Source: Amoebophrya sp. A120 (taxonomy: Eukaryota > Protista > Dinoflagellata). Taken from it: a stretch of DNA of 64,000 nucleotides. A program made the position numbers and the translations under genes. Shown piece after piece: positions 1 through 64,000 of this stretch. The stretch is taken from positions 1,949,939-2,013,938 of the forward strand of contig CAJINV010000011.1 in the NCBI GenBank assembly GCA_905178155.1, in the 5' to 3' direction. The notes under the pieces were generated by a model that made no database searches, was not told the origin of the DNA, and saw nothing but the letters and a program-made list of their open reading frames with translations. The number at the start of each line of letters is the position of its first letter. The first letter of the stretch is position 1.

Positions 1-3000
1 GCAGTAGAAGTACAGCTGGGAAGCTGCTGGTGCAGCATCTGGGCAAATTGCAGGCTGTTCTGCTGCAGCTGCGTCGTGAGGCTCGTGCTATCCAATCTGC
101 TTGGAGGCAACATCGCTAGTACGCCCTGATGTTGATTCCCGCTCTTCATGAGCGCCGCCGGGTCAGCCGGGAGGGAGAAGGTGCGCTGCAACTCCCGCGA
201 TTTGCCCGAATTCCGGGCGGCCGGGACGAAACCAGCCACGCCATTCGCGTTCGGGGCCGACTGCGCAGAGGGCTGGTCCGGAAGCTTCGGCAGCGGGTGA
301 GAAGTATTATTATACTGAAGATGGTGCGCCGGCAGGGGCTGGCCAGTAGTCGAAGTCGTGGTTCCCCGAGCGGTAGTTGCCATTTGATCTGAGATTCAGT
401 GTTCATCTTTTTATCCTCGCAAGGCTGAGCAATTGCGATCGTCTACAAGATCACTAAAACAACATCTTCGGTACTATATCAATTTGATTGACCAGAACGA
501 AAAATCCCAAAATTTACCTTGTCCGTGTTCGGCCTTCTTTGCGTCCTCGCCGGTAGAGGTTTTCATCCCCTCCACTCTCGAAGCATTTTGTCCTGGCACG
601 TTTTGTTCGCCCTGCTGTCCATTTGGCGACGCAGAAGGCAACTTGAACGGTGGTGGGGGCGGTGGGGGGCCTGAAAATACTCGCTTTATGTTGTATTGAT
701 GTGATAAATATGTCGTGTGTGTAGTGGCCACCTCGCAGCGGTGATGTACAACTTCGTAGGTACGTGATTCCGTAGATTTCTTTTTCAAATATGCATCGGA
801 CTGACAAGGAGAGGCAAACAAAATTGTGTCAGTACACATTCCCTTCTTGGTCAATCGCCTCGGTGGCGGTCCAGCGGCCTCTGGAATGAACGGTGCCAGC
901 ACAAGGTCGTTCGGAAACGGCAAGAGGGTATGAGAGTGAAAAGAAAATTAAGAACTAATTTCCTTTATTGTTATGTCACTTTCTGATCAACTACACATCA
1001 GTTCATCCAGAACGTGAAATTCCCTTCTGCGAGTAGTATCTTGCTATTATGCCAGACAAATCGAGAACCAAACCCCCTTCTAAAAAAACGATGAACAGCG
1101 GGCAGTGCGCTAGTGCTGTAGTACTGTCACTCACGAGTTGTATACATCAGTCTTGCTTTAGCTTTTTCTGGTGCATGCTGACAATGTATGAATTGATAGT
1201 GACAGGCTGAAACGTCACTTAAGCGGGATGAAAGTAGTTCTCCTCCACTTTCGTAGGCAGCTGGCAGCGGCGTAAACCCCGGGGTCGTGAGCGACGCGTC
1301 TGTAGTGACGTCGTGTGTAGTGTCTTCTGATGTTGTGAAGAAGACGGGATGAAAGAAACGCCAATGCTATATAAATAGCTTTCATCAAGGTAAATAACAA
1401 TCTGTACCCGTGTGCATCCCGGTGAGCTGGCTCTGGTTCAGCATGTGCGCTGCCGCGGAGGAGACCATCGCTATGGAAGCGTCAGGATTGAAATCGTCAA
1501 AGTTGAAATAACTTGTAATGCATAAAATCGATACCAGTTGGAAGCCCACTTTCTAAGCGGCTTTTGTCATGCTGCTTTGTCGCCGACGACTGCTTTTGTC
1601 ATGCTACTCTGGCAGCTCTATCGCAGACCCAAAACAGGCTGACAGTCGGCCGCGCTTGCCGTCCCTGCAAGAGAGGCACTTCATGCCTTGCAGTTTATGC
1701 ATGAGAAATTATTTCAACTTTGTCGATTTCGATCCTGACGCTTCCATAATCGCGGCCGTAGTCGTAGAAGTGTTCAAAGCCGAAACCGTATGAGAGTGCA
1801 CAACTCCCCCTCCCCCGCACTTCTCATGCAAGATCCCAAATGCAAGCGCCGCTTTGTGGCACCCTTTGCATGACAGACTTCGCCGGAAGAAGGCGCCCAA
1901 AGAACAGTACTACAACACTAGGTGCCTGAACTTGTCATGCGGAGCCCCCACGCGCGCTGGTGTTTGTATTGCTGTAGTGTATGCCATACAAATGAGGGCA
2001 TGGGGAGTTCTTGTGCATTCTCATAAACCGGGGAGGCGAGGGCGGTAGACTGGTCCGCGCGGTTCTTTAACTGCTGCCCATAGTTCGGCACGTGCTTCTG
2101 GCGCTGCTTCCGCGGAAGCACAATGGCGCAACGGAGCTCGGCTTCCTGTTGAAATGGAAGTAGTTTTGTTGGACGATAAGGCCCGCGTTTATTCCATTTG
2201 ATTTTTACCACAAGTACGTTAGCATGATAAAAGCGTTTTTTGACTCTCATTCTTCATTCCTATTTCTTTCCCCGGAACAAGTGGAAACACTGTACTGTTG
2301 TACACTATGAGCGTAGCGGCAGTTGGCGCCGTAGCTGCACTTTTCCGGGTTGTTGCACATCTTGGTTTTCATAAACGCCTTGGTCGACTGCAGCTCCGAC
2401 TTCAAATGCGCATACGTACATATCCTGTGTAAACACGTCCCCACCCCAGAGTTGTCATGCTAAACAAAATGCGACACACTTTGCCCCCCCATTGTACCAT
2501 GGCCGTCATGCGGATTTGCAGTGACAGGAAGATTTGTAATGCGCATGTCCATGCCAGGCATTACCAATCGCGTTTTGGAATTTGTGATGCTCTAAACAGG
2601 ATAAGCAGATGGATTTGTGATGCGATTGCCCTTGCTAACATGCACTACACTACGGACTGCAACTTGTCATGCGTGGCTCCCAAAACTTCTGGATTCGTGT
2701 TGCTAAGATCCCAACTTGATTTTCGCTTGGGGACGTTTTTACATATGATAGTACAGTAGGGGTTGTCACACCGGTCCCACTTCAGCAGGTCCGGACACAT
2801 GGCAGTGCGGGTCTGTGTAGAAGTTTTTGCGCTAAGTAATCTTTCAGTTGTCACTCAATTCGAATTTTTTCAGCCGTCCCATCATGATGGGTGAACTGAT
2901 AGATACCCCCGTTTTGCTCTTCAGTCTCGCGCTCCTAAACATGAATTTGTATAAGCAAATGGAAAGACAACTATAATCCGTCGTAGCAAACAAAACAGAT

Positions 3001-3952
3001 AGTGCAGCAGAATGTTCATTCTCATTGAAACACTCTACTACATATAAAGATACAAGATCCGGCTTGGGCCGCAGCTCGTCGTAGCTGTGCGCGTGATGGC
3101 AGCTTTCCCCCCACCGGCACTCGCCGTTTAGGTGATAGAAGCACATTATGCATTGCAAGCATGTCTGGAAAAATGCGCGATTTTTCATGCTAGTATGGCA
3201 TGACACTGAGCTCTGTATTGGGTAGGGCCAACATCGGTCACGCACAAACGCTGCTTCTCATGCGAAATACGCAACACAGAGCCACGGAAAAATCTGTAAT
3301 GCTTGCTGGCGCAACATAATTACAGTGTGCTTTACTAATCACTGACATGCACCATCACAGGTTTCCAGAAAATCCAGACATATTTGCAATTCATACACAT
3401 TTGCGTCTTGTAGAGTTCCGTGTTCGCCTTTTGCCGTATGGAAGCGTCAGGTTTGAAATCGTCAAAGTTGAAATAATTTGTAATGCATAAAATGCATGAC
3501 CCGAGGCACGTGTGTTGCAGAGCAGGCAAGTGAGGCCGATTGTAAGCCTGTTGGGGGCTACAGCTCGAGCTGCTAAAGTAGCATGAGAAAATCACTCTTC
3601 TTTGCCTAAACAGCGTGACAAACTGGATTTAGGGACCACCGAAATTTGTCATGCACCACTTGGAAACTGGGTTCCAACTGGCGTCCATTTTATGCATGAC
3701 AAATTATTTCAACTTTGTCGATTTCAACTCTGACACATCCATATGCCGTTTTGTCGAGGTAGTGGCCTGTTTAGAAGAAGGCATGAGCAGTCCACCTCCA
3801 CCGCCACCGGCAGTTGCGCTGTTCATACCAGCACCCATCCCTTGTTTCCCACCATTCCCAGCCCCCAACGGCGCGCCGGTTGGGCCACAGGGCGGACAGA
3901 TCAGAGGCGGTGGCACCGCCATGGTCCCCATTATCTGGGAAAACGGATCCAT
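1..3952 (-). CDS. Tandem CCCH zinc-finger RNA-binding protein (multi-exon; 3' end runs off the window)
   Basis: ATG at 3952 (MDPFSQIMG). Spliced sequence gives three CCCH fingers: YKTQMCFYHLNGECRWGESCHHAH, TRTAMCPDLLKWDRCDNPYCTYAH, KTKMCNNPEKCSYGANCRYAH. Five introners plus GT-AG introns at 2813-3053 and 2146-2303. P/Q-rich C-terminal exons below 1471 are less certain. Confidence 0.85.
1472..1748. mobile_element. Introner family A
   Basis: ~40-bp TIR TATGGAAGCGTCAGGAT..AAAGTTGAAATAA; TSD ATCGC. Confidence 0.92.
1789..2025. mobile_element. Introner family D
   Basis: TIR TATGAGA.TGCACAA; TSD AACCG. Confidence 0.88.
2421..2750. mobile_element. Introner family C
   Basis: TIR TATC..TGTAAA.ACGTCCCCA; TSD GTACA. 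Confidence 0.9.
3147..3395. mobile_element. Introner family B
   Basis: TIR TATG.ATTGCAA..ATGTCTGGA; TSD CACAT. Confidence 0.9.
3437..3743. mobile_element. Introner family A
   Basis: Family A TIR; TSD TGCCG. Confidence 0.92.
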
Positions 3953-4765
3953 TCGTGCGCGCTTGTCGCAACTAGCGCGGCTCGTTGTTGCTGAAGCGGC
4001 CGCCCAGAAGTACTTACTTCACGACCAGACGGAGCAATAGAGAATCGCCGTTTCTGAAACGGCAGACGCAGACACGGATCCCTAACGTTGGTCTTGGTTT
4101 CTCGTGAAGAGAATAACGCAAACAAAACCAATAGGCGGCTCTTGAGAACTTGTACTAAGTACCCGACCTCCAACTTGTTTCAGCAAAAAAACTAGACCCT
4201 GCATAGTAGGGGAAAGACGCACTCATCGCTCTGCTTTTGTTCTGCCATGCGCCTCTCGCTCCTCACTTAAAAGAAACTAACCCCCAAAAGTTCTTTCGCT
4301 TTGCATTTGGTTTCAAATTCAATTTCAAACATAAGTAAATGCGCGGGAGGTCCCCGGATTCCTGCAGGCAGATTTTTTGCAACCACGAATTATTCCTGGA
4401 TCAACAGATTTCCAAAACTCTATGGCCATGGTGGTAAGTAGGGTGTGCTTCTTTTTGCAAGTACTCTCCTACTTCATTGTGCTTTTTGTCCCGCAGAACA
4501 TAACAACCCGTATAGCGATGACCTAGGTCGCGCTAACAGGCACCGGTAACTGCAGTTCCGCAGGTGGAAACAACACTGTGCGGTAAAGTTAAAGATATTC
4601 CGGCTCAACGATTTAGATTTACTACATTTTTTACACTATAGGGATTGTGCGCGGGTAACTTTCTTTTTTCTAAGTCCAAAAACAAATAATTTCGCCAGTA
4701 GAGTAGGTCAGTGTCGCAACAACGACAGATCATGACAAGAACATCGGAATCCATTAATACTTGTA

Positions 4766-6456
4766 TCAAATGTCCAACTCTTTCCCCCAGGGCCCGAGTT
4801 CCTTGACCCCCTCGATTGTCGCGAAGTAGCTGTCTACCAAGGCCTTCGGGACGTCCTGGACTTTTTCGTGCGACCACTTCGCCGCCCGCTTTTCTAGCAG
4901 CAGTGCCGACACCCCCTCCGCAAAGTCCGCCTCCGGTTGAGGCCGGAGGCAGTGCATGGCCATCTTGTACTCCGTTCGCAGCGCGCTGCGGAGCGTTTCC
5001 GCGTCGCTCCGGTGTCGCTCCATCGCCGCAAAACTCACCTTCAGCGACAGGGGGGACATGTCGCGGAGAAGTTTCAGGTACTTTTCCGCAAAATCAGTTT
5101 TCTCGTCCTCCAGCCGTTGCATCACCGCCTCTACCGATTCCGCACTGTGTCCGAAGCACCGGGAGATCAGTTCCGAGTCCGCACCGGAGATGGTCGGCTG
5201 AACACCCACAGAGTCGAGTTTCGAGACCTCTTTCACCACGACATCCTCCAGTTTTTCCAAATGCGACTGCACGGCGGTCGGGGTGACTGCCCCGGTGAAA
5301 CTTCCCAAGTGGGCCTTGACCGCCTCTAGATCCTGCTGCTTCACGAAGTGCGTCCCCACACCAAAATTTACGCAGTCCGCGGCGTTCAGTCGCGCGCCTG
5401 TGAGCCCGAGAAACCGGGCGATCGCAACGGGACTGCGGTTGGCAAGGCGCGACAGGCCCCAGGTCATGCCCACATCCGGAAACAAGCCGATCTTGGTTTC
5501 CGGCATGGCAAACATGGTTTTCTCAGTCACAATGCGGATGGGGTTGTGGAACCCCAACCCAACGCCGCCACCCATCACGATCTTGTCCCAAACGGACACC
5601 GTGACGACGTTCTCCTGATTCTTTTGCGCGATCTTGTAGTCCAGCTTGTACTCCTTGTGGAAGAACTCCCCGCCCAGAGTGCGATCGGCGCACTTACTCC
5701 CTATCCTGAGTAAAAACATACCCACACCAGAGTCAGGATGGGGATTTTGCAACACAAACCTAGGAGTTTTAGGAGTCACGCATGACAAGTTTCAGTCCGT
5801 AAGGTAGTGCAAGTTAGCAAGGAAAGCCGCATCACAAATCGACCTTCTGATCCTGTTTAGAGCATTACAAGTTCCCAAACACGATTGAAAATGCCTGTCA
5901 TAGTCATGGGGTTGCGCATCACAAATGTTCCTGTCATGGCAAATCTGCATGACAACTCTGGGGTGGGAACGTTTTTACACAGGATACTCCCGCGCAACGC
6001 TTCCGCCAGGGCCGCCACGTCGCCCCCGGCACAAAACGCCTTCTCGCCCGCGCCCTCCAGCCACACGATGGCGTCTTGGCGCGGGATGCGGTTCTCGTAA
6101 ATCTCCTCGAGAAGTTCAATCATCGTGAGGGAAAGGGAATTCAACTTTTTCGGCCGGTTCAGGGTCACGCAGTGCAGTTTGGATGAAGTCGTCGAGGATG
6201 TTGTTTTACTCGTACTCGTAGGATCGTACGGTGCATACAGTACCTCCGCCTCGGTTGTACTAGAGCTGCTTGCGGAGCTGAACCGGCGAGAGGTGGCAGA
6301 GGACGTCGTGGTCGTCGTGAGAGAACAAGGAAAGAGTCTTCGCTGCTGCAGGTTCATCTGCCGAGAAGAAGTAGAGGAACCTGACGCCAGAATCTGATGC
6401 GAAACCTGCAAGACACGGGTCGCAGGGCCGCGAAGGGGGGAGCAAGTTGGCGACAT
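4766..6456 (-). CDS. HIBCH: 3-hydroxyisobutyryl-CoA hydrolase, mitochondrial (crotonase family)
   Basis: Motifs TLNRPKKLNSLS, AFCAGGDV, IVMGGGVGL, FAMPETKIGLFPDVG, DFAEGVSALL; S/R-rich transit-peptide-like N-terminus. Removing introner 5702-5986 plus one TSD joins ...LRGS/KCADR... in frame. Confidence 0.93.
5702..5986. mobile_element. Introner family C
   Basis: TIR TATCCTG.GTAAAAAC; TSD CTCCC. Confidence 0.92.
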
Positions 6457-7499
6457 TTTTCTCGGACAAGGTTTTGGTTTATTTTTATACAGTTTAATTC
6501 CGTATGTAGTTGTTCTTCACTCGTTGTCGTGTTCTCGTCCCCGTCAGGTTAGGTAGCTTGGAGAGCAACAAAAACTTTCTAATCGGGTTAGGTGCAGGTC
6601 GTGGATGTTTACCTTCCATTAATGTTCGCATGCCGGTTTCTAATTCTAAGTGCTTTACTTTGGTGATGCTCATGCTTCGTCTTTGCATCAACCGGAAAAT
6701 AAACCAAGACACTATGACTGACACCAAAAAACATTTCACCGCGGCCACGCTCGCTCACTCTCTTCGTGGTTAGCAGGGACTTTATTGCTTGTTCTAAAGT
6801 AGACCCTTCTACTCCAAAAACAACTAGCCGAGGGCTTACTCAATGTGTGGCCCGAACATCATTGAATGAAAAAACCAGTAATTTGGATCCGCAGCAGCCC
6901 TCATCGCGGTGAAACAACAGGAGCAGTAGCTTGTGCTAACATTTTTTTTTGAAAAATTCTAATTTGACGCAATGAAAGCGTGACCGCCACGCCGCGAGTA
7001 CTATTCTCAGTACAGTCCTACCGCCGTTTCCGTTTTCAAATAGTGTACCACAGACAGCCCCAGTCGTGCTGTTCCGTTCGAAACAAATGTTATTTTCAAT
7101 ATCAACCACAAACGCTAGATACAATTTTCTGCAGCAGCGAAAGCTGCTCGCCCCGGAGCAGAGATCATCTGCTACGCCTGCTCTGCACCTGGAGGCTGCA
7201 GTAGCTAAAGTACATTTAATCAACTCCTAATTGTCAAGTGGACAGGTTAATTTTCGACGCAACTGCCATAACCAAAGGAGATGGGACCTATGGTACATTT
7301 ATTCTCAACTTCAATTGAAAAGGAAACTGTATATTGTACAATAAACATGGTCAGTCTAGGTCTTTTACTAGTAAAATAAACATCCCGGCATTTTTATACT
7401 GCAGCGCCACTGCAAAAGTATCGTGGTTGAGAATGAAAATCCATCTCAAGAGAAGCACAAACCACATCAAACAGCGGCACCACTTATTGATTCTACTGC

Positions 7500-10400
7500 G
7501 CATCATGCCTGAAGATCTGAAGCCCTAATGAGTAAGCCCGTAAAAGAAGTCTCGCCCTGAAGATTCAGCAGTCTAAGCGCAGGACGGCGCCCCCTCTATC
7601 AGGACTTTATTTTTCATCATACACAGAAGTGGTTCTTGTTACAGTAAAAGTAGCACGATATTTGTTCTTCAAGACAGCACCCTTTCAGCCACGACGTTGT
7701 ACCAGTCCTGACTTATTCATTCTTACGGGTTGTTCTGCAGTGCCCCGGGGTGTACGCGGAATCTTGCTTGAAACAGACACTCCTCGACGTTCAGTAGCAC
7801 CTTCGGTTGGTCAAAAAACTTCCCAAAGTGCTCCTCTAACACGTCCAATACCTCGCCGGTAGCGTCCGCGGCCATTATGCTCAGTCCCCGCTTTTTCCAC
7901 GCCTCGAACAGCTCCTTCAGCTCCTTCAAAGCCGTCGCGTCGATGGAGTTAACCTTTGTAGGGGAACGAGTGATCGAATGTGAATGAGAACAAATACTTA
8001 CAATATGAATCGACACAATAACAGAGATAAATCCGGCGCATCACAACCACTGCGTATCTTCACTGAGTGATGCAAGAAAGTAAAAGAGAAACATCCCATG
8101 AAACAGGAGCTCGACGCCAAGGCGATAGACCACAACGACCAAGAGCAAGACCAAGAGGTGCTGGCGGTATATGCAACAATAAAAATGAACTCTCTCCTTC
8201 TACCTGGCTCCAAACGGTGACGATGACCTTGATTTCTCTCCACTGCTTTTCCCGTTGCAGCATTTTCTCCACTTCCTCCCGAATAAACTCGATATTTGCG
8301 AAGAACATGGACTATGCATTGCAAAAGCTGCATCGTACTTCTAGTATAAATCGCATGACAAATTTCCTGAGCATGAAATGGAATTTGTCATGCTGATTTC
8401 CCTTGGGAATCAGATTTGTCATGTAGATCTGCGATTAGTACGAGTGCGATGCTTTTGTATTTGATATGGACGCGCCGAAGGAAAAAATCACCACACCCTC
8501 GAATTGGTGCACGGTAATCTCCAGTTTTCGCCCCCGCTGCACGTCATACAGAGACGAGTGCTCGTCCAGTTTGCCCATTTGCGACACGCGGGGAAATATG
8601 GAATGCAAATATGTCTGGGTCTGGATGGATGCAACTTGTCATGCGAATCCGAATCATGCAAAAATCTGTGTTGCATGAGTGCCAAAAGCTGTCCACTTTC
8701 GACCAAATTGGGAGAGAGTTTCTGATGCAGGATAGGCATGACCACAGAGACCTCACAGAGTCTGCCATGCTAGGTTTCGCATTCCAGACTTTGACTTCAA
8801 CTTCATGGGTCATGGAAACCTTGCATGACAAGTTTACACTCTTCCAGACCCAGACATATTTGCAATCCATAGGAAAGACCACGTCGCTGATCATAATGAA
8901 GAGACTCAGCGCGACGGAGAGCGCCACACCCTGCAACACACCCTATGAAAAGGAAAAATCCCCCCACCCCATATCACAAAGGAAGTCTGTGATGCTGGAT
9001 TTGCGTACACAAATCAGATTTGTATTGCAGGAAGGCATTGCGGCCAGATCCCCAGGCTAGGGCGGGGCGTATGGATCTAGTTGGTCAGCATTGCAAACGG
9101 CTGACCTTTAGGCCCAACAGCATGACAAATCGCTTCCATGATGGGGCGGAAGCTTCTGCCCTTGTCTTCTTGCAAGACAAACATGATTTGTGGCCTCAAA
9201 TCAGCAACACAAATTTTCGGAAACATACCCTTTCGATATGGGGAGGGGGGATTTTTCCTTTTGATACGCCCAACAGAATGGTGCCACCACAAGCCAGGAC
9301 CCAGACCTGCGGACGAAAAGTTTCTTTTAGGTTGAGATTCATTTCATCGGCGCTGAGCATTTATTTTTCCTTGTCGTTCGTGTCCTCAGCAACAGATTAT
9401 TGTGTTCTTTCTAGTCGTATCTGTACCAAACCGAAATTATGCAGCACACGACCAAACCAGGAAAAAAAACGCTGCTAGTAGAATTAAGTACATTCAAAAA
9501 ATTTAAAGATGAGTACTAGTTTACTACTGTACCAAAATATCCCGGTAGAATCCCACCACCGCCGTGGTTGGTAGCTTTGGTATATTTATTGTGTAGTCGC
9601 TCGTGCTGCCGCGCTGCACATCCCCTCCACCTCCCGATTGTTGTACTATGGATTGGTTTGTGCCGCTGCCCTCCTTTCGCTCTTTCGATGGGGAAAGCAA
9701 GGCCGACCGCTGGAACGAGGGAACCTGCTTTATCCTGGCCTCGGCGAATTCGGTGGCCATTTCCGCAAAGTCTGCGTCCACCCCGCCCTGCGTGAGCTCG
9801 CCAAGAGACCCTAGATTCTTGTTCAGACCGCCGTTGGTTCCGACGTTTTCCGAGGACAATATTCTCCGGATACCAGAACGCGATTTGGACACACTCAAGG
9901 GAGACGACCGCGGGGAGAGTCCTGCGGTCAAGGTGTTGACGCTTTGCGAAGCCGGGATGTTCATGTTTAATAGCAGGGGCTGCTTCAAATCAGCAACGTT
10001 TGCCGTCGGAGAGAGCGCATTGTTGGTGTTGCGGGCCGGGTTGCTTGTGTCCTCGTTTGCTGTGGTATAGGTATTGAAATCAGTAATTTATCAAAATTGG
10101 AGCAGAACAAATGAAGGTATAAACGAAAGCAAAACTGACTCGTCACAGCCAGCACAGTCGGCCGCACACTAAAGCAGCATGACTCTTGTGTGATGATCAT
10201 ATATCCATCCAAATTGTATTCATTTCAAGCTGCTCACCTGGCGAGCTATCCGGCAGAAGTGCCCCGGGCATTTCTACCATCACCGGCAAGTTCGGCGAAG
10301 AGCCTGCCCTGCCAGAAGCGGACGCGCGGGCAGGAGACCCAAGGCCGTCCTTCAAGCTGGAGGACGGCGGGCTGGGTTCCCGACTGCTTATCCTCCGGAC

Positions 10401-12522
10401 CACCTGCTCCACTTGTTCCTTGGTTTTCTCCTGAATTTTCGACGTTTTTATCAGCCAGAAGAGGTAGGGGAAGTCCTGGAGATTCGTGCACGCGAGGATG
10501 ATAATGCCGGACAGCATATCCTATGGGAAAACGTCGCAACCCCATAACTGTCATGCAAATCTGCATGCTGAAAATGTTTCTCATGCAGAGCCCCATGACA
10601 AGCGTGGCTTTCTATTCGCGTTTTGGAATTTGTAATGCTCCAATCAGCACAATAGGCTAGGTCTGTGATGCTGCTGAACAAGCTAAACTGGATTACACTA
10701 CAAGGCAAGACTTGTCATGCGCAAGAACCAAAGGTGGCTGATTTGTCTAGCAGATTTCCCATCTTGACTATCGGATGAGGACGTCTTTTTGCTCAGGATA
10801 CAGCACACACTTGGGAATCCAGAAAATGGCGGACGAGAAGAAGATCTATCCTGTGCAAAAGTATCGTACTCGTAGTAATTGCATTCCTGCATTACAAATT
10901 TTTTTCAAAAGGTAAATCCGCATGACAAATTTTATTTCTCATGCTGAGGAAATTTGTATTGCATTTATACGATTACGATACTTTTGCAATGCATAAGATC
11001 AGGCCGCTGGCAACGACGCAGGTGGCGACCAGCCCGCCGATCTGCGAATTGATGCCCAACATCGGCAACAACGCGGCACGGGAGAGGGAACCGGACACCG
11101 GAAACGACTGGAAAAATCCGCCCGTGATCCCCGCGATCCCCAGGGCGATGGCTTCCTGGCTTGCCTTGATACTGTACCCCTGTTGCAGGGCGACCCGGCG
11201 GGAGGAGCTGAAAGTGGTGATGAACGAGGTCAGCGCGATGAGCAGGGAGCCGGGGAGCAGGGAAACAAACGTGACGGAATCCGGCACGTACTCCCAGGGC
11301 GGCGTGAAGCCGGGCACGCCTTGCGGCACCGGGCCGACCACGTTCACGACCAACCCCGTTTCTTGGCTGTCGTTGACCGCGCCCGGGGTGCGGAGGGAAT
11401 ACACCAAGCCGCCGAAAAACAGTACGACAAAGAGCTCCTTGAAATCCAGAGACTGCAGCAAAATTTTTGCCCAGGTCTCTTCCCGCTTCTTTAACGAGGC
11501 CTTCAGCTGTTAAGGATAGTGATCAAAAAAAAATTTGAAGAAATGCCGGATCTGCAGAAGATGATCATGCCGTACAAAATCTTAAAAGCAAAGTACAAAT
11601 TTCTCATTCACACCCTGGAGTCGCGAAATTTGAATCATTCCCAGGAAGTTGCCCTAGTTCTTCTTGATGTCAACAACATAGAAAAATCACATGAAATTAC
11701 AATTAGAATTGAACCCAACTATAATACCGCTTTCGATTTGTGCAAGACGGCCATGACACAGAGCCCTATTGCCACCGCCGCCCAGTTCACCGCCGTTATG
11801 TTCGCAAAGGTGCCTGTCAAAATTGGCACCACGCCTTTCGCGTTGTACAAATGTTTGTCCAGCCCCGTGAGTTGCTTGCTCTGCGTGGCTGCAATGATCA
11901 GGCTCGCGCCGGAAATGAAGCCCGACAGGGTCGGCTGGGATAAGAACCGGACCAGAAACGTCAGTTTCGTCACCCCGAAAATGAAAATCAGCAGCCCGGT
12001 GGTCAAGGCCAAGTAGCTCGCGACCCGGGTTCGCACCTCGATGTCCCCGTACTTGGACAGCTGGTCAGCGATCATCACAGCAGCCACCGCACCGGAGGAG
12101 ATGGAGGCGTGGGGACTAGTGCCAAAGATCGCGTACATGATGGCCGGGCCGAGGGCGCAGTAGGGCCCCTGCACCGTGACGGTGGTCGCGATCGCGGCGT
12201 GGGCCATGGTCTGGCAGATCAGAATGAGCCCCACAATCACGCCGCCCACAATGTCGCCCTGCAGTTTTTTTCCGCAGTCGTAGTCGGGGAGCCACTTGGT
12301 AATCGGGACGTGGTCATTCACAAATTTTACCATCCGCGACTTCCCGATCTTGGCCTTTTCCTTCAGCGATTTCCTCGCTTTCTGCTCGATTACGTCCTCG
12401 ACGTAGGCCAGCGGCGGGGGAACAATCAGGTCGTCGTCCTCCAGGTGGAGCATGTCCGAGCGGTCCATGCGGGACCGCGAATACGTGTAGTGGTCTTCAC
12501 CACTGATGCGCGCATCCACCAT
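7500..12522 (-). CDS. sulP: SulP/SLC26 sulfate-anion transporter with C-terminal STAS domain (ends approximate)
   Basis: GDIVGGVIVGLILICQTMAHA, YAIFGTSPHASI, FLSQPTLSGFISGA, FPVSGSLSRAAL, IFWIPKCVLSGIII; STAS: SMFFANIEFIRE...VNSIDATALKEL. Five introners plus GT-AG introns. The last exon (below 7725) is not resolved. Confidence 0.9.
8313..8466. mobile_element. Introner family F
   Basis: TIR TAT..A.T.CAAAAG..ATCG.ACT; TSD TGGAC. Confidence 0.88.
8597..8871. mobile_element. Introner family B
   Basis: TIR TATGGA.TGCAAATATGTCTGGGTCTGGA; TSD GGAAA. Confidence 0.92.
8944..9266. mobile_element. Introner family G
   Basis: TIR TAT.AAAAGGAAAAATCCCCCC.CCCCATATC; TSD CACCC/CGCCC. Confidence 0.9.
10517..10800. 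mobile_element. Introner family C
   Basis: TIR TATCCT; TSD CAGCA. Confidence 0.88.
10847..10995. mobile_element. Introner family F
   Basis: TIR TGCAAAAGTATCGTA.TCGTA; TSD AGATC. Confidence 0.9.
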
Positions 12523-13571
12523 CTTTTCGTCGTCTTGCGCACAACTTCTACGCAAGTCGCGCTAGACAGGGTCCTCGTGAAGATCGTCCTCCCGCGTTCA
12601 AGTGTACTTGCAGTCAACAGGGCGCTGGTCGTGGTCGTGGTCCGTGGTCGTCGTGAAGAATTTCAATTTTCCGACGACTTCTATAATTTAGGTGCGAGTA
12701 GAAGACGAGACCTGCACTTCTATGAAAGGAAGCACTTAGATAATCAGTAGAAGAGGTATTCGAAACTACATGGGGTAGGCAGAAATAAAGGGATGAGAAA
12801 AAGCGTGAAGATCAACTTCGTCAACAGGGAATCTTTTTACTCATAGTGTACAAAAAGAAAGGAAATATGTGCAAAGGCTTCATAGGAAGGCCGCCGGGAC
12901 GTCAAGAGCACCTCAATAGAATATCAAGAATGTGGTCCTGGACGTAGAAAGCGGTGTATAGATGAGACAAAAGATCCCTAAGTACTTAGTTCCACACTAC
13001 TGCACACTACGTACCAGTTTCTTCCACTTAAATTCTTTATTCTCCCACCTACTACAACTGCACCGCACGACGACCTCTATTTCACACTCTCCAACCGCGC
13101 CGGACTTCATCTACACAGATGCTGCAAATGAGGGGCTGCACGCCGTGTCTTGTTGTTGTGCCAGCTTACACATACACACCGAATATATAACTAGCAACTT
13201 TTAGTGCTCGTAATTCGTTTGCAACAGAAAAGCGCCACTTCTTCTAACCGACTTGGCTCAGCGATCTGTCACTGACAACAGGCGTCGCCAGCAAGCTACC
13301 AAAGAGCAGCACATACCGACTTTTTCGAAAATTCTCTATCGCTGCAGTATACCGACTCATGTCATGACCTTCATCACCGATATATGGTCACTCCTTCCAG
13401 AGGAAGGTAAAGGCGGGAAGTCGGGTTTTATCTTCCCGCGTTCCTGTCGTGACGACAGCCATTATTTTGCTCGTGCCCCGCCTATGTACCTATTTTCAAA
13501 CGAGCAAGAAAGCTTTTGCTGTCCAATAGCTCCACTTGAAAGAACTGAACATGTAGATGCAGTTTGCATGC

Positions 13572-16500
13572 CTAGTAAATCTGCGGCACTGCATCAAGGC
13601 CCCGCTGTAGTCTCGTCTGTACTCCATCACCCCCGACTCATGAGCCGGTTCATTTGTTGCAATTCCGCCGGCTTCGCGGGGGCACTCAAACTCCAGGGCA
13701 GCGCGAACACCTTGAGCAGGCCCTTGCTGCCCCCCGCGGCCAGCAGTCCCCGTTGCGTCGGGTTGAAGCGGACCCGCGTGACGTGTATGCATTGCAAAAG
13801 TGTAGTCTGGGTCTGTAAGAGCGCAATTTGTCATGCGGCTTTCGAATTCTGAGAAAATCAGTGTTGCATGAGCAGCAACTACAGAAGTTCCGCTTTATTT
13901 CCTACGCGGACGAGTAGAGGGTACTTACTTATTTCTCATGCGAAGTAGGCAGCATCAAAGAGCCCTCAAAAAATTTCTGATGCTAGGACATGCATCACAG
14001 ACATGATGGGTCACGCAAAACGTGCATGACAAAGGTTGCACTTTTGTCCGGATGTCTAGACATATTCGCAGTGGATAACGCGCTCGGAGGTTTTCTCGAA
14101 CGGGATCGCCACGACCGGTTCGTGTTTGGACTTCATCAGATATGCCTTGCAAATATGTCTGGATCTGGAAGAATGCAAGTTGTCATGCTAAGTCTCGAAT
14201 CGTGCAAAAGCCTGTGTTGCGTGCTTACCAAAAGCTGTCCATATCATTTGCCCAAGTTGAGCGGCAGTGGTCTCTCATGCGGGAGAGGCATGATAGAGAC
14301 CCAGCAGAATCTGTCATGCGAAGTTCTGTATGCCAGACATCACGGGTCATGGAAAATTAGCATGACAAGTCTTGCAATCTTCCAGAGGACCCAGACATAT
14401 TTGCATTTGATATCAGGTCGTAGATCACCAAACTGCCCTGTTCCGGCGCCACGGCGAACACCAACGGTCTGGCGTGACTCCAGGCCGCGTCGGCGAGCCC
14501 CACGGAGGCGCGCTGCTGCAGGTTCAGATCCCGGTTCGCGCCGCCGCCGACGGTGAGCAAAGGCGGGTAGAGTACGTACAGAGGGCGCTGCTGCAGAATG
14601 TCGAACAATTTGACCCCGCCGTCCAGGGCCGCGGTCAGCAGCATCTTCCGGTGAAACGGGGAAAACCGCGCTGCGACGATGGGCCCGCTGTGCGGCTCGA
14701 GGTCGGTGGTTTTGGGCTGCGGGAACAGCAGGTTTGGGTCGGGTTTCGACTTGAAAATCAAGGCCGCCGTGATGTTTTGGTCCTTTTCGGTGGCGGCCTG
14801 CCGCTGGAGAAAGGTCTCCACATGGTGCTGGATCCCCATCCGACTGGATACCGGGACGGCATCCAAGATCCGCAACGCGCTACCCTTCCACTGCCGGGCA
14901 CGCTCGCCGGAAATCTGTCGTGAAAACAATTGCATAATTCACGAATCAATTATGAATAGGGCTGCAGCAACCAATGCGGCAATTATCGGAATACGATGAA
15001 TCAATCATAATGTCACGTAAACGACGGAAACGAAGTAGAAGTTGCGGACAAGTGTTTCTCTCTCTAATGAAGTCAAATACTTGTGTGCTATCCGCGAGCA
15101 CTGCGGGGCACATGCCTCGGATCAACGAGCCCGTTTCTGAGCCCACCACAAACAGGGAGGAGTCGAAAGGGGAAAACGCGAGCGCGCGCCCACCGACGGT
15201 CCTCTTTCGCTGCAGCAGCGTGAATCCGCGGGAGGGGAAGGCGAGGTTATCGGCCACGTCCCACAGCAAGATGCGGCCGTCGCCCGACACGGTGGCCAGT
15301 AAGAACTTTTTGCCTTGCTCAATCCAGGAAATTTCGTGAATGGCTTCGCGGTGAAAGTAGTCGTCGATACCTGGTGGTGTAGTGTTTGTGGAAATTCATA
15401 TAAATTCTATGCGTGAACTCTTCATCTGCATCATCGAGAAGCAAGCTTTTTTTGGTGTTGGCAGCTAAACACAGAACAAAAACGCCGTCATGCGTGCAGC
15501 AACTGCAGAGCTTGGCTCTCCTAGAAATGACGTATAACAGTACTTGGAGTTACACGAGCAGCGCCGTGGTGCATAACGTTAGACGTCACATATGATATCA
15601 TCTGCATACTGCATGTGTTCCGCAAGTACTTAGGAAGCACAACTACACGGTTGAGTTTATTACGAAGTTCCAATGAGATGTCAGTCTCACCATGCCGTCG
15701 CGCAGAGGGTAATGCACGACGGCGCTACAACGTAGGCAGAAATGATTTTGATTTCCGCTACGAAGCATTATACTCGACATCGCGATTTGTGGGTCCGTGC
15801 TCGTCTGACTGGCATCCCAGAGAATCACCTCCCCGTTGTAGCTTCCTCCCGCAAGGATATTGGGCAATCTTGGGTGAAAGGATGAACTGCAAATGTGTCT
15901 GGATTTGCCATGCGAGTTTTGCAGGATATGATCTACGTCAAGATGCGTATTGCGTGACGCGGATTGGCGACTTTTTTGGTTGTGCGAAGAGCTAGTGTGG
16001 CATGCCAAATACAGAAGAACCGAAATAGATAGACCCGTGAGGCGCTCACACGACCTTGCCGGAAGTCCCTCTGACATGCGAGAGGTTTGACCACTCCGCA
16101 TGAAGTAACTAGAGCCAGACACATCATGTTTTCATTTGATAGAAAGGCAAGAGACACGACGTCGCCCTGCACTTCGATTTTTACGTCGGGAGGCCGCTCT
16201 CGACTCGTCGTATCCGAAGGTGCGGAGGGACCGCCGCCTGATGTTTCGATTGAAGATGATAGAATTGAGTGCAGCACGTCAATTAGCAGAAAATGTAAAA
16301 ACAAAAAGAACTTGTCGAAAGTTGGTAGTTTTACAGATGTTGTACGCGACCAGCGAGCACCAGTTGCATCAAAAAAAAAATATCAGAGCCGCTACAGATG
16401 AAACAGATGAAGATGTACTGGAGCCCCACTATACGTTGAAAGACGTGCCAGACGTGGACATAGCTGCTGTATTCGCACCAACCCAGCGTGTCGAGCTGCC

Positions 16501-18602
16501 CGTAACTGGCAGCGAGAATGTTCCCAGTTGCGTTCCAGGCGAGGTCCAATACCGCCGTGTTAGTACCCTGCTCCGTCGGTCCCTTCAGTAAGTGCACCGT
16601 TCGCACCGCCTCCTCCCCTTCCTCCTCCCACTTTGGTTCGTAGTGAGCGAAAGCCGGGAACTCCTCCTCTGCCGAGTCCAGCTCCAACAACGTGGGCTTC
16701 AGGACCTTTTTCATATGCAATGCAAAAGCATCGCACTAGTAGTAGTAAACTGCATTACAAATTTTTCAGCATGACAAATGGAATCTGTCATGCGGATTTA
16801 TCTTGAAAAGCAGATTTGAAGGCCCTAAAATATCCACCTTTTCGCCCATCTTTTCAAATTTTGGCCAGTTGATTGCGCGGCGCCCTCGCCGATTATCGCG
16901 TAGCGCCTCTTCGATGGCGGCTGCGCGTCCGCCTTTGCAAACGCGCCAAGCCGGGCTGTTCTATTTCTGCCCCGAGGCCCGGGGCAGAAACGCAAGCCAA
17001 AGACCCCAAAGAGAAAAGCCACCCAAACGAGCCTCCCAATCATATGAGGCCATGGACCCTGAGCGCGCCTCTGCTTGCGCAGGTAAGGCAAGGCGCCCGG
17101 CAATAGCGACAAACGCGGAAAATGCCCCCGGCGAATTTACCCTCCACAAGGCGCAGCCAAGCGAAAGGCTGCGCCCCCCCTCTTATCAGCCCCGGCCTGG
17201 CTTGGGCCTGATTCGGAAACAGCGCCCACCGCATCTTTTCAAAATTTGGAAAGTGAGCAGCCACCTATCAAATTTTGAAAAGATGCAGAAAGAGCATCTT
17301 TTCAAAATTTGATAGCTTTCAAAGTTGAAAAGATGAGCACTTTGCGTGGCTGCATCTTTTCAACTTCTTTCTCGGCCGAGTGAATGCATTCTCCCGGTTT
17401 TGTTCTTGTTTCTGCATGTCGCGGAGATGTGCATGACAAGTTGGCCTCACAACTCCTACCACACTCCTCCACCAAGCTGCAAAAAGAAAAACAAGACCCG
17501 GAAAATCTGTCAGGCAATATCGCCAGCCAGGATCTGCGGTCGAGCTGCTCGAGAGGCTTTATGTATGAGAATGCAACGAAATGGCGGCAAACCGATAGAG
17601 CAAATTTTGAAAAGATGGGCGTAGAGATGGATTTTTTAGGGCCTACAAGATTTTTCATGCATAGTTGCGATTTTTACTGCGAGTAAGATACTTTTGCAAT
17701 GCATATTTCAGAAAATGCAGCAGCTTCTCGTCGGACACATTGGCTTTTTGGTTCACCAGCCAGGTGGTCGACGTCGAGCTCGCACTGTTGCTGGTTCCAG
17801 TAAGCTATGAAATGCAAAAATGTCTGGGTCTGGAAACTTGTGATGCTAAAATGTGCTTGATGAAAACGCATCCGAATGCAGTCCGGCATGACAACTTCCC
17901 AAAACGCTTTCTCATAGGCAATCCGCATGAGAAACTGCGTTTTTGCATGACAAAAGCGGCTGCGACTTTTGTTGGTTATGCAATGCAGATTTTCTAGGTA
18001 TGAAAAGCTAGCATTACAAGTTGCAATCTTCCAGACCCAGACATTTTTGCAATCCATATGAGCGGTTGCAGGTCAATCAGCCCCTGCTCGACCTGCTCAA
18101 AAATGTCCGCGGTCTGTATCGAAGCGTCAGGATTGAAATCCTCAAAGTTGAAATAATTTCTCATGCTGAAATTGCAAGGCATGAAGTGCCTCTCTTGCAA
18201 GGATTGCAAACGAGACCGATTGTGAGCCTGTTTCGGGTTTGGAATAGAGCTGCTAAAGTAGCATGACAAAAGGCGCCTGCTGTCCCTAAACAGCATGACA
18301 AACTGGTTTTAGACGGTGCCGAAATTTGTCATGCGCCGCTGGAGAATTGGGCTTCAGCTGGTATCGATTTTATGCATTACAAATAATTTCAACTTTGACG
18401 GTTTCAATCCTGACGCTTCCATAGTCTGGGTCTCGATCGTCTTCAGATTGCTCGCTTGAATCCGCATGTTTCGCAGCCCGATCTTCTCGGTCTGCATCTT
18501 CTGCTCGGCGACCTTTGGCTTCCGCTCCGGCTTCGACGGGATCGCAAAGGACTCCACGTCGCTGTGCGCAAAGTTCACGCGGGAGGGACCGGTGGCCGGC
18601 AT
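13572..18602 (-). CDS. WDR34: WD40 protein, cytoplasmic dynein-2 intermediate chain (WDR34/FAP133-like)
   Basis: LAWNATGNILAASYGQLDTLGWCE, FHPRLPNILAGGSYNGEVILWD, DDYFHREAI, HSGPIVAARFSPFHRKMLLTAALDG resemble WDR34 repeats. ATG 18602, TAG 13572; six introners. Confidence 0.85.
13786..14077. mobile_element. Introner family B
   Basis: Family B TIR; TSD ACGTG/ACGCG. Confidence 0.85.
14141..14412. mobile_element. Introner family B
   Basis: Family B TIR; TSD TCAGA/TCAGG. Confidence 0.88.
15881..16141. mobile_element. Introner family B (left end GAT)
   Basis: Degenerate TIR; TSD GAAAG. Confidence 0.8.
16714..17705. mobile_element. Introner family F enlarged by a nested TIR element
   Basis: TIR TATGCA.TGCAAAAG.ATC; TSD TTTCA; frame HFL/KKVLKP restored. 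Confidence 0.88.
16818..17647. mobile_element. TIR element nested inside introner 16714-17705
   Basis: TIR AGGCCCTAAAA..TCCA....CGCCCATCTTTTCAAA at both ends; flanking AGATTT direct repeat; internal CATCTTTTCAAA motif repeated in both orientations. Confidence 0.75.
17806..18058. mobile_element. Introner family B
   Basis: Family B TIR; TSD TAAGC/TGAGC. Confidence 0.88.
18117..18423. mobile_element. Introner family A
   Basis: Family A TIR; TSD GTCTG. Confidence 0.92.
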
Positions 18603-19171
18603 GGTTTTTAAGTTCGTTGTACAACCGGCAGTCAGCACGGTGTGAAGGTGAACTTCAACTTAGATATTTACACTGCTAGAGCTAGTGGAAAAACCACGAC
18701 AACCAAGAGGACAACGAAAGAAGAAGAACTAGCACTTCTCGTACACTCGCAACCTTCGTAAGCACCACAACCACAGCACGCAGCAAAGTTTAAGTTTTTG
18801 TACTTAGTTTTAACCTTCATTCTCTCGCTCTCCATGAAACCGACGCGGAACCACCGTCCTGTTGCTGTTGTGATTGATGCAATACAATGCATGCCAGTCT
18901 GCAGTAGACTTCTCACCATATGTACCTTTTCTTCGTCTCTGCACTCAAATGCAGACGACAGTATCAGCTGCAAAAACTACAGGTGTTGGTTTTAGTCACA
19001 AGAACGTTCTTTCAACAGTTGTATCTTCACTAAGACGTCATTTTGACATCCTCTTTGTGCTGGTGAGTCGCGGCCTTCGATAGTATGAGTACCTCCCCCC
19101 CAACTACCTGCATTCGAACGATGCAAGAGCTTGAGCGGTCTGGTAAAGCACACTTCGAAATTTCGTACATG

Positions 19172-20479
19172 TCAAAGTCGCTGTCGTTTCGGCTCCTGTA
19201 CTTCTTGCGTTCTTGGAGCTCCTGTCAAGTCATGGGCTGATGTTGCTGTTCCTGTACCAACACTTTCTCCACTAGCTGTGCGGGTGGGATTCCTCGTTTC
19301 ATCTAAATTCCCTGTCACTTTATTTGCACGATGATTGTTCTTCAAATGTTTCACTTTCTCCCGCACCATTGCCACTAATCTTTCCCCGTCAGCGGGCGTG
19401 AACCCGGTATTTCCATCCGTCAAGAGAAGCGTGCTTTGGTCGAAAGAGTCCCGCAAAGCTTCCATGTCGTCGACTATGATAAAGTTGTTCGTCAAACAAC
19501 TAGAATTCCCACATCTGGAGGTTGCGGCACGTAATGTACGAGTTGCCTGTTCACGACCCCGAGGACCTTCAAGTACTTCAAGCAGACAATTTTCCGCGGC
19601 GAAGTTCCGTATTTCCAGATGCCGCATGTCATACGCTATCTCTTCCGTCTCTCCGCAAAAAAAGTCGGGTCGCACCTTGACCTTCATCCTCTGCAAAAAT
19701 TGTTGTACCATTGTATTTGTAAGCGTAACTCGTAGCGTACAAATTCCCATGTTGTATGACAGAAGATCTTTTTTCCTTTCGTATCAGAAATCCTTTATTC
19801 AGCACAACAGATTTCCTTTTTCCTTCCCAAAAAAAAATTGTCGATGGAAAAATTATCAAATTTCGTGTTGTACAATAGGTTAGCTGGTGTACGATACACC
19901 TTTACAACAACTTTTACACCGGATAAACTGTCTCTCGAGGTATTTCTGCAGTTTCAGTTTTCTTATCAGTCGTGTGCGCCACGAGCTGGAGAGGACGACT
20001 TGGACTTGACACTGGGGAATATTGTTCAACACAGCATCATCACAACTATTCGTCCCCATGTTCCTGTCACTCAGCACAACTTGCTCCGCCTTCTGAACCG
20101 CGGCTATGAATTCTCGGCAGTTGTCCTCGTGCAGTGTGAGGGCAAACCCCCCGAGTTTATTCAAAACGCCGTCGACGTCGAGAAAGATTTTCAGCGATGT
20201 ACTCTGCCAGTGCCGTCCCCATCCGACTTTTGTCACCGCAAGCAGCTCGAGCGCCGCTTCGATCAAGTCTTGCTTTTCCGTAAAGTTGACTTCGTTGTTG
20301 GCGTCGTACTCTTCCCGGTGCAGCAGCAGCTTGAGCTCCTTCACGGAAAGCTTTTCGATTTTTCGTCTTGCCTCGTCGTAGCTACTTTTAGCGACTCCTG
20401 GATTAGAATTTACTGCATTTGAGGAAGAAGTTGCGGCCTCATTGGAAGTGGCGAGTGCCTCAAACACGAGCTCCTGCAT
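19172..20479 (-). CDS. HAD-superfamily protein, resembling the Swiss Army Knife RNA-repair-like HAD domain
   Basis: Two exons joined by a GT-AG intron (~19691-19897). Motifs IFLDVDGVLN, VVLSSSWR, MRHLEI, FIIVDD, TDGNTGFT. Confidence 0.7.
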
Positions 20480-21201
20480 TAGACGACCTGACACTTTTAC
20501 TTAGTATTAATTTACTCGGATATTATATCTCTCATGCTTATTGATCTTGAGTTTAGAAATCTTTCTCAGAATGCGTTTCTACACCTCATGATCCGGGAAC
20601 TGGTCACAAGTAATTTGCGTCACAATGCTTGGTTGAGCAGATACGGTCACTCCTCTGATCCCGAGGCGAGCGTACAACCAATGACGAGTGGGCAACGGCG
20701 ATTTATAGTAGACTCTACTGCTTCATCTGCTTTGGGTTTCTATCTATTGCCGATATCATCAACAAGAAAGGCGGTGTGACATCATCATCATAGAAAACAG
20801 TCATAAGAATGATACCGAGAAATAGAGATAGGACACTAAACTTGATGTCCGAAACCCGTTGCAAATAGCAGAACACGTCGCCCGCAAGTCTGATCTGCAC
20901 GAGGCAGTGCTAGATGACTAACCCTGCCGCTACTTGCTTGAGGCAAGTTGCTTCCCGAGAACAACCCAAAGTTGTTGAGGACCTCAGGCAGCCCGTGTTT
21001 TATTCTCATTTACATGCATTTTTTTTCTTTCTAAACATACACCAGAAACGGAAACCCTGTGCTTTATCATAAAATTACTATCTTGCCAGCATCGTCCTCC
21101 GAGCCACTGTTTCTATCCACAGACACCTCGAAAATACTCAGCAGTGCTTTTTTAAATTGTCATCTGACTGGTCATTTATTTTACATGCTATCAAGTCTTT
21201 T

Positions 21202-24200
21202 TTATCCGTTTCGGAATCTCAGGTCCGACTCTGCAGCTACCTTCGTGGAAGTTGTAGGCAGTAGTTGCGAATTCCTCTTCTGGTTCAGCATCTGCAGTGC
21301 CCGCGACACTTTGGACCGTCGCTATCAAATGCAAAAATGTCTGCGTCTGGGGGATTGCGAGATTTGTCATGCTAGTCTGGCATGACTCTGAACTCTGCAT
21401 TGCGTGGCCGCGAAGCGGTCCTCTTGGCTGTCATGCAAAGACGCAGTTTCTCATGCGGATTACGCAACTCAGACCCACGGAAAACCTTCTCATGCTTGGC
21501 AGCGCATTATAGTGCGCTCACTATTCCCTGCCTTGCATCACAAGTTTCCAGACCCACACATATTTGCATTGGATAGTCGCCCCCGGTAGACAAACTTTTC
21601 CTCTTTCCGCTTTTTCGCGAACAACTTCGGCCCGGTGTAGTAGGGCAGCGGCTTGTAGAGCGTATCCGAGTAGCCGGGATGGCCGGCGACGCAGACGAGG
21701 TTGACGTAGTACCGTTTCCCGCCGTGTAGACTGTGCGGGTCGTCCGGGATATTGTAGCCGAGGTGGGTACTGCTGCCGTTGTTGGAAATGGAGCGGAGCT
21801 CGGGCGTGCCACTGGTCTCGTTCTGCAGGATCACATTGGGCACGTCGATTTCCGGATTCAAGAACGTCTCGTTTTCGTAAAACACCATCCACCCGTAGTG
21901 TAACGCGTCGAACCAGAATTCGGTCCAGTTTCGGGGGTTGTTCCCCCGGCCGGGGATCTGGAACACCGGAAGGCTCCCATTGCGGCTGTCGTAGAACACC
22001 ATGGGATGGGCCTGGTCGTAGGCCAGTATCAAAATGAAAAATGCCCCCTCCGCATATCAAAACGAAAACTTGTGATGCTGATTTGTGGTCGTGATGCTGA
22101 TTTGTGGTCACATATCATCTTTGTCATGCATTTAGCGCCATAGGAGCCATGTGACGCATTCCAGAGCAAGTCTGTCAATCATGCGCTTTCGACTACTGCA
22201 AGCCTGTTTGTCATGCGCAATTGCTAGCCTTCTGCATACCCAAACGGGCTCAGAAAATGCCGCCAAGCACTTTCTGCAAGACAGATCTGATTTGTGTACG
22301 CGAATCCAGCATCAGAAATTTCGTTGCGATATGGGGAGAGGGGACTTTTCCTCTCAATAGCCAGGTGCAGATCCCCGTAAATGCCGTTTCGCGGGTACAT
22401 CCGCTGCCGAAAATACCACGCGGGTTCCTATAAATTGCAAACTTATCGTACTAGTAGTAATTGCATTACAAATTAGCTCAGCATTACAAGTTGAATTTGT
22501 AATGCTGGTTTACATTGAGAAGGAGATTTGTCATGCGTAATTGCGATTAGTACGAGTACGATACTAACTTTTGCACGGGATAGCTCCATAGCGCCAACGT
22601 TTTGCGGGCAGCAGATCCGGTTGGCGGTCAGCCAGTCTACTTTCCACCGGAGCTTCACCGTTTCGTTGATGCAGATCTGAATCACGTAGGGGGTGGTTGT
22701 GGTGGTTGTTGTGGTGGTGGTGGTGGACATCTTGCGGCACAAGATGTAGTTCGCCTTGGGCTTGCCCCCGCCAATAAATTTGTCGGTGTACAGCACGCAC
22801 TTGTTTCCGTTGGTTTCCAGGGCGACGCAACTGGGGTAAATCCAGCAGTATGCATTGCAAATATGTCTGGGTCTGCAAAGTTGGAACCTGTAATGCTGGT
22901 TTTGCATTCCTGCGGAACCTGTGTTGCACGACCAACAAAAGTCGCAGCCTCTCCCGTCGTACAAAAACGCAGTTTCTCATGCGGGGCACGTATGAGAAAG
23001 CGTTCTGCAAACTTGTCATGCTTTCCCGCATAGGGAAGTGTTTTCATCATGCACGTTTTAGCATCACAAATTTCCAGACCCAGACATATTTGCATTTGAT
23101 AAGCACATAGCGCCACACATTTCGATGTCGTCCACGTTTTTCGGCTGGACCACCAGGTGCTCGTGCGGCGTGTTGTACCGGGTGGGCGGGTTGGCGTAGA
23201 TGTGCAATCCGGTACTGTCTATCAAATGCAAATATGTCTGGGTCTGGAAGATTGCAACTGGACTCTAAAAAAATTTGTATTGCATGACCAGCAAGAGGGG
23301 TACAGTTTGTGCCACACGGACAGGGGGGCATTTCTCATGCGGAAGGTGCATCAGGAAGCCCTCTAAAAGTCTGCGATGCTCGGTCATGCATCACAGGCAT
23401 CATGGGTCATGGGAAATATGCATGACAAGTCTCGCATTCTCCCAGACCCAGACATTTTTGCATTTGATACTGTCCGCGCCGGGGCGGGGTGTTGGGCGGT
23501 ACCCCGTGGGGCAATCGCTTGGGTCCGGACCTGGTGGGGGTGCAGGTGAGAGAACTATAGTACTTCAGTTTCAGTATTTGCTGGTCCTTTCTCGTGCAAA
23601 TAATTGAAATTCGATAGTAATATCAGGAGGCATGGTTATATACGATCACAATTATCAAGATCCAGTGTAGATAAGCACTTTCTTAAGTACTTACTATATA
23701 CCCTTCGGCATGTAGAGGGCGATGCTGTCGTTCGCACCCACCGGCCCGTCCGGCGCTCCGCGCGCGTGGAAGGCATTGCAGGAGGAATCCCCGGCCCAGT
23801 CGTCCGTCTATGCATTGCAAAGATGGCTGGGTCTGGATGGATGCAAGGTTTGTCATGCTTGTCTGGCATGACTGAAGAATTTGTGATGCGTGTCCAAGAA
23901 CAGATCCTTTTGCTTATCATGCAAAACGCAGTTTCTCATGCGGAATTCGCAGCACTAAACAGCGCAAATATTTCTCATGCGTGGCTGTGCATTACAGAGA
24001 ATTCACTCCTCGCAACTCAGCATTGCGAGTTTCCAGACCCAGACATATTTGCATTTGATACCGCCGTCGCATATTCGATGTTGTTCGTGCACGAGCAGTA
24101 GTCTCCGAACCCGGAGAACGGATTGCTGTGATTGTTTTTTACCCCGAACCAGAAGAACGGTTCCAGCTGGTTGGTGCCCGCCAAGGAGAGGCCGAAGCTG

Positions 24201-27200
24201 GAAACAAGGAACTCCTTTCTCTTCGTAGGATCCGACAAATCCGCGTCTAAAATGTTGTTTCCGTTATACACCAGTTCGTCGCCCAGCGGGTTCCCGGGAG
24301 CCGGGTGGTTTTCGTACACTCCGGGGGTTTGCCCGTGGCAGTACTTGTGACAGGCGTGAAGCTCGTCGTTTTCCATCTGCAGTTTCCCGGCGCCCGAGGG
24401 ATCGTCTTTGGCGGAGCAGGTGGTGCCGTACCCCAACCACCGGGAGAAGCGAATGGCCTTGATTTTGTCGTCCAGACTCGTGTCCTTAATCTGCATCCGT
24501 ATGCGTTGAAAACATGTCTGGGTATCAAAGTCCCACGTTTGTCATACGCATTTTGGTTTTGCTTGGCCCATGATGTCTCTGACGTATGCCCTAGCATCAC
24601 AGATTTTTACAGGGCTTCGTTCTTGATGCGCATATATCCCGCATGAGAAATGCCCTCTCCGCGTAGCACGAACTGAAACCCTCTTGCTGGTCACAATACA
24701 GATTTTTTACAAAATCCAAAGGCAGCATCACAAGTTCGCATTCTTGTCGAACCAGACATATTTGCCCTTCATAATCCGGTCCTCAAGCCGAAATTGGTCG
24801 TACCAACAGCCCACGTAGATGTACTCTTTGTTGTCAACGGTGACCACCGTTTTGTTGAAGTGGGTAGGGTCGATTGTCGTCGTCGTGGTTGTCGAGGCTT
24901 CGATCTCGCAGTATCAACTGCAAGTACAAATCCGGATCTGGAACAAGACAAATGCCGACTTTTGTAAGTATATGCATCTTTCGGATCACCCGAATGGTGT
25001 CTGATGCACGCAAAAGCTTTACAGTTTTTGCGGACGCCTCTTGGTCTCTCTTGAACGTGATGCCTGCCTCGCGTGAGATGAAACTGCCGCCTTGCGTAGC
25101 TAGCAGGAAGTGGGCACCAACTTTTGGCGCTCACGCAACACAAATCTTTGTGTGTTCCAGAATTTGCATCACAAGTTTTCGTCCTTCCAGACCCAGTCAT
25201 ATAATTTGCCATTCATATACAGCCCACCATCTTGATCTCGTCCCCGGGAAACTCGCAGTAGAACTCTATCGCAAGAAAAAACTGTTTCACTGTGAACTTG
25301 TGATGCATGGAATGGAACACAGAACGATTTGTCTTGCTACACCCCCAACGCATTGGATTTTTAAGCGTGTTTTCCCTTGGGAAGCGCGCATGGCAAGTTT
25401 TCTGTGTCATGTGTAGCAAACTTGTGATGCGGATCTTGCAAAACCATCACAGTGAAACAGTTTTTTCGTTGGATAAACTCCGGGTCATGTGTAACGTGCT
25501 CAGCTGTTACAATCTCAAACGTTACGATAGTAATGGAAATTTGTGCTGCAAAAAGTGCATCATCTACCGAGTGCACTCTCACAGGATTGCGCATGACAAG
25601 TTCCGGAGTCCCAATCCGCGCTAGAATCTGGCAAATTTGTATTGCAGAAAGTGGAACGCTGTGCGAGTCTGTCATGCTCAACATCTTCATGCAACACGAC
25701 ACAACCCAGATTCTATCCATTGCAACGTTTGAGACTGTAATGCTTGTTGAGCAGGTCATATCATGCCCGACCCAATTCGACTCGTTGCAGGTTGCCTTGT
25801 GCAAGTCCGTCCCCACAATGGTGCCGTTCACGGACCCGTTCGGGTGCCCAACGTACACGTGAATCGCGTCGCTCTCGTTCATGGGGGGCAGCTATGCATA
25901 GCAAAAATGTCTGGAAACTTGTGATGCAAGGACGGGAATGGTGAGCCTGAGCACATCACTGTAATTGAAATTATGCGCTGCCAAGTATGACAAGTTTTTC
26001 CGTGGTTCATCTGAAGAGTTGTGTACTCGGCATGTTGAGATGAAACTGCGTTTTTACGTGAGAGGCAAGAGGAGCTCTTTGATGATGCGGCCACGCAGCA
26101 CAGAGTTCAGAGTCATCCCAGGAGACCCAGAAATTTTTTCAATGCATAGCAGCATCGACGTCAGCTCTGCCTCCCAGTCAATCTGCTCGTAGTACGCGAT
26201 CCTGATTTTAGTTTAGTTATGGTTCAATAGTTTTTCGTGTTCCATCCGCTTGTTTTTCTTCTTGATGACATAATTCATGCAGAGATCAGCTACTCGTGGG
26301 AGTTGTAGCGAGAGTATATCGTACGTGTTTTCAACAAAGATCTTCGACGAGTATTCTTTATCGATGATTCTTGAACTTGATTTGTTCACAGCTCTACTGA
26401 TAAGAAGTCTTAAACGACTGGCTCTACTTCTGGTTCTGAATCTGATTAGATGTAAATTATACTTCTCCGAAACATTGGAGTCGTTTGCCGGTGCCTTGCA
26501 GCCCTCCTGGCAACAGTAGGTGGCGCACTTGGCCGCCGGAAATTGTCCTGTGTAAAAACGTCCCCACCCCAGAGTTGTCATGCAAATCTGCATGCTGAAA
26601 ATGTTTCTCACGCGGAGCCCCATGAGAAGCATTTTCTAATGCGGTTTGTAAATCTGTAATGCGCCAATGAGCATGAGCTACTAGATCTCTAATGCTGCTC
26701 AGCTAACTCAAACAGCACTACACTACGCGTCCAAATTTGTCATTCGAAACAGCCAAAGCTTATGGATTTGTCTAGCGGATTTCCCATCTTGACTCTGGTG
26801 TGGGGACATTTTTACTCAGGATAGAAAGGTGCCATTGCTCAAAGCCTGTTCCTGCGTCAGCCCGGCGCAGAAATGGTGCGAGTACTGCGGCACGAAGTAG
26901 GCCTCGATGCCCATGTAATCCCGCACGGCCGGGCAGTCCACGCCGGCGCACGTGGGAAAGCAGGACACCTCGTGCGCCCGGGGGTAGTCCTTGCGAATTT
27001 CGTATCCCACATCGCACTCGTAGTACTCGTCGCACAACTGGCTGTTGTTGTGGGGACAGGGGTCGTACTCGTTCAGAACTCCGTTGCTGCAGGTACAAAT
27101 GTTGTCGGGGTGGTAGGTTGGCTGCGTCGCATTTGTACCAGTCGCGTTCGCGGTCGCGTTAGTTTTGGTCGACGAGGTGGTGTATCCACTGCAAAGAAAT

Positions 27201-30200
27201 CTCGAGCTGGGTCTGGAATGATGCGCATTTCAAATCGAAGAAAAATGTGTTTTATGCAGAAAGAACAAAAGTTGTTTATTTTTGGTCATGGTGAGAGCGG
27301 ATTTTATTTTCTCATGCAGAGTATAAACATTGCGAAGCTCCCGAAGAACCTGTGATGCTGGTCCTCCCTGCATGCCAGACACATCTCTTGGTCGTCATGC
27401 AAAGGCAAAAGAACCTGCATTTGCAAACATCTGCGTTCATCATCATCCAGACCCAGCCATATTGGCAGTGCATATGGTTGTGGTGGAAGTGGTCGTCGTG
27501 GTTGTGGTAATGTCCGTTTCCTGAGGCAGGATTTTCGTGGCATTGTTCGCCTGCTTGAACTCAGTGTACTCCGTCCACATGTTATCCTGAGAAAAAAGTG
27601 TTACAGTCACGCACCCTGATGCAAGACAAGCAAGACAGACTACAACCTCTGTCATGCAGGAAATGCTTGCCACCGTCATTTCATCAATGTTTCCCCTTAT
27701 AGTCTATGCATATACAAGTTTTCTTTGCCATGCAAAGCAAATTTGTCATGGTGAAATTCCAAGAAAAAGAAATGGAAATGCGTAACTGTAACACTTTTTT
27801 CCTAAGATACATGTTCTCGAGCTCTATCTGCGACAGCGCACTGTGCCCGTCGACGGATTCTGGCACGAAGTTGCCGTTGCTGTCCTTCACGTGCCCGTTG
27901 TTGTAGGTAACGTGCCAGTATGGAATGCAAATATGGCTGGGTCGTCTGGAAACCTGTGATGCTAAAAAGCGTGGACGATGGAAACACAAACATAACACTT
28001 CCGAATGCAGCCCAGCATGACCAGTTTCCAGAACGCTTCTCCATAGGCAGTACGCATGAGAAACTGCGTTTTTGCACGACACAAGAGGCTGCGCTTTATT
28101 TTGTTGGTATATGCAATACAGATTCTCCAGGATTGGATTGTATTTGTAACGCTAGCATTACAAGTTTCAACTTTCCAGACCCAGATGACATGTTTGCAAT
28201 GCATAGCCAGTCCGGAACGACGCCCTCCCACGCCTGGTCCTTGGCAACCGTCTCCCACTCGTATTTGGTCAAAGCTTCCAGGTTACAGTCCTTGTCGGAG
28301 TTGGTATCGAATGCAAAAATGTCTGGGTCTGGAAGATTGCGAGATTTGTCATGCTTATCTGGCATGACAAAAAGGTTTGCGATGCGTGTCCAAGAAGAGA
28401 CCCTTCTGCCTGTCATGCAAAAACGCAGTTTGTCATGGGAAAAACGCAACACAACAAAGCGCAGATATTTCTCATGCTTGCCTGTGCATTACAGAGCATT
28501 CACTAGTCCCAACGCAGCATTACAAGTTTCCACACCCAGACATTTTTGCAGTTGATAGTTGGGGCCGGCCAGCCAAATGTTGCTCGTCTCCATGTACAGC
28601 CAGGCGGGGTATCAACTGCAAAAATGTCTGGGTCTGGAAGAGTCGCGGCTTGTCATGCACATTTTGCATGAGCCGTGAGGTCTGTGATGCTAGTCCTAGC
28701 ATCACAGATTTTTTGAGAGCTTCTTGATGCTAATTACGCATGAGAAATGCCCTTTCCTTCGGCGTGCCAAGAACTGACTCCTCTTACGCTACTGCTCAGG
28801 CAAGAACATAGATATTTCTAGAATCCTCGGACAGCATTACAAGTTCCACTCTTGTTCCAGACCCAGACATATTTGCAATCCATACGGGGTCCACGAAGTC
28901 CGTTTGCGCGGCGTTGATGCGGTGCCGCACGTTCATCAGGTGAAACACCAGATCTGCGTCGTCGCACTCTATCAAAAGCAAAAGCACCCCCTCCCGATAT
29001 CAAAACGAAGTTAGTGCTGCTGGATTTGCGTGACAAACCGCCTCTCTAATGGATGCGCCGCATACCTCGGCGCCTGCCTTCTTGCAACACATAAACTGAT
29101 TTTCGACCACAAATCTCGTGCATCACAAATTTTCCTTTTCGGTATGGGGAGGGTGGCGGGGGATTTTTCCTCACAGTACACTCCGTGCCCTGGCACCCCT
29201 TGTCCACGAAGTACTGGCTCCAGTCGCTAGCTTTGATGTAGTACCTGGGATCGCTCGCGGGTCCAGTCGTCGTAAATTCGGTGAGGCGGAGGTAGTTTTT
29301 GCCAATAAGGTCGAAAAGCTGGTCGAAATCCGGTTTGTCGGGCACTTTTGTCGGCAGAAAGACGGTCCGCTGGGGATCGCCGGGCTCGCAATCATCCGTC
29401 GCTCCTTTTCTCTCTTCTTCTTCTTCTTGTTTATTTCGCGACGTCTTCAACCTCTTCGTCGCGTGCGCTTTCTCAAAGCGAGAGGTCGACTCTGACATTC
29501 CCTTGGTCAGCTGGTTGATTTCAAAGCGATAGTTTTCTTCATCACCTCCGCCGTTCTTTACGCCGGGAAGAGTAGTTGTGCTGGAGGGGGGTCGTGCTCC
29601 TGGGGCGTCCTCTTCAAGATGAACCTCTTCTTGCGCCGGCGTTTTTCCCCCTCGTCCCTGCTCTACTTGGTCTTCAAGAGTTGTGTACTCGTCGTCACCT
29701 CCTTCAGAAGATGCGGAGAAATCCGATCCCTGCTGGTCCTGCGCGCTGAGTTCTTGCTCGAAGAGGTCCTCGTCGGAATAGGAGGCCACCGCCGCTTCGA
29801 AGTCCTTGTCTTGATCGTACTGCGCCTGCTCCGCGTCACTGGTCATTTTCCGCTGGAATTCCTTGCGTTGGAGGTTCTGAAACCCATTCGAAAGGCTGTC
29901 GTCCAAGCTCGCAAGTGTCGCACTTTTCGTACTTTTCGTCCGCTGCGACGTCCTCTGGCCCATTTTTGCTGCTTGCCGTCCTTGCTGGCCGGTCTGTAGT
30001 TCCTGCTGCTGTTCGACCCGCATCATCGAAGCGGGGGCTGCTGCGGCAATTCCCCCGCTGGCGAGGGTTTTTGGTAATACTTCGACAGGCGAAGACCCCT
30101 GCTGCTTCATCCCCAGCTCCAACCCGACGGGCGCTTTCTTTACCCCCTTTGTCGTGGTCTCCCCGGGGGCGCTGGCTGGAGGGTGTGGTGCAGCAGGCAG

Positions 30201-33200
30201 CGACCGGTAATCTGAGGTGGTTACCTCTGTTCCTGCAGTCTTTGTAGTTGTCCTCGTCGCGTCCTGCAGAGTACGAATGTGTTTCTGATCTTCGCCTTGC
30301 CAGTCGTCATCCTGGAGGGCGGCCTTGTCGATAGCTGTTCCTGTACTCCTTGTAATTTCGGAGCCTGGTGCAGCTGTTGGCTCTACTTCGTTTTTTCCTA
30401 GTTGCTCCTCCACCGTGTGTAGAAGCTGCTGACCACTTCCAGCGTGAAGAAGACCACCCTCCTCGTCTTCCTCTTCCTCTCCGCCACCGTCTACATAGTC
30501 ATAGTCGGTGTCTTCGTCTTGTTCAAGTGCTGGCGCGTCATTTTGTTGAAAAAACACGTCGTCGTCGTCGTCGTCGTCGTCGGCCTCCGTCCAAGAAGCG
30601 TAGTTTTCGCCCTATCAAATGCAAATATGTGGTCTGGGACGGGATGAAACTTGTGACGCTAAAGTGTGGAAGGATGATGGAAACACGACTTCCGCATGCC
30701 GCCAAGCATGACAACCTTCCGGAACGCTCTCACGCGCATGATCCCGCATGAGATGAAACTGCGGTTTTGTTTGTACAAAAGAGGCTGCGACTTTTGTTGC
30801 TCATGCAATACAGATGGAGATTTATTATGCGAGGCCACCAGCATCACAAGTTTGCACTTTGCAGACCCAGACATATTTGCACTGAATACGGGTCCCACGT
30901 CGTTATCAATCTTGTTTGCCGACCGCAGGAGCTCGGCGAACTTCTTCAGATTACTTAACTCCGCGGTACTCTTGCTTGTTCCTTTCAGTATCCAGGAAAA
31001 AATAAAGTGTGTAAGTGTAACTTTCTTTGGGGAACAGCATCACAAATTTGCTCTACATGACAGAGAAAACCTGTCATGCGTCACTTGTAAGGGAAAACAC
31101 ACATGAAAATAGGACTTCGTGGCTGTCTGGCATGACTGGTGCAACTCTGTTGCATGTTCTGCAACACAAATTTACACTTGCACAGTTTTTTTTGTTGCGA
31201 TATTCAGGACCCGTTCTCTGGTAGTTGTGGTGCTCCTCCTGCTCTCTGTTCCTTGAGAAGTACTCGTCAACGATCCTTCGAATTTTTCTTCCGATCCCGT
31301 TTTCATCATCGCCGACGGTGCTTCAATCTTGTTTGCCGACCGCAGGAGCTCGGCGAACTTCTATCAAATGTAAAAATGTCTGGGTCTGGAAGAGTCATGC
31401 TGTTTTTGCATGACAAAGAAGGTCTGGCATGGAAGCTCTAGCATTACAGGTTTCGAGAAGCTTCCGCAATGCCGAATCCGCATGACAAATCCCACACTTT
31501 GGTGACAGAAAGTGGGCAACTTTTGCTGCTTATGCATGAGAGATTTTTCTGTGTTCTGAAATGCGCATCACAAGTTTGTATTCTTCCAGACCCAGACATT
31601 TTTGCAGTTGATAACTTCTTCAGATTGCTTAACTCCGCGGTACTCTTGCTTGTTCCTTTCAGGACCCGTTCTCCAGTTGTAGTTGTGGTGCTCCTCCTGC
31701 TATCCTGAGAAAAAAGTATTACAGTTATACACTCTGATGGAAGAGAAGCAAGACAGACCACCTCTGTCGTGCAGAAAATACTTGCCAGCCTCATTTCCTT
31801 CGTGTTTTCGCTTATAGTCTGCGCATCACAGGTTTTCTTTGCCATGTCGAGCAACTTTGTGATGCAGAAACTCCAACAAATGTGTACCTGTAACACTTTT
31901 TTCCTGTAATACCTGCTCTCTGTTCCTTGAGAAGTACTCGTCAACGATATCCTGAGTAAAAACGTACCCACACCATAGTTGTCATGCAACTCTGCATGCT
32001 TAAAATGCTTCTCATGCGGAGCCCCATGAGAAGCATTTTCTAATGCGGTTTTGAAATTTGTCATGCTCCAATCAGCATGAGAAACTAGATCTGTAATGCT
32101 GCTAAACTAGCTCAAACAGCACTACACGAGGCGTCCAAATCTGTCATGCCAAACAACCAAAGCTGTGTGATTTGTCTAGCAGGTTTCCCATGTTGACTCT
32201 GGTGTGGGTACGTTTTTACTCAGGATAAACGATCCTTCGAAGTTTTCTTCCGATCCCGTTTTCATCATAGCCGACGGTGCTTCGAATTTTTCTTTATTAC
32301 AATGAAAAGTGCCCCCATCCCTGAACTTGGCAGCATTTGTATTGCTGCAAACCTTTCCAATAGAAAAATCCCCCGTCTTGCATATTATCAACATCACAAA
32401 TATGCCGTGCCGCATGGCGCAAGTTTGTGTTGCGCAAGAGCCCAGCTGCAGCCGGGCCTGTCATGTTGGAAGGCTAAGGGCTGGGCGTCCCCTCGTAAAT
32501 TAATTCGACAAACAGTAGCCTGAGGTCCTGAGGTCCTGAGGTGGGTGACGCGCCCGAGAGCACAGACACCGGCGGAATGGTGACGACCGAAAGGGTCAGG
32601 AGACTCACCTTTTTCGCGAGAAAGAAGACTGCTGAACCCGCGCGCGAAACTTCGGCGGGCCGACGCAAGTGCCGGTCTTGTAATGTAGAGCAATCAAAAA
32701 TCTAACGTCCCTATGTTCGCTGTTGTTAGACGAGGAGACAGTCCGAACCACGGAAAGGAACAACAGCTCCAGGGCGGGCCTGGGCGGAAAATGCATGACA
32801 AACACCGGAAGTCGAAACAGATCATGACAAGGAAAGGCCAGAATGATACTAAAGGTGGCACCAGGGTGGAAAAATAAAAGCTGGCCTTGTTCGTCTCCTT
32901 GGTCTCGTTCCCAAAGCCCAAGTAAATCTAAAGTAATTTTTTAAAAAATAATAAAGCTTTACTCTACGCGCGCTTAAGTTACTTTGTCTAGACCGGTCGA
33001 TCCACTTCTGCCTGTACCGTCTCTATTCCGTTTTCTCTACCACCCTAAGAAGTGGCGAGCTTATGCATAGCATGCTTAGGACATGCAGCCGGGCCTGTCA
33101 TGTAAAAGATACCTTACTCGCCTAGATTCTGCATCAGAAAGACTCGTAGTCCTTTCATGCAAGACAAAAAGTTTTCATTTGGAAACTTTGCATCAGAAAC

Positions 33201-36200
33201 TTTTGCAAATTTTCGGGTGGGGGCATTTTTCATTGCAATATTCTTCCGATCCCGTTTTCATCATCAGCGCCGACTGGCCAGTCTCCGCTAAGCCAACGGC
33301 CCCTGTTTGATGTCGTGTTCTCGGAGGTTTCGTGTTTTTTTCATGTAGGAGCAGTGCCTCGCTCTTGCTGGCTCTTTTCGTGCCGCTTTTCTTGTTCTCC
33401 ATTGAGGGTGGAGCAGGAGCCCTACCACGGTGGTGTCCACGCCCTTTGTGCCAGATGTCATCAACAACCTTAATATCATTGCGGCCTTTATTGCCTTCCT
33501 TGTTTCCCGTCGTAGCTGCCTTGTCGCGAGCAGATGATGATGCTGATGATAATGATGGTGAGTGGACGCGCTGGACCACTCCTACTACTTCGGGGTTATT
33601 TTCATTTTCGTCTACAACCTCCCGTAGTTGTCCATGATCTAGATCTTCGTGCTTTGGATCTTCATGCTTTACTTCCTTTATTTTCTGGTATTTGAGTCTG
33701 TGGTGGTGATGGCGGTGCAGGTTTTTCGCCGAAACGTCTCTGTGCTTTTTCGCGGCCTTTATCAAATGTAAAAATGTCTGGGTCTGGAAACTTGTACTGC
33801 TGCGTTGGGAATAGTGAATGCTCTGTAATGCACAGCCAAGCATGAGCAATATCTGCGCCTCTTTGTGTTGCGTTTTTCGCATGACAAACTGCGGTGTTGC
33901 ATGACAGGCAAAAGGGTCTCTTCTTGGACACGCATCACAAACCTTTTAGTCATGCCAGGCACGCATGACAAGTCTCGCAATCTTCCAGACCCAGACATTT
34001 TTGCATTTGATAGCCTTAACGATCAGATCATTCTCTTTTGCTCGGATCACCCCCTCGGCGGTCGCATCTACCCTCGTTATGCACGGTGCAAATATCATCT
34101 TCCACCCTGGATCATGTCTGGAAAAGCGCAAAAAACTGCTCATGCGTCCTTTCGTGGGTCCTCATACAACAAACATCTGTCTTGCATGATTGCCACAAGT
34201 TGCCCACTTGTGACCAACTTGGTACGGGGTTTTTATTTCTCATGCAGGATAGGAGTCAGTAGTAGTAGTAGTATTACCCAACAAAACGGGGTAAAACGAT
34301 AATTAGATGCGCTATCTATTTATTATCGTTAGTATTGCTGCCGGAACCGCTATCACTGCTTTCAGCTATTTCAGGCTCGTCTTTTTTCTTCTTCTTCCCC
34401 CGCGCAGGCTTATTCTTGCATTTGTCTTGGTGTTTCCGCATTCTCCCAACGTACCAGTTTAGTGCTCTGTTCTGGCTGTGCCACTCTTGTTCGTTGTGCT
34501 CGTATCGCAACTTATAGGTCCTACAGTGCCTGCACCTCAAGTACTGCTCTCCTGCTCTGTTCGTGAACATGTTAGCGGTAGGAACGCAAATCTTCCACGC
34601 CTTGCCTTGGCCTCCATATGTGTATCGGCCTGCTGCGCTACACCAGTAGTGATACTCCGATCTGCACACGCTAGGAGGATTCTGTGACCCTGGTGGCCTC
34701 TTGTCCAGCGAGGAGTTGTAGCCTACTTTTATGAAGTTCCCAGTCCTATGATCCTCCGCATGCCTCTCCATAGCGCCTGCCGACTCCACGAACGTGAGGC
34801 CGCACGGTATGCAGCGAGTTTTCTTGTGTGCGTGCTTTCCGCCACCTTTTTTCAGTTCGCGAATTTCTGGATTCCGCTGAAGTACTTCCATCTTGACTTT
34901 CTGGTCAAGCAGGGCATCCTGCTGGTGGTTTACGTCCAAAATTCGCTGTAGCATGGGGTCATCGGCAACAGGGTAGCAGGCGGGATGCTGTTGCTCCAGG
35001 TGCTCGAGAAGGGCCTCAGGCATGCCATCAGCAGGTTGCTGCTCAGCCAGTTCATCAAAATACTCTCTGCGGTCAACTTCAGACTGCGGGTCAAGTCCCA
35101 AAAAACACATGATGTTACGCGAACACCAAAAGCACTCCTCACCGCGAAAAACTTGCTCTGGGGCGCCGTCTGGAATCTTCATCTGTTGTATCATTTCCTC
35201 TACGGTGTCGCCATCCCATCCCAACTCTTCGCCGTCTTTACGAATTTTTTCCTTCATTTTCCCGAGCGACGACGAGGAAAAATACTTCGCTGCCAGCTCT
35301 TTCTCCACCTCAGCCCTTAGTAGTCGGTCTCCGTCCGCCCAGTCATCTGCTGTATGCCGGATGAAGGCCCATCGAGTCAGACAAAAATAAACCTTTTTGT
35401 TGACATTGTAGCACGACAGCTCGTTTCCTTGAGGTGGGGGTCTCCGCGTGTCCGCCTCCGCCATGGACTCCCACAGCAACTGAAGAGCCTCCGGACCCAA
35501 CTTGCACTCTTTTCGAAGAAACTCCAACGCGTCCCCAAAAAAGTCAGGAATTTTCTTGTCTCGCGCCTCCACCTCCTTCAGGTCCTGCGCAGACCTGTAG
35601 AAGTCACGCAGCCTAAGTCTCGGCACACCCAAGGCGTCTGCTTCCGCTGGTGGGCTGGCTCGCGGATAAAACTTGCCGATCAGGGCTGCTCGTACCAAGT
35701 CATTTTTTGGCTTCCGCATGGTGTGCGCAATTGTCTTCAGTTGCAGGTATCTGACTTGCGCACGGATGGGAGGAATCTTCATTCTGCGCCGCAGGCTGCG
35801 CGAACTGGCCTGGTTTTGGTCGTGTACCCATAACGGTATCCCCACGAACATCTTCATCATTTTTGTTTCAGCCGATTGTAACAAATTGAAGTGGTCCTCC
35901 CCGACAAAGCGAACCTGCAGGCCGTAGATCATGATGGAGCGGACCATAATGATCAATAGTTCCCCCTTGCGCTGCTGTGTCAATCCGGTTAGCCCCGACA
36001 CTGTCGACTTCAGTGCATGAAATGCCGACCAAGCCTTTGAAATTTTTATACGGATATCTGCGTCGTCATTTGTGTTCACGCCAAGGTTCCGGGTTTGAAT
36101 TTTTGTGATGTCATCCATGATTCTCTTGCTCAGGTTCTCACTCATCCCGCACTGGTTCAGGACTTTGCTCATCAGCTCTGTCAGTTCGTTGTTAAGTGGC

Positions 36201-39200
36201 TCAAGCTTGTTCTTGATCCGCTCGCTATTGTCCTCCACCTGCTTCAACACCTCAGCCGCCTGCCCCTGCGAAAATAGGGTGGTATCATCTGCGAAGAGAA
36301 GGCGGCCCAACAAGAATTTTATTAGCGTGTCGTCTTGGTTTTCGCCTAGCAGGACTCTCCTTCCCGCTTTCACCAGTTCGTGTATTTTTTCCTTCCGCTC
36401 CCAGTGCCACGCCTTGTCCATTGCGCTCAAACTCACACCCCAGGCTTCTTCAGGTAACTTCCGCCGCTCCAACTGAAAAATCCGCATTACAGCCGAATAG
36501 CAAACCAAGAACAAAAGGGGGGAGGATACGCAGCCTTCTTTTGTTCCGTTTTTCACGGTAAGCGGTATGCTATCTTCAAACATATGCACCGCGGATCGGT
36601 GTGAGCACCTTATCACCTGCCAACACCTTGAGTTGCCCAGCCCGAGTTCACGAAAAACGCCTTCCATCAGTCTCTCGTCGAGGCTTGGGAACGCTTTGCG
36701 TAAGTCAATGAGCGTCGCCACTAATCGGTAAAAGGTTGGAGACTTCGAAAAATGTCGGAAGTCTTCGCGCATCCGATTAAACACCAAAAGGCTGTCAAGC
36801 GTTCCTACTCCCGCTCGGAAGCCAAATGGTTCGGCGTTGAAGTATCCGACGGCCTCGAGCGCCTTGTAGAGGCGGTCCGAATAAATTTTCGTAACCAGTT
36901 TCATGAGTAACGGACTGATTACCAAAAATCTATAGTTATCGGCCGAGCTTCTTGCACCCTTGCCCTTGTACAACGGAATGTCGCGACACAAATGAAATTT
37001 TTCTCCCAGTTCCGAGAGAGGCCTCGTGTCCATCTCGGTGTTGATGATTCCCGCGATTACTTCCACCGAATCCTCACTGAAATGCTTCAGGATTTGTGGG
37101 GTGAGGCCGTGCACGTCTTTGGCCCTGCCTCCTTGCGCCATGTGACGAATCGCCTGCGCAAGCTCTTCTGCCTCCACCGGTGCGTCCAGCTCCGCTACTG
37201 TTTCCGGCAAAAGCTTCTTTACTACTTCTTTCAGCCTGCTGTCGATCGGAAGCGCTTGATCCTTGTGGAGAGGCGAATTCCCTACCATGTTGTACTGGGC
37301 GCGGGACTGGGCAGGGGTTACGTAGCACGCGCGGTCGCTCTTTCTGACCTTTTCTTCTCTAAAGAGCTGCCACATGTGCGCCTTTGCCTTGGCCGATTCC
37401 AGCAGCTGTTCAGACGTTGCGCGCGGAATTGTTTTTCTTGTTTTCCCGGTCAACATAGGCGCAATCTCAATTAAATAGTCCTGAAGCTGCTCCAAGTTAC
37501 TTATTTTCCCCGCACTGTGGCGTCGCTGCAGGCACTTGTTGATGTGGTCCCTTGTTTCGCCCGAAATCTCATTTAGAATGCCCTTCGTTAGCGCCTTCCT
37601 CGCAACTCCTTCCTCACGCAGCCTCTGGAAGGATTTCACGTCGCAGGCAATCTCGATGGCGGAATGGTCAAAAGATACTTGCGCATATGGGGCTGTGCCG
37701 TCACGGTTGCGGCCCTGTAGTGAAAATCTCCGATACGAGCGAACTTTTTCCGCCTGTTTCCCCAGTGTCAGCCAGTGGCCAATTTCCGTTTTCCCCCGGT
37801 AGGTGTGGTAGTTGTCCGCCTTGAACCACGACCCGGCCAGCACCAAACTCATGGACATCAGGTTTGCTGCGACCTGGTGCCCTCGCTGCGAGGTAACCTT
37901 GCTCCCAAATCCACCACTGATGCAGGAGCTGGCATACTCGTCGGAGCCTGCACCAATGTGAGCATTGAGATCGCCCCCCATCAAGAACATTTTCCACTTC
38001 TCTTTTTTCATTTTTTTGAAATCCTTTACCGTGTTCGAAAGGCTGCGGTCAAATGCTTGCACTGCATGGGGCTTCGATCCCGATGTGGGCGCGTAGTATG
38101 CAGCAAGGACGATCTCCGGCAAAGCAACTGCTACCACCCGCTCTCTGGCACGTACCAAATTTTCCGGAATGGGGCCCGATCCAAGTTGTTTTCTCAGTGT
38201 CAGCCCTGTTATGAGAATCCCGGCGCCGTTTATCCACAACAAGTCGAAGTCTTTTTTCCGAAGCCACCGGTACTTCTCGCTGCTGCTACCATCATTCGCG
38301 TGTCCGCTTACAACGAGATCTGCATCATCCTCCGGAATGTCATCGTCGATCATCTCCTCCACTCGCTCATCCTGGTGCAAATCAGCGTCACCATAGTCAG
38401 GCACATCACCCCCATGGGCATCATCAACCCCGTCACCAGCATCGTCGGCATCGAGCGCGCCTCGCTTGTTGAGTTCAGCAACAACAACTTCCCCCCGGGT
38501 TCTGGAAGAATGAAGAGACTTTTTACGGTACTCAAATTCACTTAACATGATTGCATCCCAACGCCGAATGCTTGCCACCCGCAGCACATGCCTAAGCCTG
38601 TCACTGTCTCTGCCTGCGCCACACATGTTCACGCATGAGAGCTTCACTCTTCCATGCCCTACAAGCGGTGGTGGGTCGTGCACACTTTCGGCGAGTTCAG
38701 GAAACGGCTCCCAGTCGACTTCGGATTTTTGCTGTTCTTCCCACTCCTTGAGAAGTCTTTTTCTGTCCTGTTCGATCTTCTTCATTGCGTTTTTGTGTCC
38801 TTGAATTTGCGGGTCGCCATTCCCTCCCTCATCACCACCAGCTGCTACTGTTACACGCGGAGGCCGCTTTGCAGAAGCTTCGTTCCCAGCTGCTTCCTTT
38901 AAAAGCCGCATACTGCTCTGCTCCTGTCCAACAACAGTGTCATCATCTTGCCCTGATGTTTCAGGTTCAGATGGCGTGGCTGTCGTACTTCCCAATGAGC
39001 GGTCATCCTGCTCGGAGCCGTCGTCTACACAAGCGCGGCGGTGATGCCAGCTGGTCTGGCCGCTACACGACGGAGCTACAGGATCAATATGGTGAACTCC
39101 CGAGCCAATCACCTCCCGATTACCATCGTGGAAGGCCTGCTGATAGTCTCCTAACCACTGCGGAACGCGACTACTCGATCCCGCCGGTGCCGGATGTTCA

Positions 39201-42200
39201 CGATCGTTTCCTTGCCGGTCGCCTGGTTCTGTCGAGCTCGTCCGCGAACAGCCTACCAGGCGCGAACTCAAAATGTGCCCCGGTTTGCCGTTGGGTAAAT
39301 CATCCGCTTTGCCGGTTTTCGGTCGTGTTTCTTCACTGTCCCGACCGCCCCAGGTCGGTGTAAGTAGAGCACTTTCGTGATTTTCTTCTGATTGGCAAGA
39401 CCAATACTTATCGCAAGTTGAAGTCGCTGAGCCAATGCGCGGGTGAGTCGAAACCGCTCCTCCAGGTGCAACAAGAGCTCTTGACGCGGAATTCGATATT
39501 GCTAGAACCGCCTCCGGCACTACTGAACTCTCACTGTCTCCCCATGGCGATGCGACATACTGTTCACCAGTTTGCACCGGTCGCGAGCTCGACCACTCCG
39601 TAGATCCACTTCCATTCGCAGTAACAGTGAAATCGGGCTGAGTATCTGGACAACAAACCCTTTCTGCGCAAACATCACAATGACTGGACTCAGGTCCTGT
39701 TTCACTTTCGTGGCGCATCCCAGAAAAACCGTCCACACCTTCCTCAGCTCCTGAGCCGAGTGGCAGCAATTCACTGTCGTCCTGATGCCGGTCCGACCGC
39801 TTCCTTTTCCCCCTTCTCCGATTAATCTCAGTAGCGGCTACCACGCTGGTGTCACGAACCTCTTTCTCGTTCTCAGGCGTAATTACTGCGTCGTACCCGC
39901 ACCGCGCATATCTAGGGAGAAGCCAGTAAAATGGTAAACTTGGGCCCCCGCTCGTCCCGGAGGTGTCGGCTATGTTTTCGACTGGGCAACGAAGGTCATG
40001 AACAAGCTGCCCAAAGGAGGTAGAAGACGTCTTCTTGCAGTTCGAATCTCGCATGTCGATGCTGCTTCTCCTTTTCTGGTTATGCTCTGGCGAGGATTCT
40101 GCACATGCGGTTTCTCGTCCTGTAGCGTGAAGATTACTAGACTTTCCACCAAATTCCCGCAATAATCGCGAACCCCGGCTTACAAACCAACAAAAAATTC
40201 TTCTGATGCTACTGGAAGCCATCGCTTTTCTGCACCATCGAGGCATGAATTTATGATGAAGCAGAGAGGGAGATGAGGACTTCGTCGAAGCCGCTGCATG
40301 CTGGCGCTTCGGCGTAATATGGAGATGAGGAAGCCAGTGCGTTCGCAAAAACAGTTCTTCCTCCGAGGTTACTATCTTCATCCGAGCGTCGTCAGTTTCC
40401 GTAGGCTGCGGTAATAGGTTGATGTATTTGGTGGCACAGGTCCAGCGGCCCGCACGGCGGCTCGTCCTAATTTTCCTCCACTTCCGATGCCAGTGCGATT
40501 CTCCTTTTGCTGTGTGAAATACTTTAGCCTTCCTGACGAAATCCCGCATGTTCAAAATCTCGATGTCGTGTAGAATCTTGCGTGCAGGAATTCGAAATTT
40601 TTTGGTGTCGCGGCGGGGCTGCACAGCTGCAGCGGATGCATCGACTGAGGAGAAACTCAGAGCCTCTTCTTCAACGTCGACCATTTTTCTAGTCCCTGCA
40701 AGCGCTCCACTTAGTGCCTGCACAAAAGCCATGAGCAGTGCCACTACTGCTGCTATCGCAATTTCAGCTCCACCACTCCCGGCCTTGACCGACGACTGAC
40801 GATTGCGATTAATGCGACAAGATGGCCCCTCAACGAGGTTGTTGCGCAACGACCGCACTGCACGACTCAACTTTCCCCAACGACAGAATTCATAACTATA
40901 GTTTGTAATCGGTGGACAATGCATATGCGTGGGGGAATCAAGCACAAAAACAAAATGAACATTGTTGCGGGATGCGCTCCGTCCTAGGTCAGGTCTGCAT
41001 TCAAGTCCACCACTGCTACTATGATCAGGAGCACTGCTGGGATGGTTACTAGTGCTATTGCTACTTTCTATGTGCGTGCCGCGTGTGACGTTGGACACAG
41101 CACTTTCATCAGCATGGTGCAAGTGGTAATGTGGATTCTTCTCAGAACTGTTGCTGCGAGCAAGTGCCCGCTTCAGCTCATCTTCTTTTTGTTTTTTCGC
41201 ATTGTGCTCAAACATTTTCGCACCAAATGCCGTTTTCATTTCTACCAAAAACGCAGAGGATTTTTTACCAATCATTGACCATGCTGTTTGTAGTTCAATT
41301 CTGCCTCCATCACCATCATCATACAACCCTTCGCCATCTTCCTCCTCTACTTTCTTGGTGCCGTCACTGCTTGCTTCGACAATTGCATTAGTTCTCATCT
41401 CCGGCTCGTTTCGTACCCGTTGTTCATGTACTGCATTATTTTCAATCCGATAGATCTCCGCGATAGGCCGGACTGCTGGCAAAGACGTGCTGACCACGAT
41501 TGTATTTCTTCGCGATATCGCATGTCCAACTTGTAGTAGTTTGCTTCTCGAGTAATAGTTTTGATTCTGCTGAATTAAGGTAGGCGACGTGCTGTTTACT
41601 GCTTTACAGATTTTTTTCTCCTTTGTTCCTGTGCATCCTGAATTACCACCATCGACTTCCGATTGAGTTACTGCTGCGAGCACGCTTCGCTCTCGGACGG
41701 CTTCGGCTCGGACGCGGCGGAGGGACCTGTTTTTGTTCTTGTTATTGTGCGAGAATTTCCCATGCAAATGTCCACGCGATACTGAAGAATCTGTCATGCA
41801 TGTTGGGGCAAAAAGAGTATTACCATTCGTGATTGCCATTTTGTCGGCTTTCCACTGCGGGGCGCCTTGCTTCGGATCATCGTCAACACAAACCCCACCT
41901 AGTGCACGCTTTAACTCCTCATCTTCATTCACATCACTGATGCGCGGCAGAGTAGCCCTCTGATTCTCCATCTCCTTCAACTCCTCCTCCGTGGCGAGCC
42001 CCTGCTTGAGTGCGAGGCGGTGCAAAATCAAGTTGCTGGGCTTCATCGCGTCGTTGGTCGACTGTTGTAAAAAAGAGCGATCTTCTTTGCGTTTTCCGTG
42101 GAAGTACTTGCAAGCGCTGAACAGCTGAGAGCTTTGCCGCTTTTCGGATTCAGCAACAGCATCACCAACCATCTTCTTCACCTTCTCCTCTGTCAACCCG

Positions 42201-45200
42201 GCATCATTGGTCATCTGGATCGGTTCTTTTTCTTCAGGCTCTTCAGGCATACGGCAGGACGGATGTTGCTTCACGTACCCAATGTCCCCGATGTTCATCA
42301 GAGTTTGAGCGCGAACGCGGAGCGTCGGCTTCCCCATGCGAGTGTGGCCCCACACAACTTGCCCAGCGTAGAAGGCCCGCGGTGTCAGTCCAACCGCATC
42401 ATCGATTTCACGCGTAAGGCAGGTAGCCACATCCGACGCCTTTTCGTAGCAGCTCAGGTGCGTAGAAAACAAGTCCTCCGGCGGGCCCACTGTGAAGCGC
42501 GTAATTCCCAGTCCTCCCTGCTCCGTGTCTTCTTTGGTAGCAACGCACTTCAGGATGTGACACGACGGCGGCAAGACCACAATGCCCTCGTCATTGAATC
42601 CAATGACATCTTCAACAACCCGACAGGCCGTGATGGGGATGGGGGTGTCGCGCACAACTAATCCCTTGCCCCGGCCTTTCGCTTCTTCCTTGTTCCAGTC
42701 GAATTTGAAGGCCTTGGCTTTTACCAGCGCGTTGACGATTTCGTATAGTTCCGGTAGATTTCCCTTGCCCCTGATCAAATAATCATCAAAAGTCTGCACC
42801 GCGTTGACAACAGCGATGTGCTGGACGTCTCCCATCTCGTAGGCATCACTGATCTTTTTCGCGCATTTTTTGTCGGCAAGCTCGTGGTACTCGTTGATCG
42901 ACTCCGGCGTGTCCAACCCGCCAAGCAACGCAAACCCCTTGTCCGCAGCGATTAAGAAGTTGTTGATGATTCCCACTGCGAACGCGATCCCAACATAGTC
43001 AAAGTGGATGGAAGTGACGGCCTTGATGATGTTCTGGATTGCTTCCCCATCAAAAACGTCAATCGCAATCTTGTCCATTTCCGCATCATGGATTTTGAAT
43101 TTTTCGAACATGTCCATCTGGTCGCTTAGGCGGTACGGATGCTTTTTGGTGTCGGCCAGCACTGCCCCCGAGCAGTGCTCCTCATCCTCCTTCTCAATTA
43201 CTTCTTTACTTGCTTCCACCGTTTCATCAAGCGTTTCAAATTCCATTTTTTCCTGCTTCTTCTTGTACGCCGCCACAGCAGCTGCTTCGCTCTCCTTGCA
43301 AAACGCGGATGTGATTTCTTGCAGCGAGTCACCGGAGGAAGAGGAAGAAGAACTCCCAGGCGCAGGGGTTACTTCCATAACCTTGTCATCGATGAGCCCG
43401 GCGAACATTTGGTGGAGATTGGCGCACACAACGTCATGACTGTGCTTCGCAGCAATGTGGTGGTTGAAAAGTTCTTGCACCTTCTGTTTTACTTCTGCTT
43501 TTTTCGTTTTTTCAACCTTGATGATCATGCTCTTGTTCTTGTCACCCGCGACCCACATGACGACAAAGTTACTGGCCTTGTCCGCCTTGTCCTTGTTGTC
43601 TTCAGGCGGGAAACGTCCGCTCCGCCTTGGTTTCTAAAAAGTCGCTAATTTTTCCGGCGGTTCGTTTTTTTCCGGTTCCCGATTCCGGGGAAGACGAGTG
43701 AACAAAGAAGACTCCCCAAAGAAGAAGAACAAAAGAGGCCCAAACGGAGAAGGACCAACCTGGTGGCCGGTAGAAACGAACCAAGACCCTTCCAGTGTTT
43801 GGAAGTGGATCTTCCCCACTCTGGTTGCCCAAAGACCCAAAATACACAATACCCCACCAGCGAAATCCCTCCTGACCACCGTCGCACCCCAGACATGTGG
43901 GAACACGATGAACATTTCCCCGGGTGCCCCGATCCACGTCTTCTAATTTGCCCTTCTAAAAGTTCCTTCTAATTTCATCTTCTAAAACCTTCTTCTAATT
44001 TCCCCCTTCTAAAGCCTTCTTCTAATTTCCCCTTCTAAAGCCTACTTCTAATTTCCCCTTCTAAAATGTCTTCTAATTTATCTTCTAAAAGTGCCTTCTA
44101 AAATGGCTTCTAAAATCCCTTCTAATTTGTTTTCTAATTCTTCTTCTAATTTTCTTCTAATTCTCGTCGAAATCCGGAGGAAATCCGGCTCCCCGGAGCA
44201 TGTCCGGGGAGCTTCTAATTTCCTTGTAGTGCAAAATCCCATTGGATTTTGCATTTTTGGATTTCGACGGCAGAATTAGAAGATGATTAGAAGTCCGGAC
44301 AGGACCATCAAAATGCAGGTTTAGCCGACATCTTGATGCTCTCCTTCCGAGTTCTGAAACCCCGTCACCCTCTCATCCTCCATTTCCCGAACAACATGAT
44401 GGTTGAAATTTTTCAACCATCACATTCTTCGGACCCAAAACATACACAAATATCCGAAAAAGGCGAAGAACATATCCCCATGAAAGACACAGACATCCAC
44501 AACACCACGGGGATAGGACACACCCACGCCAACCACACGGTGGAAAAACCACCCGGATATGTGTCGGCTCATCCTAGAACAAATCGACATCCCCTGCACA
44601 TCCGAGATAACCCAAAAACCTGCCGCAATTTTTAAATTTTAATTTTGCCGAACCACAAGACCATGGGTCGAGGCCCGCCGCGAATACAATCGGCGGCCGG
44701 CCCCAAGAGAAAGTGGCGGCGAACAAAATACACCCAAAATGGCGAGGGCGAGGCGTCGCCGGACGTAACGCTTGCAAACACCTACCGGGCGGGATTGCAG
44801 GCCAACGCCGGGGAATTTTTGAAGCGCCGGAAATTTTAGCGATTTTTTAACCAAGAAAACGGAGCGGGGTGCTCCCGCCTGATCTGTTGCCGGCGGGGCG
44901 GCCGGCTCACAGAGATCCCCACCCGCTTCGCCGCGTCGTCGTCCGACATACAGCGACAGGGNCCCGGATATGTGTCGGCTCATCCTAGAACAAATCGACA
45001 TCCCCTGCACATCCGAGATAACCCAAAAACCTGCCGCAATTTTTAAATTTTAATTTTGCCGAACCACAAGACCATGGGTCGAGGCCCGCCGCGAATACAA
45101 TCGGCGGCCGGCCCCAAGAGAAAGTGGCGGCGAACAAAATACACCCAAAATGGCGAGGGCGAGGCGTCGCCGGACGTAACGCTTGCAAACACCTACCGGG

Positions 45201-46574
45201 CGGGATTGCAGGCCAACGCCGGGGAATTTTTGAAGCGCCGGAAATTTTAGCGATTTTTTAACCAAGAAAACGGAGCGGGGTGCTCCCGCCTGATTGTCTC
45301 CATTTTTGTCCGGCTTCGCAACCTTCTTGTCAGCAGCAGTGCCGCCTTTGATTGTGGCCGAGGGCTTATTTTTCGGCGGCGCCATGTTGAGCGACTTCCG
45401 TACCTTCGGGAGGTCTCCTTCTTCAAATTCAGCGTCGAAGTCTATTCGTCGTTTGAGTGTGCGATCCTTAAACGCCGAGGTTGTGAGTACTGCTGTTGCG
45501 CTTGTTCTTTTCCGGTCCGCAGGGGATGTCCATAAATTTTCGTTCGTGTTTGACATGTGAATAAAAATCAATCCTATAGCGCGGCGGAATCAGAGATAGT
45601 CTGAGTGTGTTGTGGTGATTAGCAAGCGATACGGGTTCAGATTGTACACAAGTATTTTCGATTCAGATAGCAGTAGACAAAGAGCAAGGTAGTAGTAAAT
45701 CTTAAAACTTCAAGGCAGGTGAGAAATCGCTACGACACCAACACGGCTAATCTAGGGTGGAGGTTGTGATCGTGATCTCACGCAGATCTTGTTATTTCGT
45801 TGGATTTGCAAATTAGATTTTGTTGAAGCTATTCACTTTTTTTCGTTCTTTCGTGTTTTTGATTTTGTAGTGAGGTGCAGTATATCTATCGTTATTTCCG
45901 TGTTGGTGATAATGTCAATAAATCTTAAGCAAGTGATCTGGTAAAGGCTAACGTTTCTGATCTACGTTGTCGCTGTGGTGATATTAATACTCTAAGACCC
46001 CCCCCTCCCACCAGTAGGCGAGGAGAGAATTTCAAGGGTGCCTTGAGCCAAAAAGTCAAGATAAAGACCTGTTCACCGAATCTGTCATGCCTTCCAGACC
46101 TCCTAGTGTGCCTCCCTGCGCCATCGGCCACCTGCATGACACGTTTTATTGCACCCTTCCAGACTTCTCAGATACAGATGACAAATATTTGCATTTCACA
46201 CTCGTGCTGCCGCTGCCCTCTCTACTACTAGTACTCGCTTCTCCCTGTTCCGTCGAGAGGTGCGCTTTGGCAGCACTGATCGCCAGCTGCTCCTCGGCTT
46301 GTTTCGTCCCGGCGTGAACACTTGTGCTACTCCGACTTGAGAGTTTATCTTTACTCCGGCGGTTGGCAGAGGTTCTTCGTTTCCGTTTGCTATAATTTTG
46401 CGTGGAAGTAGATTTGTTTTTTTGCAAGGAGTGCGTGAGTGCCGCGGTTGTAGAGCTGCGTGGTCCCGCTATCATGTGGAGGGAAATCAGGCACGCGCCG
46501 ACGGACCGTAGGACCCGCAGCCGGTGGAGGGACTTCTTGCTGATATCTCGCGAGAAGAGTGCAGGTGGAGTCAT
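21202..46574 (-). CDS. Giant 29-exon gene (~1873 aa): low-complexity N-terminal half, Thr-rich mucin tracts, Cys-rich, WSC-like and PAN/apple-like modules, C-terminal degenerate MsrB-like domain
   Basis: Hand splicing of 26 TIR introns (element plus one TSD removed) and 2 GT-AG introns (26202-26462, 23531-23701) gives 5622 nt, divisible by 3, from ATG 46574 to TAA 21202. Motifs YVGCWYD...CHKYC...DYCSC (WSC-like), CGAMCWIYPSCVA...CVLY (PAN-like), HYGWMVF...HLGYNIPDD...RYYVNLVCVAG. Confidence 0.75.
21323..21575. mobile_element. Introner family B
   Basis: Family B TIR; TSD GTCGC. Confidence 0.9.
22027..22359. mobile_element. Introner family G
   Basis: Family G TIR; TSD GCCAG. Confidence 0.88.
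22429..22582. mobile_element. Introner family F
   Basis: Family F TIR; TSD GTTCC/GCTCC. Confidence 0.85.
22849..23101. mobile_element. Introner family B
   Basis: Family B TIR; TSD AGCAG/AGCAC. Confidence 0.88.
23220..23469. mobile_element. Introner family B
   Basis: Family B TIR; TSD CTGTC. Confidence 0.92.
23809..24060. mobile_element. Introner family B
   Basis: Family B TIR; TSD CCGTC/CCGCC. Confidence 0.88.
24500..24773. mobile_element. Introner family B
   Basis: Family B TIR; TSD ATCCG. Confidence 0.88.
24912..25217. mobile_element. Introner family B (degenerate)
   Basis: Degenerate TIR; TSD CGCAG/TACAG. Confidence 0.78.
25267..25475. mobile_element. Introner family E
   Basis: TIR TATC....GAAAAAACTGTTTCACTGTGA; TSD AACTC. 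Confidence 0.92.
25490..25760. mobile_element. Introner family I (single copy here)
   Basis: TIR T.T.AC.TGCTCA...TTACA.TCTCAAACGTT; TSD TCATG. Confidence 0.82.
25893..26148. mobile_element. Introner family B
   Basis: TATGCAT ends; TSD GCAGC. Confidence 0.88.
26544..26823. mobile_element. Introner family C (left end TGT)
   Basis: Family C TIR; TSD GAAAT/GAAAG. Confidence 0.88.
27183..27474. mobile_element. Introner family B
   Basis: Family B TIR; TSD TGGTG/TGGTT. Confidence 0.83.
27583..27809. mobile_element. Introner family H
   Basis: TIR TATC.T..GAAAAAAGTGTTACAGT; TSD CATGT. Confidence 0.9.
27919..28205. mobile_element. Introner family B
   Basis: Family B TIR; TSD GCCAG. Confidence 0.9.
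28305..28557. mobile_element. Introner family B
   Basis: Family B TIR; TSD GTTGG. Confidence 0.92.
28610..28884. mobile_element. Introner family B
   Basis: Family B TIR; TSD CGGGG. Confidence 0.92.
28970..29178. mobile_element. Introner family G
   Basis: Family G TIR (right end GTA); TSD CACTC. Confidence 0.85.
30613..30888. mobile_element. Introner family B, diverged TSD
   Basis: Family B TIR; flanks CGCCC/CGGGT; removing element +5 nt still restores frame. Confidence 0.8.
30989..31202. mobile_element. Introner family E/H-like
   Basis: TATC..AAAA..GTG.AAGTGTAA TIR; TSD TTCAG. Confidence 0.88.
31362..31613. mobile_element. Introner family B
   Basis: Family B TIR; TSD ACTTC. Confidence 0.92.
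31701..31911. mobile_element. Introner family H
   Basis: Family H TIR; TSD CCTGC. Confidence 0.9.
31948..32227. mobile_element. Introner family C
   Basis: TIR TATCCTGAGTAAAAACGTACCCACACCA; TSD AACGA. Confidence 0.93.
32295..33240. mobile_element. Introner (G-related) enlarged by a nested insertion
   Basis: TIR TATT.CAATGAAAA.TGCCCC; TSD TTCTT. Confidence 0.88.
32467..33083. mobile_element. Unknown ~617-bp insertion flanked by a 20-bp direct repeat, nested in introner 32295-33240
   Basis: TGCAGCCGGGCCTGTCATGT at 32447-32466 and 33084-33103. Confidence 0.55.
33760..34012. mobile_element. Introner family B
   Basis: Family B TIR; TSD GCCTT. Confidence 0.92.
34316..45556 (-). CDS. Retrotransposon polyprotein (3080-aa ORF 34316-43558, extended to ~3180 aa when element 43602-45293 plus one TSD is removed)
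   Basis: APE ~38650-37650 (LSCVNMCG, DAIMLSE, GGDLNAHIG, SFDHSAI); RT ~37130-36000 (IPLYKGKG..NYR, FGFRAG, IDLRKAFPSL, GTKEGCVSSPLLF, LLFADD); C-terminal Zn-finger-like motifs CIPC..H..H and CRHC..H..C. Confidence 0.9.
43602..45293. mobile_element. Non-autonomous TIR DNA element inserted in the retrotransposon ORF (true length probably ~1.28 kb)
   Basis: ~60-bp imperfect TIRs starting TCAGGCGGG; 6-bp TSD TTGTCT (43596-43601, 45294-45299); internal CTTCTAA array; contains an N and a 331-bp exact duplication. Confidence 0.85.
43940..44220 (+). repeat. CTTCTAA motif array (~12-13-bp period) inside the TIR element
   Basis: Roughly 20 copies of (C)TTCTAA with variable spacers; inverted TTAGAAG copies near 44275-44293. 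Confidence 0.9.
46042..46053 (-). other. Relict dinoflagellate spliced leader (3' 12 nt)
   Basis: Minus strand reads TTTTGGCTCAAG, identical to the 3' end of DinoSL (DCCGTAGCCATTTTGGCTCAAG), and abuts the retroelement TSD. Confidence 0.85.
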
Positions 46575-47212
46575 CGTTGCCAAGTCAAGCTGACACTTCT
46601 ACACGTCAAATATGAATAAAACACACACACGAGCTGCACGATCAAAACCAAAACCAAAGCCACGAAAACACGAAGAGAAAATAAATACAACCTGACGTGC
46701 GCTGGCGCTACGTGTAAGAATCAGAGTTAAGCACTTCCTCTCCTATCTGTGTATGCGGGACACGACCCGCTTCTGCCCTCAGACCTCAAAACCTCGCCCC
46801 TTTTTTTTATTTTCATCGCGCTTCCTCATTTGACTGCTTTTTATTCAATCTTCACTCGGCGTTCGCAAGTACAAGCAAGGACAACACAAGGACAAGCAGC
46901 TTGGGCGTGCACTATTTGATAGGTAACTGCAGCAGCCCCTTCGCCATGCACTTCTTCATCAGGGTCGCATTGAGCGCCGCCTTCCTGGCATTTCATTGCC
47001 CGCTCAACAAAGGTTTCACATTTTATCGTGCTTCTACATCGATCTGCAAGAAGAACTTGCGTTCTGAGTTCGCGTTGATTCCCGAGCTGTAGTGCTGTCA
47101 AGAATTTATCTAACATCGTGTCAAGAATTAATCTCTAACACACTTCATCGCTGGCTTCCAAAAGCTTAGTAGAGAGGAGGGTCAATCTCGATGTAAAAAT
47201 ATTTCGTCCTCA

Positions 47213-50200
47213 TCAGTCCGTCGTCACTGCCGGTGGCTTTCCGGCCACGCAAATCAAGTTGATGCAATATCGGTCTTTCCCCTCCTGGTCCTGAAATTTG
47301 TGCCCCAGCTTATGGTCTCCTAAACGGCCGTTACATTCTCAAGAACTGTTTTTCTGAACAAGTATCTGTGAGTGGGAGCCGAGAAAGTTTTTTCATGGAA
47401 AGCGAAAGGCACGATCAAGAGAGTTCTTCGCATTACAAATTCTCAAACCTGCAAATCTCCTTAGCTTAGTCAACTGTAATATGTTGAGGACGGGCAAGGT
47501 GACGCAAAAGTTGATTACAGCATAACAGTTTATAGAATGCAACACCTGCGGAAGCTATCGTAAGAAAAAAGTGTTTCACTGTATCAATCTGTAAGGATCT
47601 TTTAAGTGTTGCATATACAAGGTCGCTACACATGACAAAAAAAAAATTTGCCATGCGTACTTCCTAAGAGAAAACACGTTGAAAAACCCACGATTGTCTT
47701 GCATGTGTAGCGAGACAAATCAATCATGCGTCTGTGTATGTGTTGCATTCTATGTCGATGACAAGTTTACGTACAGCAAAACAGTTTTTTCTTGCGATAG
47801 ACTGAAGATAAAAATGCGTTCCAGCCTTGGACAACACCTCGTGGTGGTAGTTCGAAGCCGGGTATCAAATGCAAATATGTGTGGGTCTGGAAACTTGTGT
47901 TGCTGAGACTTGCATTGCAGACTTGGTCCTTGTACGGCATACTAGCATAACAAGTTAAACTCGGCTTATTGCCGCGGATTCGTTCCTCGTGTTTAGCATT
48001 ACAAGCTGGCTTCCAGCACGAGGACAAAAGAAACGGCCACTCGTATTCATGCATCACAGATCTTGTTGTCCTTGAAGTCTTGCATTGCAAATCCAGACCC
48101 AGACAGATTAATTTGCAGTTAGTACCGGGAGCTCGGTAATATTTTCCGTGATCACTTCCCCCGCCCGGAAGGACGGCCAGCCGTGCTGTATTCTGAGAAA
48201 AAACGTCCACCCCGGAGTTGTCCTTGTCACGTATGCAAATCTGCATGCCAAAAGCGTTTATCATGCGGAGCCCCATGAGACGCATTTTCTAGTCGTGATT
48301 TGGAGTTTTTTATGCCAGCATCAGCATGGTGCGCTAGAACTGCGATGCTACTAAACTAGGTATAAACAGGATAACACTATGAGGGCAAAAAACTTGTCAT
48401 GCGAAACAACCAAAGCTGGTTGATTTGTCTTGCAGATTTCCCATGTTGACTCTGGTGTGATGTGGGCCCCGTTTGTGGTCAGGATATGCTGCGAGCTTTC
48501 CTCCTTCCACTCCTCGAAGCTGCGCGGCGCGGCCGCAGCATTGCTCGCCGCGGTGCCGTATGCACTGCAAAAGTACCGCACTCGTACCAGTAATTGCAGT
48601 TATGCATTACAAATCTAGGTTGTTAAGATCAATCCGCATTACAGAGTCAATTTATTTGTAATGCTGAGCTAATTTGTATTGCAATTCATACTGATACTAG
48701 TAGGATACTTCTGCAGTTCATATGCTGGTCTCTTCCTCGGCCGCGTCTTGTTCTACCTCCGCAGTAGTTCCATCATGCGTGGTCGTTCCCTCGGCGTCCA
48801 CGGTCAAATTCTTGGCCGGGAAGCGAAACACTATGGATTTGTCAGGCTAGAAATCGGCAAAGGTGAAATGTTGACTTGTCATGCATAAAATGCGACACAG
48901 AGACTGATTCTGTTGCACAGGACGCAATGGAGGCAGATTGTAAGTAATGCTGGCAACGGTCAAGAGTTGGGCTGCGGACTAGCATGACACAAGGGAGCTC
49001 CTTTGCTCTGAACAGCATGACAGAGTCGCTTCCGGCGCGGAAAAAATTTGTCTTCATGCGCCGATTATAGTCTTTGGGATTGGGTCCAACTCCAACTGTT
49101 ATCAATTTTGTGCATTACAAATTATTTCAACTTTGTCGATTTCGACCCCCGAACCCCCATAAACACCGGGGTCCCCGTATCCGCCGCGTCGTAAAACAGC
49201 ACCGGTAATCAACCGCAAATATGTCTGGGTCTGGAAGTAGAGTCCGAGTTTGTCATGCTAGGTCCGATCGACAGAGAAATCTGTATTGCATGATCCGCAA
49301 CACCAGTGCCAACTCTTCCGTGCCCAAAGGCAACACTTCTCATGCGGAATTGACATCGAAGAGCCTTCCAAAATAAACTTGTGATGCTGGAGCCCGCATT
49401 GCAAACCTTCTCGGTCATGCGAACCCTGCATGACAAGCCTTAAAGTGCTCCTGACCCAGACATATTTGCAGTGGATCATACCGGTTTCTCCGGCGTGGCG
49501 TGCTTCATTTCCTCGAACAGCTTCTCCCGGCCCGGGAGCGCGTGGTCGAAGTAGCCCGCGTTCTCCGCTCCGTCGTGGTTGTTGCACTATCGTAGGAAAA
49601 AATCCCCCCTCCCCATACTGAAAAGGCATCCTGCTAAAAATTTGTGATGCAGATTTGTTACGACAGATTCTCTCTCTCTTGCAAGGGGACAAATGCAAAG
49701 AGTCCGCCGCTTTATGCCAGCGATTTGTAATGCTGTTGCGCCTACATCGAAGGCCTCTGCTATTCTGAGCACCTACACAGAAACCGCCCTACGCAGCCTG
49801 AGGCTTTGCCTGCAGTGCCTCGTTGCAAGACAGAGCTGATTTGTGTACACAAATCCAGCAACAGAAATTTACGCTTCAATATGGGGAGGGGGGATTTTTC
49901 CTCTCAATATGCAGCAGATAAAGTTCGCGTTCGCCGTGTCGTATCAAAAGGGAAAAATCCCCCTCCCCATATCGAAATGGAAATCTGTGATGCAGGATTT
50001 GGGTACACAAATCGGATTTGTCTTGCAGTAAGGCATCGCAGCCAGATCCTCGGCCTAGGTAGGGGCCTATAGGTCTAGTTGCTTAGCATTGCAAACGGGC
50101 GTACCCTAGGCGCAACAGCATGCCAAATTGCTTCCATAATGGTGCAGAAGCCTCTGCGCTTGTCTCCTTGCAAGACAGACGTGATTTGCGACCTCATATC

Positions 50201-50658
50201 AGCAACACAAATTCTCGGAAACAAACCATTTCGATATGGGGAGGGGGGATTTTTCCTCAGAATATGTCGCTGCCCCACTTTAGGCTGCCCGAAGTGACGT
50301 TGCAGAAGGGCTGGCGGGCGGTTGCCGCGGTTTTCCCCGTCGCCGCTGCTGCAGAGACGACCTTTCCAGCGGCAGTTGGGCCCGTGCCGGTGGCCGGTGG
50401 GTCGGCGGTCGGCTTGTCGTCGGCGGAAGCAAGGAAAGAAGTAAAGTACGGGTCCTGTTTGGGTTCGTATCTCGTATGGTGTGCAGAAGTTGTACCAGCG
50501 ACCCGCTGCTCGATGCGAACTGCAGGAAGTGACTCCTCGGCTGCAAAGGACGTTTCTACACGAAGCGCACTCGCAGTCGCAGCTTTCGTGGCGGAACAGG
50601 GCACAAGGAGCGGTTGGCCGACGAAGAGAGAATGCAATGCTGCCTGCTGGGAGAACAT
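47213..50658 (-). CDS. msrB: Divergent MsrB/SelR-like methionine sulfoxide reductase with N-terminal extension
   Basis: Spliced: LKWGSDTANANFICCNNHDGAENAGYF...VLFYDAADTGTPVF...ESSQHGWPSFRAGEV...KLGHKFQDQEGKDRYCINLICVAG. Seven in-frame introners plus a probable GA-AG intron. Start codon uncertain. Confidence 0.72.
47556..47799. mobile_element. Family E element lying inside a larger intron; TSD decayed
   Basis: TIR TATCG.AAGAAAAAA.TGTTT; flanks GAAGC/GACTG. Confidence 0.75.
47863..48124. mobile_element. Introner family B
   Basis: Family B TIR; TSD CCGGG. Confidence 0.88.
48189..48486. mobile_element. Introner family C
   Basis: Family C TIR; TSD TGCTG. Confidence 0.88.
48559..48722. mobile_element. 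Introner family F
   Basis: Family F TIR; TSD TGCCG/TGCTG. Confidence 0.86.
48832..49161. mobile_element. Introner family A (diverged)
   Basis: Family A-like TIR; TSD AACAC. Confidence 0.86.
49207..49480. mobile_element. Introner family B (left end AAT)
   Basis: Family B TIR; TSD CCGGT. Confidence 0.85.
49588..49909. mobile_element. Introner family G
   Basis: Family G TIR; TSD TGCAC/TGCAG. Confidence 0.88.
49942..50264. mobile_element. Introner family G
   Basis: Family G TIR; TSD TGTCG. Confidence 0.9.
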
Positions 50659-50991
50659 GTTTATTGCATCGAATGGAGTTGTTTCATACGGTTACGGATA
50701 CGCGGATATAAATCATCTACAGGAATTTTCAGAACGCAATAAATGTTGAATCGTGATCGTCTTAGTTCGTTGTTTAGAAGCCGAAGCATAACGCTGGAAG
50801 ATGACTACAGGTCGTCCAATTTCGGACTCACCTCAATCGGAAAGAGTTGGAAGCAAGAAACAAGTTCAGGCACAAATACCGCAAGAAGCCTCGCTGTAGT
50901 TAAGACCTCCCTTTCACTTAGTAAGCTCATCACTCCTGATGATCGCTCCATGTACTCGCACACGTCCGACCGTCTGTTATTTCATCTACCA

Positions 50992-51246
50992 CATGATCCA
51001 ATATGTCTGGGTCTGGAAGAGTCCAAGTCTGTCATGCGCGGCTAGCATCACTCTCAACTCTGTGACGAGTGAGCAGGAAACGAGCCTCTTGCCTGTCATG
51101 CAAAAACGCAGTTTGTGATGCGCAAAACGAAACACATAGCAGCTCCAAAACTTGTCTTGCGTCGTGGCTGCGTACTGGAATGCGCCTACCATAATTCACA
51201 GACTTGCATCACAACCTTCCAGACCCAGACGTCTTTGCATTTAATA
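50992..51246. mobile_element. Family B element, host context unresolved
   Basis: TGTCTGGGTCTGGA / TCCAGACCCAGAC TIR core; TSD TACCA; left end degenerate. Confidence 0.78.
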
Positions 51247-52730
51247 TACCAACTGCTCAATCGATTAAATGCAACTCTCACGCGAGACTGACGAAGTCCG
51301 GTACAACGTCGACGTGTTACAAAGAGTACTTGCACTTCTCATCGACGCTCCAAGTAATAGAACAATGAAGACCACGTATTTAATTGTTTCATGACTTCAT
51401 CTGATCTCCTCGAATAAGAAGTTGGAAACGGTATTAACGGATCTTCCCAAACACACAAGACAGCTCTACTACTTGTTCCTTGACGCGATTTGCGCACCAT
51501 GATACCGCCGTTCCTTATCGCGACGCTGCAAACTTGTTTAGTTCCCCTGCAATTCCAATTCGGCAAGCGAGTCGTGAAAAAAATTGCAATAATTCAGTAG
51601 ACCATGACTAAGATAAATACAGGCAATTTGGCGCTTTGCTGCATTGCGCATCCACTTCAACCTAAGAACCCTCCGCCCTACTGGCTATCGTTGACATTCC
51701 ACATATTCTTTCCTGCTATGGTTGGAATACTTACAGGAGCCTCTGTCACTTACTTAATTCCTCCGGCGTAAAAATATGCAGTCCCAGTGTAAGTAAAGTA
51801 TCTTTATCGCGCATTTCTATTTCTAACCGGTGGCGCATCCCCTGGGACGTTTGCGGACCCACTGTGAATGCTTAAGAAAGTTAACATCAACATTCATCCC
51901 ACGTCCATTCGTAGATGTGGAGAGGGAGGAAAGACGGGAAATAAATGTCACCAGCAAATAATTGAAGACAGAATTCGTAGAACTATGTCGTATATGATAA
52001 TCAAGCGCGTTTTTGAAAAAAGTGCCGACGCGAAATGCAGAGCGTTCTTCTATCTTCTTTCGGCTGGCGCTGGCGGCTTCAACCTACTTCAACTTCTTGT
52101 TCTTCAATTATTACGATTACAGATACAAAAAAAAAAAAACAACTATGGCTTTTGCTCGGAAACAGTTTCTTTGCGTTGTGTGCACTTAATCTAAGTCCGG
52201 ATGCAGTTCGTGAGTACTTCATGCTGCTTGCTGCTGCACACAGAGAAAAAAATTGAAATTCGTTTGAGTTGCGTGTGATTCAGAAGAAGTAAAATAATGA
52301 ATACGGCATCGTGAAAAGAACGCGACGCTATTCAAACAAAGTCTTTTTGCTTCTTCACCATCGCAGAGCGAGATGGAAGAATGCGCCGACTTTTTTGATA
52401 CTGTGGTGGTGAAAAGACGCCAGTACTCATAATGATAAGAGAAAGACAGCAATAGCATAGCAATCCGTGAACAGGCCTACAGCATGTGAAAAATTTTAAG
52501 TAAAAAAAAAACAAACTTCAGGATCCTCGAGTCGTCTCTGCGAAAGTAACTGATTGGACGGACCCATGAAAAAAATATACGAAACTAGGCGGACACCTCT
52601 GTATTATTGCGGTGGCCGTGGTACAATGCAGAGGGTTAAAGAACGAGTGGGTCCTGTCGGAAATCTCGAGTCTTGATCAAGAAGTGCCGCTAGGCGTACA
52701 AGTGTAAATAGAGATACAGCAATTTTGGCC

Positions 52731-55700
52731 TTAACTACTTAGAGAAGCCTTACCCTTTTCAGGGCCCGCAGAAGGGGGCCCGTCTAGGGAAAGCACACGC
52801 CCCAAACCGAACGAGGGACTGCCGGCGGAGCTACTACGAGGAGAAGCGGTACTTGTACTACTAGCATTGCTATCGTCATCGTCCAGTGTTTCAGCCGGTT
52901 GCTTCTGCGTCGCTGTCATTTTCATTTCTACGTCGCGGACTGTCCAAGACGAACCGCTCGCGCGCTTTGCGATGATTTTAAGTTTGTCGCCCAGCGGCTT
53001 TTGAGAAAATTCGAGCAATTCCTGTTTTTTCCGTAAAACCACCTCCGTGGTTTGTCCCATTCCGGCAATTACGGAGAATACATTCTCCGCGAAATTCGCG
53101 AAGCGCTCAATCGGAATTTTTCTTTTTACTTGTGACAAAACCTTTCTGAAAACATCGGCCACTTGTTTACCCAACGCCTTGCCAAGCACCTCGATAAGCT
53201 TCGACCTCTTTTTGCTACTCCAGTTGATAACAAAGCACTTGCCGTTAGGTCCTCCAAACGCGAGCGCCCACAGAAGCTTATTCGGAGATGATCCTGCAGT
53301 TGAAACCTTGGGGCCACTGTCCGTCTTCGGCAAATAACGAGTTCGGGTTTCCTTTTCCAGGTCTATAATTAATTCAAGTTCCCTCCGAACTCGATCATCA
53401 GCAGAAGCTTGCAGCGTTTCAAGTTCAAGCTCTAGCTGCCGCTGCTTCTCCTGCAAAGAGCGTATTTCTGGGCTTTTTTGAAAAAGTATTCTTTCTGCCT
53501 GATATTTTCTGACGTCCACGCCCTCCTCAGTCGACAAAGGTCTGTATTCATGATGACCTGAATCTCCTGAATCCACATCGACATCGCCCTGATCTCCCTG
53601 AGGCGGAGAAGGTAAAGTAGGAGTCTTTCGCTCCTCGGCACGTTTGTGTATCCGGCGCACAAGAGTCTTCCGAAGAGCTTCATATGTTAAGAAACCTTCT
53701 GGAGAAAATTCTTCTTCTTCATCGGCCGCGTGGATTTCCTTAAGCAGCTCCTGCCCGTCTTCATCGAAAAACCGAAAGTTCTCTTCCATTACCAGCGTTT
53801 TCTGGTAAGCGATAAAATCCAGAATCTGTCGGTCGAGTTCTACTAGTAGTTCTCCGGACATTGAAGAGTAGAAAGTCGCGAAGAGGCTGGAAAGAGACGG
53901 ACCGAAGAGTGGCACAGCTGCAAGTGCCGACCGCACAGGTGAAAGGATACGATCTATAACGAGTTCTTTCAGGGCCTTCGTGAACTCGTCGACGCATATG
54001 TCGCCGCTGTTGTCCGCGTCCATGTTGGGCATCTCCGAAACGGCGATAGACTTGGCCATGTCGGCCATCGACTCGGGCATTGCATCGAGTATCTTTTGGA
54101 GGCTATCGGCCAGGGTAGCCATGAGACCCTCGGCGTTCTGGTTCATCAGTTCATCGTACTGGGCATGTAGGATATCGAAAAAACTCGGAATCGGTAATAC
54201 CAGGTAGCCGTTTTCGTAATGTTTGTTCATGATCGCTTGTATTTTTGTTCTTTTATCTTTTTCAGACCCATCGGCTTGCGGATACTGAGCGCCGCTTTCA
54301 AGAAGTTCCATGGTTGCGCTCCATTTAGCACAACCATGCAATGCGGAGATTTTCCGCGCTATTCCAGTGACGTACTCCGCTTCGGCCATGTCGTTCTTGA
54401 CTCCGTAGGAGTTAGCGAAAAACATGTACATGCACCGTTTTCCCTTCCCCTCTGGCGGCGCGGCCTGCACGTCCCTCGCCTGACGGGGATGCAGTACTTC
54501 TGCGATTGCTTCGTCGAGAGCGTGTGTCGACGCGAGGATTTCCCCCATGTCCTGCGCACGGGACCGGCGATCCGGGTTGTCTCTCTGTGATGCTAGATAC
54601 GTCAGAAGCAAGTACGGGTCGTTGCACTTCGGCATCCAAAATTTTTTTAGATTTGCTTTGTTGCTGTAATCTCCATGGATCCCCGCCGGCGAACAGGCCT
54701 GTGCGCCGATCATTTCAACTGCGCTGGCTTCTTTCCCGACCCTGTGATAACGTAGATAAGGGCCAAATATTCATCTCGCTCGATTAAAACAAGAGAGGAC
54801 GCATCGTGTGTGCACGCAATATTGTTTGCAAAGACAATCTCCAGGATGGTGTCCTCCGGGGGAGGGCAGACCGCAATGTAAATGGGCATCTCATACCTGC
54901 CGTTCCCGTTTCTAGTAAGTACTACAAACTTCCCTATATCAAGCTCAAGCGTTCGCTCACGTCTGCGAAAAACAAACTACTTACATACTTTTTGTAGTCT
55001 GCAAATTCTTGTTGCTATTCAGAAATAATTCGGCACAAGAGACTCATGAGCCTTCATATATCAAAGTCCAACAAGTGTAGACGTCTTGTTCTCGAAACCA
55101 AATTAGTAAAAAAGTGAGCAAGTAGCAACACCCTTTCTCCTCGCTTGATGTGGCCGGCGCGAGAGGCTTCCCCGTCGGATGCGCACTAACGTCGCTGTGC
55201 CTGTTTGGGTTTACCTGGAGGTATAGGGAATTATATATTTTGCAGGTTCTTCAATTCAACACTGGGAAGGGGAGCCCGGACCTCTAGTTTCTGCAGCCTC
55301 CTAATCTATATCTATTCGCCGCGGTTCTACATCTACTCCAGCTCCAGCAGTAAAATACAGAAAGCCAAACGAAAAAAACAGCCATGCCATAACGGAGAGA
55401 TGAAGCTGGGAGACTCAACAGTACTTAAGGCGCCAAGCAAGGGCCCTGGTTTTCTTAGATAAGCTCGTTTTCCCGAGCGTCTGACAGAAAGCCAAGTGGT
55501 TGGGGTGTTCTCGAAGTGTTTGTGCTTGTACATATTAAAGCTTTGTTTACAGTGAAGCCCACGTGTAGTGCCTGACTACTTATACCTCCCGAAAGCTTTC
55601 TCGTTCCGCAGGCAGGTCGCCTCCGCCATTCGCCTCGCTCGGGGCCGAGTCTTTGTGTTCCGGTTGGGCGACCGCGGTACTGCCACTGGTCTCGTGTTTG

Positions 55701-58700
55701 GACCTGGAAACAAAGGAAATTGGAACTAATCTCACTGCTCCTTTTCAACCCAAGAAAGCGCCTCTGTGCTATTGCTCAAAACAGACAGGATGATGCCAGT
55801 GGCACTAGCCCTGGTGACAAAATAGTTGCGAGCAGTCGGTCTGCGTCAAGGATCTGGGCCTTTGCGGTGAAAAAAGGACCCAGCATTGAGCTGCACCTGC
55901 AAACCGAACGCCCTTGTTCGTGGTAAAAAATTTTCGACTTCGAGGATAAACATGCAACTCATACAACATCCACTCACGCTTAATACCCTCCGGCTTCGCT
56001 TGGTGCGGCGGGTGCGAGGGGCTTCTCCGCCGGCGAGTCTTTTGGGCCCGGGACTTTCTCTGTCTGTTTTTTGAATTCGCCGGACCTGTCGCTGTGTGGG
56101 TTTACCTGGTGTGGGATTTCCAACATCAACTCAAAGCAATCAAGCCCGAACTACTTCGCACTTTCTGCAGCTTTGTAGCTGTAGTCCGTTATCGGAAAAT
56201 TTACAAAAGACAGCAACGAATCAAACGAAAACAACAGCGATGAAGAAGTGGTTGGGTGCCGCGCGCTGACAATCATGGTCTTTCTATATATTATATGCAC
56301 AAAGAAGTCGTGAAACGTACAAACCGCAAATGCTGCTGCTGCTTTAACATTACTATTATCTTCGATCTATTCCTGGGCACGCAAAACAAAGTAGAGAGCG
56401 TTTCGCAAAATTATACATAGAGTTCCCCTTACAACTACTTAGGCCTCCGCCTACTTCCTGACTATACCTCGCGAAAGCTTTCTTGTTCCGCACCTAGATC
56501 GGCCGCGCCCGTCGCCTCGCTGGGCACCACACCCCCTTGTTCCTCTTTAGCGACCGCGGTACTGCCACTGGACTCGTCTTTGTACCTGAAAACAAACGAA
56601 ATTGAAACTAGTCTCACTGCTCTTTTTCACCCCGAAGCGCCTCGGTGTCTAAGTCTATGACGAAAGCACGCTATTTAATAAAACAAACAGGACGACGTCA
56701 CTCGCCGTCGCTCTGTTGATGAAATAGTGATGGACAGTTGGTCTGCGTTCAGTCTTAATTGGTCCTCTACGACGAACAAAGGCCGAGCATTCAGCAGCAC
56801 GTGGAAACCGAGCCCTTTTGTTTCTGTTATATTAAACTTCAACTTTCGGCTTTGAGGATGGACATGCAATTCATATACGAAATTCTACTCTCCGCTAACG
56901 CTTAGTACCCTCGTCCGGCGTCACTTGGTGCAGCGGGTGCGAGGGGCTTCTCCGCTGGCGAGCGCGAGTCTTTTGGGCCCGGGGCTTCCTGTGTCTGCTC
57001 CTTGAATTCGCTCGTCGAGCTGTCGCTGTTGGGGTTTACCTGGTGTGGATCATTTTGTGAGGTTTTTCAACTGAAAATCAACACTGGTGAGAGACCAAGA
57101 GCTCCCACAACTTTCTGTAGCCCTACAAGTACAAGTACTTTCTTCGTGACATCAAAACACTCCTGTACACTTACAGCGAAACTGCAACAGCGCTACTAGT
57201 TCCCACAGGTAAAAAAGTACCTCGAGAAAGTTTTCTCGTTCCGCAGCCAAGTCGTTCTCACCCGTTGCCTCGCTCGGCGGCGAGTCCTTGTGTTCCTGTT
57301 GGCCGACTGAGGTACTGGCACTGGTCCCGTGTTCTTTATACCTGAACAAAGTTCATAAGCGCTTTTTCATCGCGAATTGCCTCGTCATGTGAAGCTAAAA
57401 CAGACTCGATGTTAGTGTTACACGACAAAACAATAACGAGCAGAAGTAGTCAGGCTACTTTCGATTTCAAAAATTTAACCTTTACGAAAAAGTCCAAACA
57501 TTCAAGTGCAACTGCAAGTGCAAGAAAAATTACGACTTTCTCACGGCAGTCGAGCATGCAACGCGTAGAAAATCTACCCTAGTCTAGTGCTTAATAGTAC
57601 CCTGCCACTTCGCCTGGTGTGGTGGGTGCGAGGGGCTTTCCTTCCGCCGATGCCTTCGATCCCGGTACCGGGGCCGCATCGACCTCGGCGTTGCCGCCAT
57701 TCTGGTGTCGTGCTCGTGTGTGCTATTTTGAAAGGTTGACACAAATATAAAACTTCAAGAAGCGCACAGTCATGCGCCAAGATGTCAAAGGAAGTCACTG
57801 AGTGAGACAAGTTTACTGACTACTAACTAAAGTGCGTTGTTAATATATAGGCGTGAAAATTTGGTTTCCCATACAGTAAACGAAGGGTAAGCTATTTCAT
57901 CATGATTTATGCTACGTGTAGTATACATCGCCAGTAGCCAGTATGCATTGCAAATATGTCTGCGTCTGGAAACATGCGAACTTGTGGGGCCCTCTGTCGG
58001 TGCCAGTCCCACAAAAATATATCATGCACAAATAGCACAAGCTTGCCACTTCTAGCCACACTGAGTAAGGAGCATTCCTCATGCATAGTAGGCATCGCAA
58101 GACCCATCGCCATGCAGAAGTACCTCCGTCCTGCATGACAACGCTCAGCGTTTCTATTCCAGACCCTGACATATTTGCAGTTGATAGCCACGTCCGCCTC
58201 GCCTTTCGGCTTGCTGACCTGCGAGTCGGCACCTTGTTGCTGTTTTTGTATCCCATGAAAAAACTGCTTCACTGTGATCTGATGGCATGGCTTTACAAGA
58301 TCATTTGCATCACATTTCAGTTTGCTGTTACAGAAACTTTGCCTCCCAAGGGAAAACATGCTCAAAAGTCCAATGGTCTGCAATTGTAACAAGACAAATA
58401 GTTCTGTGCTCCATTCTATGCGTCACAAGTTCACAGCAAAGCAGAGTTTTGTCTCGATATCTTGGGACAAGGAAGTACTAGACTGCTCCGTTTGCGTGTA
58501 CCTATCGGCGAAAAAAATTGTGTTAGTGTAGGATAATGATATTATTTGTGAAATTAAAATATTGCCACACATCTACACTTGTCATACCAGACAAGCACGA
58601 AGTCCCTGTTCTTCATATGCGACGACGTTTGGACATACTTACACTTTCCGCCCGGCAGGGAAGCAAATTTGTCATGCTTTCACAGCAACAATTCTGCTGC

Positions 58701-60151
58701 ACTAACGCTGTCTGGTTTCCTCATGGATAATATTAGTACCTCGAAGAAAACAGAGGACGAGACGTCGCGACAGAGTTCGCGGGTAAAGACTTGTTCACTT
58801 TATTGCGCAAAGTTCGTCGGGTAATTCCTTATACTTACCTAATATCATGAAGCTTTAATATATTTATATTTGTTGTAAAAAAACCGCGTACAGTCGTATC
58901 CTGAGTAAACACGCACGCACCCCAGCGAGCTCGTCGTACTACAAATTTGGATATTCTAAATTCGAACAAAAAAGTGGATCTGCAGTGGTGCACCTGCAAC
59001 TGCTAGCTTAAAATTATGACTAGATCCAACTGGTGTCTTGTCATGCACGATTCGCAGAGCTGCTTAATTCGTCGTGTGTAATCTTGACTCTCTGCGGCGG
59101 GGTCGTGGGTAAGTTTTCACATAGGATAAGTCGGATTTTTTCTTCCATCTTTGTTTCGCTTCGTGTTCGTCGTTGGGAATCATACGAAAAAAGTGTTTTA
59201 TCACTGTAAAATAAGGATTTTATATCCATTGCAAATTTCGCACGACAAGTTTGTTCTATTTGAATGATACACGTTAGCACCAACATTTCTGCGACATACA
59301 TTCATCTGGATCTGCATTTAAAAAAGTTTACAGTGAATAAACAGTTTTTTCTATACGATAGGGTGCGTAGCGACTGTTGTGTAACGCCGCCAAGTATTCG
59401 ATTGAAGGCCCGGCGTATGAGAGTGCACAACTACGTCCCCTCCCACTCCCCCTCGTTGTGTTGTGCATCACAGTAGTAGTACCAAGCCCACTTCACTGCT
59501 TGGCACTGGTTGGGCATGGCACTGGTTGCGCATGGCAGGTTCTAGGAGTAGCGGGAGGATCCGAAGGACCGCGGCACAAACCTGCGTAAACTTGTCACAC
59601 AAAATGAACTTGCACTTTCGCCAGCCCTTTTGTTGTTACGAAAAAGAAAAATGCCCCTGAAATTATGATTCGGAGAGGAAGAAAGTTGTGCGTTCTCATA
59701 TGCTCCTGCCGCCAAGGCTCGCTTGTCCCCCGCCCGTATCTTGTTCTGCCTGTATGTATGGGCAATTTGGTAAAGATTTGTTTTTACTTTTAGCGAACGC
59801 CAGCTACTTCTATTACACGTTGACTCGATAACTAAAAATGCATACAAGAAATATACGAGTTGTGGGTACTATAGCTTTCTCATGGAGAGAATGGCTCCCT
59901 TCGTGTCATGTGCAGTTGGTCTTGGTGGTCTACTTAGCAGTATAGTAGTTATTAACCACTCTTTTGAATTTTCATCTTGATGGAGAAACGACGCTACCGA
60001 GGAAAGATACCTTTTCGTTCCTCCTGCCCAACGCGGCGACGAGCGTCGGCCCGCCGCCCGTGCCGCCCCAAACGACCAGAGTTGTAAAGGTGAAGAAGAA
60101 CTGGGACGCGCACCAGCACGTCAGGACCGCGAGAAGCTTGAACATTTTCAT
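52731..60151 (-). CDS. Probable secreted protein: signal-peptide-like exon, tandem two-exon repeats, then a 660-aa exon with an EF-hand and coiled coil
   Basis: Exon 52731-54740 is a long ORF containing DADNSGDICVDEF. Upstream GT-AG repeat exons at 55130-57720; first exon MKMFKLLAVLTCWCASQFFF at 60151. Linking all exons into one gene is inferred. Confidence 0.5.
55130..57720 (-). repeat. Tandem duplication of a two-exon module including its introns (~0.7-0.9-kb unit, 3+ copies)
   Basis: GGTGCGAGGGGCTT-type block near 55155, 56010, 56936, 57625; GAAAG..TTCTCGTTCCGCA...GGTACTG block near 55591, 56473, 57226. Confidence 0.8.
57942..58186. mobile_element. Introner family B
   Basis: Family B TIR; TSD GCCAG/GCCAC. 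Confidence 0.86.
58249..58459. mobile_element. Introner family E
   Basis: Family E TIR; TSD TTTTG/TCTTG. Confidence 0.83.
58897..59128. mobile_element. Introner family C (diverged)
   Basis: TATCCT ends; TSD AGTCG. Confidence 0.82.
59178..59360. mobile_element. Family E-like element, degenerate ends
   Basis: GAAAAAA.TGTTT..TCACTGTAAA inverted repeat; TSD unclear. Confidence 0.65.
59416..59700. mobile_element. Family D element without recognisable TSD
   Basis: TIR TATGAGA..GCACAACT; flanks CGGCG/TGCTC. Confidence 0.75.
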
Positions 60152-61735
60152 CTCCTGATGGATCGCTTTAGTTTTATGCCATAGAAAACGTCAAAGCACA
60201 CCCGTTTACTATGATTCGTATTCTCTTACTCACCGCGAGATGCAAAAGTTTTATTTGCCTGCTGTTGTGTCTCGTTGGCTCTGTTTGGCATCATGACGGG
60301 TTGTTTTCTTGGCACCGTTCTCATGCCACATGTTCCGAGTTGCATTCTCGATTTTGCATCACAGAAAGTCGACCCTGCAGCGGATCATCAATAACAACAC
60401 TTTTTTTCTGTAAAAGCAACACATTTTTTTTCTTCTTAAAGGCATGGGTGTTGTACTTTTTATTTTCTGCATGATACGCTTGCTCCGTTTCTTACACCAC
60501 GACGGGAAAAGCTATGCTCGACGTTGTGAAAGAAATTTTCGAACCAACTACACGGAGACCGCTTGGTGCGCCAGCACCTCCCGTGCCAACAAAGTCTGCG
60601 CGAAAAAACTACCTTACCTCTTCAGCTTCTGAAATCATAAATTCCCGAAGAATAAAGCCAGAATGTTGAAGAGCAGCCCAACACACTTTTTAATGCAATT
60701 ACAATTCGAATTTGATGATACCGTAGTTTGTTCAAGAAACAGCCAGTTTCAGTCCGACGTAAGTCCGGCGGATCAATTAAGTTTGCGTCCGTCCGATGTG
60801 AGACCAGCGGATGAGAACTAAACAAAGAGGAAGCCTGCTGGAGTAAGATTAACACTAATTTCATAATTTCAATTTTATTCATTGGAGAATAGTACTACTA
60901 TTCACTACGCCTTGGTCTGGTTTATGCGGGGCGCTCCTTCGATGTGTTTCGAAAGAAAATGCGCTGAGTTCTTCGGTAGACACGGCTTGCCCGCTTTACT
61001 TCTCGGAATAATTGACAACTTCGTGTCGTGAAGAAACGTTCTACTTCCAAAAAGAGACCCAAGCTCGCTTGTTTCTTGCCATTTTCACAGGAAGATCTTC
61101 TCGCGCACGCCTCTATGTAAAAACCACCTGGATCTTCACAACGTCTTCAGTTGCCGGAGCAGCTCGGCTTTTCTCTACTGTCTGTCCTTGAGATCGCTTG
61201 TATGTTGCACATCAGCTCGGTCTATTATGTAACCTTGATCAATTATACAGGGAGCACAGTTGCACCCCTCGTTACAACTTCACTCAACGCAGGATGAACC
61301 TGTTTGATCTGCCGTTGGTCTCCTGAAAATTATGGTATAAGTAGTACTTCTTCGAAAATCCAACATCGCGCGGTTCAGGTTGACAGGTCTGACAACTTCC
61401 TTCTACTTCTTGTCTTCGTGATACAACTTTTGTCATTCTCGTCCTACGATCTTACATCTACAGTGGTAGTATAGCGAAGTCTTGCAGTCGCAGCTGTCAA
61501 AATTGAAGAAAAATCATTTCATCCGAACCTTCTTGTTCATAGATATATCAAACAAACGGTTACTTTCAATGTCCAATTCAAGTCATGCGTGCAGTCTGAT
61601 TTTTGCTCGCGTCGTCCTCCGCGTGCACACCGAAACTCACTGTTGAAACGAAACCATCGTATACTGATGTAAGGAGCATTGAAACAAATTTTGCAGCAAG
61701 CAGGAGCTTCACCTCTCCTCGTTGTGCTACTTTCT

Positions 61736-63753
61736 TCAAATCTTTTCTAGGAATGAATTCGTGTTTGAAGACTGCTCTGACGCCGCGCCGTCCCCCGTAG
61801 CGGCTTTGGCTTCCGCGTCGGCGGCCCCGTCCACCTCCTCGTTTTCATCCTGCATGAACGCGGTCTGGCCCTCGTTGTCAACACCCTGCTCCGCGCCATC
61901 ATCATCTTGATCATATGCAGTGCAAATATGTCTGTAATGCTGCGCTTGGTGGAATTGGATTCTAAAAAAAATTTGTATTGCATGAACAGCAAGAAAAATC
62001 CAGTTTGTGCTAAGTACGCGGAGAGGGCAAAATTTCTCATGCGGTAGAGGCATCACGATGTCCTCTAAAAAACTGTGATGCTAGGGCATGCATTGCAGGC
62101 TTCATGGGTCATCTTCCAAAATATGCATGTCAAACTTGACAATCTTCCAGACCCAGACATTTTTGCAGTTGATAGATCACCGGCCTGCTCCATTTCCCGT
62201 TCCTCCTCCGGTAAATTGGTGCCGTCACCCGGGTTATCAAGTGCAAATATCCCTGGAGGTCTGGAAACTTGTAATGCTGGATTGGGAATAGTGAATTTCT
62301 TGTAATGCACAGACACGCATGCGAAATCATCTCTGCGCTGCCTAGTGTTGCGTTTACCGCATGACGATGACTACACACTGCGTTTTTGCATGACAGGCAA
62401 AAGGGTCTTTTCTTGGACACGCATCACAAGCTTTGCAGTCTGTGACTGTGTCTGTCATGCCAGACAAGCATGACAAACCTTGCATTTTTCAAGACCCAGA
62501 CGTATTTGCAATCCATACGGGTACTTGCCCGCGATGCACACGAGGTTGACGCAGTACCGGTTTCCCTGCTCGTCCGGCATGTTGTGGCCCAGGTGGATCG
62601 ACGGGATCTCGATCACTTTTCCCACTTTCGTGTGGCTGGTTGGCATATGCATTGCAAGAGTATCGGTATCGCACTCGTAGTAATCGTATACAAATCCTAT
62701 TCTCAAATTGATGTCATGCGCTTTTATACTAGTAAGTACGATAGTACTTATGCAGTCCATATGGCACCGTGATGATCTCAGAGGGCACCGGATTCAGATT
62801 CGGCGACACCTGGCCCCGGTAGGAGGGGTGCCGCAGCGGGTTGTGCTCCGAGACCGACTTCGGAATTGGCTCACCGCCCCCCGTGGCGCCGCCGAAAGAC
62901 TCCGGGTTGGTTTCGTTTGCGGTCACATTCTATGCATTGCAACTATGTCTGGTTCTGGAAGGATGCACGGTTTGTCATGCATATTTTGCATGGCCCATGA
63001 CGCCTGTAATGCATGCTCTAGCATCACAGATTTTTAGAGGGCTTCCTGATGCACATTCCGCATGAGAAATGCCCTGCCCGCGTAGCACAAACCAGACTCC
63101 TCTTGCTAGTCATGCAATACAGATTTTTTTGGAATCCGAAGACAGCATCACAAGTCACAACCTTCCAGAAGACATATTTGCAAGGCATACGTTCATCACG
63201 CGGTCGAAGTTCACCTCGTCGTCGCGGAACGAAGGCCACCCGTGGTACTTGGACTCCAGGTAGAACTCCAGGTAGGACCGCGGGTTCGGCCCGAATCCCG
63301 GGACCCGGAACAGCTCCTCGTTCGGGTCAGAAGAGGAGTAGAAGCTCATGTAGGCGGTGCCGTTGGGGAGCTCCTCGGGGAGCGCGTACCCGGTGCCGGT
63401 GAAGTTGAGTCCCTGGTAGAACGAGGCCTGCGGCTCGGCCAGGCGCTGGGGCACGGTGCAGCACACGTTCACGGCCGTCGCCTCGTCGACCAACCAGCGG
63501 AGCTGCGGCCGCTCGGGCAGGCAGGACACGGCCCCAAAGGGAACCTCCTCCGGTTTGGGGTACTCCTTCTGCTTCTTCCGTTCTTGCAGCGTCGTTTTCT
63601 TCTGCATCACCGAGGACTGCGGATCATTCCTGGCATCCTCGACCGCTCCGTCGACGGGGCGCTTCTTGTCGTTCAACAAATCTTTGGCGGTCCTCGTCTC
63701 CTGGTTACTTCGCTCGTCCTCTTCGCTGTTCCTTGTCGTTGACGTAACTGCAT
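61736..63753 (-). CDS. msrB: MsrB/SelR-like protein paralog (5' part outside the window)
   Basis: LRWLVDEATAVNVCC...ESKYHGWPSFRDDEV...HLGHNMPDEQGNRYCVNLVCIAG; four complete introners removed in frame; acidic tail. Confidence 0.72.
61914..62174. mobile_element. Introner family B
   Basis: Family B TIR; TSD GATCA. Confidence 0.9.
62235..62517. mobile_element. Introner family B
   Basis: Family B TIR; TSD CGGGT. Confidence 0.9.
62646..62761. mobile_element. Introner family F (116 bp, smallest seen)
   Basis: Family F TIR; TSD TGGCA. Confidence 0.86.
62931..63189. mobile_element. Introner family B
   Basis: Family B TIR; TSD CATTC/CGTTC. Confidence 0.88.
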
Positions 63754-64000
63754 TATCAAATGCAAAAATGTCTGGGTCTGGAAGATTGCAACTTGTCATG
63801 CTAAAGCTGAAGCTCATGCAAAAATCTGTCTTGCATGATTACCAAAAGTCGTCCAGTTTTCACCAAGTCGGGAGGGAGTTTCTCATGCAGGATAGGTATG
63901 AGAGAGATCGCACAGAATCTGTCATGCTAGGTCCTGCATTCCAGACCTCATGAGTCATGGAAAAGCAGCATGACAAATCGCGCACTCTTCCAGACCCAGA
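63754..64000. mobile_element. Introner family B (right end just beyond the window)
   Basis: Left TIR TATCAAATGCAAAAATGTCTGGGTCTGGA; right TIR begins TTCCAGACCCAGA at the window end. Confidence 0.85.

Follow-up and report, generated by a model that had tools for sequence, protein, structure and literature searches.

Introners of Amoebophrya sp. A120: a five-base-pair duplication, a common end signature and loss from RNA without splice dinucleotides

Described introners and related elements

The closest described elements are the introners of Amoebophrya sp. A120. In its accessible text, Farhat et al. 2021 (PMC7789003) report 29,850 copies, with inverted repeats which start with TAT and end in a run of A, direct repeats of 3-5 nt, RNA-supported non-canonical junctions, and genes containing both intron types; no transposase was found in A120. 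The same text lists U2, U4, U5, U6 and almost all spliceosome proteins as present, and U1 as undetected. The nine commonest non-canonical A120 classes in Table S4 all begin NT; the nine of A25, whose elements begin with TTA and two purines, all begin TT. In the accessible part of Gozashti et al. 2025 (PMC12130899), the A120 introners are traced to transposons of LTR, non-LTR and diverse inverted-repeat types. Automated duplication lengths there are 2-5 (among 23 of 58 A120 rows), and family 38 (~810 bp) is labelled Ginger, with '5-bp TSD, TA/TA termini' and Copia/Gypsy homology.

The window (the whole 64,000-nucleotide stretch of DNA analysed here) comes from the same organism: the spliced SulP protein is 100% identical, ungapped, to the annotated A120 protein P0001. 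Its introners are those of A120, and their TAT start, repeats and non-canonical splicing have already been published (PMC7789003; PMC12130899). The terminal inverted repeat starts with TAT and has an A run near 11-13, the 5-nt repeat falls within the published 3-5 nt, and repeated families leave transcripts at non-GT-AG junctions. An identification as Amoebophrya introners with a 5-bp target-site duplication, made in a preliminary description, is upheld. Whereas the accessible text of PMC7789003 gives an unknown or variable border, a repeat of 3-5 nt and no family-specific motifs, here the repeat is 5 nt and a 9-bp motif is common. The Ginger annotation in the accessible part of PMC12130899 covers family 38 alone; the window elements, in contrast, follow one rule and have no recognisable ORF.

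Other systems are alike in part. GingerRoot (PMC6839031) has TA…TA termini, and in a set of 436 introners TAT is found at 805 of 872 ends; however, GingerRoot has 6-bp duplications and inverted repeats of 100-150 bp, whereas in this set the duplication is exact at 5 nt in 298 elements, at 6 nt in 1, and in no more than 42 for lengths 2-4 and 6-10. TDD-4 and TDD-5 (Ginger2/TDD, PMC2836005) have 5-bp duplications, as here, but the ends of Ginger1 and Ginger2/TDD are TGTNR, and TGT occurs at 3 of the 872 introner ends. Fritillaria borealis (PMC13326754; review PMC11282704) has MITE-derived non-GT/AG introns and a modified major spliceosome. Its introns have fixed ends (AG-AC, AG-AT) and U1 is present, whereas here the terminal dinucleotides are free except for T at +2. 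Euglenid nonconventional introns (PMC6221363; review PMC11282704) share paired ends, junction repeats and a proposed MITE origin; they pair +4..6 with −8..−6 under a weak Y|R junction rule, while the inverted repeat here runs from +2 to −5, and the bases at the cut follow no rule.

Elements of the window, their ends and families

In a repeat-length scan which did not assume the ends, only 5-nt direct repeats yield TAT…ATA ends (28 of 39 matches at length 5; none at lengths 3, 4 and 6-10). A shuffled control gave one match at length 5. Perfect ends with an exact 5-nt repeat are found in 35 window elements, against 0 in two shuffles. The curated set comprises 63 elements: 62 curated first, and 19685..19925 recognised later. 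A 64th, F1-like and without assigned strand, is truncated by the window end (63754..64000). The duplication is exact in 42 of the 63 and has at most one mismatch in 56; TAT…ATA ends are present in 52. Four copies are doubtful, each with 3-4 repeat mismatches. In the 58 elements left when these are taken from the first 62, GT-AG can be obtained at any slide in one and GC-AG in one; the GT (GC)…AG termini of canonical U2 introns are otherwise missing. The preliminary description had counted about 62 introners under one rule (TAT…ATA ends and a 5-bp duplication), most of them unable to give GT-AG at any slide, and is confirmed in each respect.

Five elements have empty duplicate sites inside the window, which match only once the element plus 5 nt is removed: F5 at 30989..31202, F1 at 31362..31613, F8 at 31701..31911 (the sole GT-AG case in the slide test), F3 at 31948..32227 and a long introner of 946 bp at 32295..33240, all on the minus strand. 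Two apparent empty sites of other lengths (L065, L120), at 84-86% identity, were left uncounted. In a related assembly, presence or absence of an introner differs between two haplotypes (L014 and L056). The elements are short (median 262 bp in the set of 436) and non-coding, with inverted repeats, a target duplication and a high copy number, as in MITEs; end-repeat depth in X1 DNA is, as a rough figure, ~30,000x single copy. Orientation relative to the gene is about even in 13 families with at least 4 copies. The related loci have families in common with the window and no unique sequence in common.

Multi-copy clusters containing window elements number 10 by whole length and 8 by interior, so the earlier figure of at least 9 families is about right. 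The families had also been called unrelated. That does not hold: most element ends share the consensus TATSMWNTGCAAA, and the 9-bp motif TT[GC]T[ACG][AT]TGC is found in 57 of 62 window elements, at ~60x its density outside elements. It is repeated near 32-33 and 40-43 nt from each element end.

Three elements at the left of the window have no assigned strand: 1472..1748 (F6, ~307 bp; exact 5-bp repeat, TAT…ATA), 1789..2025 (F7) and 2421..2750 (F3, ~281 bp), the last two from the end/repeat scan, curated set and family clustering. The same is true of 50992..51246 (F1, with CAT at one end and lying upstream of a gene), 57942..58186 (F1-like ends), 58249..58459 (F5) and 58897..59128 (F3-like ends), found by the end/repeat scan and curated, and of the doubtful or decayed copies at 47556..47799 (F5, 3 repeat mismatches), 58502..58730, 59178..59360 and 59416..59700 (F7-like ends, without a repeat). 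All other elements are on the minus strand. From the curated set, these include F1 at 17806..18058, 33760..34012, 49207..49480 (3' end ATT), 61914..62174, 62235..62517 and 62931..63189; F2 at 48559..48722; F3 at 48189..48486; F4 at 49588..49909 and 49942..50264; F6 at 18117..18423 and 48832..49161; F10 at 47863..48124 (5' end TAC); a short introner of 116 bp at 62646..62761; and a singleton at 15881..16141 (3' end ATC), also found by the end/repeat scan. At 34078..46200, introner ends (5' end TGT) and an exact 5-bp repeat surround a reverse-transcriptase element, giving a predicted 12-kb intron.

A single transposase type, as proposed in the preliminary description, is plausible, as the elements have common ends, the 9-bp motif and a single length of duplication; a transposase gene was not found. 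The long same-ended transposase carriers it had suggested looking for did not appear: Pfam identified no transposase or integrase in 98 ORFs from related loci (the 98 longest of 181 non-redundant ORFs of at least 230 codons) or in 17 window frames. Nor was an ORF recognisable by eye in the long elements, namely those of 992 and 946 bp in the window and 11 of more than 450 bp in related loci, about half of which have mis-paired ends. The one ORF of these long elements scanned against Pfam, of 187 codons in the 992-bp curated introner with F2 ends at 16714..17705, gave no match. Three end patterns matched viral contigs 0, 3 and 0 times; these three are chance matches which do not continue as an element. 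Rfam gave no match in the window.

Removal from RNA and the position of the cut

Removal of each element plus 5 nt opens long frames, including HIBCH and a frame of 1,310 codons across 15 elements. The frame is likewise restored at 3147..3395 (F1, ~260 bp), 3437..3743 (F6) and 30613..30888 (F1, 3 repeat mismatches, no contig joint shown). The identity with P0001 covers the five introners of SulP: 8313..8466 (F2, ~150 bp), 8597..8871 (F1), 8944..9266 (F4, ~321 bp, one repeat mismatch), 10517..10800 (F3, predicted end pairing weak) and 10847..10995 (F2, also by contig comparison). Four restored proteins had been named at the outset. HIBCH and SulP stand; the names WDR34 and CCCH belong to open frames and are confirmed by no database match; Pfam gave two weak beta-propeller matches.

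Elements plus 5 nt are lost from RNA. A single X6 contig (4,006 nt) extends across 18 elements and two GT-AG introns; all 18 are removed as element plus 5 nt, 14 seen as direct joints and 4 from contig coordinates. Joints are seen for F1 at 21323..21575 (skip 258), 22849..23101, 23220..23469, 24500..24773 (predicted end pairing weak), 24912..25217, 25893..26148, 27183..27474, 28305..28557 and 28610..28884; F2 at 22429..22582 (22423 to 22583); F4 at 22027..22359 (skip 338); F5 (~211 bp) at 25267..25475; and F8 at 27583..27809. The X6 contig also covers F9 at 25490..25760 (3' end ACA). The joint of the F5 element includes letters of a micro-exon (25476..25489, minus strand, 9 nt net) between two introners, of which four non-repeat letters are retained in four runs. 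Contig coordinates give F1 at 23809..24060 and 27919..28205, F3 at 26544..26823 (3' end ACA) and F4 at 28970..29178 (5' end TAC, predicted end pairing weak). Elsewhere, X6 joins 5694 to 5985 across F3 at 5702..5986 in the HIBCH gene (skip 290 = 285+5), and an X6 piece begins at 14412, the edge of F1 at 14141..14412. X3 joins 19679 to 19926, without the degenerate introner 19685..19925 (3' end ATG, two repeat mismatches). That the X3-X6 contigs derive from RNA is a guess, and rare mis-splicing does not show in contigs. X9, a set of raw RNA reads with the same species name, matches only repeat parts of the window and gives no junction.

DNA contigs retain the elements. X1 contigs enter or cross them at 40-49x with no break at the boundaries; one enters 5702..5986, and 13786..14077 (F1, curated set) and 19685..19925 are spanned whole. 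Loss of element plus 5 nt without GT-AG, which the preliminary description had claimed and had proposed to check at RNA junctions, is thus seen in 18 of 18 elements on the X6 contig. Two of the outcomes it had named as fatal, retention and cryptic GT-AG sites, do not occur there, the latter being ruled out for these 18 at contig resolution.

Because some duplications are mismatched, the cut can be placed within the repeat. The first repeat base is the upstream copy at 14141, 19685, 22849, 26544 and 27183, the second at 23809, and the fourth at 19685, 22429 and 24912; all 9 calls at bases 1-4, in 8 introns, take the upstream copy. At 24912 the fifth base is the downstream copy. The cut thus falls after the fourth duplicated base and the intron has the form N-TAT…ATA-NNNN (a 1+4 register). 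This is exact for one intron (24908-25218; joint 24907 to 25219, no ambiguous letters, four runs) and lies at base 4 or 5 for two; for the rest we infer it. The exact cut relies on 24912, an old and weakly pairing intron, in four runs of two samples from one study, and a one-base assembly error there would leave only 'base 4 or 5'. A codon-likelihood test of the exonic repeat copy, over 37 mismatches, was uninformative (base 5 positive in 4 of 7, sum −0.93). The sole GT-AG case, 31701..31911, falls in the 1+4 register. A search of open-access literature text found no statement of this register.

Candidate routes of removal

We lean towards reading these introners as non-coding inverted-repeat transposons with 5-bp duplications, removed as element plus 5 nt, likely by a major spliceosome which does without the first G and the final AG. 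A second removal pathway, as originally suggested, is not established: the N-T-A-T start of the register resembles the host G-T-A-T donor and therefore points to an altered spliceosome, which is the more likely of the two. GTAT is the host's commonest normal donor (15 of 72 predicted GT-AG introns versus 32 of 704 background GTs) and opens 3 of the 6 window donors listed. If the register, exact for one intron, is general, donor-like bases would be present at +2 to +4. For the A120 classes, shares of 1.5-3.1% are expected under the 1+4 rule; Table S4, whose boundaries may depend on annotation choices, gives 2-3%. Fritillaria provides a precedent, as its major spliceosome handles non-GT/AG introns (PMC13326754).

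Conservation of the ends depends on transcript direction. A related assembly provides 281 oriented copies. Counted at end positions 1, 2 and 3, their clean single changes are 0, 0 and 6 at the 5' end versus 6, 2 and 1 at the 3' end (Fisher p=0.005, three mis-called ends excluded). No loss of the first T is seen at the transcript 5' end, and the A at −7 tends to be retained at the 3' end. The same pattern is seen in the window, where the idea arose. The interior mutation skew (A>G 288, T>C 246) is small and one-directional and therefore does not explain it. The fixed register and direction-dependent conservation are proposed here and are absent from the accessible text of PMC7789003; the GTAT donor match and the common end signature were likewise not found in the literature examined.

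Alternatively, the paired ends or the motif could be read by separate machinery other than the spliceosome (a dedicated particle, or a nuclease with a ligase), which would cut 1 nt upstream and 4 nt downstream of the element, much like the euglenid pathway. We regard this as possible, though rather doubtful. It would account for the lack of terminal dinucleotide bias: 187 coding copies show no bias to G at +1 or to AG at the 3' end, some of which a spliceosome might retain. It would also fit the undetected U1, the offset paired ends of euglenid introns, with reported circles and no lariats, and the element at 19685, where a GT…AG pair 1 nt longer is available yet element plus 5 nt is removed, which counts against a spliceosome. 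No lariat, circle or snRNA sequence came to light. A regular branch consensus is missing from the 3' end, whose U-rich tract is kept no better than the 5' mirror. A long stem is possible in most elements; predicted end pairing has a mean probability of ~0.5 or more in 18 of 22 spliced elements and is weak in 4. However, the paired ends show no G·U excess (G·U 163 versus A·C 170), the kept bases fit a spliceosomal donor (+2 U is never lost, and the variants seen at +4, C and G, are found in host GT donors too), and +2 T is also found in A25, whose elements differ. A hairpin bringing the two sites together is likely, but the missing G·U excess and the four weak cases leave its role putative.

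RNA splicing with a variable cut inside the duplication, with 24912 atypical and no fixed 1+4 ruler, is improbable. Base 5 is tested by a single intron, the codon-likelihood test does not discriminate, and the Fig. 3 legend in the accessible text of PMC7789003 describes splice sites whose position varies with respect to the hairpin; but a variable cut would not give the upstream copy in every call at bases 1-4, and the published non-canonical classes all begin NT.

Short inverted-repeat elements bounded by direct repeats resemble the internal eliminated sequences of ciliates. Excision from DNA in the infecting stage, with the message copied from a cleaned gene (a case the preliminary description had counted against itself), is very improbable: although the DNA evidence is from one run and contigs drop rare forms, X1 contigs cross unbroken boundaries, the joint is polar with transcription (four bases from the upstream copy, one from the downstream), and end conservation follows transcript direction.

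For removal by an altered spliceosome, a more specific scheme is tentative, its chances a little short of even. A U1-less major spliceosome would read neither terminal dinucleotide, using an N-U-A-U donor, a branch at the opening A of the terminal ATA and an acceptor 4 nt past the element. On the broader reading, an integrase-type transposase whose gene lies elsewhere would recognise TATSMWNTGCAAA and the 9-bp motif and insert copies in either orientation with a 5-bp stagger. The 5' end would supply +2 U, +3 A and +4 U, as in the host GTAT donor; the conserved A at −7 is a candidate branch point; the 3' cut would be set by a distance of 4 nt from the end of the element, and the paired ends would probably bring both sites together. 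The sum 1+4 is the length of the duplication, and the signal is the same at both ends; a fresh copy would therefore be excised precisely whichever way round it had landed. If so, one transposon lineage could settle at any point of a gene, and transposon and spliceosome are fitted to each other by a ruler and not by splice-site sequence.

How Amoebophrya removes tens of thousands of introns without splice dinucleotides has been a standing question since 2021. A fixed register makes testable predictions of the 5' end of the excised RNA and of a candidate branch A at −7. It would also allow rule-based correction of A120 gene models. If the spliceosome is responsible, the near-universal +1 G and 3' AG are dispensable for splicing chemistry, and, if the proposal is true, one end signature accounts for most intron gain in the A120 genome.

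Ends, duplications and families

The pattern of TAT…ATA ends and 5-nt duplications in the window is real. A scan that paired inverted repeats with direct repeats, trying each length in turn, finds TAT…ATA ends solely with repeats of length 5 (28 of 39 matches); the same scan of shuffled sequence gives one match. Perfect ends with an exact 5-nt repeat are found in 35 elements, and in none of two shuffles. The curated list contains 63 elements (62, plus 19685-19925, which was recognised later), of which four are doubtful. TAT…ATA ends can be read in 52 of the 63; the 5-nt repeat is exact in 42 and has at most one mismatch in 56. GT-AG is reachable at any slide position in 1 of 58 elements tested, and plus-strand GT-AG in none of them. 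These counts bear out the preliminary description, which had claimed such ends, a 5-bp duplication and no splice dinucleotides. Five elements lie in a locally duplicated exon whose other copy has no insert, and the copies match only once the element and one 5-nt copy (element+5) are removed. At 30900-33300, five introners, each a different one, occupy separate sites in the copies of a duplicated exon segment; these insertions are thus later than the exon duplication.

Multi-copy clusters holding window elements number eight to ten, in agreement with the earlier count of at least nine families. The families had been called unrelated, but TATSMWNTGCAAA is common to most element ends, and 57 of 62 window elements contain a 9-bp motif, chosen by eye from the window. 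Among the matches listed, the motif is found in 426 of 434 elements overall, at 9.4 per kb in elements versus 0.15 outside. It peaks 32-33 and 40-43 nt from element ends. Judged by sequence, the families are related to each other. The shared ends and motif would fit the single transposase type proposed earlier, but no transposase was found among the open frames screened in the window and related loci. In the sections available of the respective reports, GingerRoot has similar TA ends (PMC6839031), and TDD-4 and TDD-5 show similar 5-bp duplications (PMC2836005); the elements match the full definition of neither family as given there.

A metagenome scan seeded with the end of family F1 gave at least 140 loci (at least 729 kb) with the same introner families. 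Element ends were placed without their first three bases. Among the matches listed (436 unique elements), 298 have exact repeats at length 5, and none of the lengths 2-4 and 6-10 gives more than 42; the 117 at length 1 agree with chance. TAT is present at 805 of 872 ends in the same listed set. Two loci, L014 and L056, are haplotypes of one locus; over 11 kb their identity is ~99.8%. L014 has two elements that are missing from L056, where one duplication copy is left; the difference reads as a recent insertion or exact loss. Raw RNA reads labelled as the same species contain the end sequence of F1 (window 8646-8680, 18009-18048) and no other window sequence, so they come from a different strain or species with the same family.

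Removal from RNA and position of the cut

The introners are removed from RNA. An exon of the SulP gene, which has five introners, is 100% identical to a protein that bears the name Amoebophrya sp. A120. Taking out all five gives a frame of 883 residues with gapless identity to that protein, and so confirms the earlier claim that removal of element+5 restores SulP. The frame is broken when removal is +0, +3, +4 or +6, and kept with +2 and +8. Junctions were checked, as the preliminary description had advised, on contigs from two samples of one study (X3-X6), whose RNA status is guessed and which also lack GT-AG introns. In these, element+5 is missing at non-GT-AG junctions. A single X6 contig passes over 18 elements along with two GT-AG introns; joints are seen for 14 elements, and the other four are deduced from contig coordinates, whose sums are exact. 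Every skip on this contig equals element+5, and between two elements it retains a 9-nt micro-exon. No joint is shown for the other two elements of that stretch, 30613 and 30989. Element 5702 is crossed by an X6 joint and 19685 by an X3 joint.

Where the duplicated copies differ, the base kept in the message tells which copy it came from. Counting along the transcript, the upstream copy supplies base 1 (five introns), base 2 (one intron) and base 4 (three introns: 22429, 24912 and 19685). Base 5 is supplied by the downstream copy in 24912, the sole intron testing it, whose joint (24907 to 25219) has zero ambiguity in four runs. The intron would then be N-TAT…ATA-NNNN; the cut would fall after the fourth base of each duplicated copy, 1 nt before and 4 nt after the element (the 1+4 register). 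The base-5 call has one old element behind it and could be an assembly error. Two haplotype comparisons agree, with the downstream copy mutated at bases 2 and 4 (a third is uninformative). A cut of varying position inside the duplication is improbable. No paper stating this register was found in a search of open-access text.

Mechanism of removal

Metagenome elements were oriented by coding potential (193) or by neighbours (122 more; in agreement in 95 of 97 checks). Among the matches listed, families lie in both gene orientations about equally, and in 187 coding copies the duplication favours neither G nor AG. End changes were counted in 281 oriented copies among the matches listed with at most one repeat mismatch, leaving out three mis-called ends. 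Clean single changes at positions 1, 2 and 3 number 0, 0 and 6 at the 5' end, and 6, 2 and 1 at the 3' end (p=0.005 among the matches listed). Such conservation depends on transcript direction, which should be invisible to a transposase, and so points to selection on RNA, at the bases that the proposed register would number +2 U and −7 A. There is no sign of selection on the introner hairpin itself (G·U versus A·C pairs; predicted end pairing).

Somewhat favoured is removal by a major spliceosome which ignores +1 G and 3' AG and cuts at the fixed register. GTAT is the host's commonest predicted normal donor (15 of 72 predicted introns versus 32 of 704 background); these are model predictions, and in the window three of five predictions match introns seen or inferred from RNA, the other two being unchecked. 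The proposed intron start, N-T-A-T, would be this donor minus its G. In Table S4 of PMC7789003, as far as available, NT begins all nine commonest non-canonical classes of A120, and TT all nine of A25; the 1+4 rule predicts class frequencies similar to those of the table, whose borders are possibly annotation-dependent. Fritillaria, according to the available part of PMC13326754, sets a precedent with its modified major spliceosome. Against this reading count the absence of a branch consensus at introners, the missing residual G or AG bias, and the GT…AG available at 19685 yet ignored. So do euglenid introns with paired ends, which form circles according to the portions available of PMC11282704 and PMC6221363; they are also the precedent for a separate, non-spliceosomal pathway, a tentative alternative with perhaps a third of the weight. 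Excision from DNA, named beforehand as evidence to the contrary, is highly improbable, as DNA contigs (X1) enter or span elements at 40-49x.

Other features and earlier reports

A 3,105-codon frame with a reverse-transcriptase domain (34316-43633, minus strand), likely a non-LTR retrotransposon, is bracketed by a pair of introner ends that carry an exact 5-bp repeat (34078-46200); the host frame is restored when all 12 kb are taken out. An exact direct duplication of 332 nt (44552-45294) flanks the window's single N at 44962 and is possibly an assembly join artefact. A non-coding unit is present at 55580-57650 in two to three copies, ~800-880 nt apart, which have diverged to 71-83% identity and have no Rfam match. 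An uninterrupted 679-codon frame (52731-54770, minus strand) has no introner and no Pfam match. The gene holding element 19685 encodes a HAD domain of the type of RNA-repair proteins (PF18143; 19880-20500, minus strand). Two introner-rich genes (21205-23564 and 61739-63838, both minus strand) share a similar peptide stretch by eye and look paralogous.

In its available text, PMC7789003 describes A120 inverted repeats starting TAT, with 3-5-nt direct repeats, 29,850 copies and RNA-supported junctions; the element border is left undetermined there, and no transposase in A120 and no U1 are reported. The accessible part of PMC11453091 repeats this 2021 account. PMC12130899 gives family 38 the label Ginger and annotates it with TA/TA termini and a 5-bp duplication. 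As TAT repeats, duplications and non-canonical junctions were reported before, the phenomenon was already known; the window introners are this known system, correctly spotted in the preliminary description. Added here are a testable register, a signature common to the element ends, and evidence that two bases are under selection which depends on transcript direction.

Follow-up and report, generated by a model that had tools for sequence, protein, structure and literature searches.

A paired 13-bp motif in the introner elements of Amoebophrya A120 as a probable transposase-binding site

The introner elements in the 64-kb stretch of DNA analysed here, referred to below as the window, carry a common 13-bp motif, AAAYYT(G/C)TN(A/T)TGC, that is conserved and arranged with a stereotyped geometry. 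From sequence comparisons we consider it probable that this 13-mer is a subterminal double-stranded DNA site bound by the transposase of a single transposon class, one enzyme having moved all of the families. The elements fit the description of the A120 introner elements in PMC7789003 (Farhat et al. 2021), the text passages of which report ~30,000 of them in 1,954 families, amounting to 17% of the assembly, and state both introner movement and introner splicing as open questions. One motif and one end geometry in all families examined would reduce this diversity to one transposon class, likely served by one enzyme.

The motif and the class of elements that carries it

An earlier note on this DNA had drawn attention to an octamer, TGTVATGC, said to occur in every introner family and to be scarce elsewhere, including in the LINE. 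Its recurrence is real, with 162 matches in the 64-kb window against 7.5 ± 2.8 by chance (100 dinucleotide shuffles, the largest giving 16), or 195 for the four octamers quoted in the note taken together, and the coordinates given were correct (minus strand: 5780, 5829, 5862, 5916, 5947; plus strand: 1514, 1565, 1597); the true unit is longer, however, the octamer being the core of the 13-mer. Elements were sought by their ends only, without using the motif, and 48 of 53 candidates were retained, the five discarded being three that scored below 19, one that was 1173 bp long and one whose ends lacked TAT. Every one of the 48 holds at least one octamer, as claimed, and comparison of introners with the rest of the DNA gives a frequency far above background, 11.3/kb inside the elements (155 in 13.7 kb) against 0.8/kb outside (40 in 50.3 kb), element interiors containing 153 octamers where 200 shuffles give 3.4. 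Once hand-curated elements are added 16 octamers are left in the 47.2 kb outside, of which three fall in a further element at 25490-25760 and three in the 9.3-kb LINE ORF, and four RNA-supported CT..AC introns contain a single octamer in all, at 8038.

The elements of the window, and last an ORF left without an assignment, are listed below; family labels A and C were equated with those of the earlier note by coordinates and the other letters are our own.

5702-5986: family C introner, 285 bp, 5-bp target site duplication (TSD), all five octamers TGTNATGC on the transcript strand, RNA skip 290 (285+5)
10517-10800: family C introner in the opposite orientation, five octamers, all antisense to the transcript, RNA skip 289 (284+5)
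8313-8466: family E introner, 154 bp, RNA skip 159
8597-8871: family D introner, 275 bp, RNA skip 280
8944-9266: family G introner, 323 bp, first inward sites 44 and 55 bp from the ends, RNA skip 328
10847-10995: family E introner, 149 bp, RNA skip 154
1472-1748, 3437-3743, 18117-18423, 48832-49161: family A copies, inward site 42-45 bp from either end
1789-2025, 59416-59700: family B copies
2421-2750, 26544-26823, 31948-32227, 48189-48486, 58897-59128: further family C copies
3147-3395, 17806-18058, 21323-21575, 22849-23101, 23809-24060, 25893-26148, 27919-28205, 28305-28557, 30613-30890, 33760-34012, 47863-48124, 50990-51246, 62235-62517: family D1 copies, ends at 33 and 40-42
13786-14077, 14141-14412, 15881-16140, 23220-23469, 24500-24773, 24912-25217, 27183-27474, 28610-28884, 31362-31613, 49206-49480, 57942-58186, 61914-62174, 62931-63189: further family D2 copies
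from 63754: family D copy, truncated by the window end (64000)
22429-22582, 48559-48722, 62646-62761: further family E copies, the last of them deleted
16714-17705: family E introner, 992 bp, enlarged by a nested TG..CA element at 16817-17647
22027-22359, 28970-29178, 49588-49909, 49942-50264: further family G copies
25267-25475, 27583-27809, 30989-31202, 31701-31911, 47569-47799, 58249-58459, 59179-59360: family H copies
32295-33240: TAT..ATA element, 946 bp, likely enlarged by a nested insertion, sites mainly close to its ends
25490-25760: further TAT-class element, left end decayed to TGT, 5-bp TSD, three octamers
52731-54770: ORF, 679 aa

In 146 independent loci at least one site is present in 430 of 432 end-defined elements, at 12.8 sites/kb inside elements and 0.97/kb outside, and the motif density is 0.25/kb in 521 kb outside element-like DNA. 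The motif was found in no other element type among 35 leftover clusters, and the nested TG..CA element carries its own, different repeated motif; over the 0.65 Mb examined, with few other repeat families as controls, the motif is specific to one transposon class. Viral contigs searched with two element-end patterns gave no match. A paired-motif pattern gave at least 120 matches in these contigs, nearly all 30 or 33 apart, which probably reflect codon repeats and were set aside.

All of the families start with TAT, end with ATA and are flanked by a 5-bp TSD. Every end begins TAT(C/G) and most follow TAT-N7-AAA, so that the terminal inverted repeats (TIRs) were wrongly described in the earlier note as unrelated. 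The logo of 864 ends, into which TAT and A-richness are built as requirements of the end finder, has C/G at position 4 (0.96), G at position 9 (0.83) and A at positions 11-13 (0.93-0.96); the A run is missing from family A ends and short in family B. Among 419 elements the TSD is perfect in 343 and has one mismatch in 76, without base preference, its length being agreed by flanks, RNA skips and an empty site. That site comes from locus L069, 99.4% identical to L018, which has a single target copy where L018 contains an element, and the elements are therefore mobile. The possibility that the TIR is a copy of the motif is ruled out by motif position 3 (T), matched by 1% of ends, and pairing of the TIRs does not appear as a selected trait, the seven variable bases of both ends matching 1964 times against 2000 ± 23 when permuted, with only family H above its null (209 vs 178). 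With motif and TIR set aside, little sequence resemblance is left between families (108 comparisons, mean z 0.29, the top values being 5.5 and 4.0), as had been noticed when the surrounding sequence was said to diverge while the motif persists, and the family consensuses have in common only 16-19-bp matches centred on the motif. Since so little else is shared, motif and spacing have outlasted the rest of the element.

Geometry and conservation of the sites

The geometry of the sites, in pairs and at set distances from the element end, is what is new here. The earlier note had suggested a look at spacing periodicity, and same-strand pairs 30-33 bp apart indeed number 53 in the window against 9.1 ± 2.8 expected, in seven of seven families; in 419 independent elements there are 455 against 71.7 ± 7.6, in 12 of 14 locus families, the pair being mostly missing from the other two. 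The spacing peaks at 31 bp, approximately three turns of DNA, and inverted partner sites lie 15-17 bp apart. The first site is mostly inward-facing and located 32-36, 39-46 or 55 bp from the element end, and end modules recur across families with sites at 33 (in), 48 (out), 64 (in) and 80 (out) or at 42, 57, 73 and 89; the clearest example of this lattice is at 28347-28385, where, counted from the end of element 28305, inward sites at +42 and +73 enclose an outward one at +57. A short motif is thus repeated near both ends and in both orientations, as in transposase-bound subterminal repeats. End distances are not exact multiples of the helical turn (family D peaks at 40-42), indels in the 31-bp linkers are not depleted (0.0075 vs 0.0067 per bp, p=0.27), and no family-level significance was obtained in the window for the 39-42 spacing (family D only) or for inverted pairs at 15-16 or 45-49.

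Conservation was also assessed column by column, another check that had been put forward, and substitution at the fixed motif letters proceeds at 0.25-0.43 times the pace seen in the other interior columns. The fixed letters change at rates of 0.0345 on tips and 0.0082 on inner branches, compared with 0.0806 and 0.0333 for other interior columns (370/476 elements). The tip-branch ratio is 0.43 (interval 0.38-0.49), ranging from 0.37 to 0.53 across branch-length bins; an initial dependence on branch length disappeared once columns were held out, and parsimony may be responsible for the lower value on inner branches. Sense and antisense sites are constrained alike (77/2378 vs 75/2030), and across the 461 element bases of the L018/L069 pair there are 2 substitutions, neither of them in a motif.

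Movement of the elements and their removal from RNA

In the mechanism that we favour the sites would be occupied by transposase subunits that bring the two ends together, cleave at TAT/ATA and integrate the element with a 5-bp stagger, and new copies would be founded only by copies keeping the array, such that the motif persists as linkers drift; splicing would depend on the ends and not on the array. The enzyme might be, as a guess, an integrase-like DDE protein of the IS3EU/GingerRoot kind, which has TA..TA ends. In favour of a transposase site are the termini and TSD length shared by all families, the confinement of the motif to the class, the equal constraint in sense and antisense, the lack of covariation and the mobility of the elements. 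Counting against it are the tip-branch constraint, flat over branch lengths, since host selection after insertion predicts the same, the linker indels, the end distances off helical multiples, the two families mostly without the pair, and the fact that the spacing could come from one ancestral end by inheritance. Neither the 14 window ORFs nor 100 of the 112 locus ORFs of at least 300 aa (114 ORFs scanned) yielded a transposase, and no long coding or autonomous element came to light in the window or the independent loci; according to the text passages of PMC7789003, too, A120 has yielded no transposase, and mobilisation by one is argued against there. Two sites 31 bp apart provide a ready bait for the protein, and the array a signature for the autonomous element.

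The elements are removed from RNA at non-canonical junctions that leave exactly one TSD copy and have no bias to making GT/AG. In all six cases listed above, out of a larger set with 25 further joints, the element plus 5 nt is skipped in transcript-like contigs of run X1, and contigs that skip introners also skip CT..AC introns. Reading frames are interrupted by 324 of 394 callable elements. It is conceivable, if unlikely, that the array is bound by a host protein with affinity for double-stranded DNA, perhaps a chromatin protein or a transposase since domesticated, which brings the ends together in a loop and designates the element for removal during transcription, the motif being kept by the host after insertion. 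Such a protein would agree with the flat tip-branch ratio, the junctions, the interrupted reading frames, the missing strand bias, which suits any DNA binder, and, within the passages of PMC7789003 drawn on here, the undetected U1 and the lack of a transposase in A120. Non-coding copies, however, have a like ratio (0.36, interval 0.17-0.55, n=12), copies with mismatched TSDs change equally in motif and other columns (0.012 vs 0.013, both intervals including 0), and linker indels are tolerated. Moreover, copies with 0-1 strong sites appear to break long frames, having lengths that would shift the frame (window 62646, L017 2517-2678, L018 887-1096); the first of these, the deleted family E copy at 62646-62761, has one bare octamer and no site scoring at least 9 and is likely still spliced, since it sits in a minus-strand reading frame of 387 codons that its length would shift.

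We also observe insertions of +6, made up of the 5-bp duplication and one further base, and of +3, that look like in-frame excision footprints, 21 of 26 clean 6-nt insertions matching a neighbouring 6-mer at five or more positions where 0.6 are expected. If they are such footprints they would speak for movement by cut and paste and for a way in which mobile introns could change proteins rapidly. We give little credence to the bolder scheme in which a single transposase-derived protein, reading the helically spaced array, both moves the elements and, retained by the host, pairs ends on DNA in transcription, thereby setting tens of thousands of intron boundaries that have neither consensus nor U1, the +3/+6 footprints driving fast protein evolution.

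The earlier note had read the motif as a shared cis code, of which the conserved motif is real, with a transposase site as the best fit; the short stems offered beside it are unsupported, and so is a splicing factor if strand-specific. RBFOX-like factors read GCAUG, and a motif working on RNA, through stems or as the site of such a factor, would be helped by the better folding of interiors relative to shuffles (median z -2.2) and by predicted pairing of 73% of motif bases vs 59% of others, 38% motif-to-motif. We nevertheless hold action on RNA to be very unlikely: the paired letters do not covary, variable letters of inverted pairs being complementary in 157/398 cases vs 152 permuted and outermost sites in 71/193 vs 70.5; identical octamers occur in only 11/97 head-to-head pairs; and common motif variants break GCATG. 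The motif tracks the element and not the transcript, which leaves a strand-specific factor unsupported: the 129 plus and 120 minus sites of the window lie nearly all within minus-strand genes, constraint is equal in sense and antisense, and the oppositely oriented family C copies (5702-5986 and 10517-10800) are both skipped in RNA.

That the motif is the passive legacy of one ancestral element end, without present function, is hardly credible; like end modules recur across families and a few masked cross-family similarities remain, but the reduced rate at the fixed letters already largely refutes it and the consensuses match only around the motif. Excision from transcribed DNA, as of the internal eliminated sequences of ciliates, with the array as recognition code, can practically be dismissed: a single remaining TSD copy, no splice consensus and indifference to orientation would suit it, but element sequence is found both in raw RNA reads (runs X8-X10 map to element copies in part) and in transcript-like contigs, and two separate assemblies include the elements.

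Comparison with known systems

There is nothing unusual in a DNA transposon having subterminal binding sites, the TnpA sites of En/Spm and the sites of Ac/Ds being further repeated motifs of this kind, and Tn7 makes a 5-bp target duplication. The present elements are like the A120 introners of PMC7789003 in having TAT, seven variable bases and AAA, short direct repeats, a length of ~240 nt, non-canonical splicing and many families, whereas an internal motif, a spacing rule or any common feature beyond the end logo is absent from the passages of that account. A literature search over abstracts and text passages found motif or footprints nowhere described; passages of PMC12130899 report that one introner family of A120 has TIRs and an ORF resembling an integrase.

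The probable transposase site has counterparts in several systems, each cited from excerpts. IS3EU/GingerRoot elements (PMC10045372) have short TIRs and TA..TA termini, found here as well, but a TSD usually of 6 bp as opposed to 5 bp. Tn7-like ends (PMC10201428) contain several internal sites, with a spacing of TnsB sites that matters at ~10-bp intervals and is related to helical pitch, and are unequal; these elements differ in being bacterial, with TG termini and longer sites, and the likeness implies no homology. The Emigrant MITE, a non-autonomous element, has a short motif repeated near its ends in either orientation, and its subterminal motifs are bound by the pogo-like Lemi1 protein (PMC1636448). 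Unlike such MITEs, introner elements are removed as introns, and their motif spans at least 14 families with non-aligning linkers and is held at a stereotyped spacing.

The internal motif and its distribution

The octamer TGT(C/G/A)ATGC is found at the positions quoted in the earlier note; its four variants give 195 matches in the window, and TGTVATGC alone gives 162 as compared with 7.5 ± 2.8 in shuffles. In order to avoid circularity, introners were defined by their ends only, retaining 48 of 53 candidates, and all 48 contain the octamer (11.3/kb inside vs 0.8/kb outside). Modelled as a weight matrix on 57 curated elements, it lengthens to the 13-mer AAAYYT(G/C)T(C/G/A)(A/T)TGC, with 248 sites vs 2.6 in shuffles, the matrix having been trained on the same set. 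An independent set of 146 loci from one metagenome assembly was retrieved by the end pattern of family D, which is therefore over-represented; here a site is present in 430 of the 432 elements defined by their ends. When given 418 kb of shuffled DNA, the end-only finder made 4 false calls. One of the two site-free elements (L014, 1639-1749) is a 111-bp near-perfect palindrome with TAT..ATA ends and a 5-bp target-site duplication (TSD). Decayed introner-like relics at 34071-34250, 46040-46200, 58503-58800 and 60230-60420 of the window keep 1-2 octamers and have lost clean ends.

Other features of the window
16817-17647: TG..CA element nested in a family E introner; 831 bp, 5-bp TSD, 48-bp TIRs
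34316-43633, minus strand: LINE-like open frame; single frame, 3105 codons, reverse transcriptase domain; introner-free
44470-45295: duplicated block of ~320 bp, flanking the window's single N on either side
52731-54770: open frame of 679 codons; introner-free stretch

The block duplication around the N is probably an assembly join; immediately upstream of it, at about 43940-44230, is a tract of short-unit repeats. No Pfam family scored above cut-off for the 679-codon frame. By eye, 55100-57750 holds 3-4 units in tandem, diverged from one another and each about 850-900 bp long.

Spacing and conservation of the sites

In the window, 53 pairs of sites on the same strand are 30-33 bp apart vs 9.1 expected, and they are found in 7 of 7 families; the 419 locus elements have 455 such pairs vs 71.7, with a peak at 31. 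In 12 of 14 locus families roughly half of the copies, or more, have such a pair, the exceptions being families 7 (0/7 copies) and 9 (1/5). In the 419 elements head-to-head pairs are concentrated at 15-16 and 47-48 bp, and tail-to-tail pairs at 17, 35, 48 and 66 bp. With family E left out, the first site faces inward at 32-36 or 39-46 bp in 63 of 104 ends in the window, and in family G the first sites are 44 and 55 bp from the ends. All these distances come near to whole turns of the DNA without being exact. Masked families cross-align poorly (mean z 0.29), and family consensuses have only motif-centred 16-19-mers in common.

Change rates were obtained from 370 of 476 aligned elements in 12 subfamilies, small clusters being left out. 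Relative to other interior columns, the rates on tips and inner branches are 0.43 and 0.25 for the fixed letters of the motif and 0.68 and 0.30 for bases 15-30; for TIR bases 4-10 the ratio is 1.2. Because the motif letters are slower, and base composition does not account for the difference, the shared code proposed earlier withstands the objection that motif columns might be no more conserved than their neighbors. At bases 4-10 of both ends the same few multi-base variants recur across subfamilies and families, and comparison of these bases between the two ends revealed no overall matching.

Element ends, removal and probable footprints

All elements begin with TAT, end with ATA and are flanked by a 5-bp duplication without base preference, and most have TAT-N7-AAA ends, establishing one terminal grammar across families that differ in bases 15-30 and linkers; the earlier description of their TIRs as unrelated is thus abandoned. 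Transcript-like contigs of sequencing run X1 skip six displayed elements, each skip being exactly element length plus 5, as well as four CT..AC introns. Long minus-strand frames are restored by deleting an element with one TSD (863 codons over 26216-30945, for example), and element lengths are even over the three frame classes (146/138/135). All clear-frame genes of the window lie on the minus strand, in agreement with co-oriented gene blocks reported for Amoebophrya (PMC7789003). A family E copy in L018 (4931-5080) is missing from near-identical L069, so that two haplotypes of about 99.4% identity differ in the presence of an intron; the TSD of the filled site is already mismatched at one position, which makes a precise loss and a new insertion equally plausible.

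Clean, distinct insertions in non-coding elements of the window and loci are predominantly of 3 (82) or 6 nt (26), with 32, 9, 14 and 4 of 1, 2, 4 and 5 nt; among deletions there is no 3/6-nt preference. The adjacent six bases are matched at ≥5 positions by 21 of 26 six-base insertions (0.6 expected), and 74 of 82 three-base insertions match their neighbors at ≥2 positions (30 expected); in form the insertions duplicate 2 or 5 bases and add a single one. Outside elements, in this genome's sequence alone, exact 5-mer repeats at lag 6 occur at 2.5/kb vs about 1.1/kb at lags 9, 12 and 15. We infer that the insertions are likely in-frame footprints of a 5-bp staggered cut arising from excision or abortive insertion. 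The pattern is evidence for mobility at the DNA level, of which Farhat et al. (PMC7789003) were doubtful.

Candidate readers of the motif and known systems

Motif direction goes with the element: of two family C copies with five octamers each, that at 5702 has them all sense and that at 10517 all antisense, and splicing removes both copies. Constraint is the same on both strands. Inverted site pairs show no covariation, which leaves the short stems suggested previously unsupported; predicted folding exceeds shuffles, as inverted repeats would give anyway. Judged from reading frames, copies with 0-1 strong sites still break long frames at frameshifting lengths. The simplest account is a reader of double-stranded DNA.

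We favor, with moderate confidence, the 13-mers as candidate transposase sites, for which there are precedents of transposase-bound subterminal sites (PMC1636448, PMC10201428). In favor of this reading, in 0.65 Mb of sequence the motif is restricted to TAT..ATA introners, and non-coding copies are constrained as coding ones are (n=12). The TG..CA element nested in a family E introner carries a different motif, CATCTTTTCAAAATTTG, repeated in both orientations, of which the 146 loci contain no exact copy. Against it, no transposase was found among 114 ORFs of the window and loci. A tip ratio that is flat across branch lengths and linker indels that are not depleted may also count against it, and a TSD-age test gave wide intervals. 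A putative host-retained DNA binder reading the motif is an unlikely alternative to transposase sites.

Introners themselves are already known, and the mechanism, likely of a known kind, would allow a standing question to be tested directly; for the internal 13-mer, spacing rule and footprint pattern we found no description in the literature searched, whose figures and some of whose supplements may bear on the point. By termini the closest superfamily is IS3EU/GingerRoot; its TSD, however, is 6 bp vs 5 bp here, so the elements are not assigned to it. The TAT-N7-AAA end pattern of Amoebophrya A120 introners (PMC7789003) matches that of most elements here.

Follow-up and report, generated by a model that had tools for sequence, protein, structure and literature searches.

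Filled and empty introner sites in an intragenic coding repeat of Amoebophrya sp. A120

The introners of Amoebophrya sp. A120 are described by Farhat et al. 2021 (PMC7789003) as non-canonical introns of about 240 nt, whose inverted repeats start with TAT, continue with seven freer bases and an A run, and fold into a hairpin. The direct repeats at their borders are given there as 3–5 nt in length, variable in position and "reminiscent of" target-site duplications (TSDs), and the elements are likened to MITEs. In that account, gain and loss cannot be told apart and no cognate transposase is found in A120; A25 and A120 are too distant from each other to supply empty sites. Gozashti et al. 2025 (PMC12130899) class the A120 introner families mostly as TIR DNA. 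There, family 38 is annotated as 'Ginger; 5-bp TSD, TA/TA termini', with a length of ~810 nt and integrase-like frames, a TSD of 5 was called manually for family 19, and the automated TSD calls are 2 to 6 or missing among 41 of the 58 A120 rows. The Ginger2/Tdd elements (Bao et al. 2010, PMC2836005) have TGTNR termini, with 5-bp TSDs for TDD-4 and TDD-5, and 4-bp TSDs in AT-rich targets for other Ginger2 elements. MITE-like introners are also described in Micromonas, Aureococcus, Symbiodinium and Polarella, where splicing usually restores the message length, and in Aureococcus an ortholog without the element served as the control (PMC9860276, PMC11282704, bioRxiv 10.1101/2020.10.14.339549).

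We analysed a window of 64,000 nt from A120 (the window being the whole stretch of DNA under study), in which a gene on the minus strand contains a tandem coding repeat interrupted by inverted-repeat elements. These elements are A120 introners that work like MITE-type introners, an assignment that does not extend to Ginger. They share with the introners of PMC7789003, as described there, the organism, the TAT-type inverted repeat, the border direct repeat, the hairpin, the removal from the message and the repetition at unrelated sites; they differ from that description in having a direct repeat of exactly 5 nt that lies immediately against the element and comes with an empty-site control. The fixed-length TSD, present as a single copy at the empty site, is the mark of a MITE-like element and was found here. 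The four short elements of the repeat (211–280 nt) have no coding capacity, in contrast to the integrase-like homology and ~810 nt of family 38 as listed in PMC12130899. The Ginger2/Tdd elements, as characterised in PMC2836005, resemble ours in their terminal inverted repeats and in a TSD range of 4–5 bp that includes 5 bp, but the five elements of the repeat have TAT rather than TGTNR termini and no target preference is evident at the elements here. The MITE-like introners of the other algae are likewise inverted-repeat elements with TSDs, yet in the published accounts the GT/GC/GA-AG splice sites that they use are supplied by the element or the TSD, whereas 19 of the 22 elements of our host gene offer neither GT-AG nor GC-AG. 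The nonconventional introns of euglenids (PMC11282704), as outlined there, are similar in their non-canonical junctions, end-pairing hairpin and TSD-like repeats, but belong to another lineage and have their own junction consensus, pyrimidine|purine.

The host gene (21205..46574, minus strand) encodes P0001, a public Amoebophrya sp. A120 protein of 1965 aa, and the repeat sits in its low-complexity amino-terminal part. The gene holds 22 TAT...ATA-type elements between 21323 and 34012. Excision of 14 elements, each together with 5 nt, gave a 1207-codon frame from 34161 to 26215, which equals P0001 over 1097 aligned residues with one exception. Copy 1 of the repeat (31325..32283, minus strand) measures 201 nt once its three elements are taken out, and its translation, EAPSAMMKTGSEENF...LRSANKI, is identical to P0001. 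Copy 2 (30908..31324, minus strand) measures 198 nt without its single element. Alignment of the two copies after element removal revealed 4 substitutions and one 3-nt gap, equivalent to one codon, with a total divergence of 2%. A third, partial copy (32284..33274, minus strand) comprises ~45 nt encoding SALMMKTGSEEKF, is broken by a 946-nt element, and equals copy 2 at both sites that separate copies 1 and 2 in that stretch. The open frame continues through copy 1, copy 2 and the partial copy, and removing each element with 5 nt recovered the peptide of an earlier note on this DNA twice, in frame and on the minus strand.

Analysis of the repeat confirmed the four insertions and four empty sister sites of the earlier note at the places where it had put them; a fifth insertion, of 946 nt and with an equivalent empty-site control, had been overlooked. 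Of the four short TAT...ATA elements, three interrupt copy 1 and the fourth interrupts copy 2; they are given here without strand and named by their flanking pentamers. In copy 1, the AACGA element (31948-32227, 280 nt) is pristine, with a terminal inverted repeat matching at 22/22 positions and a fold z of -11.8; the CCTGC element (31701-31911, 211 nt) matches at 16/22 (fold z -4.6), and the ACTTC element (31362-31613, 252 nt) at 20/22 (fold z -6.75). The TTCAG element of copy 2 (30989-31202, 214 nt) is the most decayed, with 11/22 and a fold z of -2.2. The TTCTT element (32295-33240, 946 nt), which interrupts the partial copy, has an inverted repeat of 20/22 and is absent from P0001. Each pentamer occurs once at the corresponding empty site, in plus-strand coordinates: AACGA at 31269-31273, CCTGC at 31238-31242, ACTTC at 30940-30944 and TTCTT at 31286-31290, all in copy 2, and TTCAG at 31658-31662 in copy 1; the TTCTT site is also empty in copy 1, near 32245, as read by eye. 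Thus all five elements of the repeat have a perfect flanking 5-base repeat and all five have an empty sister site. The five elements start with TAT on both strands, and the ends of all of them show TAT, seven freer bases and an A run on at least one side. Folding against shuffled sequences indicated an end-to-end hairpin in all four short elements, weak in the TTCAG element, where 4 of 200 shuffles were as good. No transposase was found in the five elements, the longest stop-free stretches of which are 53–111 aa. Just downstream of the repeat lies a further element (30613..30888, no strand given) whose 5-base repeat has decayed, with 3 of 5 bases differing. Within the 946-nt element, ~236 nt (32522-32757) have no counterpart in X4 record 14, a related contig, which suggests a nested insertion. 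One end of this segment bears short tandem 8-mers, and a search for repeats of at least 6 bases flanking it found none.

The window is dense in short TAT...ATA elements flanked by a 5-base direct repeat, and the length of this repeat was assessed on a set of 52 TAT...ATA pairs (100–400 nt) chosen only because their terminal inverted repeats agree at 15 or more of 22 positions. Of these 52 pairs, 27 are flanked by a perfect 5-base repeat; perfect repeats of 4, 6, 7 or 8 bases were observed in none, those of 2 bases in 5/52 and those of 3 bases in 1/52. This length-specific test supersedes an earlier single-base-shuffle null (3–11 pairs against 34 observed). The reading of the pentamers as true TSDs is thereby borne out: they are single at the empty sites and specifically 5 bases long (27/52 against 0/52 for 4, 6, 7 and 8). 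In a second set of 52 window elements, assembled by hand for strong ends or a near-perfect repeat and therefore different from the first set, 37 carry a perfect 5-base repeat. Given this proportion, perfect repeats at all four sites have P=0.26, so the four perfect repeats are no evidence of date. Across the hand-listed elements the two TSD copies mismatch at 19 of 260 sites (7%). Among the 15 imperfect elements, these mismatches fall at sense positions 1–5 as 8, 6, 2, 3 and 0 (chi-square P=0.03), in a test whose events are not independent and whose strands were assigned by open-frame length. The skew may reflect the splice register.

Comparison of the elements with one another revealed three families where the earlier note had counted four. 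The CCTGC and TTCAG elements belong to one ~210-nt family in opposite orientation, with 72% identity over 200 aligned bases (score 103, against -9 for the best of 30 shuffles), and they group with elements of 209 and 227 nt at 25267 and 27583. The remaining pairs among the four short elements align with scores of at most 22. Relatives of the four short elements elsewhere in the window are 72–83% alike, and closer pieces occur in contigs; the 946-nt element has one related contig. The nearest contig relatives differ from the CCTGC element at 11 positions in ~115 nt and from the TTCAG element at 8–10 in ~105 nt (7–10%). In the raw RNA run X9, 73–89 reads bear the 32-nt end of the ACTTC element (31362-31393) from another genomic site. 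The raw RNA runs X9 and X10 gave 98 and 3 reads, partly on element sequence and 0 on the exons of the gene, and these runs are uninformative on presence or absence across strains because of that distribution.

The removal of the elements from the message was followed in X3 and X4, two contig sets (not reads) from one sample, taken as RNA by guess, over the region 29000-34400; in all, 4 of 11 listed sequencing runs, none of them recorded as RNA, were compared with the region. An X4 contig joins 30983 to 31203 and omits 219 nt, that is 214+5 at the TTCAG element, and both X3 and X4 omit 258 nt (253+5) at a neighbouring element. Copy-specific 31-mers were used for the repeat since the copies collapse in the contigs. 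The genome-absent 31-mers of records 3 and 10 match only the spliced junctions of CCTGC (copy 1), ACTTC (copy 1) and TTCAG (copy 2), with 7/7, 16/16 and 14/14 of the possible 31-mers, respectively. The CCTGC 31-mers are in X3 record 3 and the ACTTC ones in X4 record 10, to which the copy-1 letter was given by equal depth. Exact removal of element plus 5 bases is therefore present in the RNA-like contigs for 3 of the 4 short elements and for 3 of 5 overall. Removal of the AACGA and TTCTT elements was not seen in X3 or X4 and appears only in the public gene model P0001; there all 5 are removed exactly as introns, in a model that derives from the same genome project and is not independent.

Six registers are possible for the exact removal of each element, and among the five only the CCTGC element offers GT-AG in one of them; the AACGA, ACTTC and TTCAG elements have no GT-AG register. 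Canonical U2 ends, GT(GC)-AG in the exact-removal register, are lacking in 4 of the 5 elements, and in the host gene as a whole a GT-AG or GC-AG register exists in 3 of 22. P0001 retains the upstream target copy in 3 of 3 informative imperfect repeats, the other 2 of the gene's 5 being silent; at 30613-30888 this retention leaves only the last three options for the register. The guide for removal is probably the direct repeat in combination with the long end-to-end hairpin, not GT-AG. The CCTGC element is stop-free and in frame, so that its retention adds 72 codons and a retained copy could be translated.

The TAT...ATA ends, the 5-base repeats, the empty sister sites, the exact restoration of the frame and the three families are direct observations, and the order of events is read from them. 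The earlier note had placed the insertions after the duplication of the coding unit. This is the best reading and in our judgement a likely one, and it falls short of proof: an empty site is expected under gain and also under mRNA-templated loss or duplication, because the spliced message is identical to it. In the preferred reading, non-autonomous inverted-repeat DNA transposons, the A120 introners, would have inserted one by one after the unit had doubled. A tandem duplication at the DNA level would carry any resident element into both copies; because such a duplication copies everything in the unit, elements present in one copy only would be later, and each of the four one-copy elements would then represent a subsequent insertion or an exact loss. 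The 5-base staggered cut would be made by a transposase, probably integrase-like, that is encoded elsewhere. The cell would excise the element together with one 5-base copy from the message, as the RNA-like contigs indicate for three of the four short elements and as we infer for the fourth, and the upstream copy would stay behind. The longest element-free stretch of the repeat is 159 nt, with no intron-free 201 nt; because 159 nt is less than one unit, one insertion or more must have followed the duplication, barring later loss. The ages of the elements can be compared roughly with that of the duplication. Sites at which all aligned contigs differ from the window number at least 5 in the TTCAG element, at least 2 in the ACTTC element and at least 2 in the AACGA element (40 of 85 difference rows), and these private changes, as lower bounds, amount to ~1–2%, which does not exceed half of the synonymous divergence, this half being 2–3%. 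The counts are compatible, as a rough fit, with element ages no greater than that of the duplication. The CCTGC and TTCAG elements differ by 7–10% from their nearest relatives seen, against 2% total divergence between the copies, which counts against late insertion. The dating depends on 2–3 synonymous changes, and through gene conversion between the tandem copies the duplication could seem more recent than it is.

The identity of spliced message and empty site also admits a history in which a reverse-transcribed spliced message was the template for copy 2, either at its origin or in a later overwriting, so that the three copy-1 elements would be older and only the TTCAG element (with TTCTT) need be later. 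The stretch from 31361 to 30908 contains 235 coding nt with the TTCAG element only, which leaves room for a whole unit, and the host gene contains a frame of 3105 codons in which a reverse-transcriptase domain is recognised (RVT_1, E 5e-08); cDNA recycling occurs in dinoflagellates. Such an origin nevertheless requires the in-frame tandem placement of a cDNA piece and still needs a later insertion, and the 5-base repeats stay target duplications under it too. It further makes TTCAG the youngest element, yet decay is greatest in TTCAG and least in AACGA. We regard this history as unlikely. Slightly more doubtful still is a history with real gains in a duplication older than it appears, short gene conversion having kept the exon pieces alike, from which no speed could be deduced. 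The tandem copies are adjacent, their 2% total divergence stands beside a visibly decayed TTCAG element, and the relatives of the elements in the window are mostly just 70–83% alike, all of which would suit conversion. Conversion should, however, occasionally copy or erase an element, and 0 of 5 sites are shared between the copies; moreover, the synonymous interval, reaching 0.19, already covers the observed decay. A tandem created by the assembly, through joining of two alleles or strains with different insertions, is very improbable. The tandem is known from the assembly and from RNA-like contigs, not from DNA reads, but X3 record 3, 231 nt in length (201 + 30, with the same 30-nt ends), represents a collapsed 201-nt tandem unit that closes as a circle and spans the junction of copies 1 and 2 (31221-31352) with 0 other letters. 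Spliced 31-mers specific to each copy are present in the contigs, and the frame is continuous through both copies and the third, partial one.

With insertion after duplication as the favoured order, the speed of gain was estimated from the synonymous divergence between copies 1 and 2, which amounts to 2–3 changes in ~47 sites, or 0.04–0.06 (interval 0.005–0.19). The two TSD copies of elements in the window mismatch to a similar extent (7%), and the duplication is therefore about as old as a typical element. The earlier suggestion of rapid intron gain is only loosely supported, with no unusual burst apparent. The repeat carries an element load similar to that of its neighbours and modestly above the gene average: 4 insertions were seen against 1.5 expected from that average (P=0.06), or 5 against 1.7 expected when the fifth element is counted (P=0.03, in a region chosen after the fact). 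The pattern fits the published view of strain-specific, ongoing spread.

Analysis of the surroundings of the repeat revealed a first annotated intron of the host gene (34078-46200) of 12.1 kb, with TAT... and ...ACA ends and a perfect CTCGT repeat; its excision with 5 nt gives the P0001 sequence, and it resembles a small introner that nested insertions have enlarged. The reverse-transcriptase frame occupies 34316-43633 (minus strand) within this intron as a single stop-free, LINE-like frame on the same strand as the host gene, with tandem arrays based on 12–13 nt upstream (43939-44162). An element of 271 nt at 25490-25760 has the ends TAT...ACA and a CATGA repeat; it contains no stop, and P0001 includes its translation as exon sequence. 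Contigs of 4475–4504 nt fall short of the remaining annotated coding sequence (4569 nt), a difference compatible with removal of 25490-25760, and the element is probably a missed intron. Three elements (26544-26823, 25490-25760 and 34078-46200) have one TGT/ACA end in place of TAT/ATA, a terminus characteristic of Ginger and LTR elements. Weak matches to the carboxy-terminal part of P0001 at 63164-63541 (33%) and 62515-62601 (53%) suggest a putative distant paralog near the window end. An unbroken 679-codon frame without a Pfam match occupies 52731-54770 (minus strand), in a region without recognised elements.

P0001 itself matched no Pfam family at E up to 1, and searches with parts of the protein found no ortholog. 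A 477-aa exon query, run against longer proteins, returned only P0001; a query with residues 925-1930 returned only the gene's own product among proteins of near length and 0 matches among shorter ones; and phmmer with a 146-aa exon against 1.84 billion representatives gave 3 matches. Apart from the gene's own product these were P0002 and P0003, which were rejected because both are repetitive and match only weakly.

The elements, their non-canonical splicing and, for one family, a 5-bp TSD with TA termini are already published; we found no published empty-site control for Amoebophrya in the literature, the supplements of which might contain one. The locus adds five filled/empty pairs in one gene, from which the element ends and the length of the TSD can be fixed and an approximate relative date obtained. 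Being one locus, and with a broad interval on its date, it illustrates a known kind of element neatly rather than holding a surprise; it is weak for dating and useful as a natural control. Tentatively, and with more doubt than confidence, the repeat may be taken as both internal clock and control, in which one intron per 100 coding bases was gained within ~5% synonymous divergence, from three families and at targets without splice-site content; exact excision would then read the end hairpin and the 5-base repeat and keep the upstream copy, and the cut register would show in the uneven decay of the repeat. TSD mismatches offer a cheap readout of the splice register for introns without GT-AG, which bears on splicing in Amoebophrya, and a genome-wide version of the comparison, on internal repeats and recent paralogs, would yield a rate of intron gain.

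Follow-up and report, generated by a model that had tools for sequence, protein, structure and literature searches.

The window analyzed here, i.e., the whole stretch of 64,000 nucleotides (nt) of Amoebophrya sp. A120 DNA, is crowded with elements of 160–340 nt that bear terminal inverted repeats (TIRs) and 5-nt direct repeats. A preliminary description of the locus had proposed that one such introner, in a gene on the minus strand, carries a LINE, which in turn carries a TIR element, and all six copies of the three nested target-site duplications were found: the outer repeat CTCGT (plus strand; ACGAG on the minus strand) at 46201 and 34073, the LINE duplication AGTCA (plus strand; TGACT on the minus strand) at 46054 and 34254, and the inner-element repeat TTGTCT (plus strand) at 45294 and 43596. 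Read along the minus strand, the locus begins with the coding part of host exon 1 (46201–46574), which has its ATG at 46574 and ends with the kept repeat copy ACGAG. Next comes a non-canonical intron with an assembled length of 12,128 nt (34073–46200), which comprises the left half of the introner (46059–46200; 142 nt, starting TGTGAAATGCAAATAT), the first copy of TGACT (46054–46058), the LINE (34259–46053; 10,097 nt once the inner element is subtracted), the second copy of its duplication (34254–34258), the right half of the introner (34078–34253; 176 nt, ending ATATTTGCACCGTGCATA), and the outer 5-nt repeat in its second copy (34073–34077). Within the LINE lies the inner TIR element (43602–45293; 1,692 nt as assembled, strand not assigned). 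The remaining host exons, exon 2 (34013–34072; 60 nt) and exons 3–29 (21202–33754), follow on the same strand.

The order of nesting is apparent from the fact that every element interrupts the one that encloses it and has its own flanking repeat. Moreover, as the TIR element breaks the frame that the LINE needs, we infer that it entered the LINE only after the latter had inserted. By arithmetic, the chances of such repeats at three fixed positions are 1/1024, 1/1024 and 1/4096, and these, together with two restored reading frames and a junction present in RNA, make a chance origin implausible. The outer introner core measures 323 nt, so that the suggested growth of about 37-fold comes to 37.5-fold, and excising 46200–34073 (12,128 nt) indeed puts EGSGST directly before RVDATAEG in frame.

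The LINE contains one frame of 3,180 amino acids (aa), which starts at an ATG at 45556 after a 497-nt 5′ UTR, and runs on across the inner element once that element and one repeat copy are removed. Its reverse transcriptase domain (PF00078, RVT_1) was found above the cut-off, with an E-value of 5.2e-8. The region upstream of it aligns to the N-terminal part of a database protein (P0002; pairwise E-value of 2e-7) that carries PF03372 and PF14529, and can be regarded as endonuclease-like, with no direct Pfam match and 0 matches in a PDB search. The element has a (TAC)n tail, and no terminal direct repeat of the kind expected for an LTR was found among the repeats listed. Four distant database matches, at most 27% identical, were obtained for the LINE protein, while a metagenome scan for relatives found nothing. 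Since the inner element interrupts its frame, the LINE is now a dead copy.

The first 12 nt of the LINE (46042–46053, minus strand), starting right after the repeat, are identical to the last 12 nt of the spliced leader DinoSL (12/12; leader sequence from PMC12014239). This is the only match of the 12-mer in the 64 kb, where 0.008 would be expected; as the full relic leader (DinoRL) measures 15 nt and no more than its final 12 nt are present, it is a truncated leader relic. In dinoflagellate retrogenes, a relic leader is taken as a sign of passage through a trans-spliced mRNA (PMC12014239, PMC3229502, PMC3942190), and the position of the match at the very first base, with so low an expectation, suggests that the RNA of the LINE was probably trans-spliced before reverse transcription. 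No earlier description of a LINE with a leader relic was found in the literature searched, which took in few subscription papers. The relic is in sense orientation with the host gene, 150 nt from the start of the intron; its last two letters are AG, and it represents a possible acceptor inside the intron.

Regarding the inner element, it has imperfect TIRs of ~62 nt, flanked by the 6-nt repeat at 45294–45299 and 43596–43601, and a 13-nt tandem array at 43939–44162. It holds no long frame, and two overlapping frames gave no Pfam match; its TIRs and target-site duplication are those of a non-autonomous TIR DNA transposon. Part of it (44552–45294) is uncertain in the assembly, where a single N at 44962 adjoins an exact duplication of 332 nt (45294–44963 equals 44883–44552). 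The duplicated 332 nt are the start of the element, and the 79-nt spacer beside the N matches nothing else well within the window. Most simply, the 411 nt would be an unmerged contig overlap of the kind seen in gap-closed Illumina scaffolds, in which case the intron would be ~11.7 kb long; alternatively, the duplication may be real or some sequence may be hidden, and the intron may measure about 11.7 kb, 12.1 kb or even more. The A120 assembly was produced with gap-closed Illumina scaffolding tools, and chimeras were checked with Nanopore reads (PMC7789003).

The host gene was expected to comprise 28 clean exons downstream of the long intron, which was borne out: the 29-exon model (one upstream plus 28) encodes 1,873 aa with no stop. 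Its 28 introns are of the introner type in 26 cases (the 5-nt direct repeat being perfect in 19) and of the GT-AG type in two; exons 3–29 alone span 24 further introner-type introns and the two GT-AG introns. A Pfam search with the host protein returned 0 families, and a weak caspase match was discarded, as its frame begins inside an introner and its score lies below the cut-off. Searching with the protein of exon 9 gave one match, CAD7963379.1 from Amoebophrya sp. A120 (hereafter P0001; 100% identical), and our model equals P0001 letter for letter once the 276-nt intron at 25760 is retained and one junction is shifted within its repeat. The public gene model thus already carries the 12.1-kb join, unremarked. 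The deposited annotation was built from transcript alignments (PMC7789003), and because the same RNA may underlie it, P0001 was not counted as independent of the RNA contigs described below.

Several further observations were made in and around the host gene. The 276-nt introner at 25485–25760 (minus strand) is retained in P0001, where it is read as coding for 92 aa; from their lengths, RNA contigs of 4,471 and 4,504 nt would end in the 3′ UTR, near 21030–20995, if this introner is spliced, and on that account the annotation may be wrong at this point. Beside it, the model includes a 9-nt exon (25476–25484, minus strand) between two introners. A tandem coding duplication in the host exons (30889–33270, minus strand) contains ~70 aa twice, and the copies carry introners at different sites, so that a site occupied in one copy is seen empty in the other (e.g., 31290–31220). 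A further gene (55000–57700, minus strand) consists of repeated short exons with only GT-AG introns, in contrast to its introner-rich neighbors, and is followed by an open frame of 679 codons (54770–52734) with no Pfam match. An Rfam search of 32000–47500 returned 0 matches.

To evaluate the join in RNA, four sequencing runs were compared: a DNA-like run (X1, sample S1), two RNA-type runs from one sample (X3 and X4, sample S2), and a set of raw RNA reads (X9). The RNA status of X3 and X4 is a tool's guess, which is supported by their skipping of introns, and the RNA and DNA-like runs come from different samples and studies. In X3 (record 13), letters 1–223 correspond to 46423–46201 and letters 284–797 to 33754–33241, with 0 differences; in X4 (record 20), letters 1–103 end at 46201 and letters 164–677 resume at 33754, again with 0 differences. 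The resuming segments are predicted by the 29-exon model at letters 284/797 (X3) and 164/677 (X4), identical to the offsets observed, and the 60-letter gap from exon 1 to exon 3 in both contigs is the length of exon 2, which was identified by that length and by P0001. Each of the two records is a single unbroken contig across the junction. As they join exon 1 to exons 2–3 at the predicted offsets, the 12,128-nt stretch, which includes one repeat copy, is absent from the RNA. Exons 3–29 are represented by X3 record 9 and X4 record 16, the former reaching 30546 at letter 109, which fits exon 8 (47 letters) plus exon 9 (61 letters). In addition, the exon 1 region (46201–46602) shows 0 differences in the RNA-type contigs, and exon 1 encodes the N-terminus of P0001. 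Hence, neither a missing join nor a gene start below 34077 was observed, and the cautious suggestion that the intron may still be spliced is backed by exon-joining contigs in both runs and by the identical join in the deposited protein.

Sequencing depth was also considered. In RNA, it is zero in 13/18 (X3) and 15/18 (X4) of the bins wholly inside the LINE; the residual low depth in a few LINE bins comes from pieces too short to list and was not used. In X1, depth over the LINE is 49–89 versus 44 on the single-copy exon contig, pointing to a near single-copy element. One X1 contig (45265–47200, depth 44.4) contains exon 1, the introner half, the start of the LINE and the start of the inner element, and a second one (depth 47) spans 37799–44161; a DNA piece over the 3′ junction of the LINE was not present among the matches listed. 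The X9 reads, labeled as the same species, leave the gene uncovered: of their 96 partial matches, almost all are to an introner. Along the gene, depth amounts to 3.7–4.6, then 6.3–6.4, then 17.6–37.2, and does not jump at the long intron; as the depth of contigs measures abundance poorly, this gradient was not taken as evidence on splicing efficiency.

Intron 3 of the same gene (32290–33240, minus strand, 951 nt) is a second nested introner, with an insertion of 637 nt flanked by 20-nt direct repeats (33103 and 32466). It appears to be spliced as well, as both contigs leave the genome at 33241; sequences that are related but non-identical are present in the RNA-type runs.

We then focused on the ends of the long intron. 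Its cut can slide over six registers, and the claimed absence of GT-AG ends holds in all of them (0/6). Register 4 gives GT..GA (donor GA|GTGTGA) and register 5 gives TG..AG; GT and AG never come together, and no register reads as a canonical U2 intron (GT or GC...AG). No GT/GC-AG pair of equal length lies near the intron ends, and a hidden GT-AG pair was rejected, as the nearest pairs shift the length by 1–3 nt. The hallmarks of Amoebophrya introners are found instead, namely a direct repeat of 3–5 nt at the boundaries (ACGAG at both ends) and an inverted repeat of 8–20 nt between the ends, with an exact 9-nt core (TGCAAATAT). Removal from RNA without GT-AG was also observed, the allele of the RNA sample being one that may differ from the assembly. 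Within the 64-kb window, the element belongs to a repeated family: the 323-nt core matches 8659–8849, 63819–63995 and 14205–14395 with 63–68% identity over ~200 nt (E ≤ 7e-9), besides four weaker matches.

The two ends of the long intron can form a gapped duplex of −37.1 kcal/mol over 50 nt (z of −6.0 versus shuffles), which is within the range of the short introners, while the two GT-AG introns give z values of −1.3 and −0.3. Moreover, a terminal motif, TAT-n5-G-n-AAA, is found at both ends of the introners of the host gene, being conserved at positions 1–3, 9 and 11–13 in 23–26 of 26. The 5′ end of the long intron has TGT instead of TAT and a motif score of 17.4, near the median; its 3′ end has TAT with a 2-nt insertion, and scores 5.7, or 20.8 with the bulge removed (median, 18.1). 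On the ungapped motif, seven inner sites score at least as high as the true 3′ end, and they are unused in the contigs. When ends of 50 and 80 nt were considered, none of 4,950 windows paired better with the 5′ end than the true 3′ end did. When the ends were shortened to 30 nt, several sites within the LINE (down to −21.7) outperformed the true partner (−16.8), and at 50 nt the 3′ end paired better with an inner site at 43930 (−39.5) than with its true 5′ end. Across the host gene, an introner's own end is its best pairing partner in only 9/26 cases, and lowest-energy pairing was rejected as the whole rule.

Based on these results, we consider it probable that a 323-nt introner took in the LINE, then the TIR element, and is removed as one intron via its two ends. 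The RNA would derive from the LINE-bearing allele, and the signal would be the terminal motif, confirmed by the pairing of 50–80 nt between the ends. During ~12 kb of transcription, the 5′ end would wait and bypass the weaker decoys, to close on its own partner, i.e., the first true introner end downstream as defined by motif and pairing. The cut would probably fall 3–4 letters into the direct repeat, where register 4 would provide a GT donor for the long intron. The LINE itself probably arose from a trans-spliced mRNA, which would account for its leader relic, and the introner may act as a shelter, where even large insertions would be of little cost to the host gene. Length-independent recognition from end to end, as originally proposed, is the best reading, but not by pairing energy alone: as this picks the right partner in only nine of the 26 introners, order or proximity must also count.

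A different view, which we find unlikely, is that a tolerant spliceosome removes the intron in one step by means of short end motifs and exon definition, the pairing being a transposon relic. The near-invariance of the terminal motif and the poor record of pairing alone would fit such a view, as would the GT..GA ends of register 4. Likewise, the imperfect repeats of the introns at 30888 and 25217 (minus strand), read together with P0001, place the cut at letters 3–4 of the repeat, a limit that assumes one register for all introners and comes from two informative introns only. However, only 8/26 upstream repeats end in G, so that GT donors would be the exception; the motif score of the true 3′ end lies far below the median, with seven better or equal decoys left unused in the contigs; and U1 was not detected in A120 (PMC7789003).

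One may also ask whether the RNA came from cells with a short, LINE-free allele, the 12-kb allele being unspliced or unexpressed. The RNA and DNA runs do stem from different samples and studies, the perfect repeat and open frame of the LINE give it a young appearance, and among the matches listed no RNA contig of X3 or X4 lies over the introner-LINE junction. Nevertheless, we judge this improbable, since it needs two successive insertions to arise and become fixed between the samples, whereas the X3 exon pieces show 0 differences over 223, 514, 1,368 and 196 nt, and the LINE allele is present at full single-copy depth in X1. A metagenome scan for an alternative allele of the exon-1 junction found nothing.

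There is similarly little probability in our view that the intron is removed in pieces, by recursive cuts or with spliced-leader trans-splicing coming first and the introner halves being joined later. Trans-splicing at the AG of the relic would sever the pre-mRNA, and the halves would then join, possibly in trans, by pairing. The sense relic near the start of the intron offers an acceptor for such a route, dinoflagellate retrogenes re-use relic leaders as acceptors (PMC3229502), although through an internal AG that is absent here, and the long intron holds 10 GTRAG and 9 pyrimidine-AG sites. Yet, the inner elements are without introner ends, and among the X3 and X4 matches listed there is no LINE-length RNA contig, intron-internal joint or loose end, contigs being prone to drop rare forms. 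One contig runs unbranched across the junction, though contigs are unable to reveal intermediates. Finally, a misjoin at the N of halves from different loci, which the N itself, the exact 332-nt duplication, the foreign 79-nt spacer and the lack of a DNA contig across the N among the matches listed might suggest, was rejected as very improbable, because the N is straddled by all three pairs of repeats, by the frame of the LINE and by the junction in RNA, and alters the length and not the join, in an assembly that was checked for chimeras.

In short introners, end pairing, local folding and scanning are indistinguishable. The present locus is a natural stuffer experiment, in which the ends are kept, the length is multiplied by 37, seven motif decoys lie in between and the junction is exact, and argues that introner ends suffice for recognition; it points to a genome-wide comparison of introners with nested insertions, relating junction use to length and pairing strength. 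The leader relic, in turn, would be direct sequence evidence of a retrotransposon RNA trans-spliced in the fashion of an mRNA, and a leader-tagged LINE is relevant to where dinoflagellate retrogenes obtained their reverse transcriptase. More tentatively, it is conceivable that in A120, where U1 seems to be missing, length-independent splicing closes any RNA between paired introner ends, with introners serving as intragenic landing pads for autonomous elements and the leader-capped LINE riding within, transcribed along with the host gene and released by trans-splicing at its own relic.

Overall, the original observation was right, and splicing is supported by RNA: this is an ordinary Amoebophrya introner, stretched 37-fold and probably still working. 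Growth by nested insertion is commonplace among GT-AG introns that receive transposons, and fungal stwintrons, which are removed stepwise by design, rely on GT-AG signals too; the long introner, unlike both, is without GT-AG. What is already known includes the join in the public model, multi-kb end-paired introns in euglenids and ordinary growth by insertion. A paper on a nested, still-spliced introner was not found in the literature searched, and the available text of two reviews (PMC11282704, PMC11453091) holds nothing on nested or very long introners.

The LINE resembles APE/RT non-LTR elements in its reverse transcriptase domain, short duplication and 3′ microsatellite tail, and possibly in its upstream endonuclease-like region, and differs from them in its single 3,180-aa frame, the leader relic at its start and its low identity to the four database matches. 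Similarly, it begins with the 3′ part of DinoSL as relic-leader retrogenes do (PMC12014239, PMC3229502), but the tagged copy is here the retrotransposon itself, with 12 nt rather than their 15-nt relic.

As for the introner, non-canonical introns and introner elements are known from A120 (Farhat et al. 2021, PMC7789003); according to the same paper, roughly two thirds of Amoebophrya introns are without GT-AG, and non-canonical introns of A120 average 240 nt. Our intron shares with A120 introners the non-canonical ends, the 3–5-nt junction repeat, the terminal inverted repeats and the repeated family, along with a TAT...AAA-type motif from which both of its ends deviate, but is ~50 times that average, through nesting. 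It falls outside the validated set of Farhat et al., which covers introns of 40–1000 nt with mapping capped at 10 kb; in Table 1 of the paper, the longest intron of A120, type not given, has 35,152 nt (PMC7789003). Gozashti et al. (2025) attributed some A120 introners to retrotransposons, and the word "nested" is absent from the main text (PMC12130899). The nonconventional introns of euglenids, of probable MITE origin, likewise have no GT-AG, a sliding site and paired ends (PMC11282704, PMC11170887, PMC12501133). Their CAG/CTG code (PMC12501133) is absent from the long introner in 6/6 registers, as is N3CDG from its 5′ end, and they belong to another lineage and reach up to 4.7–5.9 kb (PMC11170887), about half the length of the present intron, in which, moreover, the history of growth can be read directly.

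Follow-up and report, generated by a model that had tools for sequence, protein, structure and literature searches.

The locus described here raises the question of how a non-LTR retrotransposon (LINE) of a dinoflagellate came to begin with the 3′ end of DinoSL, the leader that dinoflagellates trans-splice onto their mRNAs, and whether that sequence records a single trans-splicing event or a recurrent step in the propagation of the element. The window, by which we mean the whole stretch of 64,000 nucleotides of Amoebophrya sp. A120 DNA that was analysed, harbours an 11.8 kb LINE on the minus strand, which is flanked by 5-bp target duplications, carries a 3′ simple-repeat tail and has no LTRs. 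Its borders are formed by the following features:

46054..46058, minus strand: 5′ target-site duplication TGACT (AGTCA on the plus strand)
46042..46053, minus strand: relic spliced leader, the 3′ 12 nt of DinoSL, which are the first bases of the LINE
34274..34294, minus strand: 3′ stem-loop ACCC...GGGT directly before the tail, common to the related loci L001 and L002, not clearly present in L003
34259..34273, minus strand: (TAC)5 tail; the tails of relatives are (CAT/ATC)n
34254..34258, minus strand: 3′ target-site duplication TGACT (AGTCA on the plus strand)

A first-pass annotation had described the element as bounded by AGTCA direct repeats and as ending in (TAC)5, and both were located, the repeats at 34254-34258 and 46054-46058 and the tail at 34273-34259 of the minus strand. 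In the span that it assigned to the element, 34259..46058, position 34259 is the last base of the tail, and the 3′ repeat falls just beyond it. The relic, TTTTGGCTCAAG, sits at 46053-46042 directly inside the 5′ duplication of the LINE, and the claim that the first 12 nt of the element represent the 3′ end of DinoSL was borne out by an exact 12/12 match to the leader as printed in PMC6616646 and PMC12014239. The 3′ junction of the relic is the end of the SL exon, the bases right after it in the LINE are GC, and the relic is without the internal AG of the SL while TTTTG and the terminal AG are kept. It is the single exact match in the 64-kb window when both strands are scanned, and no other SL suffix of at least 8 nt was found on the minus strand of the window. 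Under Markov models of order 2-4 the 12-mer is expected by chance 0.008-0.017 times per window, and the chance of it lying at most 10 nt from a given element end is 1-3e-6. The 28 nt upstream of the relic AG are T-richer than those upstream of 97.6% of minus-strand AGs, which is partly due to the Ts of the relic itself.

The sequences on either side of the LINE join into a single introner of about 320 bp, which constitutes the non-canonical intron 1 of a host gene:

46201..46574, minus strand: host gene exon 1, whose frame continues in the exons at 34072-34013 and from 33754 down
46059..46200, unstranded: host introner (intron 1), upstream half
34078..34253, unstranded: host introner (intron 1), downstream half

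When this introner and the next are removed, the host frame reads through three exons and 324 aa on the strand of the LINE, in agreement with the earlier claim that the element lies sense to the host gene; the one copy for which orientation could be scored (1/1) is thus a sense insertion in intron 1, and the host gene is intact. The first-pass annotation had also called for a search for the 12-mer at the same site in uninterrupted introners, and it was absent from all of the aligned family copies (0/10). A chance match, or a sequence which already belonged to the introner, was rejected on the grounds of these ten empty introners and of a chance of about 1e-6 at the element end, and its probability is negligible. 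Stretches of the host gene, including window positions 31360-30890, recur around further introners (for example near 33270, 32270 and 31310), which suggests internal exon duplication. Elsewhere in the window, an ORF of the enoyl-CoA hydratase/isomerase family at 4766-5791 of the minus strand is co-oriented with other long ORFs.

The coding part of the LINE establishes to which class of elements it belongs, and comprises:

45294..45556, minus strand: start of the single ORF, with the ATG at 45556, 87 codons
43602..45293, unstranded: inverted-repeat insertion of 1,692 bp, which splits the LINE ORF after 87 codons
34316..43595, minus strand: remainder of the single ORF, 3,093 codons without a stop
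42158..42640, minus strand: N-terminal domain, common to one Amoebophrya AT5 relative (P0024; 28% identity, E 4e-7)
37559..38656, minus strand: APE-type endonuclease, in which the motifs N, E, Y, D-x-N and DH are all recognizable
36185..36943, minus strand: reverse transcriptase core, Pfam RVT_1 (E 5e-8)
34748..34813, minus strand: C2H2-type zinc-finger motif, kept in relatives

The ORF amounts to about 3,180 codons in total and is in frame once the insertion at 43602-45293 is removed. The predicted APE endonuclease, which lies upstream of the reverse transcriptase (RT) in the ORF, was modelled with a pLDDT of 80 and was matched by Foldseek to the L1 endonuclease 1vyb (E 2.7e-9), the model also resembling AP endonucleases at about 1e-9, while the best PDB matches of the RT were L1 ORF2p and R2, which is the non-LTR type. 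The LINE belongs to the APE-type non-LTR retrotransposons. For the N-terminal domain at 42158-42640 an ORF1-like role is possible. Between this domain and the APE, the region 43595-38660 encodes approximately 1,000 residues of low complexity with hydrophobic stretches in an open frame; BLAST gave no relative for this region, and a similar-looking one occurs in the A120 relative P0020. At one column of the APE alignment, which we take to be that of L1 D205, 13 of the 14 aligned relatives have Asp and the window copy has Gly, as does P0040. The copy is full-length and young enough to have no stops, and it is probably disabled, owing to the insertion that splits the ORF and to the replacement of this Asp by Gly.

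The insertion is flanked by a 6-bp duplication, AGACAA, at 45299-45294 and 43601-43596, and contains the sole N of the window (44962) and an internal duplication of 332 bp, the latter being backed by DNA contigs in which raised depth and the internal junction were both seen. The possibility of a misassembly at the N was weighed and rejected, as the two halves of the LINE agree in target duplication, introner and reading frame and the duplication is present in DNA contigs. The insertion might be removed by splicing in the manner of an introner, and the LINE ORF would then be restored. It is non-coding, has imperfect terminal inverted repeats of about 60 bp, of which the 332-bp copy represents its own end, and carries a 13/26-bp tandem array at 43940-44160; its end is matched by other contigs. 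Another inverted-repeat element, with an open frame of 218 codons, occupies positions 1-770 of L001, upstream of the related LINE copy in that locus.

Upstream of the ORF, the relic is followed by a long leader and overlaps a predicted structure:

45557..46041, minus strand: leader without ATG, 485 nt
45989..46048, minus strand: predicted 5′ hairpin in which the 3′ part of the relic is paired with LINE sequence, -30.6 kcal/mol

The leader contains no ATG where about 7 were expected, and was ATG-free in 0 of 2,000 dinucleotide shuffles; of 1,271 stretches of 485 nt on the minus strand, only 2 are free of ATG. CAT, the reverse complement of ATG, is depleted as well (1 against 10 expected), which means that scanning is not the sole possible cause of the ATG-free leader and weakens the argument from scanning. 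Without the relic the predicted hairpin has -21.7 kcal/mol, and an equally stable one is obtained with 2.9% of the 12-mers when these are shuffled and 1.7% when they are random; the pairing of the relic is a weak, post hoc observation. No Rfam ribozyme matched the 5′ end of the LINE, and an HDV ribozyme, suspected from a TCCTCGC motif, was discarded as the best descriptor fit had 8 mismatches and 62 of 300 shuffles fitted equally well or better. A tandem second relic was likewise sought in the 120 nt that follow the first and was not found, the best match of 7/15 being at background level.

Relatives of the LINE were detected at both protein and nucleotide level. The 11 closest protein matches have 36-43% identity, and six of the seven that were looked up are from Amoebophrya A120 and AT5. 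With an E value of 1e-30 as the upper limit, HMMER returned 35 proteins, several of which have 900-1,100 residues before the APE, indicating that a long single ORF is common to the group. Taken together with the density of introners, these relatives place the window in Amoebophrya or in a syndinean close to it. More distant matches are mostly RT proteins of approximately 1,000-1,300 aa, many with an APE and some with C2H2, and the nearest outside relatives are APE-RT-C2H2 proteins of about 1,000-1,060 aa; a search for proteins of comparable full length found none. At the nucleotide level, three related loci were obtained from metagenome contigs (L001-L003), with none from viruses or prokaryotes. 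All three lack their 5′ ends, L002 and L003 stopping inside the ORF at contig ends and L001 having the appearance of a 5′ truncation; the first 1.6 kb of L001 offers an SL match no better than 8/12. AGTAC follows the tail in L001 (5850-5856) and L003 (4384-4390), with L002 and the window copy differing, which may reflect a weak target preference. A DNA contig covering 45265-47000 crosses the 5′ junction of the LINE unbranched at a depth of 44, equal to that of its neighbours. No other contig with at least 88% identity covered the leader, so that a second 5′ junction was not found among these contigs, which are probably the window's own source and in which rare variants drop out. No read of two RNA runs mapped to 45200-47000, an outcome that speaks neither for nor against SL-headed transcripts.

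The exactness of the SL 3′ end, its position directly against the target duplication, its absence from empty introners and the ATG-free leader lend good support to the earlier proposal that the RNA which was reverse-transcribed carried a trans-spliced SL. It is established for dinoflagellates that retroposed mRNAs leave SL relics (PMC12014239, PMC5585692, PMC6050394), and in Amoebophrya 18.5-37.8% of transcripts showed the DinoSL, in the form of a 13-nt stub (PMC7789003), a length close to the 12 nt of the LINE relic. The window copy was most likely reverse-transcribed from the LINE's own SL trans-spliced mRNA, and the following sequence of steps may be envisaged. A parent copy would be transcribed from a point upstream of what is here 46041, where the spliceosome would join DinoSL onto the RNA; the capped RNA would be scanned through the ATG-free leader and then translated, and the LINE protein would bind the 3′ hairpin and tail of its own RNA, nick the DNA and copy the RNA, with reverse transcription presumably halting 12 nt into the SL and joining at the run of Ts. 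A LINE mRNA made in an SL-trans-splicing cell would be trans-spliced, and the 5′ end of any complete retrocopy would then fall within the SL, just as in retrogenes.

For the cycle of the family, which is a separate matter, we settle on re-use of the terminal AG of the relic as the next acceptor, at slightly less than even odds; transcription would then come either from host read-through or from an internal promoter that fires upstream. The truncation of the relic removes the internal AG of the SL, for which reason no tandem relics are expected, and none were seen. This combination fits re-use of the terminal AG, and fits equally a first-time splice at an acceptor encoded by the element. In retrogene relics, re-splicing is described as normally taking place at the internal AG of the SL, thereby generating tandems, and the terminal AG of known relics as left unspliced in mRNA (PMC12014239), the latter counting against such re-use. 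Trans-splicing removes all sequence upstream of the acceptor, and an SL-headed copy should therefore be unable to inherit an upstream promoter. In its most far-reaching form the proposal would be that the family has neither a promoter nor a ribozyme of its own, that SL trans-splicing defines, caps and releases its 5′ end, that the terminal AG of the truncated SL becomes the next acceptor and that the same RT writes SL-relic retrogenes; we put this forward tentatively and consider it doubtful as a whole. The first-pass idea of promoterless release from host read-through at the relic AG is a coherent hypothesis, with a single 5′ end known. In competition for an acceptor further downstream, cis donors are stated to beat the SL (PMC4558846, which cites Hastings 2005), although the intron in question here is non-canonical, and Farhat et al. 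report seeing no evidence of polycistronic transcription in Amoebophrya (PMC7789003), both of which argue against release of the LINE from host intron 1; the interrupted ORF of the copy also cuts against a promoterless cycle at this locus.

The same origin of the 12-mer, combined with a different cycle, is assumed if the acceptor of the source copies is preceded by an outron and a promoter and these copies propagate as unspliced RNA, in which case the window copy would be a dead end made from a trans-spliced message, with its upstream part lost. LINE proteins prefer the RNA from which they were translated, a preference by which the normal template should rather be the spliced message; this speaks against such a dead end, as does the absence of any longer copy from the contigs with at least 88% identity. 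It is, however, in keeping with the single SL-headed 5′ end seen so far, with C. elegans Cer1, whose genome-length RNA is described as SL1-free while a subgenomic RNA takes SL1 (PMC3315495), and with the SL-free RNA reported for L1Tc in a trans-splicing host (PMC3383444), and we judge it to be rather unlikely. The SL might instead have been captured once and now be a permanent 5′ end, transcription being driven by an internal promoter or by TTTG acting as a portable core promoter. Song et al. propose TTT(T/G) in retrogene relics as a core promoter (PMC5585692, PMC6050394), and TTTTG is retained here; pairing of the relic with downstream LINE sequence is also possible (p about 0.02-0.03, post hoc). 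The 12/12 match nevertheless suggests a recent addition, and a promoter downstream of the relic would be expected to shorten the LINE at every round, the first AG inside the LINE lying at +35, which leaves a fixed relic improbable.

Still less probable is an origin of the first tens of bases as SL exon plus SL intron, through an RT that switched to SL RNA or through a parent copy located in an SL gene. The GC after the exon end would suit this, given that the donors of SL genes are described as either GU or GC and the SL introns of Amoebophrya as variable, and so would the stem-loop that follows the relic. No SL or snRNA family in Rfam matched the 5′ end at E up to 10, though, a poly-T terminator was missing 30-60 nt downstream of the relic, and no SL sequence was found in the 3′ flanks of the window copy and L001-L003, so that the LINE family does not look specific for SL genes. 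Reverse transcription of the element's own trans-spliced mRNA is the explanation that we prefer for the relic.

Non-LTR elements that are inserted in SL RNA genes, namely SLACS/CRE/CZAR and NeSL-1, have an RLE nuclease. The LINE described here differs from these in its APE fold, its insertion site in an introner and its non-SL flanks, and is not of the CRE/SLACS/NeSL type. LINEs of the RTE group have a single ORF with an APE followed by an RT, a short 3′ UTR and a microsatellite tail; the layout of our element is RTE-like by architecture alone, and differs by about 1,750 additional N-terminal residues in frame. R2 is a site-specific, RLE-type element. Its release from a host co-transcript (PMC3774820) resembles the promoterless logic proposed above, with the distinction that R2 self-cleaves and release of the LINE would be performed by the spliceosome. 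L1Tc/ingi of trypanosomes is also of the APE-type non-LTR class, resides in a host that trans-splices and has its genes in co-oriented blocks, and faces the same 5′-end problem (PMC3383444); it is reported to possess a 77-nt internal promoter with an HDV-like ribozyme and SL-free RNA, whereas the LINE carries the SL and yielded no ribozyme in our searches. The closest parallel in sequence is provided by the DinoSL relics (DinoRL) of dinoflagellate retrogenes, where, as here, the 3′ part of DinoSL has been written into DNA as the 5′ terminus of an RNA that was retroposed (PMC12014239, PMC6050394, PMC5585692). In contrast to those retrogenes, the present case concerns a LINE of autonomous type with target duplications and a tail, and its relic is only 12 nt long, is without the internal AG at which re-splicing usually occurs and is separated from the ATG by 485 nt.

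Song et al. describe the enzyme of dinoflagellate mRNA recycling as unknown, Ty1/copia being the candidate that they prefer, though on no direct evidence (PMC5585692, PMC6050394). An SL-headed LINE copy with target duplications suggests that a non-LTR RT is able to reverse-transcribe SL-capped RNA as far as the leader, and makes the LINE RT a candidate engine for SL-relic retrogenes. We found no description of SL-headed LINEs in the literature searched, a search in which most subscription journals and Repbase fell outside the coverage. Should the LINE indeed cycle through the AG of its relic, trans-splicing would represent a third solution to the 5′-end problem of LINEs, beside internal promoters and ribozymes. 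Amoebophrya branches early among the dinoflagellates and its genomes are small and well assembled, and the question can be tested computationally.

A separate observation concerns giant viruses. A scan of IMG/VR contigs with a DinoSL 16-mer identified at least 151 loci (L004-L154), many of which are labelled GVMAG. Among the matches listed, the whole 22-nt SL was present in 135 of 158, the DNA before the SL was 87% A+T, an ATG followed at a median of 47 nt, and often many matches occurred on one contig. These matches apparently represent hard-wired leaders in giant viruses.
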